Source: Azolla caroliniana
Lineage: Eukaryota > Plantae > Polypodiophyta
Length of the DNA: 64,000 nt
NCBI GenBank assembly: GCA_043228905.1
Contig: JBHGNT010000017.1
Location: 7,502,001-7,566,000 of the forward strand
Direction: 5' to 3'
Shown: positions 1 through 64,000 of the stretch, one piece after another
How the letters are laid out: the number at the start of each line of letters is the position of its first letter
Position numbering within the stretch: position 1 is the stretch's first letter
The notes under the pieces: generated by a model
Databases searched by the model: none
Seen by the model: only the letters and a program-made list of their open reading frames with translations
What the model was told of the DNA's origin: nothing
Program-made: the position numbers and the translations under genes

Positions 1-28
1 ACTATTCCGTTCAAACTAGGCGTAAACC

Positions 29-2460
29 ATGGAAGATTTATTTGGCGGCATGTTCAAGTTCACCGGCTCCAATTACCTAGTGTGGAATTCGAAGATGAGG
101 GACATGTTGGTGGTGAAAGATCTCTGGTTGCCGGTACAGTTTGGTGAGAAAAGACCGGACAAGATCGATGCCACGATCTGGGAAGTAATGCACATGAAGA
201 CGATGGCATGCATTGGATGCTTCATCGACATGAGCCTGTGCAATAACTTTAATGAAGAGAGTAAGGCTCATGTGCTATGGGAGAAAATCAACAGCATGTT
301 GGAGAGCAAAAATGTTGTAAACCAGCTCTCAGTATTCCGGAAGTCAGTGAGACTCTAATACCAAGACTGCTCCAACATGGCGGAGCAGATGAACACTTTC
401 CCAGGGTTGATAAACCAGACTACCTCGTTGGAAGTACCTCTAGCCTACGAGGTACTCGTGCTGCCGCTGCTCGGATCCCTCTTGGAGAGTTGGGAAAAGT
501 CAGGCCGAAAGGAGAATAGTTGGCCCTAACAAGGGTAAAATCAAGCTTGTTGGATGAAGAAGCTCATCGCAAGGACCAGGAATCTGGAACCGATCTAGAG
601 GCCTTGGTCACGGAAGAATACCATAACCGGACAAGTGGCCGGAATCGGAGTCCCCAAAACCGGGACAAATCGGGGACGAGGTCGAAGTCAAGGGGGAGGC
701 CCACCTGCTTTTATCGCGGAAAGACGGGGCACTTCCAACTGAATTGCCGACACTCTGGAACGGGAAATGAACCGACAATGCCAACTCAAAGAAGGGTTCG
801 GACCGGAGAAGTTCGGATCGGAAAGGAACATCGGCAATCGCAACAAGTGAAGAAGAAATGTTGCTCATCACTAAGGAAAATGAGCCGCATCTTTTCAGCG
901 ATGAGTTGACATGGGTGGGCGACTCCAGAGTGTTGTTCCATTTGACCCCCGACCAGAAATTCTTCTCATCTTATAGAAACGGAGATCACGGTTGTGTCTG
1001 GATGGGAAATGAAAGTACATGCCAAATTGTAAGCATAGGACATGTGTGTTTGACAACGTCAACTGGGTGCAAGTTGTTGCTGAAGGATGTCCAACACGTT
1101 TCGGAGGTTCGGTTGAACATGATATCAGTCGGGCGGGTAGATGATGAAGGTTACACGGGTAGCATCGGGAATTGAGTCATGAAGTTTTGCAAAGGAAGCT
1201 TCATCGTGGCCCAAGCCCGGAAGGTCAACACATTGTACCTTCTGCATGCCCAGATTTGCAGGGATGAAGTGAACGTGGTATCCGACACTGCCAGTGAGTT
1301 GTGGCACAAGAGATTGTGTCACATGAGCCAGAAAGGGATGCAAAGACTTGCCGAGGACAACCTCATTCCAGAGGTGAAAGATGTGCAGCTTAAGAAGTGC
1401 ACCGATTGTTTGGCCGACAAGCAAAACCGAACCTCATTTTGGACAAGGCCACTGATGAGATGGAATGCACCACTAGAGCTTGTGCATACTGATGTATGCC
1501 AAGCAGACACGAAGTCACATGCCGGATCGCAGTACTTCATGACGTTCATAGACGACCACTACCAGAAGTTGTGGGTCTCACCACTGAAGACGAAGGATCA
1601 TGTATTGATCATCTTCAAGGAGTTCCACGTGAGTGTGGAAAGGGAAACTCGCCGGAAGTTGAAGGCAATTCCAACGGACAACAGAGGCGAATACCGGGGG
1701 CTATCTGAGGAGTAATGCTGATCGAAGGGAATCCAACTCAGATTTACCGTGCTGAAGACACCGGAATTGTACAGATTCACCGAAAGGATGAACCGGACCA
1801 TAATGTAGAGAGTCTAGAGCATGCTTGCACATGCTAAGTTGTCCAAGACGTTTTGGGTTGAGGCGCTAATGACGGCGACGTACGTGATAAACATATCACC
1901 CTCGGCACCCTTGGACGGAGACACACCACAGAGAGTATGGACCGGTAAAGACGTGTCTTACCGGCATAAGAAGGTGTTCGGTTGTCTCGCTCACGTGCAT
2001 GTTGCAAAGGAAAAGAGAGCAAAGTTGGATCCAAAGTCCCGGCCATGCATATTCCTTAGATATAGTGATGATGATTTCGGCTACCGAGTGTGGGACTTGG
2101 TCGACAAGAAGGTCTTCTGGAGTCGAGACATAGCCTTCATGGAAGACAAGACTATTGCCAACTGGGAGTCGGAGAGAAGATAGCAGACTCCGGATTGACC
2201 GACAAAGATCGGTTGGAAGATGCAAGGACACATCTGGTCGGAAGCCGGATGTCAGCCGAAGACCAGGATGAACTGGTCGAATTCAGACAAGGAATCGAAC
2301 TGACCCCAAATCGGATTTGGATCAAGATCATACAAAGGAACCGGGAGTCAAAAACCAAGGACGGAGATACCCTCTCAGGGAGAGAAGAGTCCCCCAGAGA
2401 TTTCCTGATGTTGAGCATGTTCTACTAATTGACGAGGGGGAGCCCGAAAGCTTCGAAGGA
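29..2460 (+). mobile_element. Degenerate Ty1/copia internal region (gag, zinc knuckle, protease, integrase), truncated before RT
   Basis: Broken ORFs MEDLFGGMFKFTGSNY, RPTCFYRG, WVGDS, LVHTDVC and KLDPKSRPCIF are collinear with the intact copia at 3433-7506, with many stops and frameshifts. Confidence 0.9.
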
Positions 2461-2822
2461 GCGACTACGAAAGATTCACGCAGAACTATCTACCCACCTA
2501 CATTAAGTCCAACAAACACAAAAGGATTATGCAGATCGACACCAGATTCTATTCTAATTTGATATTGGAGATCGAGTATTGCTATTATGAAGACACATAA
2601 AAACTACCCAATCATGTGACAAATTGGATTATCAATAGTTAAGGCCTTTTCGTATTAACGGAAAAATTAATGATGTCATTTTTCGCCTTGATCTACCTCC
2701 ACAATTATGGATACATCTGGTATTTCATAGTTCTCTTCTAGAACCCTATCAAAGACAACCCTATTCCCAATTGTATTACACCACCTCCACTCCCTATCAA
2801 ACTTCAAGATGGACCTGAGTAC
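2461..2822 (+). mobile_element. Chromovirus (Ty3/gypsy) integrase C-terminal remnant, left of the copia insertion
   Basis: Decayed translation (..[47 protein letters not shown]) matches the 43221-43817 ORF and resumes at 8136. Confidence 0.85.
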
Positions 2823-3422
2823 TGTAGAGTAATCGACGCTCCGATTAACCTTCACCACTCGGCCACAACCGAGTAAGCACGAATCAATGCAGCAGAAAAT
2901 AGGAACCACAGAGAAAGAACACGAATACACAGGGATTAACGTGGAAAACCCTAGACGGGAAAAACCACGGGAGTACAAGACTCCAACCAAAACTATGCAC
3001 AGAGAAATATACAATGGCGAGCTGCAAGGCGACGACCTTGAGCTCGCTGTCCTCGCCACAGGCGGCGGAAATACACAGAGGCGTCGACCTCTTCCTCTCT
3101 CACGCTCTATCTCTCTCACGGCTGCTCTCTCTTCACTCCTCTTGAGTGGAAAAACAGAAAAATGAGAAGCAACATGAAACTATTTGCCCTAAGTCATATT
3201 TATACACATATGACTTTGGGGCTATTTACAACTATAGCCTCAAGGGCCCTTGGCAAACATATTCACAGATATGTCCCTGCATCCGGATCTCGCTCCGGGT
3301 ACATTCGTCATCCGGCTCCGAAGCCGGGGTCTTCATCATCCGGTTCCGAAACCGAAACCGGGCTTGTCGGCATTCATCTCCGATATCCGACCATCCCATC
3401 CGAAGGGACCGTAATCCCAACA
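2823..3422 (-). repeat. 3' LTR of the intact copia
   Basis: Direct repeat of 7536-8135, adjacent to the PPT (AAGGGGGAGTT on minus). Confidence 0.97.
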
Positions 3423-3432
3423 AACTCCCCCT

Positions 3433-6400
3433 TCACTTCGGCATGGGATGTCTCTCCAATCCGATCCTCTTCCGGCATGCTTCCAGCTTGTCGGGCGTGA
3501 GCACCTTGGTCAGCATATCCGACCCGTTCTCGTTCGTGTGGACCTTCGTCAGCACGAACTCCTTGTCTTCTATCCTTTCCCGGATCCAGTGATATCTTCG
3601 CTGGATGTGCTTCGTCCGGGAGTGATAGGCCGCGTTCTTCGCAAGGTGGATTGCACTCTGACTGTCGCAGTAGAGTCGGTACTCCTCCTGTCGGATACCG
3701 AGCTCTCTAATGAAGTCCTTCATCCATATTATTTCCTTGCCGGCTTCAACAGCCGCCATGTACTCCGCCTCCGTGGTTGACAACGCAACCGTCTTCTGCA
3801 GCCTCGACTGCCATGAAACAGCTCCCCCTGCATACGTCATCACATACCCTGATGTGGACCGGCTGGTATCTGCATCAGCCGACATATCCGAATCGGTGAA
3901 GCCGTCGAGTTCGGGCTTACCGGAGCCGAATCGGAGGCACACGTTTGCCGTGCCCTTCAGGTATCGGAGTATCCACTTGGCCGCGTTCCAATGCTCTTTG
4001 CCGGGATTGCTCATGTACCGGCTCACCACTCCGACTGCATATCCTATGTCCGGTCTCGTACACACCATGGCGTACATCAAGCTCCCGACGGCTGAGGCAT
4101 ACGACACTTTCATCATATCCTCCTTTTCAGCCTTTGTCTTGGGACTTTGCTTGTTGGACAGCTTGCAGTTTGCCGGGAGGGTCGATCCGACCGGCCTTGC
4201 TTCCGACATGTTGAACCGTTTAAGCACCTTTGTCACGTACTTCTCCTGTGACAGCCACAACTGCTTCTTGCTCCGGTCCCGAATGATGTGCATCCCTAGT
4301 ATTTGTCTCGCCGGACCCAAGTCCTTCATTGAGAAGGTTCGGTTAAGAGCCTTCTTCAGCATCCGTATCTTGACCTGGTCCCGTCCGACGATCAACATGT
4401 CGTCCACGTACAGGAGGAGTATTAGAAAGTCTCCTCCTTCGAACTTCTTCACAAACACGCAGTGGTCGGACTGCGTTTTGAGGTACCCTTCGCCGGTCAT
4501 GAAGGAGTCGAACTTCCGGTACCATTGCCGGGGAGCCTGCTTCAGTCCGTAGAGGCTCTTCTTCAACCGGCATACCAGGTGCTCCTTCCCTTTCTTCTCG
4601 AATCCTTCCGGTTGCTGCATGTAGATCTCTTCTTTGAGGTCACCGTGAAGGAATGTCGTCTTCACGTCCATCTGTTCTACCTCGAGGTCCATGCTTGCCG
4701 CTATGCTCAGCACCGTCCGGATGGAGGTCATCTTCACTACCGGGGCAAATATCTCGTCGAAGTCGACACCCTTCTTCTGCTGAAACCCCTTCACCACGAT
4801 CCTGGCTTTGTATCTCGGGGGGTTTCCGGCATCTCCCGGTTTCAGCTTGAACACCCACTTGTTTCGAAGTGCCCGCTTTCCTTTCGGCAACTCCACAAGT
4901 TCATATGTGTGGTTCTCATGCAGGGAATCCATCTCGTCCTGCATGGCACTCAACCACCTGCGGCTCTGGGTGTCATGTTTTGCTTCTTCAAAGCTCTCCG
5001 GCTCCCCCTCGTCGGTTAGCAGCACGTGCTCTGGTTCCGGAAATCTCCGGGGGGCCCTTCTCTCTCTTAGAGGATATCTCCGTTCCGGGGCTTCGGTAAC
5101 CGGTTCTTCCGATTCTTCTTCATCCGAATCCATTTCGGGATCGGGGCCGGTTCCGGTATCATTTTCATCTTCTTCGGCCGGTTCTGTTTCTTCACCGTCT
5201 TCGGCCGGATCCTCGAGTGCTAACCGGTCCCTTGCCGGTCGGGACTGCTCCTCGTAGAGTTGATCCTCACCGGTCGACTTGGAGCTCTTCATCTTCTTCT
5301 CCGACTCCCAGTCGGCGAGTGTCTTGTTCTCCATGAAGATGATATCACGACTCCGGAATATCTTCTTGTCGACCGGGTCCCATACTCGGTAGCCGAACTC
5401 GTCATCGCCGTAACCGAGGAATATGCATGGCCGGGTCTTTGGATCTAGCTTTCCTCTCCGGTCCTTTGCCACATGTACGTATGCGAGACACCCGAACACC
5501 TTCAGATGCCGGTAAGATACTTCCCTACCGGTCCACACTCTCTGCGGCGTGTCTCCGTCCAAAGGTACTGAGGGTGATCTGTTTATCACGTATGTCGCCG
5601 TCGACATCGCCTCAGCCCAAAACCCCTTGGGTAATTCCGCATGCGCCAGCATACTCCGGACCCTCTCCATTATGGTCCGGTTCATCCTCTCGGCCAGCCC
5701 GTTCAGTTCCGGCGTCTTCGGCACAGTAAACTCGAGCCGGATTCCCTTCGAGCGACAGTACTCCTGGAACTGTCCCCGGTATTCCCCTCCGTTATCCGCT
5801 CGTATCGCTTTCAGCTTCTTGCCGGATTCTCTTTCCACTCTCGCGTGGAGTTCTTTGAAGACGGACAACACTTGGTCCTTTTTCTTCATCGGTGCCGTCC
5901 ACAGTCTTCGGCTATGATCATCTATGAATGTTACGAAGTACTGGGCTCCGCCATGTGACTTCGTTTCTACCTGACACACATCGGTGTGCACCAACTCCAA
6001 TGGTGCGCTACGTCTCGTCGGTGGCCTTGAGTGGAAGGAGGTTCGGTTCTGCTTACCGGCCAGGCAATCGGTGCACTTCTCCAGGTGCACATGCTTCACT
6101 GGAATAAGGTTGTCTTCTGCAAGCCTCTTCATCCCCTTCTCACTCATGTGGCACAGTCTTTTGTGCCACAGCTCACCGGCAGTGTCGGCTGCCACATTCA
6201 GCTCTTCCGGACATAACCGGGCATTCATCAGGTACAGTGTGTTGATCTTCCGGGCCCGAGCCACTATCAGGCTCCCTTTGCTGAACTTCATTACGCCGTT
6301 CCGGATGCTACCTGTGTAGCCTTCATCGTCTAGCCTCCCGGCCGAAATCAGGTTCAATCGAACCTCCGGAACGTGTCGGACATCCTTCAGCAACATTTTA

Positions 6401-7506
6401 CATCCGGTCGAGGTTGTCAACCACACGTCTCCTATGCCGGCGATCCGGCACGTACCTTCATTTCCCATCCGAACACAGCCATGCTCACCGGCTGTGTAGG
6501 ATGAGAAGTATCTTCTTTCCGGGGTCAGGTGGAACGACGCTCCGGAATCGACCACCCAGGTCGTCTCATCGCCGGCAATGTTTAGCTCACCTTCTTCGGT
6601 GATGAGCATGATTTCTTCCTCACTTGCCGCGAGTGCCGTCGTTCCTTTCTTGTCCTGCCCTCGCCGATCCGAACCATTCCGGTCCGTGGCTCCCCGGTAA
6701 GCCCCGTTTCGTTCCGAAGACTTCTTCGAATCGGTGTCGTCGGCTCCGTTGTCTTTTCGGTAATGCCGACAATTCTTTCGGAAGTGCCCCGGCTTCCCAC
6801 AGTGGAAGCATGTGGGTCTTCCTCTTGACTGCGATCGGGTCCCCGACTTCTCCCGTCTTTGCGGACTCCGGTTCCGTTGTCTTCCCCGATCCGATTCGGT
6901 AAACAACATCTTCGGATCGGAGGCCGGTTCTTTATCTCTCCGACGCGCTTCTTCGTTCAAAATACTTGTCTTTACCGTTTGTAGGGACAAGTTATCTTCG
7001 GTGCAGGAGGTGCTGAGAGTCACCACCAAGTTCTCCCAGCTTTCCGGCAATGTACACATCAGGATGATGGCTTGCATTGCATCCTCCAACGGGAACTTGA
7101 TCGCCGCAAGCTGGTTCACGAATCCCATGAACGTGCTTACGTGTTCCACCATACTCTCGCCGTCCCGGTACTTGAGGTTCACTATCTTCCTCATCAGGGA
7201 GGTCCGGTTCAACGCATTCTTCCTCTCGTAGAGGCCCGACAGCTTCCGCCACATCTCATATGCGTTGGTGTCGTTCGCCACATGTTGTAGAACGCTCACG
7301 TCTACGTATTGCCGAATGGTTGCTACGGCTTTCCGGTTCAGAAGCCTCCATTCCGACTCAAGTACCCCCTTCGGTATTTCCGACCTGTCGATCGGTTCGT
7401 ACAGGTCCCGAACAATCAGAAGATCCTCCATCTTGATCTTCCAGTCGGCGTAATTCTGCGCATTCAGCACCATCATCCCCGGCTGCCCGCTGCCGCCGCC
7501 TTCCAT
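3433..7506 (-). CDS. Copia gag-pol polyprotein, about 1357 aa from ATG 7506 (gag, CCHC, PR, IN, RT, RNase H)
   Basis: Motifs CFHCGKPGHFRKNC, WVVDSGAS, HKRLCH..C..C, HTDVC/DNGGEY/AERMNR, YVDDML and TDSD..STTEAEY in copia domain order (IN before RT). Confidence 0.97.
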   Translation of the reverse strand: MEGGGSGQPGMMVLNAQNYADWKIKMEDLLIVRDLYEPIDRSEIPKGVLESEWRLLNRKAVATIRQYVDVSVLQHVANDTNAYEMWRKLSGLYERKNALNRTSLMRKIVNLKYRDGESMVEHVSTFMGFVNQLAAIKFPLEDAMQAIILMCTLPESWENLVVTLSTSCTEDNLSLQTVKTSILNEEARRRDKEPASDPKMLFTESDRGRQRNRSPQRREKSGTRSQSRGRPTCFHCGKPGHFRKNCRHYRKDNGADDTDSKKSSERNGAYRGATDRNGSDRRGQDKKGTTALAASEEEIMLITEEGELNIAGDETTWVVDSGASFHLTPERRYFSSYTAGEHGCVRMGNEGTCRIAGIGDVWLTTSTGCKMLLKDVRHVPEVRLNLISAGRLDDEGYTGSIRNGVMKFSKGSLIVARARKINTLYLMNARLCPEELNVAADTAGELWHKRLCHMSEKGMKRLAEDNLIPVKHVHLEKCTDCLAGKQNRTSFHSRPPTRRSAPLELVHTDVCQVETKSHGGAQYFVTFIDDHSRRLWTAPMKKKDQVLSVFKELHARVERESGKKLKAIRADNGGEYRGQFQEYCRSKGIRLEFTVPKTPELNGLAERMNRTIMERVRSMLAHAELPKGFWAEAMSTATYVINRSPSVPLDGDTPQRVWTGREVSYRHLKVFGCLAYVHVAKDRRGKLDPKTRPCIFLGYGDDEFGYRVWDPVDKKIFRSRDIIFMENKTLADWESEKKMKSSKSTGEDQLYEEQSRPARDRLALEDPAEDGEETEPAEEDENDTGTGPDPEMDSDEEESEEPVTEAPERRYPLRERRAPRRFPEPEHVLLTDEGEPESFEEAKHDTQSRRWLSAMQDEMDSLHENHTYELVELPKGKRALRNKWVFKLKPGDAGNPPRYKARIVVKGFQQKKGVDFDEIFAPVVKMTSIRTVLSIAASMDLEVEQMDVKTTFLHGDLKEEIYMQQPEGFEKKGKEHLVCRLKKSLYGLKQAPRQWYRKFDSFMTGEGYLKTQSDHCVFVKKFEGGDFLILLLYVDDMLIVGRDQVKIRMLKKALNRTFSMKDLGPARQILGMHIIRDRSKKQLWLSQEKYVTKVLKRFNMSEARPVGSTLPANCKLSNKQSPKTKAEKEDMMKVSYASAVGSLMYAMVCTRPDIGYAVGVVSRYMSNPGKEHWNAAKWILRYLKGTANVCLRFGSGKPELDGFTDSDMSADADTSRSTSGYVMTYAGGAVSWQSRLQKTVALSTTEAEYMAAVEAGKEIIWMKDFIRELGIRQEEYRLYCDSQSAIHLAKNAAYHSRTKHIQRRYHWIRERIEDKEFVLTKVHTNENGSDMLTKVLTPDKLEACRKRIGLERHPMPK

Positions 7507-7535
7507 TTTCTGCAGCAATCGCTCTGATACCAGTT

Positions 7536-8135
7536 TGTAGAGTAATCGACGCTCCGATTAACCTTCACCACTCGGCCACAACCGAGTAAGCACGAATCAA
7601 TGCAGCAGAAAATAGGAACCACAGAGAAAGAACACGAATACACAGGGATTAACGTGGAAAACCCTAGACGGGAAAAACCACGGGAGTACAAGACTCCAAC
7701 CAAAACTATGCACAGAGAAATATACAATGGCGAGCTGCAAGGCGACGACCTTGAGCTCGCTGTCCTCGCCACAGGCGGCGGAAATACACAGAGGCGTCGA
7801 CCTCTTCCTCTCTCACGCTCTATCTCTCTCACGGCTGCTCTCTCTTCACTCCTCTTGAGTGGAAAAACAGAAAAATGAGAAGCAACATGAAACTGTTTGC
7901 CCTAAGTCATATTTATACACATATGACTTTGGGGCTATTTACAACTATAGCCTCAAGGGCCCTTGGCAAACATATTCACAGATATGTCCCTGCATCCGGA
8001 TCTCGCTCCGGGTACATTCGTCATCCGGCTCCGAAGCCGGGGTCTTCATCATCCGGTTCCGAAACCGAAACCGGGCTTGTCGGCATTCATCTCCGATATC
8101 CGACCATCCCATCCGAAGGGACCGTAATCCCAACA
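7536..8135 (-). repeat. 5' LTR of the intact copia
   Basis: Followed on minus by TGGTATCAGAGC (iMet PBS). Confidence 0.97.
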
Positions 8136-8705
8136 AGTACGAGGTTGCCGCCATCCTCGATTCTAAGATTGTTCGCAACAAGCTCTACTATTTGGTCGAT
8201 TGGCTAGGCTATAATCCAAGCGAGTGTAGTTGGGAACGAGTGGAGAATGTGGCCAATGCTCGAGCTCTTTTTGAAGACTTCCATCGTCCATATCCAGACA
8301 AAGTAGGTCCTCAATTAAAGACGACTCGTATCACTCATCGTTTAAAGAGGGGGATAGTGTCATGAAATGGCATGGTATGGCTCCAAAGGATTTGAAACCA
8401 TGACCTTATGTTACATGGGTTGAACCCTTACCATTAAACTATGCATTGTAATACTAAAGATATTATTTTCACTATAGAAATTTATGTATACTCTAGATTA
8501 CTCTGGAACATTCTAGAAACTTCGGGAGTACTCATGACAGTACTATAAATAGAGGCACATGGCATTATTCAAAACCAATTCGGTTCAACTCCAATCTTAA
8601 GCCTACTTGTTGTTCTTGTATCCTTTTTAATATAATATACTTCTTGTTCTCATCATTCACTCTCTCTAGTCTGTCTCCCTTTCTTCTCTCTCGCTTGGGA
8701 AGAGC
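8136..8705 (+). mobile_element. Chromovirus chromodomain, PPT and truncated 3' LTR (LTR starts 8358)
   Basis: YEVAAILDSKIVRNKLYYLVDWLGY chromodomain, then PPT AAGAGGGGGATAG and TGTCATGA. The LTR aligns by eye with the reverse complement of 42736-43179. Confidence 0.88.
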
Positions 8706-9833
8706 TAAAAAAGAGATAAACCATGCATTATGTACAGCAATGACCCACTTGAATGTGTGGAAAGCTTCAAATATATTGGCCTTGAAGTTCCTTCAAATCA
8801 TAGATGGAATGAATGTGATACACACCGCTTAGAGGAGGGTAAGCGAGCATACTATGCATTTGAGAACAAATGCAATCCTGGAGATATTAAGTGTTGGGTC
8901 CTCAAGAAATATCTTTTCGACACTTTGGTGACACCGGTTCTTCTCTATGGGGTGGAAGTATGGGGCGGTGGCATCCCTAAATCTATGTAAAAAGAGTTTG
9001 AAAATGTCCAAAAACATTTTGTTACAAAGTTTCTACAAGTTAAGAAACAAACAGCCTACACCCTCCTCCTCCTTGAGATGGGATCGCTTCCCATTGATAT
9101 CATGGCCATGGAAAGGGTTGTTGAATACATGCTTAAGGTTCAAAAAAGTCCCTCACATCGACTTGCTAGAATTGCATGGGAAGGAAGCAAAAAGATCCAA
9201 AAGATGCATAAAAGCAAAATTTTGTGTTCCGGTTGGATGCAAGATATAGAAAAATGGTTTGGTAGATGGGATGTGAGACACTTGCTTCATGATGCATCAT
9301 TAGATTCCTTTGTAAATGAGGCCTTTTTGCAATGTCAATGTATCATGATATGGGACACATGTGGAGGCTCACGCTTCACACATTATACTACACATGTTGC
9401 ACCTAACTACAAAACCATATTCTTTGCAGAAGGGGGAAACTGTACACATCGATACATATTAGAGCCCATGTCGTTATCGGTCATTCGAACCATTGCTTCC
9501 ATGCGACTTAGCTCACATGCATTGTGATGTGAGACAGGGCGTTGGGGCACAAGTGATGAGAGCGGTTGGCTATGTACACTTTGCCCTAAACAAGTTCGCG
9601 AGTCTGAGTATCAGAATTTGATACAGTGCTCTACCTTGATCATATTCGACCATGAATTCCTCTCACAACCACAATGTGCACTCTCGATTGCAACATTCAT
9701 CGGTAAAGTTCTTCAACATAGAGAGTCACTACTCACTCTCACACGTATCACGTGAAATGTAATATTTTTGGTCGCATAGGTCATATTTGACCTCCGAAGA
9801 CGATAAGATAATCTATCTCTCTCTCTCTCTCTC
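8706..9833 (+). mobile_element. 5'-truncated non-LTR retrotransposon (RTE/RTEX-like) with (CT)n tail
   Basis: RT thumb region VESFKYIG..LLYGVEVWG and a C-terminal Cys region (ETGRW..LCTLC..ESEY..C), ending in a CT microsatellite. Clade assignment is tentative. Confidence 0.75.
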
Positions 9834-9874
9834 CATTTTTTATTGTAAATCAATTGTCTCATGGGCCAATTTTG

Positions 9875-10287
9875 GTTGTATGTATGTATATGTTATATGG
9901 GTGTGTATGTTTTATACATGTACTTTATATATATATACCTGTCATTAGTGTAAATATTTTAAAAGATTTTAGACTATATAATATGTCTATGTATGTCAGT
10001 GTGTATTTTCTATTGATGTACATATGTATGTATTGTATTGCATGTGGATATATGTATGTGTGTGTATGTACATATTGTATTGTATTGTATTAAATGCGTT
10101 GTATGTATTGTACGTATGGAGTGTGTGTATGTGTATGTATGTGTATGTATGTATGTTCTTTACATGTGCATCTGTACTATGTGTGTATTTGTGCATACAA
10201 TACAATATATACATACAATAAATACATATATATGTGCATATGTATGTGTATGGATCGTATATGGATATACGTTTGTAATATGTACAT
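9875..10287. repeat. TA/TG-rich low-complexity microsatellite tract, continuing at 18988-19400 and 19740-19970
   Basis: (TATG)n/(TG)n mosaic, split by the 10288-18983 insertion. Confidence 0.85.
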
Positions 10288-13156
10288 TGTCGTGCCTTTC
10301 GGCGTCAGATTGTTGCGTGAGTCGGGTGGGAACCACTGGGGTTTTCGACTAGGAGGAGGAAGAATTTGAGACGAGTCTAGTTATGAATAGATTATTAGAA
10401 AGAGAGATAGAAACTTGTGAATCCCACAAGTATAGTTGTTTTAGTTTATCTTAATCGTAGTAATAAATTGAAATAGTTTAGAATACATTAGAGTAGATTG
10501 AGAAAAGAGATCAAAACTTCTGAATCCCACAAGTATTATATTAATCAATATTTATGTAAGAAAATGAATGTAGATTGAAAGAGAAGGATATAGAAACCTC
10601 GTGAATCCCATGAGTATAGGTTATTTCGTGAATCCCACGAATATAGTTTATTAATTGATGTTTTTTAGAAATATATCCAATTTCCAAATATTCCACACCC
10701 TTATTACATTGTGCTCCCCATCCTTATATAGTAATGAGAGAGTCTTGGCAATCCATGCTTTTTCTCTAATTATGCCCTCCATGCTTTTTCTATCAATAGA
10801 CTATATGCTTTCTCTAACATGCTTTTTCTAAAGTCATGCGTTTTTTTTATCGACTATAGTGTTCATGCACGCTAAATGTGCATGTGTAGCTTTTTCTTTT
10901 ATCATGCATTTTCCTAAAGTTTATCCTAGCATGAGCTTAACTTTCTATGTGGGACATCTAATTTTTGACACTAATGATATGTTAGTGTATTGGTAAGGCT
11001 TCACATTATTAACATAGAGGTACAAGGTTTGAAGCTTGCCCTATGCATGTATGATGTATTTTAACATTTTCTTCTATTTCTTCATATTTATTGAATCGGT
11101 TATTTATACGTTTTTCACGTAGTGTACAAAATACACTACGACACTCGCCCCCTCCGAACTCGCACATCGTCCGGTATGTGCCGAAGTTGTCGGTGATTGT
11201 CAGTCTCCTCCGTCCGGTCTCCGCCTGATTGGTTTCTTTGCCAGTCCCGTTGTGGGTTCTGTTCAGTTGCAGGTTGTCGGCTCTGCCCAGTCACTGGTTC
11301 TCGTAATTCTCCTTTACTCGTAGTACCCTTCGTTTCTCTCGCTATGTCGACTTTGTCTCTCCATTTTGAGCATATCCATTGTTTCCACCCGAACCATTCT
11401 CGCCATCCGATCCACCATAGTCTTCGTTCACTGTTTGCATGGCCATGGCCGATTGTCACGGCTCCTCGTGCTCCTCTTGAGCACTTCATGTCTTGTGCAT
11501 GTGCCATGCTTCCCACTTTGTCCACTTTTGTCATATAATCTCACGTTAGAGTTGGCAATCTTCATGTTATAGCCCTCCTTTGTCGAGATCTCATCCTTGG
11601 TAACACCCTTCAAATTTGCTTGGCCCACTTGGTCCTTGTCATCCTTTGTAGTGCACCTGCTTGACCTCTTCCTCGTAATCGTCAGCCTTGATCTCTTGGA
11701 CCTCTGGTTGAGTCGGATTAGCTTATTTCCGAATCGGTCTCGTCCAATCGTCTTTTGGTTGAATCGGCTTCCGTTCCGATTTGTATTCAGCCGATTCAGA
11801 CTCGGTTGATCGGTTTTTACCGATTCGGCCCCCTTTCGGGCCGGTTTCGACCAATCGATTTTCGTTCGAATTTGTTTCCTTTTCCTTGTTTTCACCGACC
11901 TCGACCGGTTCGACCTCTGACACTTCTTTCCATTGTCCGCTGTGTAGGTCCTCCGATTGGGCCCCAGGTCACTCCGATTGCACGTCGAATTCTGCCCCTC
12001 ACGTGACACCTTCGTTCCTCCTTTGGCTTGATCGTCCCCTCATCCTAAGCATCTCGTCATGCTGTCCCTCTCCGTTCCGCGCTTGCCTTCCGTAGGCTCT
12101 ACCCACACGTCGATGCCGACCTCCAAATATGCGCTTGCTCTTAGGTCCTTGTGCGGCTATAATGCACACTTCATTTTTCTCCGTAGTGCTTGCGTCGTAT
12201 TACGCCGTAGTGCATGCGTCGTATTACGCCGTAGTGCATGCTCCATTTTGCGCCATAGCGCGTGCTCCATATTACACGCTTCTCCCGACGCAGACCCGAC
12301 CTCCCCGTTGTCATGCTTTCGTTTAGATCAAAATTTTAGCCGGATCATCTTCCATCCGAACCGGCTTCCAACTTTACCTTCCTCACCAGCATCTCTTGTC
12401 TCTCCGGTCTTATGTTGCTTCTCGGACACAATTGCCGAAGTCTCTAGAACTAGTGGTGGGAAAGTTTTCATACGACCATCCGCCATTGCTTCGTCCATAG
12501 CCACCTCCAATTCTATGTCATCTTTTGTGGCGACCTCCTCAATCAAGTCCGCCTCACACTCTTTATCTCCCTCGATCATGCAAGCATCGATTATGCTTAC
12601 CCCTTTTTCACCCGATGTTTCGGATACTTGTATTCCGAAACCTTCTTCCGTTCTTGAAGTGGTGTTCGCCACTCTCAAGTCATCGACCTTATCCTTGGCC
12701 GTCGTTCTTTCGCAAGACAAGAGGATGCCTTGTTCCACACCCTCTCCCGTGGTACTATTGAATCGGCCTTCGGCCTTCGTATTAGCCACATCATTCATCC
12801 TTAATTGATCATCCCTCATACGCCATGTTGTTGCCGACAATATTCTCGTCTTCCTCTTATCATATCTTTGGCATACTCTTTCGACTTCAGCCCAATCCTC
12901 GGTAAGGACATTTGCACCATCATCATCTTCGAGTTCGATCCCAATGTCCATCCTTTCTTTCCGATCAATCGATCTTACGAACATTAGGACTTTATCCTCC
13001 CCCACCAATCTTTGTTCCCGCTCCGAGAGTTGAGAAAAATGATACTCAAACTCTAGGAATGCTTGTGTTACGCATCGGTGGGTCTTCTCCGATGCCACCC
13101 ATTCGTCGAACTCGCGCCAATCTCGTCCCTTTGGTCTCTCGTAATCATATGCTTCC

Positions 13157-16100
13157 TGTTGAGATATCAAGCTCAACTAGTTTAATCTAGTTAGTCAACA
13201 CATGTAACTTAGTAGTTACCTAGATCGAATCTAGTTAATGTGTTGACCTTAAGCCTTTAAATAAGACCTTGTACTTAAGTGGGATATTCTAGATCCTCCA
13301 CTCCTTAGTACATTTAATGTAGGACTTACACATAAGTACCTATGTTCTACTCACACATGTGCACCTTTGCACATGGGTTGTATATAAACCTCATTCTGGG
13401 TATTTTTGTATGTTGGTGACACTTTTCAATATAGTCAATCATCCCCCATTTATCTTCGTGTTCAAGTGTAACTTCCTCTCTCTCTCTCTCTTCCTCTCAC
13501 ACACTCTCACGTGCATATCATACTAATCTTCCGTTGCTTAACGTAACCATATAATTAGTCTCTAATTAACCCTAGTTAATTACCTAATTACTTAACATGG
13601 TATCAGAGTGCGTGGTTTAGGAAATCCACTAAGCCCACTGCTTATTCGTGATTGTGTGTTCGAAATGCCGACGACAAATCCCGGCTATTCGCTATCCGCT
13701 ACCGTAGTGCCGCTACGAAGGACGTGTACGTGACCAAGAGAAGAAAAACAAAACGAAAGACACAACAATCAACATGAACACACAAATGGGAAGCTCACTC
13801 CCTAGCGAAAAGCTAGACCGAAGCAACTATTCATCTTGGGAGTACAAGATGAATCAATACCTTGTCGGCCAAGGGTATTGGAGCTACATTAACGGCGCAC
13901 AAGAAAACAAACCCGAAATCACACACGCCAACTACCCAACGTGGGAGCAAGACGCGAGTTGGGTAATGTATTGCTTGGCAACATGTGTAAACGACCACAT
14001 GCTTAGCCACATTCGTGACGCCAAGACGCCCAAAGAGGCATGGGAAAATCTCAAGAAGGTTTTCGCCGTGGACACATCCGCGCGCAAGCTTCAACTCTGG
14101 CAAGAGTTGAACAACATACGACAAAAAGAAATGTCTGTGACGGACTACACCGCCAAGATCAAGAGCATTTGAGACTCTCTTGGCTCCATCAACGTCAACA
14201 TCGACGAAGATGAGATGGTGCAAGTATGCTTGGGCGACCTTGCACAACGATTCAACCCGTTGAGAACAACAATCTTGGCGAGAGATACCCCTCCCTCGTT
14301 CTTCAACCTCCAATCAATGCTATTGGTCGAAGAAAACCACGTTCAATCAAAGACTAACACATTGGAAGGAAAAATGCTCTTCTCCGATATGGATGGTGCC
14401 CATAGACGAGGTCGAAGCGGAAGAGGTCAATTCGACCTATCCCACGAAGGGAATTCACAATTTCAGCAAGGAAACGGAAGCCATCGAGGAACCTTCACAA
14501 GAAGGCAGGGCTTCCACGCCGAACAAGGTCGGTGAACGACACCACCTATGTGCAACTATTGCGGAAAAATCGGCCATCGCGAAGAGGAGTGCTGAAAAAG
14601 ACGAAGCGAGTCGGCTTCAACAAGCCGGCAACTCACAAATTACACTGCGAACGCGGAATACGCGGACTACAGCGGACTCTTCGTGATGAGGCATAGAGCG
14701 AACTCTATGATGGCCTCCAATCCCGCAAACTCCGCAAGCACCTCCAACTCTGAACACGCGTGGTTCGTAGACTCCGGTGCCTCGCACCACATGACGTCGC
14801 ACCAAGAGTAGTTTCGCGACTTGCGAACGCCGGATCGACCCGGCTACATAGAGACCGGAGACGACACTCTGCATCCCATTCGGCACATTGGCGATGTCCC
14901 ATTTGGGAAAGAAGGCGAGCAAACCTGCATCAAGAATGTCTTGCACGTTGTCATGAAGAAAACCGCCCACAAGAGGAATCGGAGGAACAAGGCGTGGGAA
15001 ACGGCTCTACACACACACGCGCGCCAAGAAGTACCTAAGGACGAAGTAGGTACATACGAGGATCCTAGGTGGGTAGATTCGGTTGGTATGCAGTTAATGC
15101 CAAACGGCCTCTTGACGGGCTATAAAAGGAAGAGGAAGAATAGAAGTGGGGTATCTCCCGCGGAGAGGACGAAGTGCTGCCGAACCGATTTTGGAGCTTC
15201 TCTCTCACTCCTGCTCTCTCTGTCTTCTGCTCCATCGCGTACCTGTGCAGGTTTCGAGGAGGCTTGCGCTGTTCCGTGGAACGCCCCGAGTGCGTCCTGC
15301 AGCACCTCCGACCTGTTTTCCCTTTTTGTGCGTCGCGACATACAGGGGTCGGCAGCTGTTCGCCGCCCTGTTCGTTTTCGTTAGTATCTATTTTGTGCCC
15401 CACCGTGGGTTGTAATACTTTAGTCTGTTATTTTCTTGCATTCATAAGCGCATATCTCTCGTTGTTGCGTCCATCTGCGTCGGCGTTTATTTGTGATCTC
15501 TGTTTGTTGGGCCGTGTCCCTGTGCAATCGTCGGTTCTGCGCAATCGGATCTTCGGTTCTGTGTAATCGGGTCTCTCTCTCTTACTCCTCTCTCTCTTGC
15601 TCTTCGGTTCGAGACCCCCGTGGTCCCTCCTCCTTTCTACACGCAAGGGCGTAGCAACCCCGACAACGTGCCCACAATAACAAAGAATTTGGTCTCAGTC
15701 GGCCAAATCGTGGAGCAAGGCATGCAAGTCTGCTTCAACAATGAAGGTTGCTTCATCAAGAAAGACGGCCGACTCATAGCCAAGGGACGGAGAGATGGTC
15801 GCTTGTTCATCCTCGACTCGAACGAGGTAAAATCGGCTATGTACGCTAAAGCTCTCAAGACTGAGACAAACATCGAGTTGTGGCACAAGCGAATCGGCCA
15901 CATAAACCTCCAATGACTTCGCGGAATGCAATCAAAGGGAGTCGTACTCAAACTTCCGGCCTTCGAATCAAAACGAGTTGACCGAGTGTGCGAAGCATGC
16001 CAACTCGGCAAACAATATCGACTCCCATTCCCGAAGGAGAGCTCTGCAAGCAAAGGCCTCCTTGACATAATCCACTCGGACGTATGGGGACCGGCTCAAA

Positions 16101-17844
16101 CGCCGACGCTCGATGGATGCCGCTACTACGTCACATTCATCGACGACCACTCGCGCTACGCGTGGATATACCCGATGAAGAAGAAGAGCGAAGTGTTGTC
16201 TCACTTTCAAAGGCTCAAACACCAAGTGTAGAAAGAAACCAGTCGGCACATTCGATGCCTACGATCGGACGGAGGAAATGAGTACTTCTCTGACGAGTTC
16301 ACCTCCTACCTCCAAGGTGAAGGCATTCATAGAGAATTCTCATGCCGACACACTCCCCAAAAAAATGGAGTCGCTGAAAGGAAGAATCGGCAAATACTTA
16401 AGGTAGCACGCGCCATGATGCATGAGAAGCAGATGCCAAATTTCTATTGGGCCGAAGCGGCATCCACGGCCCTCTATCTCATGAATCGGTGCACCACCAA
16501 TGGATTCCACGAGCTAACTCCATATGAGCTCCTCGTCGGAAGGAAGCACATCCTCTCGCACCTCAAGGTGTTTGGAAGCATTGCGAATGTACGCATCCCG
16601 AACGAAAGTCGAGAGAAGCCCAACGTGAAGTCAGAAGAATGTATCCTCATAGGATACTTGTCCAAGAAAAAGGCGTACAAGTGCTTCAACCCTTCGACCT
16701 GAGCGGTGCGGATAAGTCGCGATGTCGTTTTCGACGAATCGGCATCTTGGTATAAGCTCGATGCGACTCCATCTGACCCAATCGAGGAAGAGTTGAACGC
16801 CAACTCGGACGATGAAACTCAGCCAAGTCCTCCACCGAAGGACATTCCAAGCTCTACCGAGCTAATTGGCCCACAAGAGCCTCCACGCGATGAAAACACG
16901 TCGCGGCCAAGTCCGACATCGGACAAAGGCAAAGGTAAGATGCCCAAATACGAAGTCGAGGTCCACCCCGACGACTGTGATTCGAATGATTCAGCTCGCT
17001 CACTAGACAGTGAGTTTGGTGTACCCATCATGAGGACACCCGGAGTAAAGAGGGTGCTCACATCGACAAACAAGAAACTCCACCGCTCATCACAAGCGAA
17101 GACCCAAGTCACTCGTTACGCCTACAACGAGTATATGGCCCATCACTATGCCCTCGCGATGAAGGTAGTGGCCGAACAAGAGCCCGAGGATCCAAGCCTT
17201 CGTCACAAGCTTGAGGGGGAGAATAAGCCGCGAAGAGCCGCGCAAAAAAGCCGTAGAGAGCCGCGCAACGAGGCCGCGAAGACGCGGAGAGCCACGCAAC
17301 GAAGCCACGAAGCCGCGAGGAAAGTCGCAAGCCGCACCGATGCCGACGAAGCCAAAGGAAGCTAAACCGGATGTTGGACGCCTCACACTTGAGCTTGAGG
17401 GGGCGTGTTGAGATATCAAGCTCAACTAGTTTAATCTAGTTAGTCAACACATGTAACTTAGTAGTTACCTAGATCGAATCTAGTTAATGTGTTGACCTTA
17501 AGCCTTTAAATAGGACCTTGTACTTAAGTGGGATATTCTAGATCCTCCACTCCTTAGTACAATTAATGTAGGACTTACACATAAGTACCTATGTTCTACC
17601 CACACATGTGCACCTTTGCACATGGGTTGTATATATACCTCATTATGGGTATTTTTGTATGTTGATGACACTTTTCAATATAGTCAATCATCCCCCATTT
17701 ATCTTCGTGTTCAAGTGTAACTTCCTCTCTCTCTCTCTTCCTCTCACACACCCTCACGTGCATATCATACTAATCTTCTGTTGCTTAACGTAACCATATA
17801 ATTAGTCTCTAATTAACCCTAGTTAATGATCTAATTACTTAACA
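13157..17844 (+). mobile_element. Ty1/copia element (second family) lacking RT and RNase H
   Basis: LTRs 13157-13597 and 17406-17844, TSD CTTCC, PBS TGGTATCAGAG at 13598, PPT 17397-17405. gag/PR/IN occur with stops (13774-17190) and no RT follows. Confidence 0.93.
14949..15665 (+). mobile_element. Solo LTR (Trp-PBS group) inserted in copia coding sequence
   Basis: TGTCA..CGACA termini with 4-bp TSD ACGT (14945-14948 and 15666-15669). Removing it restores NVLHVPTITKNL. Confidence 0.9.
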
Positions 17845-19429
17845 CTTCCAATATAGCTTTCTCAAAGGAGACCCACATTGGTTTTTGTTGTCGTATATCG
17901 TAGATGCTCTCTTGGAAGTCGTCTATGGCCACCCGACTGAAGGATATCACTTGCAAACCTTTTGGTATCCCACATTGCACCATCTCCGCCTTGTATTCAC
18001 ATAGATAGTGTGACGCATTCTTTCCGTTGAATTGTTCATTTCGTTGTACGAGCCGTTTTACTGCCGTCGTCATGTCTGACATCGCTCGTTGTTCTTGTAG
18101 CATCCGCTCGAGCATCATCATCATCATTTTCATCGCCTCTTTTTGATTCTCCATCTCCTTGCCACCTGTCTTCACGTCAGGTTCACCACTTGTGTCGTGC
18201 CTTTCGGCGTCAGATCGTTGTGTGAGTCGGGTGGGAACCATTGGGGTTTTCGACTAGGAGGAGGAAGAATTTGAGACGAGTCTAGTTATGAATAGATTAT
18301 TAGAAAGAGAGATAGAAACTTGTGAATCCCACAAGTATAGTTGTTTTAGTTTATCTTAATCGTAGTAATAAATTGAAATAGTTTAGAATACATTAGAGTA
18401 GATTGAGAAAAGAGATCAAAACTTCTGAATCCCATAAGTATTATATTAATCAATATTTATGTAAGAATATGAATGTAGATTGAAAGAGAAGGATATAGAA
18501 ACCTCGTGAATCCCATGACTATAGTTTCCACACCCTTATTACATTGTGCTCCCCTTCCTTATATAGTGATGAGAGAGTCTTGGCAATCCATGCTTTTTCT
18601 CTAATTATGCCCTCCATGCTTTTTCTATCAATAGACTATATGCTTTCTCTAACATGCTTTTTCTAAAGTCATGCGTTTTTTTTTATCAACTATAGTGTTC
18701 ATGCACGCTAAATGTGCATGTGTAGCTTTTTCTTTTATCATGCGTTTTCCTAAAGTTTATCCTAGCATGAACTTACCTTTCTATGTGAGACATCTATCAA
18801 TTTTTTATACTAATGATATGTTAGTGTAATGGTAAGGCTTCACATTATTAACATGGAGGTATAAGGTTTGAATCTTGCCCTATGCATGTATGATGTATTT
18901 TAACATTTTCATCTATTTCTTTATATTTATTCAATCGGTTATTTTATACGTTTTTCACCTACTGTACAAAATATACTACGACAACGTAATATGCACTGAT
19001 ATATCCGACATGTGTGTATGTATGTATATATGTAAGTATTGTAGTTTGTATGGCCCCATATAACCTATAGATATATATATATATATGGCGATATGTGGAA
19101 TATGTATGTATGTATAGATAATGTAATGCATCAGATTCTATGTATGTATATGTGTAATGTATGTAAATTTGTATATTGTGTAATATGTATGGATTATATG
19201 ATATGTAATTGTAATTTTTTATGTGTATGTGTATATATAATGTGTAATTTATTTATGTATGTATATTTTTTGTGTTTGGTATGTATATTTTTATGTGCAT
19301 AATAATATATGTGTGCAATAAATAATATACAAAATATGTTTATAAGCATGTGTATGTGTATATGTAATATGTACTTTTTATCCATGTATTATTGTGTGTC
19401 AATACATATGGCTTTTTTTTTGTTTCTTT

Positions 19430-19740
19430 TTCCAAAATCATTTCCTTCATTAGTATTAAGAAAAAATGTTGAAAGGCTACACAATGTACAATTAGAGAGT
19501 ATTATATACAAAAAGGATGTTCAGGGGAAGGGCCAAGGGTGATGATATTTCTAGATTGGTCCATGAGAGGAGACCGTGAATAGAGGCAACTTCCTCCATA
19601 ACTGCAGTAATGTTTTCCTTTCCTTAAGAACAACCTCCGAAGAGCCCGACATATTGTCATATTGCCCACGCACTACCGCCAATAAGCTCTCTCATCATTC
19701 TGGCAATATATCTGAGAGAAGGGGAATTCTATTATTATAA
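19430..19740 (-). mobile_element. L1-like LINE 3' end fragment
   Basis: Reverse-complement match to 33370-33665. Confidence 0.6.
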
Positions 19741-20429
19741 TATGTATGTAGCATATATGCATTTACATATATGTATTTATGTATGTGTATGTATGTATTT
19801 ACATATCATAATATATATTTGTACATATATTCATGTTTAGTCAGTATGCATGTATACATGGGTGTAATGTATCTATATACATATTCATGGATGTAATGTT
19901 TAAATGTAGGTATATATGCAATAATGCATGTGTATGTATGTATGTATGTATGTATGTATGTATGTATGTATGCTACTTCAACTTTGATTATTGTTTGCAC
20001 AATATGTTGTTACCATCTCATTGGAATATCTAATATTTCATGGGCTTATGTAATTTTTTCCTCCACCATAATTGATAATACCCTTATGTAAATATATTTT
20101 TTATGTATTTATCAATACTCTTATATATACATTCTGTATCTCAATGATTAATTTAAACCCCTTTTGATGAACTCACATGCTATTATACAAGTTTTAACAG
20201 TGAAGCCCAGGATAAATGCATAGAATATTATACATAATTGTTGGATGTACAAGTGTGTAAAGAGTACATAAGTTTTAAGGAGTATAGTAAAAAATCATGT
20301 ATCACATGATGTTTCACAATCATTAGATGTTGATGCTTCAGAGGATGAGGTGGAACACATCATATCATATCCTAGGTTAACAAATAACTCTTCTAGAAAT
20401 ATGTAATAAAGTTAAAGGGGCCTTTTACG

Positions 20430-22030
20430 GTCTTATTTCAAAAGGTGTGGACATGAGGGGAAATGCCTCATTCTTGGAAGATTGGTTTGATAAAACTTTT
20501 GTCAAAGGTTAATTCTCCATCTTCCTTTGCTTAGAGTATGCATATTTCGTTGTTGGGGGGAACATAGAAGTTTTTTGCAAAAGTGATGGCCAAATGCTCA
20601 ATATGGGTTCTAAGCGAAAACAGACATTTTACACAATAAATGTTCAAATGACAATTGACTATGCATATGAGTCTAAACAAGAATTAGTGTTGATATAATT
20701 GGATACTGAGAAAGCCTATGATAATGTGGATTGGTAATTTATAAATCAATTGATGTTTCATACGGGTTTTGGTGATCGTATGTCTAGTTGATATACACAT
20801 TAGAGGGTTCGATTTCACATGTGATGTTTAATGGAGGAGTAACAACATAACCTATTTCTCTTCAGAGATAAGTTAGAAAAGGATGCTCGGTCAATCCTTT
20901 ACTATTTACTATTGTAACACATCGTATTCTTGTTAAGTTACATAATATGGCTATGGAGGAGGAATTGATTGGACTAAGTTTGCCATTAAGGAAGCCATAT
21001 ATAGTTCAAGCTCTCACAAATAACCATATCATGTTTTTGGCACCTGATTGGGAAAATGTTAGTAAGACGACAAATGTATGACAATTTTTTTCAAATGCTT
21101 CAAGTTTGAGAATTAATATGCATAAATTTGTCCTCATTTCATGTACAAAACAAGATGTGTTACGGTTGGGGTGGTCAAGAAGGATAGTACATCGTGCTAT
21201 GATTGGACGTCACCTTGGATATCCAATTGGGGTGGAAGTTTCTCATGTGAAACTTAGTGAGTGGGTATCCAAAAGGTTGGAGAATAATTTTCATGTATGA
21301 CTTATGTTGGTCCAATCGATTATGCTCTCTATTGTGTCTTATTATATTCCTTTGCTACCTCGGTCAAAGAAAGCTCTTGAAATGTTGTTACACTCAATGT
21401 CAATGTTGTTGTGGAAAAGAAAAGTGAAAAATGCCTTATTGTGGTTGACATGGCATCATGGTTTTTCTCTGAAGTGTCTTGTTGGGGAATCAATATTGAA
21501 TTTATATGGACATATGGTGGCTTGTCGATTTATTTTCATTCAATTTATGTTTGAGGGTGTACAACCTTCGATCGAAATGGTGATATACACGTGACAATTG
21601 AAGCTGATTGGTGGAATGTCATTAATTTTAAAATGGGTTTCAAATGTACAAGGTCTTTGATAGTTAATCATTTGTTGACATCTTGGCAAACTATGTTGGG
21701 ATTTTGTAGAATGACATCCTCCACGAGAATGAGGATGTGCCAATTCATTACAAATGGAGGTTTTGACGACATCAAGGTTGTTGAGGTGGGAAGGTAAACA
21801 ACGCCTTAACCTTCAATTTAATTGGATGGATAGATTGGGTTTGGTAATAGTCAATGATGCTATATATTGGTGTCACAAAGAGGACTAATGGCCTTTCAAA
21901 CAACAAGATTAACATTTCGTATTCCCAAAGGTTATACCTTTATATTCGAATAAGTTGCAAGAATTACTATCTTCATATGAGCCAATTCTTGATTTAGATG
22001 GGGGATATCAAGAGCTTGATTGGATGTTTG
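20430..22030 (+). mobile_element. Heavily decayed L1-like LINE reverse-transcriptase region
   Basis: Remnant motifs DTEKAYDNVDW, RKGCSVNPLLF and RHLGYPIG with many stops. Confidence 0.7.
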
Positions 22031-22632
22031 GTGGACGTTTTCATGTTACGTGTTGGTTTATTTTCTTTTCTATAAATAGTTTTACATTTTGAATTATTTT
22101 AGCTAATTAGTTTATTACAATGCATTGAAAGTCAAAGTACACTCGTTTTGCATGCATATCCTAATAATTTGACAATTCGATTGGAGGAATTCTTTAAGCC
22201 TTTCTCAAACATTTGCAATCTTATGTATATTGTCTACCATTTCGTTTATTGGAGACTATGAGGTCTACTCTACAACACACACTTTCATTTTTATGCTTTA
22301 CATAGACCTCACATGGGAAATGTAGTACATATAGTTTTCATTCTAAGTGGCTATAGTTAAGGTCAAAACTTGAGATCCACAGCGAGGTAATATTGAGCTT
22401 GTATAGATGATAAAACTTTGTGTGCAATATTGATGGGATGATAATAATACATTTTGAACTTCCAAAAAATTTACATGTTACAAGATATACAATGTTTGTA
22501 CAAGGCTTTGGAAAATTTAGAGTTAAAAGAAAAACAAATTAAAGATGCATGCATTTGCCTCTGGCACATGAATTATTGGTACTATTTTATTTTCACCCAC
22601 TTATGCTCCTCCCTATATAATACATCCAATTA

Positions 22633-23667
22633 TTATGAAGCGTTACTAGCTGCAACAGCAATAATGATAAGGACAGCCCCAATGATGCTCTGCAAGAACA
22701 CAAATTGAGACATTTAGCGAGTTTAAAGGTGTATAATTTAGCGAGTTTAAAGGGGGGGGGGGGGGGGGGGGGGGGGGTTGATCACATAGTACATGGATTG
22801 TGAACTTTATAATTGAATAATTCTAATGTTTAAAGCCATTTGTTCCCCAACAATCTACTGCTCACCATTATAAGGCATCCGAGTAGGCCAGCCTTATCTC
22901 TCGGTTTGTGAGGCGTACAGTACAGGATTGCGCCGACAATCCAGGCGAGATATATAAACCACCCAACACCAAACCTACACACACACACACACACAACATG
23001 TTAGACACAAAGCATGAGAACCAATCATTGTAGGTATAGGAAACAATCTAAACCTTTTCTAATCCAATTGAATTTCCAAAGATGCACTAAGTATTGTTGC
23101 AATGTCACAAATCTGAACTTGTATACAAGCAAATTTTTATTTTCTTTTTGTAACTGATGAATTGTGTTCCCTAGCTTGTTCTTACATATTAGGCTGATGT
23201 ATTTAGTATTTATTGTGTACCCAAATTTATTCCTTGATGTTTACACATCACTTACAATATCCAGCCGACTCCGCATTCGCATCCTGGTTCGGGGTTAACT
23301 ACTGTGGTATTGTGGATAATAATTTGAGGCTCTACAAGAAAGCAAATAAGATCTTACTAGGATTGCCGAAAAGCAATTACAGACAGAGCAATACATTAAG
23401 GAACAAAAGGGAAAGGAACGAAGGAAATTAGAGTTGTGGTGGATGATGATGACCAGCTTGAGTAGGGGGGGGCTGGGGATATCCAGTGACAGGAGGATCA
23501 TAGCCGTTATTGATCTTCGGATCGATGGCAGCTGCCGCAGGGGCGGGGTTATGTTGGCCTGCATATTGTTGACCGACATTACTGTATTGTTGATCATATT
23601 CGGGTCCTGCAGGAACTGGAATTGGAGGAGGAGGGTAGGAAGAGGGATAAGTGGGCTTTCCATCCAT
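22633..23667 (-). CDS. 4-exon, 141-aa Pro-rich small membrane protein resembling the plant family misannotated as 60S ribosomal protein L18a-like
   Basis: Exons 23667-23454, 23301-23256, 22974-22866 and 22689-22633 with GT-AG introns and consistent phases. Product: MDGKPTYPSSYPPPP...CECGVGWILFGVGWFIYLAWIVGAILYCTPHKPRDKAGLLGCLIMSIIGAVLIIIAVAASNAS*. The first donor (GTCATC) is weak. Confidence 0.8.
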
Positions 23668-24959
23668 TTTCAGACACACACACACACAGATAGCTAGATT
23701 CCTTCACACAAATATTATCCCTTGGGAACAAAGAAATAACACTTGGACAAACAATTAACAAATGGAACTTTGAATCCTATATGTACATAATATGTCTCTG
23801 TTTACATATATATATTTCTCTCTATGTGTATGTATATGTATATTTATACGTATATGTATGTGTATACAGTAATTACTAATAAGTATGTTAAAGCCTTTGA
23901 CATGGTCTTCAACATACTATGGCTTAAAAAGTCATTGTCCCGAAACCACGGTTTTCAAAGCGATGGCGACCGCATTGTACCACAATTTCGAAAACATGAT
24001 CCCCATCCCGCGTTTGTGGCTCTTTGTTGCCCCCCCCCCCCCCCCCCCTTATGATGCAATCACCATCATATGCATCAAAATATCAAGGTCACAGTGCCTT
24101 TTGCTATGACAAAAGTCATTCGTACCGCGTAAATATGGGCCTACCTCTGCCCTATGTTCAATAAAGTCTTTCTTTGTTTTTAATTTTCCCTTTCATAGTT
24201 TCACGTCACGACTTCTTTGGAAAAGTCTCGTCCGTTGAGAAATCGTACATTTATTTTGATGGTCATTTGAAAACGTCACTCTCTTGACGACCCAACTAAT
24301 GTAGTAAGTTGTAACCATGCTTAAAAGATATAGGCTCCTACTAAATAAATTAATAAATTGTGGCCTAAACAAGGCCATTTTTTACTAACAACCAAATTCG
24401 ATTGAAACCAAATCATGGGTATCATAATGTGGTAAGCATCATTCCCTTCTTTGTTGGAATTTGTAGACCCTCTTGGTTGCAGTGATTAAGCTTCATTGTT
24501 ATTGAGATAACGGATGCTACATTAACCAATGATGCAATCCATTTCTTACTTACTTAAGTGGTTTAACTATGTTAAGTATTATCTAGTTAACTAGTGTGAA
24601 AGTATGGGAATGGGAACAAATAGATGTGTCGGCATGTAGTTGTTTGAAATTTATGGTGATTTTCAAAATGTGATCTCAAATAAAGGCATAAATAAATGTG
24701 TACCATAAATATTAATAATTTGGCAAATTCCTTGATGGATTTAGTGCGCCATTATGGATGATCAATTACATAGGCAACATTAGTCGCATCAACTCATTAG
24801 ACGTGTTCTTCTTGTCTCATCATTCATTGTGTTTCCTTGTTGTTATGATTCTTGTTTGTATCTATCATAACTCCTATTCTTCTCCTATTGTTGTTACCCA
24901 TATAGGTGTATAGGAGGGTTAAGGTGTAATGTGTAACATGAAATGTGTAATGTGTGAGG

Positions 24960-24961
<2 letters not shown>

Positions 24962-25009
<48 letters not shown>
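24962..25009. repeat. (GT)n microsatellite
   Basis: About 24 perfect GT units. Confidence 0.95.
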
Positions 25010-25012
<3 letters not shown>

Positions 25013-25442
25013 CATGCCCATTTAGCTTTTTGTGTGCATGTGTACAAGAGTAGGGTAAGTAGGTGTAACTACTCTCATTTCGCTTTTTGTATTGTCTTGG
25101 ACTATATAAACCCCACCCATGGGGCATGAAATGAAGGAAGAATAGTGAAGCTAGCCTCAACTTATGTCTATCTTGATTTCCCCCCTCGTTCTCTGTATGT
25201 CTCTCTCCCCGCACGTTCAACCCCCCCTTAGGAGGGGGTGGAGTTGTTCTTGGCTCCACCCCCCAGCCATCCACAACTTGGCACGCCCTACAACCAACCC
25301 TTCATTGAGAAGAAGTCTCTCTCCCTCCCTCCCTCCCTCTCCATCACCATCACTAATCTCTCTCTCCCTCTTTGCGTGTCTCTCAGTCTTTGTGTTAGAG
25401 AGTGGTTTGGGCGTGGACTCTTTGTTTAAGAGCCAATCTGCT

Positions 25443-26578
25443 ATGGCAATGGCGATTTCTCTTGCTTCTATTTCTAAGGTATTCAAGGCATGTTGGACAT
25501 CACCTTTCAACCCCATTCCCCTTTTCTTACTCTCTCGTCCTAAAACCCTAGCCACCCATCAATGGAAAAATCTAAGGTTATGAATACAACTCAATTGACA
25601 ACCAAAAGAGTGGAGGAGCTTTCTGCTGAGTTGTAAGCTTCTCATGGTTCAATTATATCTGAAGTGGAGAAACCAACAACATTTTGTTGATAAGCAGACT
25701 GATTGACATGTATATCAAATGCAGAATTGTCAAGGATGCAAGGAAGGTCTTTGATAAAAATACAAGAAGGAATGTTGTTGTGTGGAATACAGTGATATCA
25801 AGTTATTCAAAAAATATCAAGGAAGCTTTCAAGCTTCTTAAATGGTACAAGATGGATTTGAGTCAGATGAAGTTACCTTCTTAAACATACTCAAAGCTTG
25901 CAACAATCAATCAGACCTAGAACACTATAATCTTGTTAATATCATTTGTGTCAAAAGTGGGTACGAAAGCGATTTGTATGTGAAGTTATTTACACTCAAA
26001 GATAAGCAACAAATATTTTGAAACACAACAGAATTCGAACAACGCACGATTTACGTGGAAAATCCCAAATCAGGGAAAAAACCATGGGTGGCCTCTGGTC
26101 ACCAAAACTTCACTATAACTAGAGAGAATACAACTAGATAGCAAGAGCTCCCCTTAGCTTACTATAGGAATCACCGAGAACTTTGATGATGCGACAACCT
26201 TGAAGAAAAACAACACTTACAGAGAGAAACAAGAAGAAGATATTAAATGACTAAACCTGCATAAGTGATGGTGTTACCCAAACTCCTGAGAGTTTGAAAC
26301 CACAGCTAAGGTTTCGACTCCCATTCGGCCGATTCACAACTTTTCAGCCATCTCCCCCATCAGGAGGGAAAAGCTTCTATAACAGTATGTTGGGAGCACC
26401 TTGGTGGATGTATATGCTACTTCTGGGAGCTTACAAAATGCTATGGAAGTATTTCATGCAATGGCCGAGTGAAATATAGTCTCGTGGAATGCCTTGGTTG
26501 GGGTTTGTGTCGTGAAAGGTCTCGATGAAAAGGCGTTAAAGCTTCTTTAACAAGTGTGCAGCTTGATGAGATAGCTTA
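25443..26578 (+). pseudogene. PLS-type pentatricopeptide-repeat (PPR) pseudogene
   Basis: Transit-peptide-like start MAMAISLAS, then LIDMYIKC..ARKVFD..NVVVWNTVISSY, DEVTFLNILKAC and VGSTLVDVYA..IVSWNALV. Disrupted by stops, frameshifts and LTR insertions. Confidence 0.85.
25981..26384 (-). mobile_element. Solo copia-type LTR inside the PPR pseudogene
   Basis: TG..CA ends, TSD GTATG (25976-25980 and 26385-26389), and the GTGGAAAATCCC..GGGAAAAAACCA motif shared with other copia LTRs here. Confidence 0.85.
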
Positions 26579-27310
26579 TGGGAAAAGGCGGTCGACAGAC
26601 GGTCTAGCAGCCGACAGAGGACCGACAATCAGCGGGAGGTGAAAGTTAGCCAGACAGACAGTCTGGCAGCGAACAGTCGGCTAGCCGGATGGACAGAGTC
26701 GGCCGAACAAATGGCCATGGCTAGACGGCCGAGACCATCTAACAGAGCCGACCAATGGACAACGTTGGCAAACAGTGACAGCCAAGATGCGACCGAGACA
26801 TGACCAAGAGACGGCTGAGTCACCGCCGAGGGACCATGCCGACCGACAAACGACGAAGATGCCAACAGTTTAAGAAATACCACAAGAAGACCCATATAAA
26901 TAACCCGAAAGTTATATAAGTATAAATACAACTAAGGCAAACTGTATGGTATGCGTGAATCATTAGAGTTGTGATAATTATTTTATAGTTGTATAAGGTA
27001 GTCGCCTCTGTAACTAGAGAGTGAGAGAGTGTGTGTAACTACTCCATAACAGTCTATTCAGACGAAGAAGAACTCAAGGTCGGTGCCTTAGAGTTTCTTA
27101 TTGTATACCTCTTACTGTTAGTGATTCGTTTCGGAGTTCAAGGACTCCACATGGTTTTTTCCCAATTCGGGTTTTCCACATTAAATATCTGGTGTCTCTC
27201 TCTTTGAGTTCTCATTTTCTGTTTTTTGTGTTTGTCTGTGCACTGTCATTGTCAATATTTTCACCCGCAAGCAAACGTGATAACTAGTTGTGGTCGGTCG
27301 ATTCTCAACA
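26577..27310 (+). mobile_element. Copia-type LTR without a clear TSD
   Basis: Carries the TGGTTTTTTCCC..GGGTTTTCCAC motif and ends in CAACA. Left boundary is approximate. Confidence 0.6.
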
Positions 27311-27369
27311 GGGAGGAGTTGTCTGATCTTTTCGTCCAGATTCAGTTTTGGACAACTGTTGGCGAAAGT

Positions 27370-30300
27370 AATTCAGTTTGGATCCTTTTGGCGGGTGGAT
27401 CGGCGTAATTCACTGTTTCCTATATTGAGGCCCTTCTTGGCCGGTCCGGACTTCGTTGCCGAAGATCCGCCTTTCTCCTTACCGGAGTGGGATGCACACC
27501 TATCCGACTCATCGTTGCCGGTTTCGAATTCCGGCATCTTCTTTTTCCCTTTCTCTTTGCGCGTGAACCGTCTCCTCGGTTCCTTGCGCAGGGAGAGCAC
27601 GGCAGAGTCTCCACTACTCGCCGGTTCCTCATCGGACTGGTCAGATTGACTTAGTCTCTCGTTCGGTCCGCTCAACCAAAACGATTCCGGACTCTCATCT
27701 TGAGTCCACGCTTCATCATCCTCTACCTGGGCCGGTTCAAGCTCACTAGCCTCATCCACCGGCATCAAGTCAGATTCGGAAGTCGGAGTCGGTAAGGAGT
27801 ACCACGATGCCGATTCATCAACCTCGACATCTCGACTAACTCGGACCTGCTTTGTCGGGGGTTATAACACTTATAACCCTTTTGCTCTTGAGCATAGCCG
27901 ACTAGGATGCATTTTTCTGATTTTGCATCCAATTTCCTCCGCTTCTCATCCGGTACATGCACATATGCAATGCTACCGAAGATCTTAAGGTGTCTTAGAT
28001 TTGGCTTGCGCCCGAAGTACAGCTCGTGAGCTGACACCTTATCACTGATCCGGTTCTGGATGTAGATGACCATCTGGACCGCCTCCGCCTAGTAGAATTT
28101 GGGCATGCTCTTCTGCTCCAACATTGCCCTTGCCGCATCAATAAGCAACCGGTTCTTCCTTTCGGCGACACCGTTCTGTTGCGGTGTGTATCTGCAGTTG
28201 TACTCGTGCCGAATTCCTTTTTGCTGCAGATAGCTGTTGAATTGGCCGGAAAAATATTCTTTTCCGCCATCCGACCGCAGGCATTTGATCTTCCTCTCTG
28301 ATTCCTGTTCCACCATCTTCTAGAGGCTCCGGAAACATTCGAAGACTCCAGTCTTCTGCTCAATGAGGTAGATCCATGTGTGCCGTGTATAGTCGTCGAT
28401 GAAGGAGACGAAATATCGACTCTTGCCAAGACTAACATTCTGTGTCGGTCCCCACACGTCCGAATGGATAAGGTCGGGCTTGTTACGGCTCCGGTTTCGT
28501 TCGGTGGGGAATGGAAGCCGGTGTTGCTTCCCGAGTTGGCAAGCTTCACATACTTGGGCTCTCCGACCGCTAAACTTCGGCAAACTGAAAACAACTTGTT
28601 TCGTTTGCAGGTCTTGAAGCCTCCGGTAATTGACGTGGCCTATCCGCTTGTGCCACAGGTTGATGTCTGACTCGACCTTCTGTCCTTTTGCAAATAGAGC
28701 GGTGCCGACGTCATTGGTGTCGAGGATAAACATCCTCCCGTCTCTGTGCCCTTGCGCAATAACTTCGCCCTCATCCTCAATGAAGCACCCACAATGCGTA
28801 AATCGCACCTGCATCCCTTGGTTGACGATCTGTCCGACCGACACCAGGTTCTTCGTGATTGTCAGAACGTGTAATACGCTCATCAGCTTCCCCTTCTGTC
28901 CGACGTGGCTCAAAGGGACTTCTCCGACGTGCACGATTGGGTGAGGAGTGTCGTCTCCGGTTTCGACTACTCCTGGTTGATCTGGTTTCTCCAAGAAGGA
29001 GAACCACTCTTTGTGGCTCGTCATGTGGTTCGACGCACCATAATCAACATACCACACTTCCTCTGATTCGGAAGTGGTCTTCTTCATCGAGTTTGCATCA
29101 TGCTTCATCACCAAGGCTGGTCCCTTACCGTTCTTGGATCCTCCCGATCCGTTTGCGTAGTGCGAGCTTTGCCGGCCATCCTTGCCAGCCTTGCTAGATC
29201 CGGATTTGTCCGAGTCGGCTTGCTTTCTCCAGCACTCGCTTTCTCTGTGGCCCTTTTTGCCACCGTACCAACATTCCAGTGCGGATTTGTCTTGCCGGCC
29301 TCCGGCACTGCCTTGACTCCCCCTGCTTGTGGAATTCCCAGAACTGTTGTCGGCATGATCTCTGTGCCGTCGTTCTTGCACTTGCCGGCCGCCTCCATTA
29401 AGTGCCGACCCGCCTCGTCCACCACGCCCATGGGACCGATCGGCCTCCGTGTACAGCATCCCGCTGTTAGTGGGTGCGATAGTTGACGCACGTTCTCCTC
29501 TACAAGGAGCATCGACTGTAAGTCGAAAAATGATGGCGTATTCTCCCTTGTACAAACCGCAGTTCGGAACGCTCTGAACCTAGACGCCAAGCCCCCAAGA
29601 CAGACTTGTACCATCTCGTCTTCCTCTACGGTAACGTTGATAGAGGTAAGCGAGTCACAGATCTCTTTGATCCGGGTCGTGTAATCCGCCATCAACATGT
29701 CCTTCTGTCGGACATTGCTCAACTCCTATTGGAGTTGCAACTTCCGAGTTGTAGTGCTCGCATCGAAAACCTTCTTCAGGTTCCCCCAAGCCTCCTTCGG
29801 CGTCTTGGCGTCTCGGATGTGGCTCAACAGCTGGTCTCTGACACTGGACGCGAAGCAGTACATCACTCTGCTTGCCGATTGTTCCCACACTAGGAAATCC
29901 TTATCAGCCGCATCGGGTGCTGTTTCGTTCGTTCCTTACATGAAACTCCAATACCCATGCCCTAGTAGGTACTGATGCATTTTGTACGACCAAGACGCGT
30001 AATTGCTCCGATCGAGTTTCTCTGTGGGAAGTGAACTTGCCATACCTCTGTCCATAACTGCTTCTGTGTCTGTTCTTGAGACCTGTTAGGGTTTGCTTTT
30101 CAACGCGAATGTTTGCAGTAGAGGTTCTCGACCCTCGCGCTCTAATACCATGAAAACGTATATGTTTGCGGAAGCATTAAAATAAAAACACAGGAAACAC
30201 AGAGTGAGAGAGTATGCGGGAGAGACAGACACAGAGAGCAGAACGTTAATTCAAAATTATATAAAATGTTCTCTGTACATACAATGCGCTTAACAACGCT

Positions 30301-30568
30301 ATTTATACAAGTCCTCATGGGACTGACAGAAGTACCATGTATTTCAATGCTCACACGAGCATTTGACACTTACTACGAGACTATAACTGCCTAGTAGTCT
30401 AAACTTAACACTAGGCTGCCGGTTACCGATTGGATCCGGCTAACTGGCTCCCCAGCTCACCGGCTCTGTTGCTTGCCGGCTCGGTTGCTCACCGTCATAC
30501 CAATCCGTCTCGTGTACCGGCTCAGGCTTTTCAGCCGATCCGGCTCCAGTTGAGCTTGCCGCTCAACA
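27370..30568 (-). mobile_element. Truncated copia related to 13157-17844: 5' LTR, PBS, gag, PR, IN
   Basis: LTR 30151-30568, PBS 30139-30150, and motifs MASSLPTEKLDRSNY, WYVDYGAS, HSDVWGP and RSDGGKEY. No RT or 3' LTR seen. Confidence 0.88.
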
Positions 30569-31735
30569 TAGGGTAACTTAGCCCTAAGTATGAGGACGAG
30601 TTCAAACTAGGATACAAGTGGGTAGAGTGCGACTTTTAGCCCAACATCAACCAGAAGAAAATTAACACAAAGACAACCAAACTAGCAAGGATTCAATAAA
30701 CTTGAGGAGTGGGACCGAGAAGCCAATGTTATTGAAGAATCATCTCCCTAGATGATGTCACCAAGTTTGAAAACTCTCAAACTAGTTAAGGGTTAACTGG
30801 TTTGGTTTGAACAAGGCCAAACCGATTTAGTCGAAATTGAACTTTTCCTGATTCCTTCTTTCATCTCTCACTTCACACAAAGGCTTGAATGAAGTTGTTG
30901 CCTTCATCTTCATAGTAGTGTGTGGCTTTGGAGTTTTTAACAAAGGCACTATGTACTTGAGGATGAACTCTTTTCTCTTGTTCATTTAGGTCAAACCACT
31001 TCTTCCTGCAATTCCATTAGACATGGCCCCTATGGTTGGATTCCAAGCTCAAAATGTTGTCAGAACCCTCCTCGTTCTCAGACAAATCACATTACCATTA
31101 TGATTTATTGACAAGTTTCTTTGGATATATATATATATATATATATACTGAATTAAAACGTTAATGGCATATATTGACATATTCGCATTCATAGGGGTTC
31201 CCAAACAAATGCATACAAATACGCATACGAATGCATGAAAAGAGTTGATAAAGTCCCTCCTTTTTAGTTTTCTAGATATAAAAAAGGGGGCTTCACAATA
31301 AATAAAAAGGGACTTTACATTAATAAATTTGTATAATAAATATAAAAGTATTCGTTTTATTTTTAATAAATAAAATAAAATAAAAGGTCATTAATTCCCA
31401 ACTTTTTATTCTCCCAAATTTTATGGATGTTTTTATCTAACATTAAAAATGGGACTTCACACTAATCATGTTTCTATGATAAATATAAAAATATTTCTTG
31501 AATAATAAGTAAATAATATAAAATAAAGGTTCATAAATTGTCCCCTTTTTTATTTAACACTATAGAGGAGACTTAATACTAATCATATTTTGGTTTGGTT
31601 TGGTTGCTTTACGAATGACATGAGGCTTTTTGTTAAAGGAATTTTTGGAGATGGATGTATTTTTTATTTCCAAATTCAACATGACAATAAATTGAAACCT
31701 TATAAACCCTGAGATAATTTAGTACAAAACCTACT

Positions 31736-33130
31736 TGTTAATCTAGTTAGGGTGATACATCTGTCTCGTTGTTGTCATTTAAAGGAAAGGAGCACAAGTT
31801 CTAACGCGAGCGAGAAGCAGACGATCCGAATGACTAGCCGAATTAGGCTAGACCCCAACTTTACCTCTACAAATTCAACTGAATGTTGACTTCCTTGTAT
31901 GTATACAATTGTAACTATAGATTAAAATTGTAATCTAGCCTCATGGGGGAGATAACCCCAATTATTTGTATATATAGGAAGAGTAACCCTTTTACGAGGG
32001 AGTTTGTTGGCATAAAAGGCCAACTCCTTCCACTTTGTATCCTTGGTGTGAACATGTTTCCCAATTAGGGCTTGAGTATATAAGCCCAATTGAGAGGTTG
32101 TAAAGAAATAACGGAGAGAGAGTTTTAGAGAAGAGAAATACAGTCCTCCATTAGAGCTTAACTGAACGTTTATCATGCACAAATCTGTTTTCATAGTTTA
32201 TTGTGTTGTTTGCTTGACATGACCTTGCAGGTGCTCATCATCTGTTGCCCACCATAACTTCTCAATAGTTGGGATAAAAGTCCCACTCTACCCTTGGTGT
32301 ACCTTCTTAGTGTGATCACTCCTTAAGGGTGTTAGGGCATAGTTAGCTTAAGTATAAATATGGGGGACTAAGTCTTGTAACAAGGTTTAGTGGGATTCAT
32401 ATAGTAACAGTCTCATTCTTGTGCTCTAAGTGTGTAACTGTCTTTCTCCATCTTGCTTGTATATCTTTGTTGAGATTAAACAGTGCACCTACTATTCTAC
32501 TTGTCTACATGGTTGCCCATTCTCATTAACAAGATCCATTAACATTCCACACAAGTTAACCATCAGAGAATTAGTCTACCCAAGGCTCGTATTCAATCAT
32601 CAAGTGGTATCAGAGCTTGTTGGAACTGAGCAGCATCACCACAAGAAGAAGGAAAATTATTTGAAGGAAAAGACTAGGCCAAATACATTCTTCCACAAGG
32701 ACCATGCCTTCAACATTCGGAACCAATTGTGAAATTAGGAAGTTCACAACAACAAAGATTTTGCCCTATGAAAAGAAATGATGCAAGATGTGTTGATCAT
32801 CCGACGTCAAATAGAGGCGATACAACATAATAGTAAGCCAACATCGATGACAACATAGGAATGGGAATCACTCAATGAAATAGTGAGGTCAACCATATGG
32901 ATGCACTTGGCCAAAAACGTCTATTTTAGTATGGCCAAGGAGATGACTGTGTACACCCTATGGGAGAAATTCCATTCCATGTATTAAAAGAATTCGAGCT
33001 CTTGGAAACTTATCAGATTGATTCGACAATTATTTCACATGAAGATGAGGGAGACCGAGCCGAAAAACTCCCATAACAACACCTTTAGTGTGGTGCTGAC
33101 CGAACTCTCCTTGTAGAGTCTGAATTTTGA
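31736..33130 (+). mobile_element. Old copia 5' LTR, PBS and gag remnant
   Basis: LTR ends ..ATCA at 32602, PBS TGGTATCAGAGC at 32605-32616, decayed gag (VRSTIWMHLAKNV..LWEK). Left boundary is uncertain. Confidence 0.65.
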
Positions 33131-33134
33131 ATTA

Positions 33135-33685
33135 ATGCAGGTTGTCTCTTCTCCAAGGGATCAACAGTATGGGAGGTTCTCCATTCCAATCTCTTGTTGT
33201 ATGAGGCAGATGATGCTCCAAAGACTATGACAATCATCAACAGACATCTAATTTCTGTCTCCCATTTTTAGCAACCTTGCAAGCAAATGTGCGCAAACCA
33301 TGTATGGAAAACAATATCTACGGTTACATTATGGATCATATGGAAGTATCGTTGTAAAAGACGATATGATTCCATAATTCCCCTTCTCTCAAATATATTG
33401 CCAGAATTATGGGAGATCTCATTGGCGGTAGTGTGTGGGCAATATGATAATATATCGGGCTCTTTGGAGGTTGTTCTTAATAAAAAGGGAAAAATTACTA
33501 CAATTATGAAAGAAGTTGCCTTTGTTCACGGTCTCCTCTTAAGGACCGATTTAAAAATATCATTTGCCTTGACCCTTGCCCTGATCATATTTTTTTGTAT
33601 ATAACACTCTCTAATGGTACATTTTGTAGCCTTATGGCGCTTTTTCTTAATACTAATGAAGGAAATCTTTTTTGAAAATAAAAAA
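33135..33685 (+). mobile_element. L1-like LINE 3' end fragment with A-rich tail
   Basis: W..I..VTLWIIWKYRCKRRY motif typical of an L1 ORF2 C-terminus; A-rich end near 33680. Confidence 0.7.
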
Positions 33686-34250
33686 ATACTAATCATATTT
33701 TTATTATCTATTAATTATTTTTTATATTTATTTTCCAAAACGAATTTGTTTTGTAATATTCTGGGGCCATGTCATATTCTCGAATATTACACACGGAGAA
33801 TATCACGCATCTGTCAATCAATGATTAGAATTTAGGGGGTTTCATATTTCCTGCAAATTACATTAAATTCTTCAAGGAGGACATACACATCCAAATAAAC
33901 TGATGATTTTACTAAGAGGAATATTAGGGTTTGGTGTGCTCAAAGGTGCGTGGTTTGGTACAGGAAGAGATTGAGATCGAGAAAGGTATGAAGTTTGAAG
34001 GTCCATCTCGTCTATCAGGAAAAAATGGAAGGGGAAATCTACTCCCCATGAGCTCCGGATTTCTTTTGTGAAATCTCCAGGAAATCTAAACATGTCTGCA
34101 AAAATGATGGCATGGTGCATCAAAGATTGCGTTGTTGTCTTGATGTTATAACAACACCGATCTGAACCAGCTAGGGTTCTGGTGAGAAAGCATGTTCACC
34201 ACGGACCACTTCCATGTAACAAGAGAGATTTAGAGTGGGAAAGCCCCTGC

Positions 34251-34424
34251 ATTGCGATCACCTACAAACATTTGGCTACCAAAGTCGTGATTTAAGTTTG
34301 GATTTGTTTTAATATGGAGGCAAGCTTTAATATCTCAATTGCAATCACCTACAAACATTTGGCTACCAAAGTTGTGATTTAAGTTTGGATTTGTTTTAAT
34401 ATGGAGGCAAGCTTTAATATCTCA
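34251..34424. repeat. 87-bp tandem duplication upstream of the PDI gene
   Basis: 34251-34337 and 34338-34424 differ at about 2 positions. Confidence 0.9.
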
Positions 34425-34840
34425 AGTTAGCTATTCATCGGTTGATTAATTCGTCAATAAATGGATGTTAATGACAAATCATCCCAGTAATCGATAGATA
34501 TGGCATGGTAAGTATGGACTATTAAAAAAGACACCAACAGCTGTTTCAGCAGTTCATGTGAATCGAGTGTGAATTTGGACGAATTATGCTGGATAAACAT
34601 CTGAGGGATTATTTTGGTAAATGCGAAAGATGGAGGAGGATTAGGGTAAGAATTTGGGGATGTGGATCCAAGTGGATATACTGAAAAAGGCGAGGGGGTT
34701 ATACTTCGTGAATTGAGGAGCACATCATGCTCTCCGTAACATTTAAATACAGATTTTATCTCAAAGCTGTCATGCACGACGGCCATGATCCTCCCTATCA
34801 GAAGAAGATTCATTAGTCATGGGCTTGTGTGTCTTTATGT

Positions 34841-34878
<38 letters not shown>

Positions 34879-34968
34879 ATGTTTGAGAGAGAGAGAGAGG
34901 CACTACTTATGAAAACAAAACCTTGATTCTGGAAAAAACCCTAATTGTGAAGAAACCCTAGACTTCAC

Positions 34969-37900
34969 ATGGCTGCATATAGCTATAGTTGTCCCCTCAC
35001 CTTAATAAGTTTTGCCCTAATCTTCGTCCTCGGACACATTTCTTCTTCTTCATCTTCTTTGTCTTCTTTTAGTTCTGAGTTCCAGCCCCTCCTTCCGTCT
35101 GAAATCGTAGCCCTTGGCCTTGGAACTAATTCTGATGATGAAATTCTACAAGAAGAATATTTATCAACCACACCTAGTAACCACATTATTGATGGTGAGG
35201 AATTCAATCATATCCATGATGACAATATTGAATTGCGTCCCCCCGACAATGATAATCAAGATCAATTACATCATCACACCATTTCAGATTTGCTAATTCC
35301 CTTCGATGAATCAGATGTCATTGTGCTCTCGACCTCAAATTTCTCAGATTTCATCGCACAAAACTACTTCTCGATGGTCATATTCTATGCCCCTTGGTGT
35401 GGGCATTGCAAAGCGTTGGGTCCACACTACGCAGCAGCTGCCTCTGAGCTCAAGAAATTTGATCCGGGAAATAGGAGTGTTTCTCTGGCAAAAGTTGATT
35501 CTACTCAAAATCCTGACCTTGCCCTCCAATTTGATGTTGAAGAATACCCCACCATTTTCTTCTTCGTTGATGGCATGCCGAAACTGTATTCACATAATCT
35601 GACCAGGTATGATCAATGGGCTCTTGTTCTATGCAGTGTATGTGAGTTAAAACTTTTATGGTAAGAAAGTCTAATGATTTAGCAGCAAAAAACACGCCCT
35701 CTCGATTATGTGTAAAAAGTCTTGTTGATTCAAGAAATCTTGAGCTCTAATGCCTAACCAACACACATCAGGAACAAAATGCATTTCCAAACTGGAGAAG
35801 AAACTTTCATTGATATCAATACCATGATCAATCACATCTCTATTGAGGGAAATGTGTTCCGGATTGTTACCTGCAAAAAGGAAAAGCATTACAATTTGAA
35901 TGTGCATGAGAGCCTATTTCAAATTGTTAATACTTTTTCTCACAGAAATTTGAAGTTAAATCAACTATTTTTCATGTTATAATAACCAGGGATGCTATTG
36001 TGACATGGGTAAAGAAAATGATGGCACCAGCGGTAGTAGATGTTGTCTCCACAGATGATGCATGGACGATCTTAGAGACCGGGAATACAGTTGTTGTCGC
36101 TTTCTTCGAGAATTTGGAGGTATAATTCATTAGTTTGAAGTGGAAAAACCATTTTCTCACAATCATCTCAATCTTTTCTTTTCTTTTTTGCATTGTGATT
36201 TGTATGACATTTGTTTGTGTTAGGGAAATGAAGTCCAAGAGTTTGAATCTGTAGCTCAATATGAAGATGATGTTCTGTTCTACAAGACAGAAAACGAAGA
36301 TGTTGCTGAAGTGTTTGGGATTAAGAAAGGCATCAAGGCCCCTGCATTGGTGGTAGTCAAGACTGTGCCAGAAAAAGTGGTTGTATATGGTATATCTTGT
36401 ATAGAGTGTCGATATATAATGACTGAATATATAACTACCCTCAGATTTTGTTGATATTTTTTTATGTATAGTAAGATTGTTACTAATCTTCCTCGAGAGA
36501 TCTGTAATTTTTCTATGTTTTTGGCAGATGGACTTTTCAGAAAGGATGCCCTTTTGAACTTTATTAAAACAAACAAGCTTCCATTAGTATCTACATTTAG
36601 CAAGGATACTGCAACTGAGATATTTGAAAGCCCCATAAAACAACAGGTTTCTCCCATACAGTATATCATTCTGGAATGGTAGATGATTGTAATGCAAATA
36701 TTTTTTATATGCATGAATGGATAGAGATATGCATGCATGGATGTATGTATGTGTGCATGTATACATAGATGTATGGGTGCATGGATGGATGGATGTATGT
36801 ATGTGTGCATGTATACATAGATGTATGGGTGCATGGATAGATGGATGTACGAATTCATGGATGTATGTATGGAAGCATACCTGTATGGATGGATGCATGC
36901 ATGTACACATCTATGCGTGCGTGCGTGTGTATATGTGTGCATGGATGGATGTATATATGTGTGTGTGCACATGTGTGCGTGTGCGTGCATGTATGGATGG
37001 ACGAATGAATGCACATGTCTATGCATGTGTATGTCTATGTGTATATATGTATGTAGATATGCAAAATGACAATTCAATAAGTGTGCTTTTATATAGATTC
37101 TCTTTTTCGCTACCCCTGAAGTTTTTCAACAAGTTTTACCCATCTATGAAGAAGTTGCAACGGGCTTCAAGGGAAAGGTATGAATATGCCTTAGTGAACT
37201 TCAAATTGCGAATTAGGAAGAGAAATGTTGCAATAGGAACTTTATCATTTAAACCTTTCACATAAAACAAATGTTATAATGTGTGATTTTCTAAACAATA
37301 TGGAACTTCTCAGGCATCACATCACGAGAATATTTAACATACACTATTCCTTACAAGGATCTATCCATTTTCCCATCATCAAATTTACAAAGAAGGATTT
37401 TGCCTTTACATACTCTTTTTCACATGTCATCTCCTCCATTTCTATCTCATGTGAACATTTTTATATGCTTCTAACAAGTCAATGAATATAAACAATACAA
37501 CGAGGTGGAACTTAAATTTTGTTATCTTCTATATGATTGTGTTACAATTCCAATCCTGCTTGCAGATACATTTTATCCACATTGACTCTAGCATAGAAGA
37601 TGTTGGGAAGCCAATTGCAGCATCCTTTGGAATTGATGTAGGGAAGCCGAAGGTATTCATTTTTCATATATAGAATTGTATCACATGTATGTATGTATGC
37701 ACCCATCAACCCCAAGGCTTTGGGGCAAACATTTGCATTTAAGTTATCATATTGATGTTCAACTTGCATAGGTGAATTCTTAAGTGTGTGAAAACAGAAC
37801 TGCCTATAACATTGAATCCTAATGTTTTAATAGATTTTAGCTCTCACAGTTTCAGAAGGGGACCCAAAAAAGTTCTTGTTTGACGATGAGATTACAATGG

Positions 37901-39681
37901 AAAAACTCAAGGTTTATTTTGTTACAACTAAGTTGATAAATTGGTATTTGTACAAAATGCTCTATATAAACATCTATTACTTTACGTGACAGGATTTTGC
38001 GACAAGATTTCTTGATGGAGAATTGGAAGTTTTCTATAAGTCTGAACCTATTCCCGAAATAGTAAGATAATACTTATAACACTAAATATACACACTTATT
38101 CCCTCTCCATTTTTCACAAACAAGCTTATCTCTTTGATAATGAATATTTTATCAATAACCACAATACAATGATGGAACGTACAATAACATTAAGTGAACC
38201 TTGACATCCTACAATCATTGACAAAACATAATAGAATGGAATTTCTTTTAGGGAAAAGTACCAGGATACCCTTGGAAGTTCGTCTATTTATCAGAATGCC
38301 CTTGGAAGTTCCAAATTTACCAAACTACCCCTATGTCCAAAAAATTACACTTTATAAAGTAATTATACACTCAAATCTACAAGCCCTATTCACCAAAGAT
38401 GGAAGAAATGGACCTGAACTAGCCCTATTTACCAAAGACTTGAGTGTATAATTACTTTATAAAGTGTAATTTTTTGAACATAGGAGTAGTTTGGTAAATT
38501 TGGAACTTCCCGGGGCATTATGGTAAATAGACGAACTTCCAGGGGTATCCTGGTACTTTTCCCTTTCTTTTATCTAAGGAATGACAACATTGCATATGTA
38601 TATCCCTATTTGCCCCCCCCCCCCCCGCCCCCTTTCTCTCATATATTCATAAATACTTATTCATGGACTTCTATGTACACAACTTTAAGTAAGGGACTCT
38701 ATTGTACATTATTCATGTCTTACATTCTATTGGGTGTGGTTTACTTTGGCTATAGAATGTTGAAGATGTAAAGATTGTCGTTGGCAATAGTTTTGATGAG
38801 ATTGTTCTCGATGAGTCAAAAGATGTACTTTTGGAGGTATTTTGGCCATTAAAATCATGTTGTTTGAGCAATGTGCTCTACTATTAAATAACACAATGAC
38901 ATATTCTAAGATAAACTACTATATACTAGGTATATGCTCCATGGTGTGGATATTGTCAAGCTTTTGAACCTATCTACAAAAAGTTGGCAAAAGCATTAAA
39001 AGATGTTCATTCCCTTGTTATTGCCAAGATAGATGGAACAACAAATGAACATGCAAAAATGAAGGTATAATCATAGCAAGTTTAATCCTTAGTAAGAAAA
39101 TTGGTTTTTTGCAGGGTATTAAGTTGTGTGTCCATCATAGGTAAGGACCCAATGTTGATAGTATCTACATTACTGGTTTGTGTTTTATCTCTTTATAAAG
39201 AAAATATTATTCATTGCGTGGTTTTGATATGGTTATCTTGCCATTAGGTGGACGAATATCCCACTCTATTATTTTTTCGAGCTAAAAGCAAGAGATTTGA
39301 TCCAGTGAGTGTGTCTATGTAGATGACATCCATCATATTTCCATTTGTGTATGCGTGAATCACTAGAATATGAATATTTATTTGTATGCCATATGATATG
39401 ATCATGATTATTCAATATCCGCATTATAGTTGTGTGTTGTATTTGCACATATGTTTACAAATTCTAGAATGATTTTTAACTTAATTCATTTTTTATCCTC
39501 GGATGATTTCAAATAGATGGTATTTGATGGAGAGAAGTCCATCAAAACATTGTACCAATACTTGAAACATAATGTTGGTGTTCCATTTACATTAGCCAAA
39601 GAGGAGAATCTTGACGAGCAAACCAACACATTGAAAATTTCATATGAAGATTCAACATATCAAATGAAAGAGGAGTTATAA
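34969..39681 (+). CDS. PDIL1: ER protein disulfide isomerase, PDIL1-3/1-4 type with acidic N-terminal extension; 12 exons, 601 aa
   Basis: Exons 34969-35606, 35990-36119, 36224-36389, 36528-36646, 37097-37177, 37566-37652, 37834-37911, 37993-38061, 38756-38836, 38930-39064, 39248-39304 and 39517-39681 (1806 nt, all GT-AG). Signal peptide, APWCGHC and APWCGYC sites, C-terminal KEEL. Confidence 0.95.
36705..37062. repeat. ATGC/ATGG/TG low-complexity tract in PDI intron 4
   Basis: Simple-repeat mosaic. Confidence 0.85.
38251..38563. mobile_element. Mutator-like MITE in PDI intron 8
   Basis: Inverted repeats of about 125 bp starting GGGAAAAGTACCAGGATACCC; 9-bp TSD TTTCTTTTA at 38242-38250 and 38564-38572. 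Confidence 0.92.
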
Positions 39682-42600
39682 TCTATAAGCTATTTTTGTA
39701 ATAGGACCACAAAATCATGAATTTGTTTTTCTAATCCCAAAGGTCATAGTTAACCTTTGGCAATGATAATGAAATCCCTCTTTTTTTTCGTATTTTTGGC
39801 AACGATACAATGCTCTCTCTCTCTCTCTGAGAGTTAAGCAAGGTTGTCCACTTTGACCAACTCTATTTGTTCTATGCATTGATGAATTAGAACAAATGAT
39901 TGCCAAGTTTGTAAAGGAAGACGTAATTCAAGAAGTTATTATAATTGAGAATATTGTGGTGTCCCTAAAAAGAGCCACCTCAAAACCAACCCCAAGATGA
40001 CTCATGAGGAAACCAAGGAACCCAAGACGGAGTTGGCACTAGTTTAACCGAAGAATGGTTTGGGTTGGGATAGTCCCAAGTAGCTACGACTCCAACCCAA
40101 GTTGGAAACCAAGAAACACATTCTTCACAAGTGGAAGCATAAGGAATATTTCGTCGGATTTTGGGGCTTTTTTGACCATTTCACAAAACTATTGGGAAAT
40201 CAGTCCCTCCGGATGGGATCCGGCTATGAATGAAGAGATCCGAAAACCGGATTGGATGGACCCGGTGAGAACCATAAGAGAAGACAGATTTGTAAATATG
40301 TCTTGAGTAAGCCTATTGAGGCTACATTTGTAAATAGCCCTAAGTTCATATAAGTATAAACATGATTTAGGGCAATCACTTTAGGTGTAAGTGAGTGTGG
40401 TTGTTGTCATGTTGTTGTACAAAGAGAGGGAGAGAGAGAGATAGAGCAATACTCTGTTATAACCGCCGCCTTGTGAAGAAACTGAGCTCGAGGTCGTTGC
40501 CTACAAGTCTCTAATTGTACCCCTTCTCTTCATAGTGATAGTTCGGAGTCTGTGGGCTCCCGTGGTTTTTCCCTATTAGGGTTTTCCACGTAAACATCCT
40601 GTATTCACTCTTTAGTTCGCATTTCTGTGTTCTCCATTCTCATTGAAGTGATTCAAGACTCGGTTGTGGTCGAGCAATATTCCGCGTGATTCTCTTCAAT
40701 CTGATAACAGAGCGAACAACACAGAAAATGGAAGAATCGTTCGGCGGCATGTTCAAGCTCACCGGCTCCAACTACTCAGTGTGGAAATCGAAGATGAGGG
40801 ACATGCTGGTGGTTAAAGATCTTTGGTTGCCGGTTCAGTTCGAGGACAAGAGACCGGATAAGATCGACGCCAGAGTGTGGGAGGTGATGCACATGAAGAG
40901 GATGGCCTACATCCGGTGCTTCATCGACATGAGCCTGTAGAACAACTTCAATGAAGAGAGCAAGGCTTATGAACTCTGGGAGAAGATCGACATCATGTTC
41001 TAGAACAAGAATGTTGTTAATCGGGTTTCGGTATTCCGGAAGCTAGTGAGGCTTCAGTACCAAGACGGCTCCAGTATGGCGGAGCACATAAATGCCTTCC
41101 AGGGGCTAATACACCAAGCAACCTCGTTGGAAGTACCTCTCGCCGATGAGGTGGTCGTATTGTTCCTGCTCGGTTCCCTCCCGGATAGTTGGGAGACACT
41201 AGTTGTCACGTTGGGCAACGTTGGGTTGGAAGGAAAACAGTTGTCCCTAGCAAGGGTAAAATCAAACTTGCTAGATGAAGAAGCTTGCCGGAAGGATCGG
41301 GAGTTCGGAACCGATCCGAAGGCCTTGGTTACCGAAGATGAACACAACCGGGGAAGAGGCTAGTATCGGAGTCCCCAAAACCGGGACAAATCGGGAACGA
41401 GGTCGAAATCAAGGGGGAGGCCTATTTGCTTCTATTGTGGGAAGTCGGGGCACTTCCAAAAGAACTTCTGGCATTTCCCGAAAGAGAAAGAAACCATCAC
41501 TATTGATTCAAAGAAGAGTTCAGACCGAAACGGTTCGGATCGGAGATGCCCGGATCGGAAAGGAATGTCGGTAATCGCAACAAGTGAAGAGGAACTGATG
41601 CTCATTACCGAGGAGAATGAGTTAAACCTTGTCAGTGACAAGACAACGTGGGTTGTCGATTCTGGAGTGTTGTTCCACTTGACATCGGACCGGAGATGCT
41701 TCTCATCCTACACAGTCGGGGATCATGGTTGTGCCCGGATGGGGAATGAAGGGACCTGCGGAACTTTCGGCATAGGAGATGTCTTGTTGACAACATCAAT
41801 TGGATGCAAGTTGCTGCTGAAGGATGTCCAACACGTTCCAGAGGTTCGATTGAACCTGATATCAGCCGGTTGGCTAGATGATGAAGGCTACACGAGTAGC
41901 ATCTGGAACGGAGTCATGAAGGTCAGCAAAGGGAGCCTAATAGTCGCTCGAGCCCGGAAGCTCAACACAATGTACTTGATGAATGCACGGATATGCCGGG
42001 AAGAAGTGAATGTAGCATTCGACACTGCCGGTGAGCTGTGGCAGAAGAGACTGTGTCACATGAGTGTGAAGGGGATGAAGAGGCTTGCCGAAGACAACCT
42101 CATTCCAGTGAAGGACGTGCAACTTGAGAAGTGCACCGATTGCTTGGCTGGCAAGCAAAACCAAACCTCCTTCCGGCAAGACCACCGATGAGACGGAATG
42201 CACCACTGGAGTTGGTGCATACCGATGTGTGTCAAGTGGACATGAAGTCACATGCTGGATCGTAGTACTTCATGACATTCATAGATGACCACAGCCAAAA
42301 GCTGTGGGTCTCACCACTGAAGACGAAGGATCAAGTGTTATCCGTCTTCAAGCAGCTCCACGCGAGAGTGGAAAGAGAAACCGACCAGAAGCTAAAGGCG
42401 GTTCGAGTGGAAAACGAAGGAGAATATTAGGGGCAGTTCAAGGAGTATTGCAGGTCGAAGGGAATCCGGTTCAATTTTACTATGCTGAAGACGTCGAAAC
42501 TTAACGGGCTGGCCGAAAGGATGAACCAGACCATAATGGAGAGAGTCCGGAGAATGCTTGCACATGCCAAGTTACCCAAGACGTTTTGGGTTGAGGTGTT

Positions 42601-43220
42601 GACAACGGCGACCTATGTGATAAACAGATCACCCTTAGTACCCTTGGGAGGAGACTCACCTCAGAAAGTAGGGACTGGTAAAGAGGTATCTTAACAGCAT
42701 CTGAAGGTGTTCAGGTGTCTCGCATACGTGCATGTTGTCAGGAATAGTACTAAAGCAGAGATGGAATTAGTACTAAGAAGAGCAGTACTATTAGTACTAA
42801 GAGGACGAGACTGCGTAAGATTCTCGAGAGAGGAAGTGAGAAGAGGAGAGAGAGAGATAGCGAGGATGAAAGAGAGAGAAAGATGATGACAACAACTAAT
42901 ATATTATGTGAAAAGATAAGTACAAGCGACTAAGAGGCTTAAGACTGGCGTTGAACCAATTTGGTTCAACATAATGCCTAGTGCCTTCTTTTATAGTGTT
43001 GTCAGGAGTAATCCTGAAACTTCTAGAATGTTCCAGAGAAATCTGGAATATACATTACTTTCTTATAATAAAACATAAATGAAAATAATATCCTATGAAT
43101 TACAATAGATGGTGTGATGGTTAAGAGCTCGACCCATATACCATAAGGTCATGGGTTCGAGTCTTGCCATATCATGACACTATCTCTCCCTTAACGACAA
43201 CGAGTGGAACGAGTCGGCAC

Positions 43221-46200
43221 TTATTGCGGACCGGGTTTATCCGGATACTTTCGGTGGAAATCAGCAAGCAGATCCTGAGCATTGGCAACATGCTCGACGG
43301 GTTCCCAAGAGTGTTCGCTCGGACTATAACCAACCCAATCGACCAAATAATAAAGTTTGTTGTGAATAAGTTTGGAGTCGAGGATGGCAGCAACTTCATA
43401 CTCCGGGCCGGCATCCAACTCCAGCGGCGGCGGCGGCGGCGGTGGTGTAACACGATCGGGAATGGTGTTTTCTTTATAAGGTTTAGGAAGAGAACAATGG
43501 AAAACCGGATGTATCTGAAGCTGCGGAGGGAGATCAAGGCGGAATGTGACATCATTAACTTTACCCATAATACGGAAAGGATCGAGTCGTTGATAATCCA
43601 ACTTGTTGCACGGTCGAGTAGTCTTGATGTGACGACGTAAGAGCCATACTCGATCTCCGATGGCAAAAGAGGAGGGAAGCCAATGACGATCCACGTAAGT
43701 CTTCTGTGTCTGTTGAGCATGACGAAGATGAGTCAAGAGATCTGTCTGGATCTTGGGTAGTCTCTCCAAATGATCCCCGGCACGAGGATTGGTAGGTAGC
43801 TCCGGGGTGTCGATCACCGACCAGCGAGGATGAGAACCGGTATAAGCGTAGAATGGGGAGACTCGAGTCGAGGAGTGAACAACATTATTATACGCAAACT
43901 CCGCAAAGTGGAGAATCTCGGCCCAATCGTCCTATTGATAACTCAGGAAACACCGGAGATATTGCTCCAGCGTTTGGTTTGTTCGCTCTGCCTGCCCATC
44001 GGTCTGAGGATGGTAGCCGGAGGAGAGGTTGCAAGAGACCTTGAGCATCTTGAAGAGATGCTGCCAAAATTTGGAGACAAATTGCGGTCCTCGGTCACTG
44101 ATGATACTGTCTGGGAGGCCATGATGCCGAAATACCTCACGCATGACTAGGGCGGCGGTTTCCTCGCTAGTGATGGCCTTAGTACACGGAACAAAATGTG
44201 CCATCTTCGTATATCGATCGACGACGGTTAAGATAGCATCGAACCCCTACGAGACCGGCAGATCTGTGATAAAATCAAGACAAATAGACTGCCATGGCTT
44301 ACTTGGAATCGGTAAGGGTTCCAACAAGCCATATGGATGGTGTCGTGGCATCTTTGCTCGACAGCAAGCATCACAAGTCCGAACGTAGTCGTCAACAAAA
44401 CGGCGCATGTGGGGCCACCAAAAAGATCGTTGCACTAGCTCCAACGTCTTAGTACTACCGAAATGTCCCGCCGTATGGGTGTCATGACAATGCTGGACGA
44501 TTTGAAGGCGACAGGAGCAATCGGGGACATATACGTGCTTTATAAAGAATAACAAACCATCATGATATTCGAATTGTTGGTAGTCAATACCTGGTTGTTG
44601 AGACTGAGAACAGGATGCCCGAGAAGTATCAATGTGCGCCAGGATGTCTTGAGCAAAACTATCCATCTTCAAGTTTGCACGTATGTCATCGGTAATCCAT
44701 GAATCCATCGGGGTGTGAAAAATCCGCATCGTGTGCAATTGTGTTGGTCCCAAGATTACTTGCTTTTGATTATCAAATGTTGGATCACCAGGACGAGGTG
44801 GAAGATATGAACGCCGTGATAGTGCATCTGCTTTTCCTTGCTGCTTCCCCGGTCGATATGTGATTTTGAAGTCAAAACGCGTGAGGAATTGCGCCCACCG
44901 AGATTGCCGTCGATTTAGTATGCGAGAGTTCTGGAAATAAGCAAGATTTTTATGATCACTAAAGACAACGACCTGATGTGGAGAGCCCTCTAAGAAATGC
45001 TGCCATTGCACAAATGAATCCACGATGGCTAATAACTCCTTGTCATGTATTTCGTAGTTGATTTCCGCAACATCGAATTTGCGCGAATGGAAAGCCACCG
45101 GATGCAACTCTTCTTTATCTCCTTGTTGAGAAAGGATGCTACCGAGGGCGAAATCTGAAGCATCGGCCTCCATGATGAATGGTTTGCTAGTATCCACATG
45201 AGCTAGAATTGGTGCTGATGTACCGGCTTTCTTAAGATGCTGAAAAGCCATATCTGCTTCAACGGACCAAAGAAATGCTTGGCCCTTCTTCGTAAGTTGT
45301 GTGAGGGGTAAGATAATCTTCGAGTAATCCTGTATAAACTTACGATAGAAGTTAGCAAAACCTAGAAAACATTGTACATCTCGTACCGACCGTGGAATTC
45401 GCCACTCTAATACAGTTTGGACTTTAGCTGGATCCATGGCGATGCCCTTTGAGGAGATGACGTAGCCTAGAAATTCCACTTGCTTGCAGTCAAAGCTACA
45501 TTTTTCTAGCTTGACATAAAGACCATTCTCGCGGAGTCGCTTTAGTACTAATAGTACATGAGAATCGTGCTCTTGCTGGGTCTTCGAAAAAATCAATAGA
45601 TCATCAAGATAGATGATCAAACAAATATCCAAGAGGTCTCTGAATATATCATTTGCCAGGTGTTGGAAGACTGCGGGTGCATTGGTTAGGCCAAATGGCA
45701 TAACAGTATACTCGAAATGCCCATACCACGTGCGAAAGGCAGTCTTCCATTCATCTCCCGGTCGGATCCGCACGAGGTTATACGCTCCTCGTAGATCGAT
45801 TTTGGTAAAAAACTTGGCAGCATTAACTCGTTCTAAAAGACTTGATATAAGAGGAAGTGCATACCTATTCCGGATGGTGACCTTATTCAATCCGCGGTAA
45901 TCAACGACGAGACGAAGTGAGCAATCTTTCTTCTTGACAAAGAAGATGGGTGCACCGGCCGGAGATTTCGAATGACGGATGAACCCGCTTGCCAAGTTCT
46001 CCTCTATGTAGGCTTGAAGGACTTCTAACTCGGTGGGTGACAAGTTGTAAATTGGTCCCCATGGTGGCTCAGTTCCTGGTTGTAAATCGATGGGACAGTC
46101 ATAGGGACGGTGATGAGGAAGGGCACCGGCTTTTACCTTGTCAAATACATCGGCATAAGGATGATATTTTGCCGGAAGTTGTACTGAGGAGTCCTTCTTA

Positions 46201-46769
46201 ATAGTGCTGGAAGGATGTACTGATATTGCAAATAGGAACATTGCCTCCTTGTGTCCTTCTTCGCGTAATTGATGGAGTGAAATGGTCGAAACTCGGTGAG
46301 TAGATTCTTGGGGTGGTCGATATCGGACTTCTCTTGTTCTCCAATCTATGGCTGGATTATGTAATTCAAACCAAGGTAATCCTAGGACAATGGGATGCTC
46401 TGGACTACTAATTATATTAAATGATATTACACACACAAAACTACCTAGGATAACTTGAATGGGTTCTGATTCTTCTACAATATTCCCGGAAGCAATGGGA
46501 CGACCATCAATGACTACTACAGATGCGGGACAAGGAAGTTTTCTTAGGGATATCTGAGAAGCTTGGGCAAAATTTCGATCCATGAAACAGGAATTAGCTC
46601 CGGAATCTAAGAGTGCTAGGACGAGTACTGGGGGAGTACTTTTAGTACTAACAATGACTTGGGCTAGGAACACATTGCTAACTTGCTTGGAAGGAATGGA
46701 ACCACTAATGGGCTGTACAGATCTAGGGTTGTTGTCCAACCAAATGGCTCCTATTTTGGCTGGACTCAA
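43221..46769 (-). pseudogene. Chromovirus pol (PR, RT, RNase H, IN, chromodomain) with two in-frame stops
   Basis: Motifs LLDSGA, YLDDLL, EADASD, HDTHTAGH..C..C, GQAER and YEVAAILD. TAG stops at 44247 and 43932, no frameshift. Confidence 0.93.
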
Positions 46770-47923
46770 TCGTTTAACTCTTCATCTAATTGACTAAGGA
46801 TTTCAAATTTGTTTGAGATACTTGGGCTATTAGTACTATGAATACTATCTGACACTCTATTAGTACTATTAAAACTATCAGACACTCCGAAGGGAAGAAT
46901 TGACTCGGGTTTAGTACAGGCGACGATTTGATTTACCTGTCTTCTTGGCCTATGGGGACAATTGATGGCGATATGCCCTGGTCCATCGCAATAAAGGCAT
47001 AATCGATTGGCACGTCGTTGTTGCTTTTCTTCTTCCGATAACGGGCTGCGTCGACGCATGGTGTCGATCTCCATCAGTGTCGGAATATTGGATTGAGGTA
47101 CATCGCGTGCAAATGGTTTAGCCGTGACTGAGGCGTATCTGGGTTCCGGCCGAGAGCGTGGTATTTGTAACTGACGCTCCGAACGTCGTTCGAAAAGGCG
47201 GTTGTCGCATCGGACCACTCGACTAATTGCCTCCGTAAGAGACTTTGGTTCTTCGGGGAAGGTTAAAAGCAGATCTTTGACATCATTGCGCAAGCCGTAG
47301 CGAAACTGCTCCATGAGGGCCTGATCATCCCAGGGAATATCTGAGGCGAGTAGATGGAAATCCGCCGCGTAGGCAGAGGCTGGACGATCGCCTTGACGCA
47401 ATCTTCGGATCTTGTTGATCGTCGTCCTGATGTTGTCGGTATCTCCAAAGCAGGCTTTAAACTCACCAATAAAATCTTCAAAGTTATTAAGCAAGGGTGA
47501 TTGTTTTTCTAGAAGCGGAGCAAACCATGCCAAGGCTGAGCCGCTAAGTAACGTGCCTATTAGGCCGACTCGAGATGCATCAATGGGATATCAGGAAGGA
47601 TGCATCTGGATGACTAAGCGTACCTTATTAAGGAATCCCCGGAATTGCGCTCGCATTCCATCAAATTTCACAGGAAGTCCAATCTTGGGCTCTTTATGAA
47701 ATCCTTGGGGACTTGATCCTTGTTGTTGCAACGCTGCTTCGAGTTGTTGTACCCGTAATGCTAACTCCCCATGTTGTTGTTGCGTTTGTTGTCTTTCGAG
47801 AGCGACTTGTTGCAGATCCCCTATCAACCGTTGGTTTTCTTGTTCCAGGGCAACAAACTTTTCTTTTAGGCACTGTAACTCGGAGAAAACGGATTGATAT
47901 TCCTGGCCGCTGACAGTAGCCAT
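46766..47923 (-). pseudogene. Chromovirus gag (Sushi/PEG10-like) with one in-frame stop
   Basis: Coiled-coil N-terminus, EPKIGLPVKFDG, LRQG..YAADF and CLYCDGPGHIAINC; stop at 47591. Confidence 0.9.
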
Positions 47924-50900
47924 AGTATAGGGAAAAGGGTAGGAGGATGAGGGAGAATGACAAGTAGGTTGGAGGAAAGGAAAAATTGGTTCAAACTGTC
48001 AGGAATAGTACTAAAGCAGAGATGGAGTTAGTACTAAGAAGAGCAGTACTATTAGTACTAAGAGGACTGGACTGTGTAAGATTCCCGAGAGAGGAAGTGA
48101 GAAGAGGAGAGAGAGAGATAGCGAGGATGAAAGAGAGAGAAAGATGATGACAACAGCTAATATATTATGTGAAAAGATAAGTACAAGCGACTAAGAGGCT
48201 TAAGACTGGCGTTGAACCAATTTGGTTCAACATAATGCCTAGTGCCTTCTTTTATAGTGTTGTCAGGAGTAATCCTGAAACTTCTAGAATGTTCCAGAGA
48301 AATCTGGAATATACATTACTTTCTTATAATAAAACATAAATGAAAATAATATCCTATGAATTACAATAGATGGTGTGATGGTTAAGAGCTTGACCCATAT
48401 ACCATAAGGTCATGGGTTCAAGTCTTGCCATATCATGACACATGTGGCGAAGGATAACAGAGCAAAGCTGGATCCGAAGTCTCGACCATGCATATTCCTT
48501 GGATACGGCAATGATGAGTTCGGTTACCGGGTGTGGGATCTAGTCGACAAGAAGGTGTTCCGGAGTCGGGACATAGTCTTCATGGAAGACAAGACCATTG
48601 CCGACTAGGAGTCGGCGAAGAAGATGATGAACTCTGGATCATCCAATGAAAGACCGGCTTGAGGACACAAGGATATACCCGGATGTTAGCCGGTAACCAG
48701 ATGACACTCGACAAACCGGCCGGATACGGACAAGAAACCGAACCGACCGAAGAAGAAGAAGAAGAAGACACCAGAACCGAAGATCTCGAATCGGATTCAG
48801 ATTCGGAACAACCAGAGGAACTAGTAGTCAGAAACCGAGGATGGAGATATCCTCTCCGAGAGAGAAGAGCCCCCCGGAGATTTCCGAATGCAGAGCACGT
48901 GTTCCTAAGCGATGAGGGGGAGCCGGAAAGTTTCAAAGAAGCAAAGAGAGACACCCACAGCTGCAAGTGGTTGAGTGTCATGCAGGATGAGATGGATTCC
49001 CTCCATGAGAACGGCATATATGAACTGACAGAGTTGCTGAAAGGGAAGAGAGCACTCCGGAACAAGTGGGTGTACAAGCTGAAACCGGGAAATCCACCAA
49101 GGTATAAGGCCCAAATTGTGGTGAAGGGCTTCTAGCATTGCGACCTCGAAGAAGAAATCTACATGCATCAACCATAAGGATTTGAGAAGAAAGGGAAGGA
49201 GCTCATAGTGTGCCAACTGAAGAAGAGCCTATATAGACTAAAGCAAGCCCCCAATGGTACTGGAAGTTTGACTCCTTCATATGACCGACCAAGGGTACCA
49301 CAAAACACAAGCCAATCATTGCGTGTTTGTGAAGAAATTTGAGAAAGGAGATTTCCTAATACTCCTATATGTGGATGATATGTTGATTGTCGGTCGAGAC
49401 CAAGTCAAGATACGGATGCTGAAGAAGGCTCTGAACCGAACCTTCTCAATGAAAGACTTGGGGTCGGCAAGACAAATATTGGGAATGCACATCATCCGGG
49501 ACCGGTCGAAGAAGCTGTTGTGGTTGTCACAGGAAAAGTACGTGACAAAGGTAATCCAAAGGTTCAACATGTCGGAGGCAAAACTGGTCGGATCGACAAT
49601 TCCGGCAAATTGCAAGCTATCCGGAAAACAAAGCCCAAGGACAAAGGCGGAGAAGATGGATATGATGAAGATACCATATGCCTCTGCCGTCGGGAGCTTG
49701 ATGTACGCAATGGTATGTACCCGGCTGGATATCGGATATGCAGTCGGAGTGGTGAGCCGGTTCATGAGCAATCCAGGAAAAGAGGACTAGAACATGGTCA
49801 AGTGGATACTCCGGTACTTGAAAGGCACCTCAAGTATGTGCCTCCGGTTCGGCTCTAATAATACCCAACTTAATGGATTCACGGATTCGGATATAGCGGC
49901 TAATGCAGATACCCACCGATCTACATCCAAATATGTCATGACTTATGCAGGGGGAGCTGTATCATGGCAGTCGAGGCTGCAGAAGACGGTTATATTGTCA
50001 ACCACGGAGGCGGAGTACATGGCAGCTATAGAAGCCGACAAGGAGATAATCTGGATGAATGGCTTCATCGAAGAGCTAGGGATCCAACAGGAGGAATAAC
50101 GGCTCTATTGCGGCAGTCAAAGTGCCATCCACCTTGCAAAGAACGCGGCCTACCATTCCCGGACGAAACATATCCAGTGGAGGTACCATTGGATCTGGGA
50201 GAGAGTAGAAGATCAAGAGTTCATGTTGGCGAAGATCCACACAGAGGAGAACGGGTCGGATATGCTAGCCAAGGTGTTGACAACCGACAAGTTGGACACA
50301 TGCCGAAAGCGGATCGGGTTGACAAGACATCCCATGCCGGAGTGAAGGGGGAGATTGTTGGGAAATCGGTCCCTCTGGATGGGATCCGGCTATGAATGAA
50401 GAGATCCAGAAACCGGATTGGATGGACCCGGTGAGAGCCAGAAGAGAAGACAGATTTGTAAATATGTCTTGAGTAAGCCTATTGAGGCTACATTTGTAAA
50501 TAGCCCTAAGTTCATATAAGTATAAATATGATTTAGGGCAATCAATTTAGGTGTAAGTGAGTGTGGTTGTTGTCATGTTGTTGTTTAGAGAGAGGGGGAG
50601 AGAGATACAGAGCGATACTTTGTTGTAACCGCCGCCTGGCGAAGAAACCAAGCTCAAGGTCATTGCCTACGTGTCTCTGATTGTACCCCTTCTCTTCATA
50701 GTGATACTTTGGAGTCTGTGGGCTCCTGTGGTTTTTCCCTATTAGGGTTTTCCACGGAAACATCCTGTGTTCACTCTTTAGTTCACATTTCTGTGTTCTC
50801 CATTCTCATCGAAGACTTGGTTGTGGCCGAGCAATATTCCGCATGATTCTCTTCAAACACCTTGATACCAGTAGCACATGTTCTCGAAAACTTGATGAAA

Positions 50901-51574
50901 AAGTTGAAAATTTCACCATATTGAAAAATGCCAAATTTTGGTCAAATATGGAAAGTAACTTTGTGCATTTTAAAGGAAAAATGACAACTAATAAGTTTTC
51001 AAAACAATAAACTCTTTTCAATATCATTTGATAAAATGTTGTCTAAATCTATTACACATCGTTGCTCAAAATATACATTCAAGACTTATTTGCATCACTA
51101 TGATCACGACCAACTTTTGTGAGTGTAAAGTCATACACAATGATATCCATCTCACTAATGTGAACAATAGATATTATTACAAAGCTTTAATGCATCACCA
51201 CGTCCAAAGCTTTACCAATCCAGAATTGATGCCCTAGGTCATGGCCATCTACATGTGTAGCTATTAATATCCCCACCTTGAGTTCTTGCAAGTTTCTTTG
51301 TCACCAAAGTTATGCTTTTATTGTCATCCTTGGCTCCACATAAATGTTTCTCTGTTGTGGATGGACCAAACTATGAAGATCAACATTAAGTGCTTGAAGC
51401 GGTGATTGAGAACCAAGAGAATATTGTATAGACCATATGTAAACGGTATTTGCAAGGTCCAATTACCATTGACACAATTATTAATGATTTTTTGTTGATT
51501 AATGAAAAACATGTCCACCATAAGGTATCTTGTTGTGCAACATACTTCTTTCCATTATTGATATGCTTCTTTTT

Positions 51575-52844
51575 CTCTTGTAAAAATATAGATTTTAGTA
51601 CAATTCGAGTTCATGTTTAAAAAAGTTTTTTTATTTGGAAAAAAAAGAACATTTTTAAACATGAACCCAATACATTGTATCAAGTTGATGTAAAAATTAG
51701 AGTTTTCATCACAATTCGATACAATGTATCGAATTCATGTTGAGAGTTTCTTTTTTTTTGGAAATAAAACTTTGAACTCAAGTTGATGTAAAAAATAGAT
51801 TTTTCATTACAACTCGATATAATATATCGAATTCATGTTTAAAGTCTTCTTCTTCTTTTTATTTTTTATTTATTTGTTACTCCATGGAATCAGGGGCGGA
51901 TGGACTATGAGATCGAAAATCATTAACGCTCTAATGATTAGGGAATCTGCTACTCAAAGGACAACAATGGAGAAATGGATAGGCCACGAGGAGGAGGGAT
52001 CTCTGTCGGTGGGAGCATGGCAACGTGGGAACCTTAGCTCTCCTTATTGTGTAGAGTGCCCACATGCAGTAGAATCAATACGGCACGCTCTATGGGACTG
52101 CCCAACGTCCCATCGAATATGGCGGGGGGTTGGCCACTTGTTGCAATTATGCCAGATGCAAGGCTCAATCAAGTGGGGAAATATATGTTGGCTATCATGG
52201 CAGGCCGCAATTGGCAGATACGAGCATCAAGAGGAGGGGATGACTTTGGTGATAAAAGCACAAGAGGTCTTTTTCTCCTGTAGCGGCAATGTCCACTCCA
52301 CTCTTCTTAATATGACAAATCTCAAGAGGTGTTCGAATTGGCTAGCCCAATAACTCTTTGGATTCTATGAAAACAACAATGTAGGTGAGTCTTCTCCAAC
52401 CAAACCGCACATCCAACAAGGTTACTGCAAGAGATATGGAGTGAAATTGTAGCCACTCTTAAGAGCTAACATGATGGCCTTAAGGGCGACTTCGAAGGAG
52501 TTGAAAGACAATGAATAGACTTCATCCAACAATGGTCGTCCTCTCCCTTTCTTGAGTCAGTGGGCATCCACATAAGATGGACCTATCGCGTCCCTTCATG
52601 GATTTGTACATAAATCATCTCATTTGTAAAATTTTATAACTAATGGAAGGAGTTTGTTTTTGGGAAAAAAAAAAACTTTAAACATGAATTCGATACATTG
52701 TATCAAATTGTGATGAAATCTCTGGTTTTAACATCAACTCCGGTTCAAAGATCCCCCCCCCTCCCCCCCAAAGAAAAAAAACTATGAACATGAATTCGAT
52801 ATATTGTATTGAGTTGATGCAAAAAACAGAGTTTTCACCACAAC
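51575..52844. repeat. Array of alternating inverted AT-rich repeats (AACATGAATTCGATACATTGTATC..) split by a LINE fragment
   Basis: Units at 51575-51845 and 52675-52844. Confidence 0.65.
51880..52674 (+). mobile_element. L1-like LINE 3' fragment with zf-RVT motif and poly(A)
   Basis: CVECPHAVESIRHALWDCP..IW motif; A-run ending near 52674. Confidence 0.8.
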
Positions 52845-54997
52845 TGAGTCTCACTCACTCAATGGAAGAAAATAGAAAACAGAAAATAAGACGACACAAG
52901 AGTATTAACGTGGAAAACCTGAAGAGGCAAAACCATGGGAGTTCTCGGAACTCCGAACAAGATCACTATAGAGGAGAGGTACAACAATGTCACACTCAGA
53001 GGCAACGACCTCGAGCTCTACCTTCGCCAGAAAAGCTTTTTGTATCTCTCTCTCTCTCTCTCTCTGTACAATGATAAGTACAATGATGATCACAAAAAAA
53101 ACCATACAAACATTGTTGCCCTAGTTATATTTATACTTATATACTTTAGGACGATTTACAAATATGACCTGAAATGATCATGTTTGAACATATTTACTAA
53201 TATGTTCGTCCATGTTTGTTCATATTGGATCCGACTAGACTCCTTCCGGATCCATCCGATCCGGTATCTAAATACCTTCCGAATCCATCAGATCTGGTTC
53301 TCATCCAAAGGGACCTGTTTCCCAACAAACTCCCCCTTCACTCCGGCATGGGATGTCTTGTCAATCCGATCCGTTTTTTGTACTCGTCTACCTTGTCGGT
53401 TGACAGTACCTTGCTCATCATATTCGATTCGTTTTCTTCCGTGTGGATCTTTACCAGTGTGAAGTCTTTCTCTTCTACTCTCTCCCGGAGCTAGTGGTAT
53501 CTATGCTGGATCTGCTTCTTCCTAGAGTGGTATGTCACATTCTTTGCAAGGTGGCTGACACTTTGATTATCGCAGTGGAGCCAGTATTCCTCCTGTCGGA
53601 TCCCCAACTCTCCGATGAAGTCCTTCATCCAAACTATCTCCTTGTCAGCTTCCGGGCTGCCATGTACTCCGCTTCCGTTGTCGACAGTGCAATGGATTTC
53701 TGTAGTCTGATTGCGACGATACGATTCCCTTTGCATATATCATAACATATCCGGATGTGGACCGACTGGTATCTACATCAATCGACATGTCTGAATCCGT
53801 AAAGCCTTCGAATAGGGGTTTACCGAGCTGAATCGGAGGCATATGTTCGAGGTGCCTTTCAAGTATCGGAGTATCCACTTGACCGCAGTCCAATGTTCTG
53901 TTCTCGGATTGCTCATGAACTGGCTGACCACCCTGACTACATATTCGATATCAGGTTGGGTACACACCATTGCATACATCAAGCTTCTAAAGACAGAGTC
54001 GTATGGTATCTTCATCATCTCCGACTTCTCTATCTTGGTATTTGGGCTTTCCTTCCCGAAAAGCTTGTAATTTGCCGGAAGTGTCGACCTGACCAACTTG
54101 GCATCCATCATGTTGAACCTTTGAAGCACCTTTGTCACATACTTCTCTTGTGACAGCCACAATTGCTTCTTCTTACGGTCCTGGACTACGTGCATCCCCA
54201 ATATCTGTCTCGCTGGGCCCAAGTCTTTCATTGAGAAGGTTTAGTTTAGGGCCTTCTTCAGATTCCCGATTTTGATTCGGTTCGATCTGACGATCAACAT
54301 TAACAAGAGTATTAGGAAGTTGCCTCCATCGAAATTCTTCATGAACACATAGTGATCGGCCAACGTCTTGTGGTAGGTATCCTTAGTCGGTTATGAAGGA
54401 GTTGAACTTCCGGTACCATTGTCAGGGAACTTGTTTCAATTTGTATAAACTCTTATTAAACCGGCACAGTAGGTGCTCCTTCCCTTTCTTGACAAACCCT
54501 TCCAGCTGTTGCATGTAGATCTCTTCTTTGAGGTCACCGTTCAGGAACGTTGTCTTGACGTCTAGTTGTTCAACCTCGAGGTCTATGCTTGCCACAATGC
54601 TCAACCCTGTCCGGATGGCCGTCATCTTGACTACTGGGGCAAAGATTTCGTCAAAGTCCACTTCTTTCTTCTGTTGAAAGCCCTTCACCACGATGTGAGC
54701 TTTGTACCTCGATGGATTTCCGGCGTCTCCCGGTTTTAGCTTGTACACCCACTTATTCTAGAGCGCCCTCTTTCCTTTCGGTAGCTCCGTCAATTCATAG
54801 GTGTGGTTCTCCTGCAGGGAATCCATCTCGTCCTGCATGGTAGTTAACCACTTGCAGTTGTGGGTGTCTTTCTTTGCTTCTTTGAAGCTTTCCGGCTCCC
54901 CCTCATCGGTTAGTAAAACGTGCTTTGCGTCCGGAAATCTCCAGGGGGTCCTTTTCTTTCTTAGAGGATATCTCCGTCCTTTGTTTTCAACCACCGG

Positions 54998-56002
54998 TGT
55001 CGTGTGGTTTTTCACACACGATATGAAAACTAGTAAAATAAGTATCTTCAAGATATGGGAAGATAGATATCTTCAAGAGCTTCATAATGCATTTTTCTAC
55101 GCATGGAACGGATAAAGAAGTAGCAAGTTATGTGTGTGTGAAGTTTGAGAAGAAGAGATGGAGCCGGCAATCGGCAATCGGCAACCGGACGGCAATAGAA
55201 CGAAAACCGGACACGGACCGGACGAATCAAATGGGCAACAGTCGAGATGGACGGATGATAGGATCATGCGGCGAATTAAAGTAAAGCAAAGTAAAGTAAA
55301 AGTAAAGGCGAAGCAACTAAAAAAGGAGGCCATGCAACTAAAAATAAAGGCCAAGCAACTAAACGGGGACGCATGCAAAGGATCATGGGAGGCTATGATC
55401 AATGGAGAACTCCATATATATTCATATATATTCCATATTTTTTTGGTCACTTGGGCCGCTCTCCATTATTTTTCTTTTCCTTCTTGGTTCCCTTATCTCA
55501 TGGAGCCATAACACTCTTAAACACTAATTTTCCTTACGGAAGCTATCTCTCACAGAAACCCTAATTTCCTTACGGAAGCTAACTCTCGTATAACCTAATT
55601 CTAATTTTCCCTACGAAAGCCATAAGACTCAAAAAACCCTAATTTTCCCTACGGAAACAATAACACTCAAAAACCCTAATTTTCCCTACGGAAGCCATAT
55701 CTCTCATAAACCCTAATTTCCCTATGGAAGCCATAAGACTCAAAAACCTTAATTTTCCCTACGGAAGCCATATCTCTCAAAACCCCTAATTTTTCTTTTC
55801 TATTAATCTCAGTAAACCTAAAACTTCTGAATCCCAATCTTGGGACATATTGTAATTTCTTTTCCTTTGCTAATGAAAAATTACTAAATTTTCTCCTTTC
55901 TATTAATTGTTAAAAGTATAAACACACGAATGTGATGTCCTCTAGTCGGAGGCCCCGAGGTCCTGCCTAAAGTTCACGTATCCCTGTCGTATTTTCGCAA
56001 CA
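54998..56002 (+). mobile_element. Solo LTR (Trp-PBS group) with an internal tandem array
   Basis: TGTCG..CAACA termini with 4-bp TSD CCGG (54994-54997 and 56003-56006). Removing it restores the host frame EEPVVENKGRRYP. Confidence 0.88.
55502..55795. repeat. About 8 copies of a ~37-bp unit containing AAACCCTAA
   Basis: Consensus GAAGCCATA.(a/t)CTCA.AAACCCTAATTTTCCCTACG. Confidence 0.9.
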
Positions 56003-56821
56003 CCGGCTCCTCCGTTTGTTCTTCATCCTAATCTGATTTGGGGTCTTGTCCGGTTCTGGTGTCTGATTCTTCTTCTTCGATCGATTCGGTTCTTTGTCCG
56101 AATTTGGCTGGTTCATCATGGTCTTCGGCTGACATCCGGCTTCCGACCGGATGCGTTGTCGCGAAGTTTCGCGAGTACGTGTAGATCCTAGGCGGGACCA
56201 CGGGGGTCTTGGACTAGGGAGAAGAGGAGAAGTTTAAGACAACGAATGGAAGATTAGCTCAAGAGCAGAAGAGAACGAATATGACATTATGATAGAAGAA
56301 GAAGAAGAAGATGCAATCAAGATACTCAACAAGAAGTTCTATTAAGAAATGAATGATTACAATAATCGTGGCCGCATAGGCCGCACCTCTTCCCACGATA
56401 TATGAAAACGTAAGAGAATTAGTAGGAAGAAGAAGAAATAAGAAAACCCTAAGCGAACCCTAACCCTAAAACGAAATGGGAAGAAGGAGGACCCTAGACT
56501 AAGTGGTATACCTCACTCACACTCAAAATTAGGCAACCCCTTCAAATGTGACCCCTCACTCCCCTGTATAGATGTAAGGGGTGAGGCCCAATACAAGATG
56601 AGTGGTCAAATTCCCCCCTTCTCCTTTTCAAAGGAGAATATTTGATCTCGATCTTGAGACCGTCAACCATAACTCTCACTCACCTAGCCGTCCTATTCAA
56701 TGCCCATCACTCATACACTCTTGTTCCTTATGTACCTCTCCCTAGTCTACAAGTGCACATCACATTTACTCTCCACGAATTCCGTGGTGCCCCTTTGGCA
56801 CCTTAGATTATTACCCTTCCC

Positions 56822-59269
56822 TTACATTTTGGCTATCTTATTCTTATTACACAAATATACAAGTGCATGTGCACATGTTGCACACCACCGATTTGCCCTT
56901 TCTATCCCGGTTTCACATCGTGGCTGGAAATCTTCACGACATCCACCCCCACCAAACCGCACATCCACCGGTATGTGCCAAGAGGGAAAATGTGAGAGAT
57001 TCTGGCGACGGTGATCAACCGGGTCCTCTGTCGTCTCGGCATCCGTCCGCCTTGCCGGCTCCTTACCGGCCCGATCCGTCAGCTCCATCCGATCCACCAC
57101 GCCCACTGCGTCTCCTTGAACCACCAACTCCATCTGATCCCACCATATCCGATGTACGTCCCCGACCTGTTGGCTCCACCCGATCCGCCATATCCATCGT
57201 TCGTGCTTTCCTCCCCGTTCGGTCCTCCCGAACATCATTGCCAACCCGGTCTCCCTTCCTTTGTCCACCACGCATCTCCTCCGGATGTGCTCCCGATCTC
57301 TCCGATCGCACGCCGGATTCCGCCCTTTGCGTGCCACGTATTTTCCTCCTTTGGTTTTATCGTCTCCGCATGCCAAACACCTCGACGTGTCGACTCTTGC
57401 CGCTTCGCACTTGCCTTCCGTAGGCTCTTCCCGTGCGCCGATGTTGTCCCCCGAATATGCGCTCATTCTTTGGTCCTTAGGCGACCCCATTCCGCGCTCC
57501 TTGCCTCTCCTTTGCCTATCGTGCTCTCTCGCCGTAGAGCATACTGTCATCCCGACCTCCGTGTCGGTGTCCCTCGAGGCTCTCGTTACCGCTTCGCCTC
57601 GACTTGCGCCCTCTTGGCCCGCTTGGCCTTGCATGCCCTCCGGGAAGCCGCGCTTCCTCTTCCCGGCGCGTAACCCGTTGCTCTCCGCGCACCTTCTTCG
57701 GTTCTCAAGACATAGCCTTCCGTGCTCACCGATCATCCGCCAATACCGGAACCCCACCACTCTATCTCTCGCCGCGTGCTTGCCTCTCAAAGGCTCGACC
57801 GGTCTGCTATTTCCAGTCACTCGTTGTAGCTCTCTCGAATGCATGCTCGTTCTTGGACCCTTCACCGACCGTAATGCATGCTTCGTGTTACGCCCTTCAT
57901 CCGCCGTAGACCCGACCTCCACGTCGGCCACTTCTTCCTTTGTCACCGTAGCCCGTTCCGACTCGGGCTCGCCATCTTGGACCCGCTCGTCCATCATCTC
58001 ATACCGGATACCCGTTCCAATAACTTTTTCCGCTTCGACCTCCGACTCCTCGCCGCCACCCGCCGTCTCTCCGGTCTCACGTTGATCCGCAACCGCCAAA
58101 GTCTCTAGAATGGGTGTGGAAGGTCCCTCTCGCTCTCGGTCTTCTAGCAAGCCGTGATCACCGTGCCCGCTAGGCCTCCTCAATATGCTCACCGGCTCTC
58201 GTCGCGTGTTGTGACCCGTCCTCCCCGATCTCCAATCGGACCGGCATAGCCTTCGCCCGGATCGGTCTCGACCAATCGTGATCCGGTTCGGGCTTCTCTC
58301 TTTCACAATTGTCACCGGCCGAACGATCCCGACCTTGCCGACTTTTCTTCGGTTTGGGCCCGGTTCGCCGGCCCTCGCTCCATTCTTCTTTCGCGCCGTC
58401 TTCTGGTCGTGCTGGTTCCCAACTCTCCCCTTTCCACTCCCGACCTCTCCGTCGGTCCTCTTGTATATGCCCGTTCCGGGCCTCGCATCCTCATCTTCGT
58501 ACATACTCGCTCCAGGCCACGCCTCCTCATGGCCACCGCCCATCTCTCCGGTCTCACGTTGGCACTTGGGCACAACCGCTGAAGTCTCCAGCCCCAGTGT
58601 CGAGGGTTCTTGCCTCCGTCCGCTCCAATCTTCCTCATCATCATTTTGGTCAACCACCTTGCCGCCGCCGCCGCCCGTCGCTCTAGGCCACACGCCGACA
58701 CTCGGGCCGACCACCGGAGCCTCTAGGACTGGTGTGGGTAATTTCCCAGCACCTCCGCTTGTCATTGTTGTAGCCGTCTTTTTCCGGACGTCGTTGTCCG
58801 CGGCTTCCCCATCTCCGATTCCGCAAGCCTCGATTATGTTTGCCACCCCTTCTTCCTCGCTTTCCTTGCCATTGTCTTGGTTGCCCTCCTTGTCGCCGCC
58901 ACTGCCCGTCGCTCTAGGTCTCACGCCGGCACTCGGGCCGACCGCCGGAGCCTCTAGGACCGGTGTGGGTAAGGACTCGGCACCGCCACTCATTTCATTC
59001 GTAGCCACCTCCATTCGGTCATCGTCGTCCGTGGCTACCCCGTCTTCATTTACGCTTGCCGCCACCTCTTCCTCGTCGTTCTCGCCGTCGTGGTTGCCCA
59101 CCTTGCCGCCGCCACCGCCCGTCGCTCTAGGTCTCATGTCGGCACTCGGGCTGGCCGCCGGAGCCTCTAGGACTGGTGTGGGTAATGTCCCGGCACCGCC
59201 GCTCATTGTGTCCGTAGCCGCCTCCGTTCGGACGTCGTTGACCGTGGCCAACCACCTCCGTTTATGCAA
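56822..59269 (-). CDS. 815-aa low-complexity repeat ORF downstream of gag, function unknown
   Basis: Open frame with three LPTPVLEAP..GPS..PRATG.GG repeats, running into the 3' LTR. Expression is unproven. Confidence 0.35.
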   Translation of the reverse strand: MHKRRWLATVNDVRTEAATDTMSGGAGTLPTPVLEAPAASPSADMRPRATGGGGGKVGNHDGENDEEEVAASVNEDGVATDDDDRMEVATNEMSGGAESLPTPVLEAPAVGPSAGVRPRATGSGGDKEGNQDNGKESEEEGVANIIEACGIGDGEAADNDVRKKTATTMTSGGAGKLPTPVLEAPVVGPSVGVWPRATGGGGGKVVDQNDDEEDWSGRRQEPSTLGLETSAVVPKCQRETGEMGGGHEEAWPGASMYEDEDARPGTGIYKRTDGEVGSGKGRVGNQHDQKTARKKNGARAGEPGPNRRKVGKVGIVRPVTIVKERSPNRITIGRDRSGRRLCRSDWRSGRTGHNTRREPVSILRRPSGHGDHGLLEDREREGPSTPILETLAVADQRETGETAGGGEESEVEAEKVIGTGIRYEMMDERVQDGEPESERATVTKEEVADVEVGSTADEGRNTKHALRSVKGPRTSMHSRELQRVTGNSRPVEPLRGKHAARDRVVGFRYWRMIGEHGRLCLENRRRCAESNGLRAGKRKRGFPEGMQGQAGQEGASRGEAVTRASRDTDTEVGMTVCSTAREHDRQRRGKERGMGSPKDQRMSAYSGDNIGAREEPTEGKCEAARVDTSRCLACGDDKTKGGKYVARKGRNPACDRRDREHIRRRCVVDKGRETGLAMMFGRTERGGKHERWIWRIGWSQQVGDVHRIWWDQMELVVQGDAVGVVDRMELTDRAGKEPARRTDAETTEDPVDHRRQNLSHFPSWHIPVDVRFGGGGCREDFQPRCETGIERANRWCATCAHALVYLCNKNKIAKM

Positions 59270-60105
59270 GCCTCAATTATGCTTGCCGCCTCCCCTTCGT
59301 CGTCGTTTCGGCCACCCACCTTCTCGCTTAATGTTTTGGGCCATCGTGCCCCGAATCCTCCACCCACTCTCGAAGTGGCGCTTCCCGCTCCGTAGTCATT
59401 GGCCTCATCCATGGTTGTCCATTCGCCACAAGACGAGAGGGTCACTCGCTCCACACCCTCTCCCATGTCGCCGTTGCACGCTCTTTCGTCCTCCGCATAG
59501 GCCCTGTCCTCCACGTGTAGGGAGGCTTCTTCCTCCGCATCCTTCGATCCGCTTGGGCCCAACTCCGTAATAAGCCCTTCCTCGGCTTCGAACTTCACCT
59601 TCACGCTCTCGCACGCCTCCCATACCAACGCCTCGAAGTCGTACTCCTCCGGTTGATCGCACGTCAAGCTCTTTTCCGGCGGTGGTGTGTAGCCGCCCAC
59701 CACCCTCTCCTTTCCGTCGCTCGTGGGCCAAGTCGTTGCCGACCACTCCCTATCATATAGCCGGCATACCCACTTTGGTTTCGCGTATCCGTATGCCTTC
59801 ATCAGAGCTCCCTAGAAGGACTCCCATAACTCGTGAGCTTCTTGAAGCTCCTTGACCTCTTTATGCACCGATACGGCCGCCACTCGATGAAAATACTCTA
59901 GCCGCATCGCTTCGTCCACGCCCCACTCCGTCATCTCGGCATCGTACGCTTCCAAGAACCTCGGGACATCGTCCCCGTTGAATTGGCCGACTCGATCGAC
60001 CACCCTCTCGACGGCTTGCTGAGCCGCATCTCGCCTCGCCTTTTTCCATCGCGCATCCATTACGATCTTTGCCATCATCTCCTCGAAGTCGAAGTCTTCT
60101 TCCAT
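59203..60105 (-). pseudogene. gag-like ORF of copy 2 with an in-frame stop at 59812
   Basis: GQFNGDDVPRFLEAYDAEM..WESF is homologous to EQFNGKNASHYLCEYKAEM..WVSF in copy 1. Confidence 0.65.
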
Positions 60106-61570
60106 CTCCGTCCTCCCTTGCCGCCTCTTCACGCCGGGTTCACCAAAGATGTCGCGAAGTTTCGCGAGTACGTGTAGATCCTAGGCGGGACCACGGGGGT
60201 CTTGGACTAGGGAGAAGAGGAGAAAGGTTAAGACAACGAATGGAAGATTAGCTCAAGAGAAGAGAACGAATATGACATTATGATAGAAGAAGAAGAAGAA
60301 GATGCAATCAAGATACTCAACAAGAAGTTCTATTAAGAAATGAATGATTACAATAATCGTGGCCGCATAGGCCGCACCCCTTCCCACGATATATGAAAAT
60401 GTAAGAGAATTAGTAGGAAGAAGAAGAAATACGAAAACCCTAAGCGAACCCTAACCCTAAAACGAAATGGGAAGAAGGAGGACCCTAGACTAAGTGGTAT
60501 ACCTCACTCACACTCAAAATTAGGCAACCCCTTCAAATGTGACCCCTCACTCCCCTTTATAGATGTAAGGGGTGAGGCCCAATACAAGATGAGTGATCAA
60601 ATTCCCCCCTTCTCCTTTTCAAAGGAGAATATTTGATCTCGATCTTGAGACCGTCAACCATAACTCTCACTCACCTAGCCGTCCTATTCAATGCCCATCA
60701 CTCCTACACTCTTGTTCCTTATGTACCTCTCCCTAGTCTACAAGTGCACATCACATTTACTCTCCACGAATTCCGTGGTGCCCCTTTGGCACCTTAGATT
60801 ATTACCCTTCCCTTACATTTTGGCTATCTTATTCTTATTACACAAATATACAAGTGCATGTGCACATGTTGCACACCACCGATTTGCCCTTTCTATCCCG
60901 GTTTCACACCGTGGCCGGAAATCTTCACAACAGCGTCCTAATATCTTCCAACTGATTTCTCTCGGTCGACCCGGAGTCCACTATCTTCTTCTACAATTCC
61001 CAATTGGCGATGGTCTTATCTTCCATGAAGATTGTCTCTCAACTCCGGAAAACCTTCTTGTCAACCAAGTCCCACACTTGGTAGTCAAACTCATCATCGC
61101 CGTATCCAACGAATATACATGGTTAGGGCTTCGGATCCAATTTTTCTCTCTTGTCCTTTGCAACATGCACATAGGCAAGACAGTCGAACACCTGTAGATG
61201 CCGGTAAGACACGTCTTTATTGGTCCATACTCTCTCTGGTGTGTCTCCGTCGAAGGGCGCTTAAGGTGATATGTTTATGACATAGGTCGTCATCATCAGC
61301 ACCTCAGCCCAAAAGTCTTGGACAACCTAGCATGTGTAAGCATGCTTTGGACTCTCTTCATCACAGTCTAGTTCATCCTTTCGTCCAATCATTGAGCTCC
61401 ACCGTCTTCAGCATGGTGAATTTGAGCCAGATTCCTATCGACCAACAGTACTCCTCGAACTACCCCCAGTATTCGCCTTCGCTGTCCACTCGAACCGTCT
61501 TCAGCTTCGGACCGGTTTCCCTTTCCACTCTCACGTGGTATTCCTTGAAGATAGATAGTACCTGGTCCAG

Positions 61571-62598
61571 CTCGATAATCTCAACAACATCCAGCTCGCA
61601 AAGAATCCAATGTTTCACGTCCTGACTAAGCACATCGAGGTGCACTATCATTACATCCATGAGCGCATATTGGTCGACGACATTGACCTCCAATACGTTG
61701 GCACCAACGTGCAAGTGGTTGATATTTTCACTAAGGTGCTAGGGCTCGACAAGCTACGACAATTCTCAGTGAATCTAGGACTTAGACCACGCGATTTGAT
61801 GAGCTTGGGGGAGAGTACAAGTACAAAGATGAAGGAAAACATGGAGAATCAACACCATACAAGAGGAAGAGTGAGACTGGCATCGGCAAAGTAAGGCCAA
61901 CACATCTAATCCGAGTTGACCCGACAAGTTAGAGGAAGACTTTCCAAAGCCCGGAATTTTTGAAGTTAGAGATAAACCCAACCCTGTTGACACCCTTGAC
62001 AAGCTCGAAATTTTAGATCAGCTAGATCGACATTGCTACATCAAGATCGAGTATATAGGAACAATGGGAAAACCACGGTCTAGTAGTTCGACCAACTTCA
62101 GTCGGGTCTTCAACTACACCAAGACAACCAAGCTTAAGAGGACACACAATTGTCCTTGAGGGGGCATGTTGAGAATCAAGCTCAACTTGTGTGAACATGT
62201 GCTTATGAAGAAAAGGACGATGTGTGAAAAAGTGTGCCGGCACACTTTATTGTAATCCGTGTAGTTGTTGAGAGTTAATGTGGTGAAAGAATATTTGATA
62301 TTCTTATGACAAAATCGTACTCAAGTTGATGTCTTGGTTAGATTCCACCAACACATTTAATATGGCAGTCCCTTGAGGACTTATATGTAAACCCCCTTTG
62401 CCCATTCTATTTTGTTGATGATCTTTAGTTAATTAATATAGCCCTCTTCAGTGCCTAAGTTGTCATCCCCCTACTGTGTATTTTCTTATTCTTTTCTAGT
62501 TATTCTCTCTGATTTGCTTCTCTTGCTTATACACCCACTCTCTCTCTCTCTCACTATGCTTCTGAATACTCAACTCTATTAGAGTTAGACTCTTTACA
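61571..62598 (+). mobile_element. Copia 3' end: RNase H remnant, PPT and 3' LTR (62167-62598)
   Basis: KNPMFH..TKHIEVHYHYI..DIFTK, then CTTGAGGGGGCA and TGTTGAGAATCAAGCTCAAC, similar to the 13157 LTR start. Confidence 0.82.
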
Positions 62599-64000
62599 AT
62601 CAGATAGATCCAGGACTCATCCGCTAGTTTCCGAGTGTATAGACATGGGTCGGAGTTGGACTGGTGGTAGCCAAGCTGCTGAATGTAGGAGTCAAACTTT
62701 TGGTACCACATCCTCGTCGCTTGTTTTAAGTTGTAAAGGCTTTTCTTCAGTCAACATATGAGATGACCTTCCCCCCTCGTAGCCATGAAGCTTCCCGGTT
62801 GAGACATATAGATGTCTTCTTCCAAGCCTCCATGTATGAATGTTGTCTTGACATCTACCTGCTAGAACTCTAGGTCTTTAGTCACCACGACCCCAAATAG
62901 AAGTTGGAGGGTAGTCATCTTAACTACTAGTGAGAATATCTCATCATAGTCGACCCCATGTTCTTATTTGAATCCGTTGGTGATGAGCCAAGCTTTATAT
63001 TTGGGCTTCTCCGAATCGGATACATATTTGTATCTAAAGACCCATTTGTAGGGATGCGGCTTCCTTCCAGCTCCCATGTTTGATTATGATGAATCAAGTC
63101 CATCTCGGATTGCATGGCATGTAGCTTTTGGCATGGTTATAGCTTCTTCAAAAGAGCTTGGTTCATCGTGGTTGATAGAACTCTATTGTCCTTCGAACTT
63201 GTCTGGATCTCCTGGGTGCCGATGAGTTCAGTTCGGATTCTTCCATCATCTCTGTTGGTTGATCGGTATTTCTTGAACCATCTTCAGGATTCCTTTTTAT
63301 GACTCGACCCTGTAGTAGGAGTCCTCCCCTTCTTCAGGATTGATTGATGGATTGGCTACTGTTGGCATAAAAGGCTGACTCCTTCCAATTTGTATCTTAG
63401 TGTGAACACGTCCAAATAGTTAGGGCTTAGTATATAAGCAATAACCTAACATTGTAACATCTTCTTCTTGAGGATGATTGTATTCTGAGTCTTTGTGAGT
63501 CCATTAAAGCTTAAGAACGTGTTCATCTTCTTGTCTTCATTTTTCCTGTGTTGTTTGTTGAGTACTTCTAGACAGGTCCTAATACACACTTCTATGCATA
63601 TCTGCTCTTCAGCTTGGGTGATTTGGTCGTTTCGACTCTGTCTCCTTCACCTCTAGTCAATCTCTTAGTCGAATCTGTTTTGACTGGTGAATCTCTTGCT
63701 GATTCGGATTCAGCAAAGGGATTGTTGGCTTGGTTTTCTTCGACTGTTTGTCGACTTTCCAATTCAACCAAGTGGGTCAGTTCGTCTACGACATCTCTGT
63801 CTATTTTGAAGGAAATCTTTTTGACAACCTTTTTCGGTTGGTTTCGTTCAAAGAGAATTGAGCCGTCATTAAAGATTACATCACTACTCCGGATCAATTT
63901 CCAATTCTTTGGATCCCATAGCCTATAGCCGAATTCCCCATCGGTTCCATAACCGAGGAATATGCACTTAGTTGCATGGGGCACCAACTTGGTCCTTTTC
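62599..64000 (-). mobile_element. Decayed copia IN-RT fragment containing a short LTR-like insert (about 63311-63586)
   Basis: KCIFLGYGTDGEFGYRLWD, MQSEMD..NQTWEL and WYQKFDS. The insert resembles 32005-32090. Confidence 0.8.

What the first reader, a model, noticed from the sequence alone, without database searches (positions are those of the whole stretch)
10284..60936. LTR retrotransposon group that appears to integrate at CpG, with 4-bp NCGN target duplications in four of four insertions
Four insertions with different LTR sequences share TGTCG..CGACA-type termini and a conserved U5 motif, and the two full-length ones have a tRNA-Trp PBS. All have 4-bp TSDs centred on CG: ACAT/ACGT (10284/18984, ACAT being the CpG-deamination product), ACGT (14945/15666), CCGG (54994/56003) and GCGT (56153/60933). 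For three, the 4-bp length is confirmed by restoring the host copia sequence. The five copia/chromovirus TSDs here are 5 bp with no CG (AGTAC, CTTCC, GTATG, CATGT, AAAAC). At a CG frequency of 1/16, four of four would be about 1.5e-5, though the pattern was noticed post hoc. Three landed inside other TEs. Inference: the integrase reads CpG, possibly methyl-CpG, steering insertions into TE heterochromatin. The group may correspond to a non-chromovirus clade of non-seed plants such as Phygy, which I cannot confirm without pol.
Basis: partly seen in the sequence, partly recalled or inferred. Interest (0 to 1): 0.8.

Follow-up and report, generated by a model that had tools for sequence, protein, structure and literature searches.

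The report
CpG-targeting Phygy-type retrotransposons
These plant jumping genes really do insert almost only at CG dinucleotides, a habit already published for the Phygy group of moss retrotransposons, and their integrase likely reads the CG sequence itself rather than DNA methylation.

Summary
Real, and already described. All four insertions and their 4-bp duplications are at the stated places. In public assemblies, 60 of 68 further LTR-flank junctions have CG at the centre against 3.9% background, and 6 of the other 8 are TG/CA decay products. Neumann et al. 2019 list this signature for Phygy: 4 bp, NCGN, tRNA-Trp primer. The window's two full-length copies are gag-only. Autonomous partners with the same U5 motif and primer site carry RT-RH-INT without chromodomain or archaeal RNase H. 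A liverwort relative has an ACGA duplication. No Phygy reference sequence was available, so membership is likely, not shown. Steering by methyl-CpG is unsupported: I found no reader domain in the integrase, and 86% of the window's other CpGs lie in LTR elements, so nesting is expected. New details: the motif sharpens to VCGB, and an invariant Glu sits at a target-contact position. The scan noted a Phygy-like nest elsewhere in this genome (e1-10618240); my word look-ups found no note on the CG rule.

The parts
10288..18983 (-). Element A, gag-only Phygy-type LTR element (holds a nested copia)
   Evidence: LTR pair, PBS, PPT, gag similar to the autonomous partner's gag
18193..18983 (-). A 5' LTR
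10288..11143 (-). A 3' LTR
18171..18188 (-). A primer-binding site (tRNA-Trp type; identity of the tRNA recalled)
11144..11155 (-). A polypurine tract
10284..10287 (.). A left TSD copy ACAT (likely deaminated ACGT)
18984..18987 (.). A right TSD copy ACGT
13157..17844 (+). Copia element nested in A's gag, 5-bp TSD CTTCC; target of B
14949..15665 (+). Element B, solo LTR; TSD ACGT at 14945-14948 and 15666-15669
54998..56002 (+). Element C, solo LTR with internal tandem repeats; TSD CCGG at 54994-54997 and 56003-56006
56157..60932 (-). Element D, gag-only Phygy-type LTR element; TSD GCGT at 56153-56156 and 60933-60936
60150..60932 (-). D 5' LTR
56157..56941 (-). D 3' LTR
60128..60145 (-). D primer-binding site (tRNA-Trp type; identity of the tRNA recalled)
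56942..56953 (-). D polypurine tract
59815..60105 (-). D gag N-terminal part, 38-44% identical to the partners' gag; followed by a long repetitive acidic/Gly-rich frame with no Pfam match and no pol
52837..61568 (-). Decayed host copia into which C and D inserted 146 bp apart (ends approximate)

Best explanation
A, B, C and D are non-autonomous or solo-LTR copies of a non-chromovirus Ty3/gypsy lineage, likely Phygy, that inserts with a 4-bp duplication centred on CG because its integrase likely reads the target sequence directly. Shown: the elements, their TSDs, the CG rule in 60 of 68 further junctions, and autonomous partners with the same U5 motif, PBS and PPT. Inferred: the partners supply RT and integrase in trans to the gag-only copies. 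Inferred from retroviral intasomes: the 4-bp stagger needs a sharp bend at the central pyrimidine-purine step, and base contacts from the catalytic-core alpha2 region and the C-terminal SH3 loop narrow that step to C-G. An invariant Glu three residues after the second catalytic Asp and a conserved Q-H/K-F loop are untested candidates. Nesting in other TEs would follow passively from their 3-5 times higher CpG density; the few TG/CA cores would be later deamination.
For:: TSDs and empty sites; 60 CG, 4 CA, 2 TG, 1 AG, 1 TA of 68; 10 of 12 left junctions CG; CG at positions 2-3 on both sides fits a 4-bp but not a 5-bp duplication; the LTR's own terminal CpG has decayed in 6 of 68, the same count as the TSD core, so about 66 of 68 were likely CG at insertion; TA, the other flexible step, occurs once; among the 60 CG sites T at position 1 and A at position 4 occur once each (35% expected), ACGT 22 times (2.5 expected), G follows in 30 (20% expected). 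PMC4422553 section 6: 4-bp retroviruses also avoid T at 0 and A at +3 and favour a central YR step, largely independent of chromatin (abstract); partner integrase is zinc-finger, core, SH3 and a short acidic tail, closest to PFV and Ty3 integrases. D-R-G-E-L with Glu in 28 of 28 rows; PMC4005685 passages: the equivalent PFV Ala188 touches target bases and is usually compact. Riccia sorocarpa relative (pol 62% identical) has TSD ACGA/ACGA and the same PBS type; published Phygy traits.
Against: No Phygy reference protein could be compared, so the name rests on traits. No biochemical data. 67 of the 68 junctions come from one series of 12 related assemblies, and the search motif selects B/D-like families; C's family was not tested separately. 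Of 8 solo-like contigs with both ends only 2 have identical TSD copies (both ACGT, the commonest word); I read the rest as chimeric assemblies, which I did not show. The Glu alignment has a one-residue gap against PFV, 3 of 14 further pol proteins carry Asp there and several give no match, and the retroviral contact lies outside the TSD, so its role is speculative. Autonomous partners come from metagenome contigs with collapsed repeats (L007 coverage 44), not from this window's assembly.
Confidence: 0.75

Rival explanations
1. The integrase reads methyl-CpG and is thereby steered into methylated TE heterochromatin.
For: TSD CpGs decay to TG/CA (6 of 68), so they were methylated at some time. 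At least 27 of 68 flanks match TEs in a small library. Phygy is reported nested in Tcn1 in P. patens (PMC6911290 passages) and enriched at centromeres of a liverwort with Tat and Selgy (PMC12885004 passages). A reference title reports an effect of CpG methylation on retroviral integration in vitro (title only).
Against: No chromodomain, MBD or SRA match; the protein ends shortly after the SH3 domain in most homologues. Decay equals that of the LTR's own CpG, so methylation after insertion is enough. 86% of the window's other CpGs lie in LTR elements. A quarter of 66 flanks have CG at or below 1.7%, like the window's gene DNA at 1.2-1.6%; A sits in 0.4-1.0% CG DNA.
Confidence: 0.12
2. A host DNA-binding protein that recognises ACGT-core (G-box-like) sites tethers the integration complex, as TFIIIB does for Ty3.
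For: ACGT is ninefold over-used and G follows the TSD in half of the sites; C precedes 7 of 12 left junctions, approaching CACGTG (G-box name recalled). The acidic C-terminal tail could bind a partner.
Against: 38 of 60 CG sites are not ACGT. The cut is centred exactly on the CG, where a bound factor would block it; tethered integrases insert beside the factor's site (own knowledge). The flank bias matches that of untethered 4-bp retroviral intasomes.
Confidence: 0.06
3. The elements work as described but belong to TatI or to an unnamed sister lineage and not to Phygy.
For: TatI also has 4-bp TSDs and mostly tRNA-Trp (4 elements). Phygy was defined as specific to P. patens, and no P. patens protein was named among my hits.
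Against: TatI always has an archaeal RNase H; none was detected in L007, L014 or the Riccia protein. Neumann et al. state NCGN for Phygy alone. Sizes of about 7.3 kb (L007) and 9.9 kb (L124) are near or within Phygy's 7.7-10.0 kb.
Confidence: 0.1

Closest known systems
Phygy clade, non-chromovirus Ty3/gypsy (Neumann et al. 2019, PMC6317226; passages, section 9 and Additional file 5 read)
   Same: 4-bp TSD with NCGN; tRNA-Trp-type PBS; no chromodomain; no aRH; pol fills the internal region of the autonomous partners; similar size.
   Different: Defined from Physcomitrium patens only; here in an unidentified non-seed plant and in Riccia sorocarpa. The window's copies are gag-only with long repetitive frames. 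The motif is resolved further (VCGB, ACGT favoured). RT identity to Phygy references not tested.
TatI and Selgy clades (same paper, Additional file 5)
   Same: 4-bp TSD, no chromodomain; TatI mostly tRNA-Trp.
   Different: TatI has aRH, not found here; Selgy uses tRNA-Ala and averages 5 kb; neither is listed with NCGN.
Drosophila errantiviruses of the ZAM subgroup (PMC5408687, passages)
   Same: The paper lists palindromic targets TATA, CGCG and ATAT for the gypsy, ZAM and Idefix subgroups, so a CG-centred, sequence-specific Ty3/gypsy integrase has a precedent.
   Different: Animal elements with env or derived from such, AGT-type termini and no GPY/F motif; here TG..CA termini, a GPY-type motif and a VCGB target. 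Likely convergent.
Prototype foamy virus and other 4-bp retroviral intasomes (PMC4422553 abstract and section 6; PMC4005685 passages)
   Same: Best sequence and fold matches in the PDB; 4-bp stagger, central YR step, T avoided at 0 and A at +3.
   Different: Retroviral preference is weak (YR raised by about 63%); here one YR step, CG, takes 88% as observed and about 97% before decay.

Membership tests
Phygy | RT-RH-INT group with P. patens Phygy references | not testable with these tools
   Reference sequences are in Additional files 1 and 3 of PMC6317226, too large to read. My tree (40 rows, quick, no Phygy, Selgy or OTA reference) puts the partners in a starred clade of 27 rows with Riccia elements, 25% from the window's chromovirus.
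Phygy | 4-bp TSD | tested here: met
   CG register on both sides. Only 2 of 8 solo-like metagenome contigs show identical copies.
Phygy | NCGN target | tested here: met
   60 of 68, 10 of 12, 1 of 1 in Riccia
Phygy | tRNA-Trp PBS | tested here: inconclusive
   One conserved PBS in A, D, 17 of 17 unique PBS-side termini (selected on that motif) and Riccia. The Trp assignment is recalled; no matching tRNA gene was retrieved.
Phygy | No chromodomain | tested here: met
   the same scan finds the chromodomain of the window's chromovirus
Phygy | No aRH, no extra ORF, coding region fills the element, 7.7-10 kb | tested here: met
   Autonomous partners L007 (about 7.3 kb, slightly under range), L014, L124 (9.9 kb). 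The window's gag-only copies do not fit this, being non-autonomous.
Phygy | Host P. patens (as first defined) | not tested
   Host of the window not determined; earlier scan notes say fern or moss. The relative in Riccia shows the traits are not confined to P. patens.
TatI | Archaeal RNase H in the polyprotein | tested here: not met
Chromoviruses | Chromodomain at the integrase C-terminus; RT clade | tested here: not met
Selgy | tRNA-Ala PBS, about 5 kb | tested here: inconclusive
   Partners are 7-10 kb, mostly above Selgy's 4.4-6.7 kb; the PBS identity is recalled as Trp, not Ala

The most novel reading that the evidence does not exclude
This lineage, spread from liverworts to this plant's family of gag-only parasites, has a near-absolute CpG-specific integrase (about 97% CG before decay) whose core, through an unusual acidic residue at the target-contact position, also senses cytosine methylation, making it the first retrotransposon integrase that reads methyl-CpG without a reader domain and so aims at silenced DNA.
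Probability: 0.12. Interest if true: 0.7.

Novelty: new member of a known kind. Interest (0 to 1): 0.3.

Why it matters
The CG rule is published as a one-line exception among plant LTR elements; my searches turned up no study of how it works. This locus adds an independent count, a sharper motif, apparently intact autonomous partners, a liverwort example and candidate residues, which makes the question testable in vitro. A strongly sequence-specific integrase is of interest for how intasomes choose bases, and a CpG preference sends copies into other TEs and away from CpG-poor gene DNA without any chromatin reader. The finding itself is not a new kind of system.

Tried and rejected
No whole genome is held, so the genome-wide logo came from public assemblies. 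Laying contigs on D's LTR gave only pooled loose ends, no TSD counts. A first terminus rule mis-called several ends and was replaced by a weight matrix built from LTR-side bases of PBS-anchored ends. Of 126 motif matches in 123 loci, 21 were PBS-side, 2 duplicates and 35 dropped: 29 judged chance hits, 2 too short and 4 borderline members (L013 ACAC, L060 GCAC, L085 ACGG, L094 ACGG); adding these gives 62 of 72. The scan read 36 of 64 parts of the collection. Gag searches gave only unnamed proteins; cluster look-up named no organism; viral contigs held no relative; the Atlas gave generic retroelement clusters. Scans for a tRNA gene matching the PBS and a text search were uninformative. PMC7466625, PMC6839031 and PMC4522978 (passages) said nothing on this target rule. 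Rejected: chance; a 5-bp TSD (register argument); plain YR flexibility alone (TA 1 of 68); TatI and chromovirus membership. The structure model (pLDDT 79, pTM 0.64) has uncertain domain packing and was not used for contacts.
Full report
Observation. A (10288-18983, minus) has LTRs 96.7% identical and holds a nested copia (13157-17844, TSD CTTCC), which holds solo LTR B (14949-15665). C (54998-56002, solo) and D (56157-60932, LTRs 98.7% identical) sit 146 bp apart in another copia. TSDs are ACAT/ACGT, ACGT, CCGG and GCGT. For B, C and D removing the insert with one 4-bp copy keeps the host frame. A and D have a PBS 4 nt after the 5' LTR, a PPT, a gag start and no pol. The tRNA-Trp label of the PBS is recalled; my scans did not retrieve the tRNA. 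Three of the five control TSDs were confirmed as 5 bp without CG; two I could not place.

Independent test. No genome is held, so I scanned metagenome contigs with the U5 motif shared by B and D (122 loci, 36 of 64 parts read) and added L001. Of 126 matches, 21 were PBS-side, 2 duplicates, 35 dropped (29 chance hits, 2 short, 4 borderline) and 68 unique LTR-flank junctions kept, with termini called from LTR-side bases only. Positions 2-3 after the LTR are CG in 60, CA in 4, TG in 2, AG in 1, TA in 1; flank background is 3.9% (p about 1e-75). With the four borderline rows it is 62 of 72. Left junctions give 10 CG, 1 CA and 1 TG of 12. CG in the same register on both sides fits only a 4-bp duplication. 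Against this, only 2 of 8 solo-like contigs have identical copies on both sides, probably through chimeric assembly, which I did not show. The LTR's own terminal CpG has decayed in 6 of 68, as has the TSD core, so about 97% of targets were likely CG. The motif is VCGB: T first and A last occur once each in 60 (35% expected), ACGT 22 times (2.5 expected), and G follows in 30. Limits: 67 of 68 junctions come from one series of 12 assemblies and the motif picks B/D-like families. Family A is supported separately by loose-end consensus ending ACG beside the T at 10287 in four runs of three studies. C's family was not tested beyond the window.

What the elements are. Loci L007 and L014 carry the same U5 motif, PBS and PPT around gag-protease and an overlapping RT-RH-INT frame. 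Their gag matches the gag pieces of A and D at 25-44%, so they are the likely autonomous partners. Pol has no chromodomain and no archaeal RNase H; the integrase is zinc finger, core and SH3 with a short acidic tail in most homologues, closest to PFV and Ty3 integrases. The named relatives are from Riccia (mostly 51-64%), then Chara and the fungus Zalerion (35-45%). RT-RH is 25% identical to the window's chromovirus; the tree lacks plant non-chromovirus references. One Riccia sorocarpa element, the only one I could fetch, has 99.8% identical LTRs, the same PBS type and TSD ACGA/ACGA.

How it likely works. The gag-only copies keep the LTR ends, PBS and PPT and would borrow RT and integrase (inferred). 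Retroviral intasomes that cut with a 4-bp stagger favour a flexible YR step at the centre and avoid T at 0 and A at +3, largely regardless of chromatin (PMC4422553, abstract and section 6). The V and B flanks here follow that rule. What is special is that YR is narrowed to CG (TA 1 of 68), which needs base contacts. In PFV these come from Ala188 and Arg329 (PMC4005685 passages). At the Ala188/189 place this lineage has Glu in 28 of 28 aligned rows, and its SH3 loop has conserved Gln-His and invariant Lys-Phe; the same paper notes that this position is normally compact and that acidic residues there abolished RSV strand transfer. The alignment has a one-residue gap and three further Riccia proteins have Asp, so this is a candidate only.

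Methylation and heterochromatin. I found no support. Other LTR elements cover 64% of the window's remaining DNA and hold 86% of its CpGs (5.0% against 1.5%), so three of four nested has p 0.55 by bases and 0.90 by CpGs (TE limits drawn by hand). Flank CG density among 66 junctions runs from gene-like to TE-like (quartiles 1.7% and 5.5%); at least 27 of 68 flanks match my small TE library. Decay of the TSD CpG needs only methylation after insertion. For the rival: Phygy nests in Tcn1 in P. patens (PMC6911290 passages) and is enriched at Apopellia centromeres (PMC12885004 passages), and a methylation effect inside the catalytic core cannot be excluded from sequence.

Comparison and novelty. Neumann et al. 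2019 write that Phygy elements have an insertion preference for NCGN, the one exception among plant lineages, and list 186 elements, 4 bp in 100%, tRNA-Trp in 81%, 7.7-10.0 kb. These traits are met where testable; the RT clade is not testable because the reference files (Additional files 1 and 3) were too large to read, and they bear directly on the name. TatI shares 4 bp and Trp but has aRH. A CGCG target is known among Drosophila errantiviruses (PMC5408687 passages). Searches for NCGN (3 papers), Phygy (18 papers) and CG targeting listed no mechanistic study; I read passages of only some of these, and subscription journals are mostly missing.

Verdict. Confirmed observation, known trait, likely new members of Phygy outside P. 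patens, with a sharper motif and testable residues. Interest 0.3.

Noticed in passing
window 34990-39680 (+): Intron-rich host gene with thioredoxin domains, likely a protein disulfide isomerase (first exon matches Thioredoxin); CG 1.2%.
   Followed up: partly
window 38250-38564: 129-bp inverted repeat, 94% complementary, inside an intron of that gene; MITE-like.
   Followed up: no
window 25670-26560: Decayed fragments that look like a PLS-type PPR gene (recalled motif), interrupted by other inserts.
   Followed up: no
window 2823-8135 (-): Very young copia, LTRs differ at 1 of 600 bases, one 1374-codon open frame, inserted in a chromovirus integrase end; TSD AGTAC.
   Followed up: partly
window 42736-48440 (-): Chromovirus with chromodomain, TSD CATGT, and no obvious tRNA PBS after its 5' LTR, as in self-priming Tcn1 elements.
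   Followed up: partly
window 56822-59272 (-); L001; L007 7395-10691: The gag-only elements carry long, repetitive acidic/Gly-rich open frames with no Pfam match (816 codons here, 880-1419 aa in relatives), kept open in several copies; function unexplained.
   Followed up: partly
L001, L007, L078, L116: Elements of this group lie head to tail sharing an LTR, or inserted close to each other's ends; may be tandem arrays, self-insertion or collapsed assembly.
   Followed up: no
window 56187-56227 and 56925-56965; 10304-10347: Summed contig depth of several hundred thousand to a million at the U5 motif and PPT-LTR junction in runs of related plants, hinting at a very large group; the tool warns this is no copy number.
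   Followed up: no
L076 3337-3409 and 4014-4087: Two tRNA-Arg(TCT)-like calls by ARAGORN in a locus of this set, which may relate to the tRNA-Arg-like sites that other scan notes describe.
   Followed up: no
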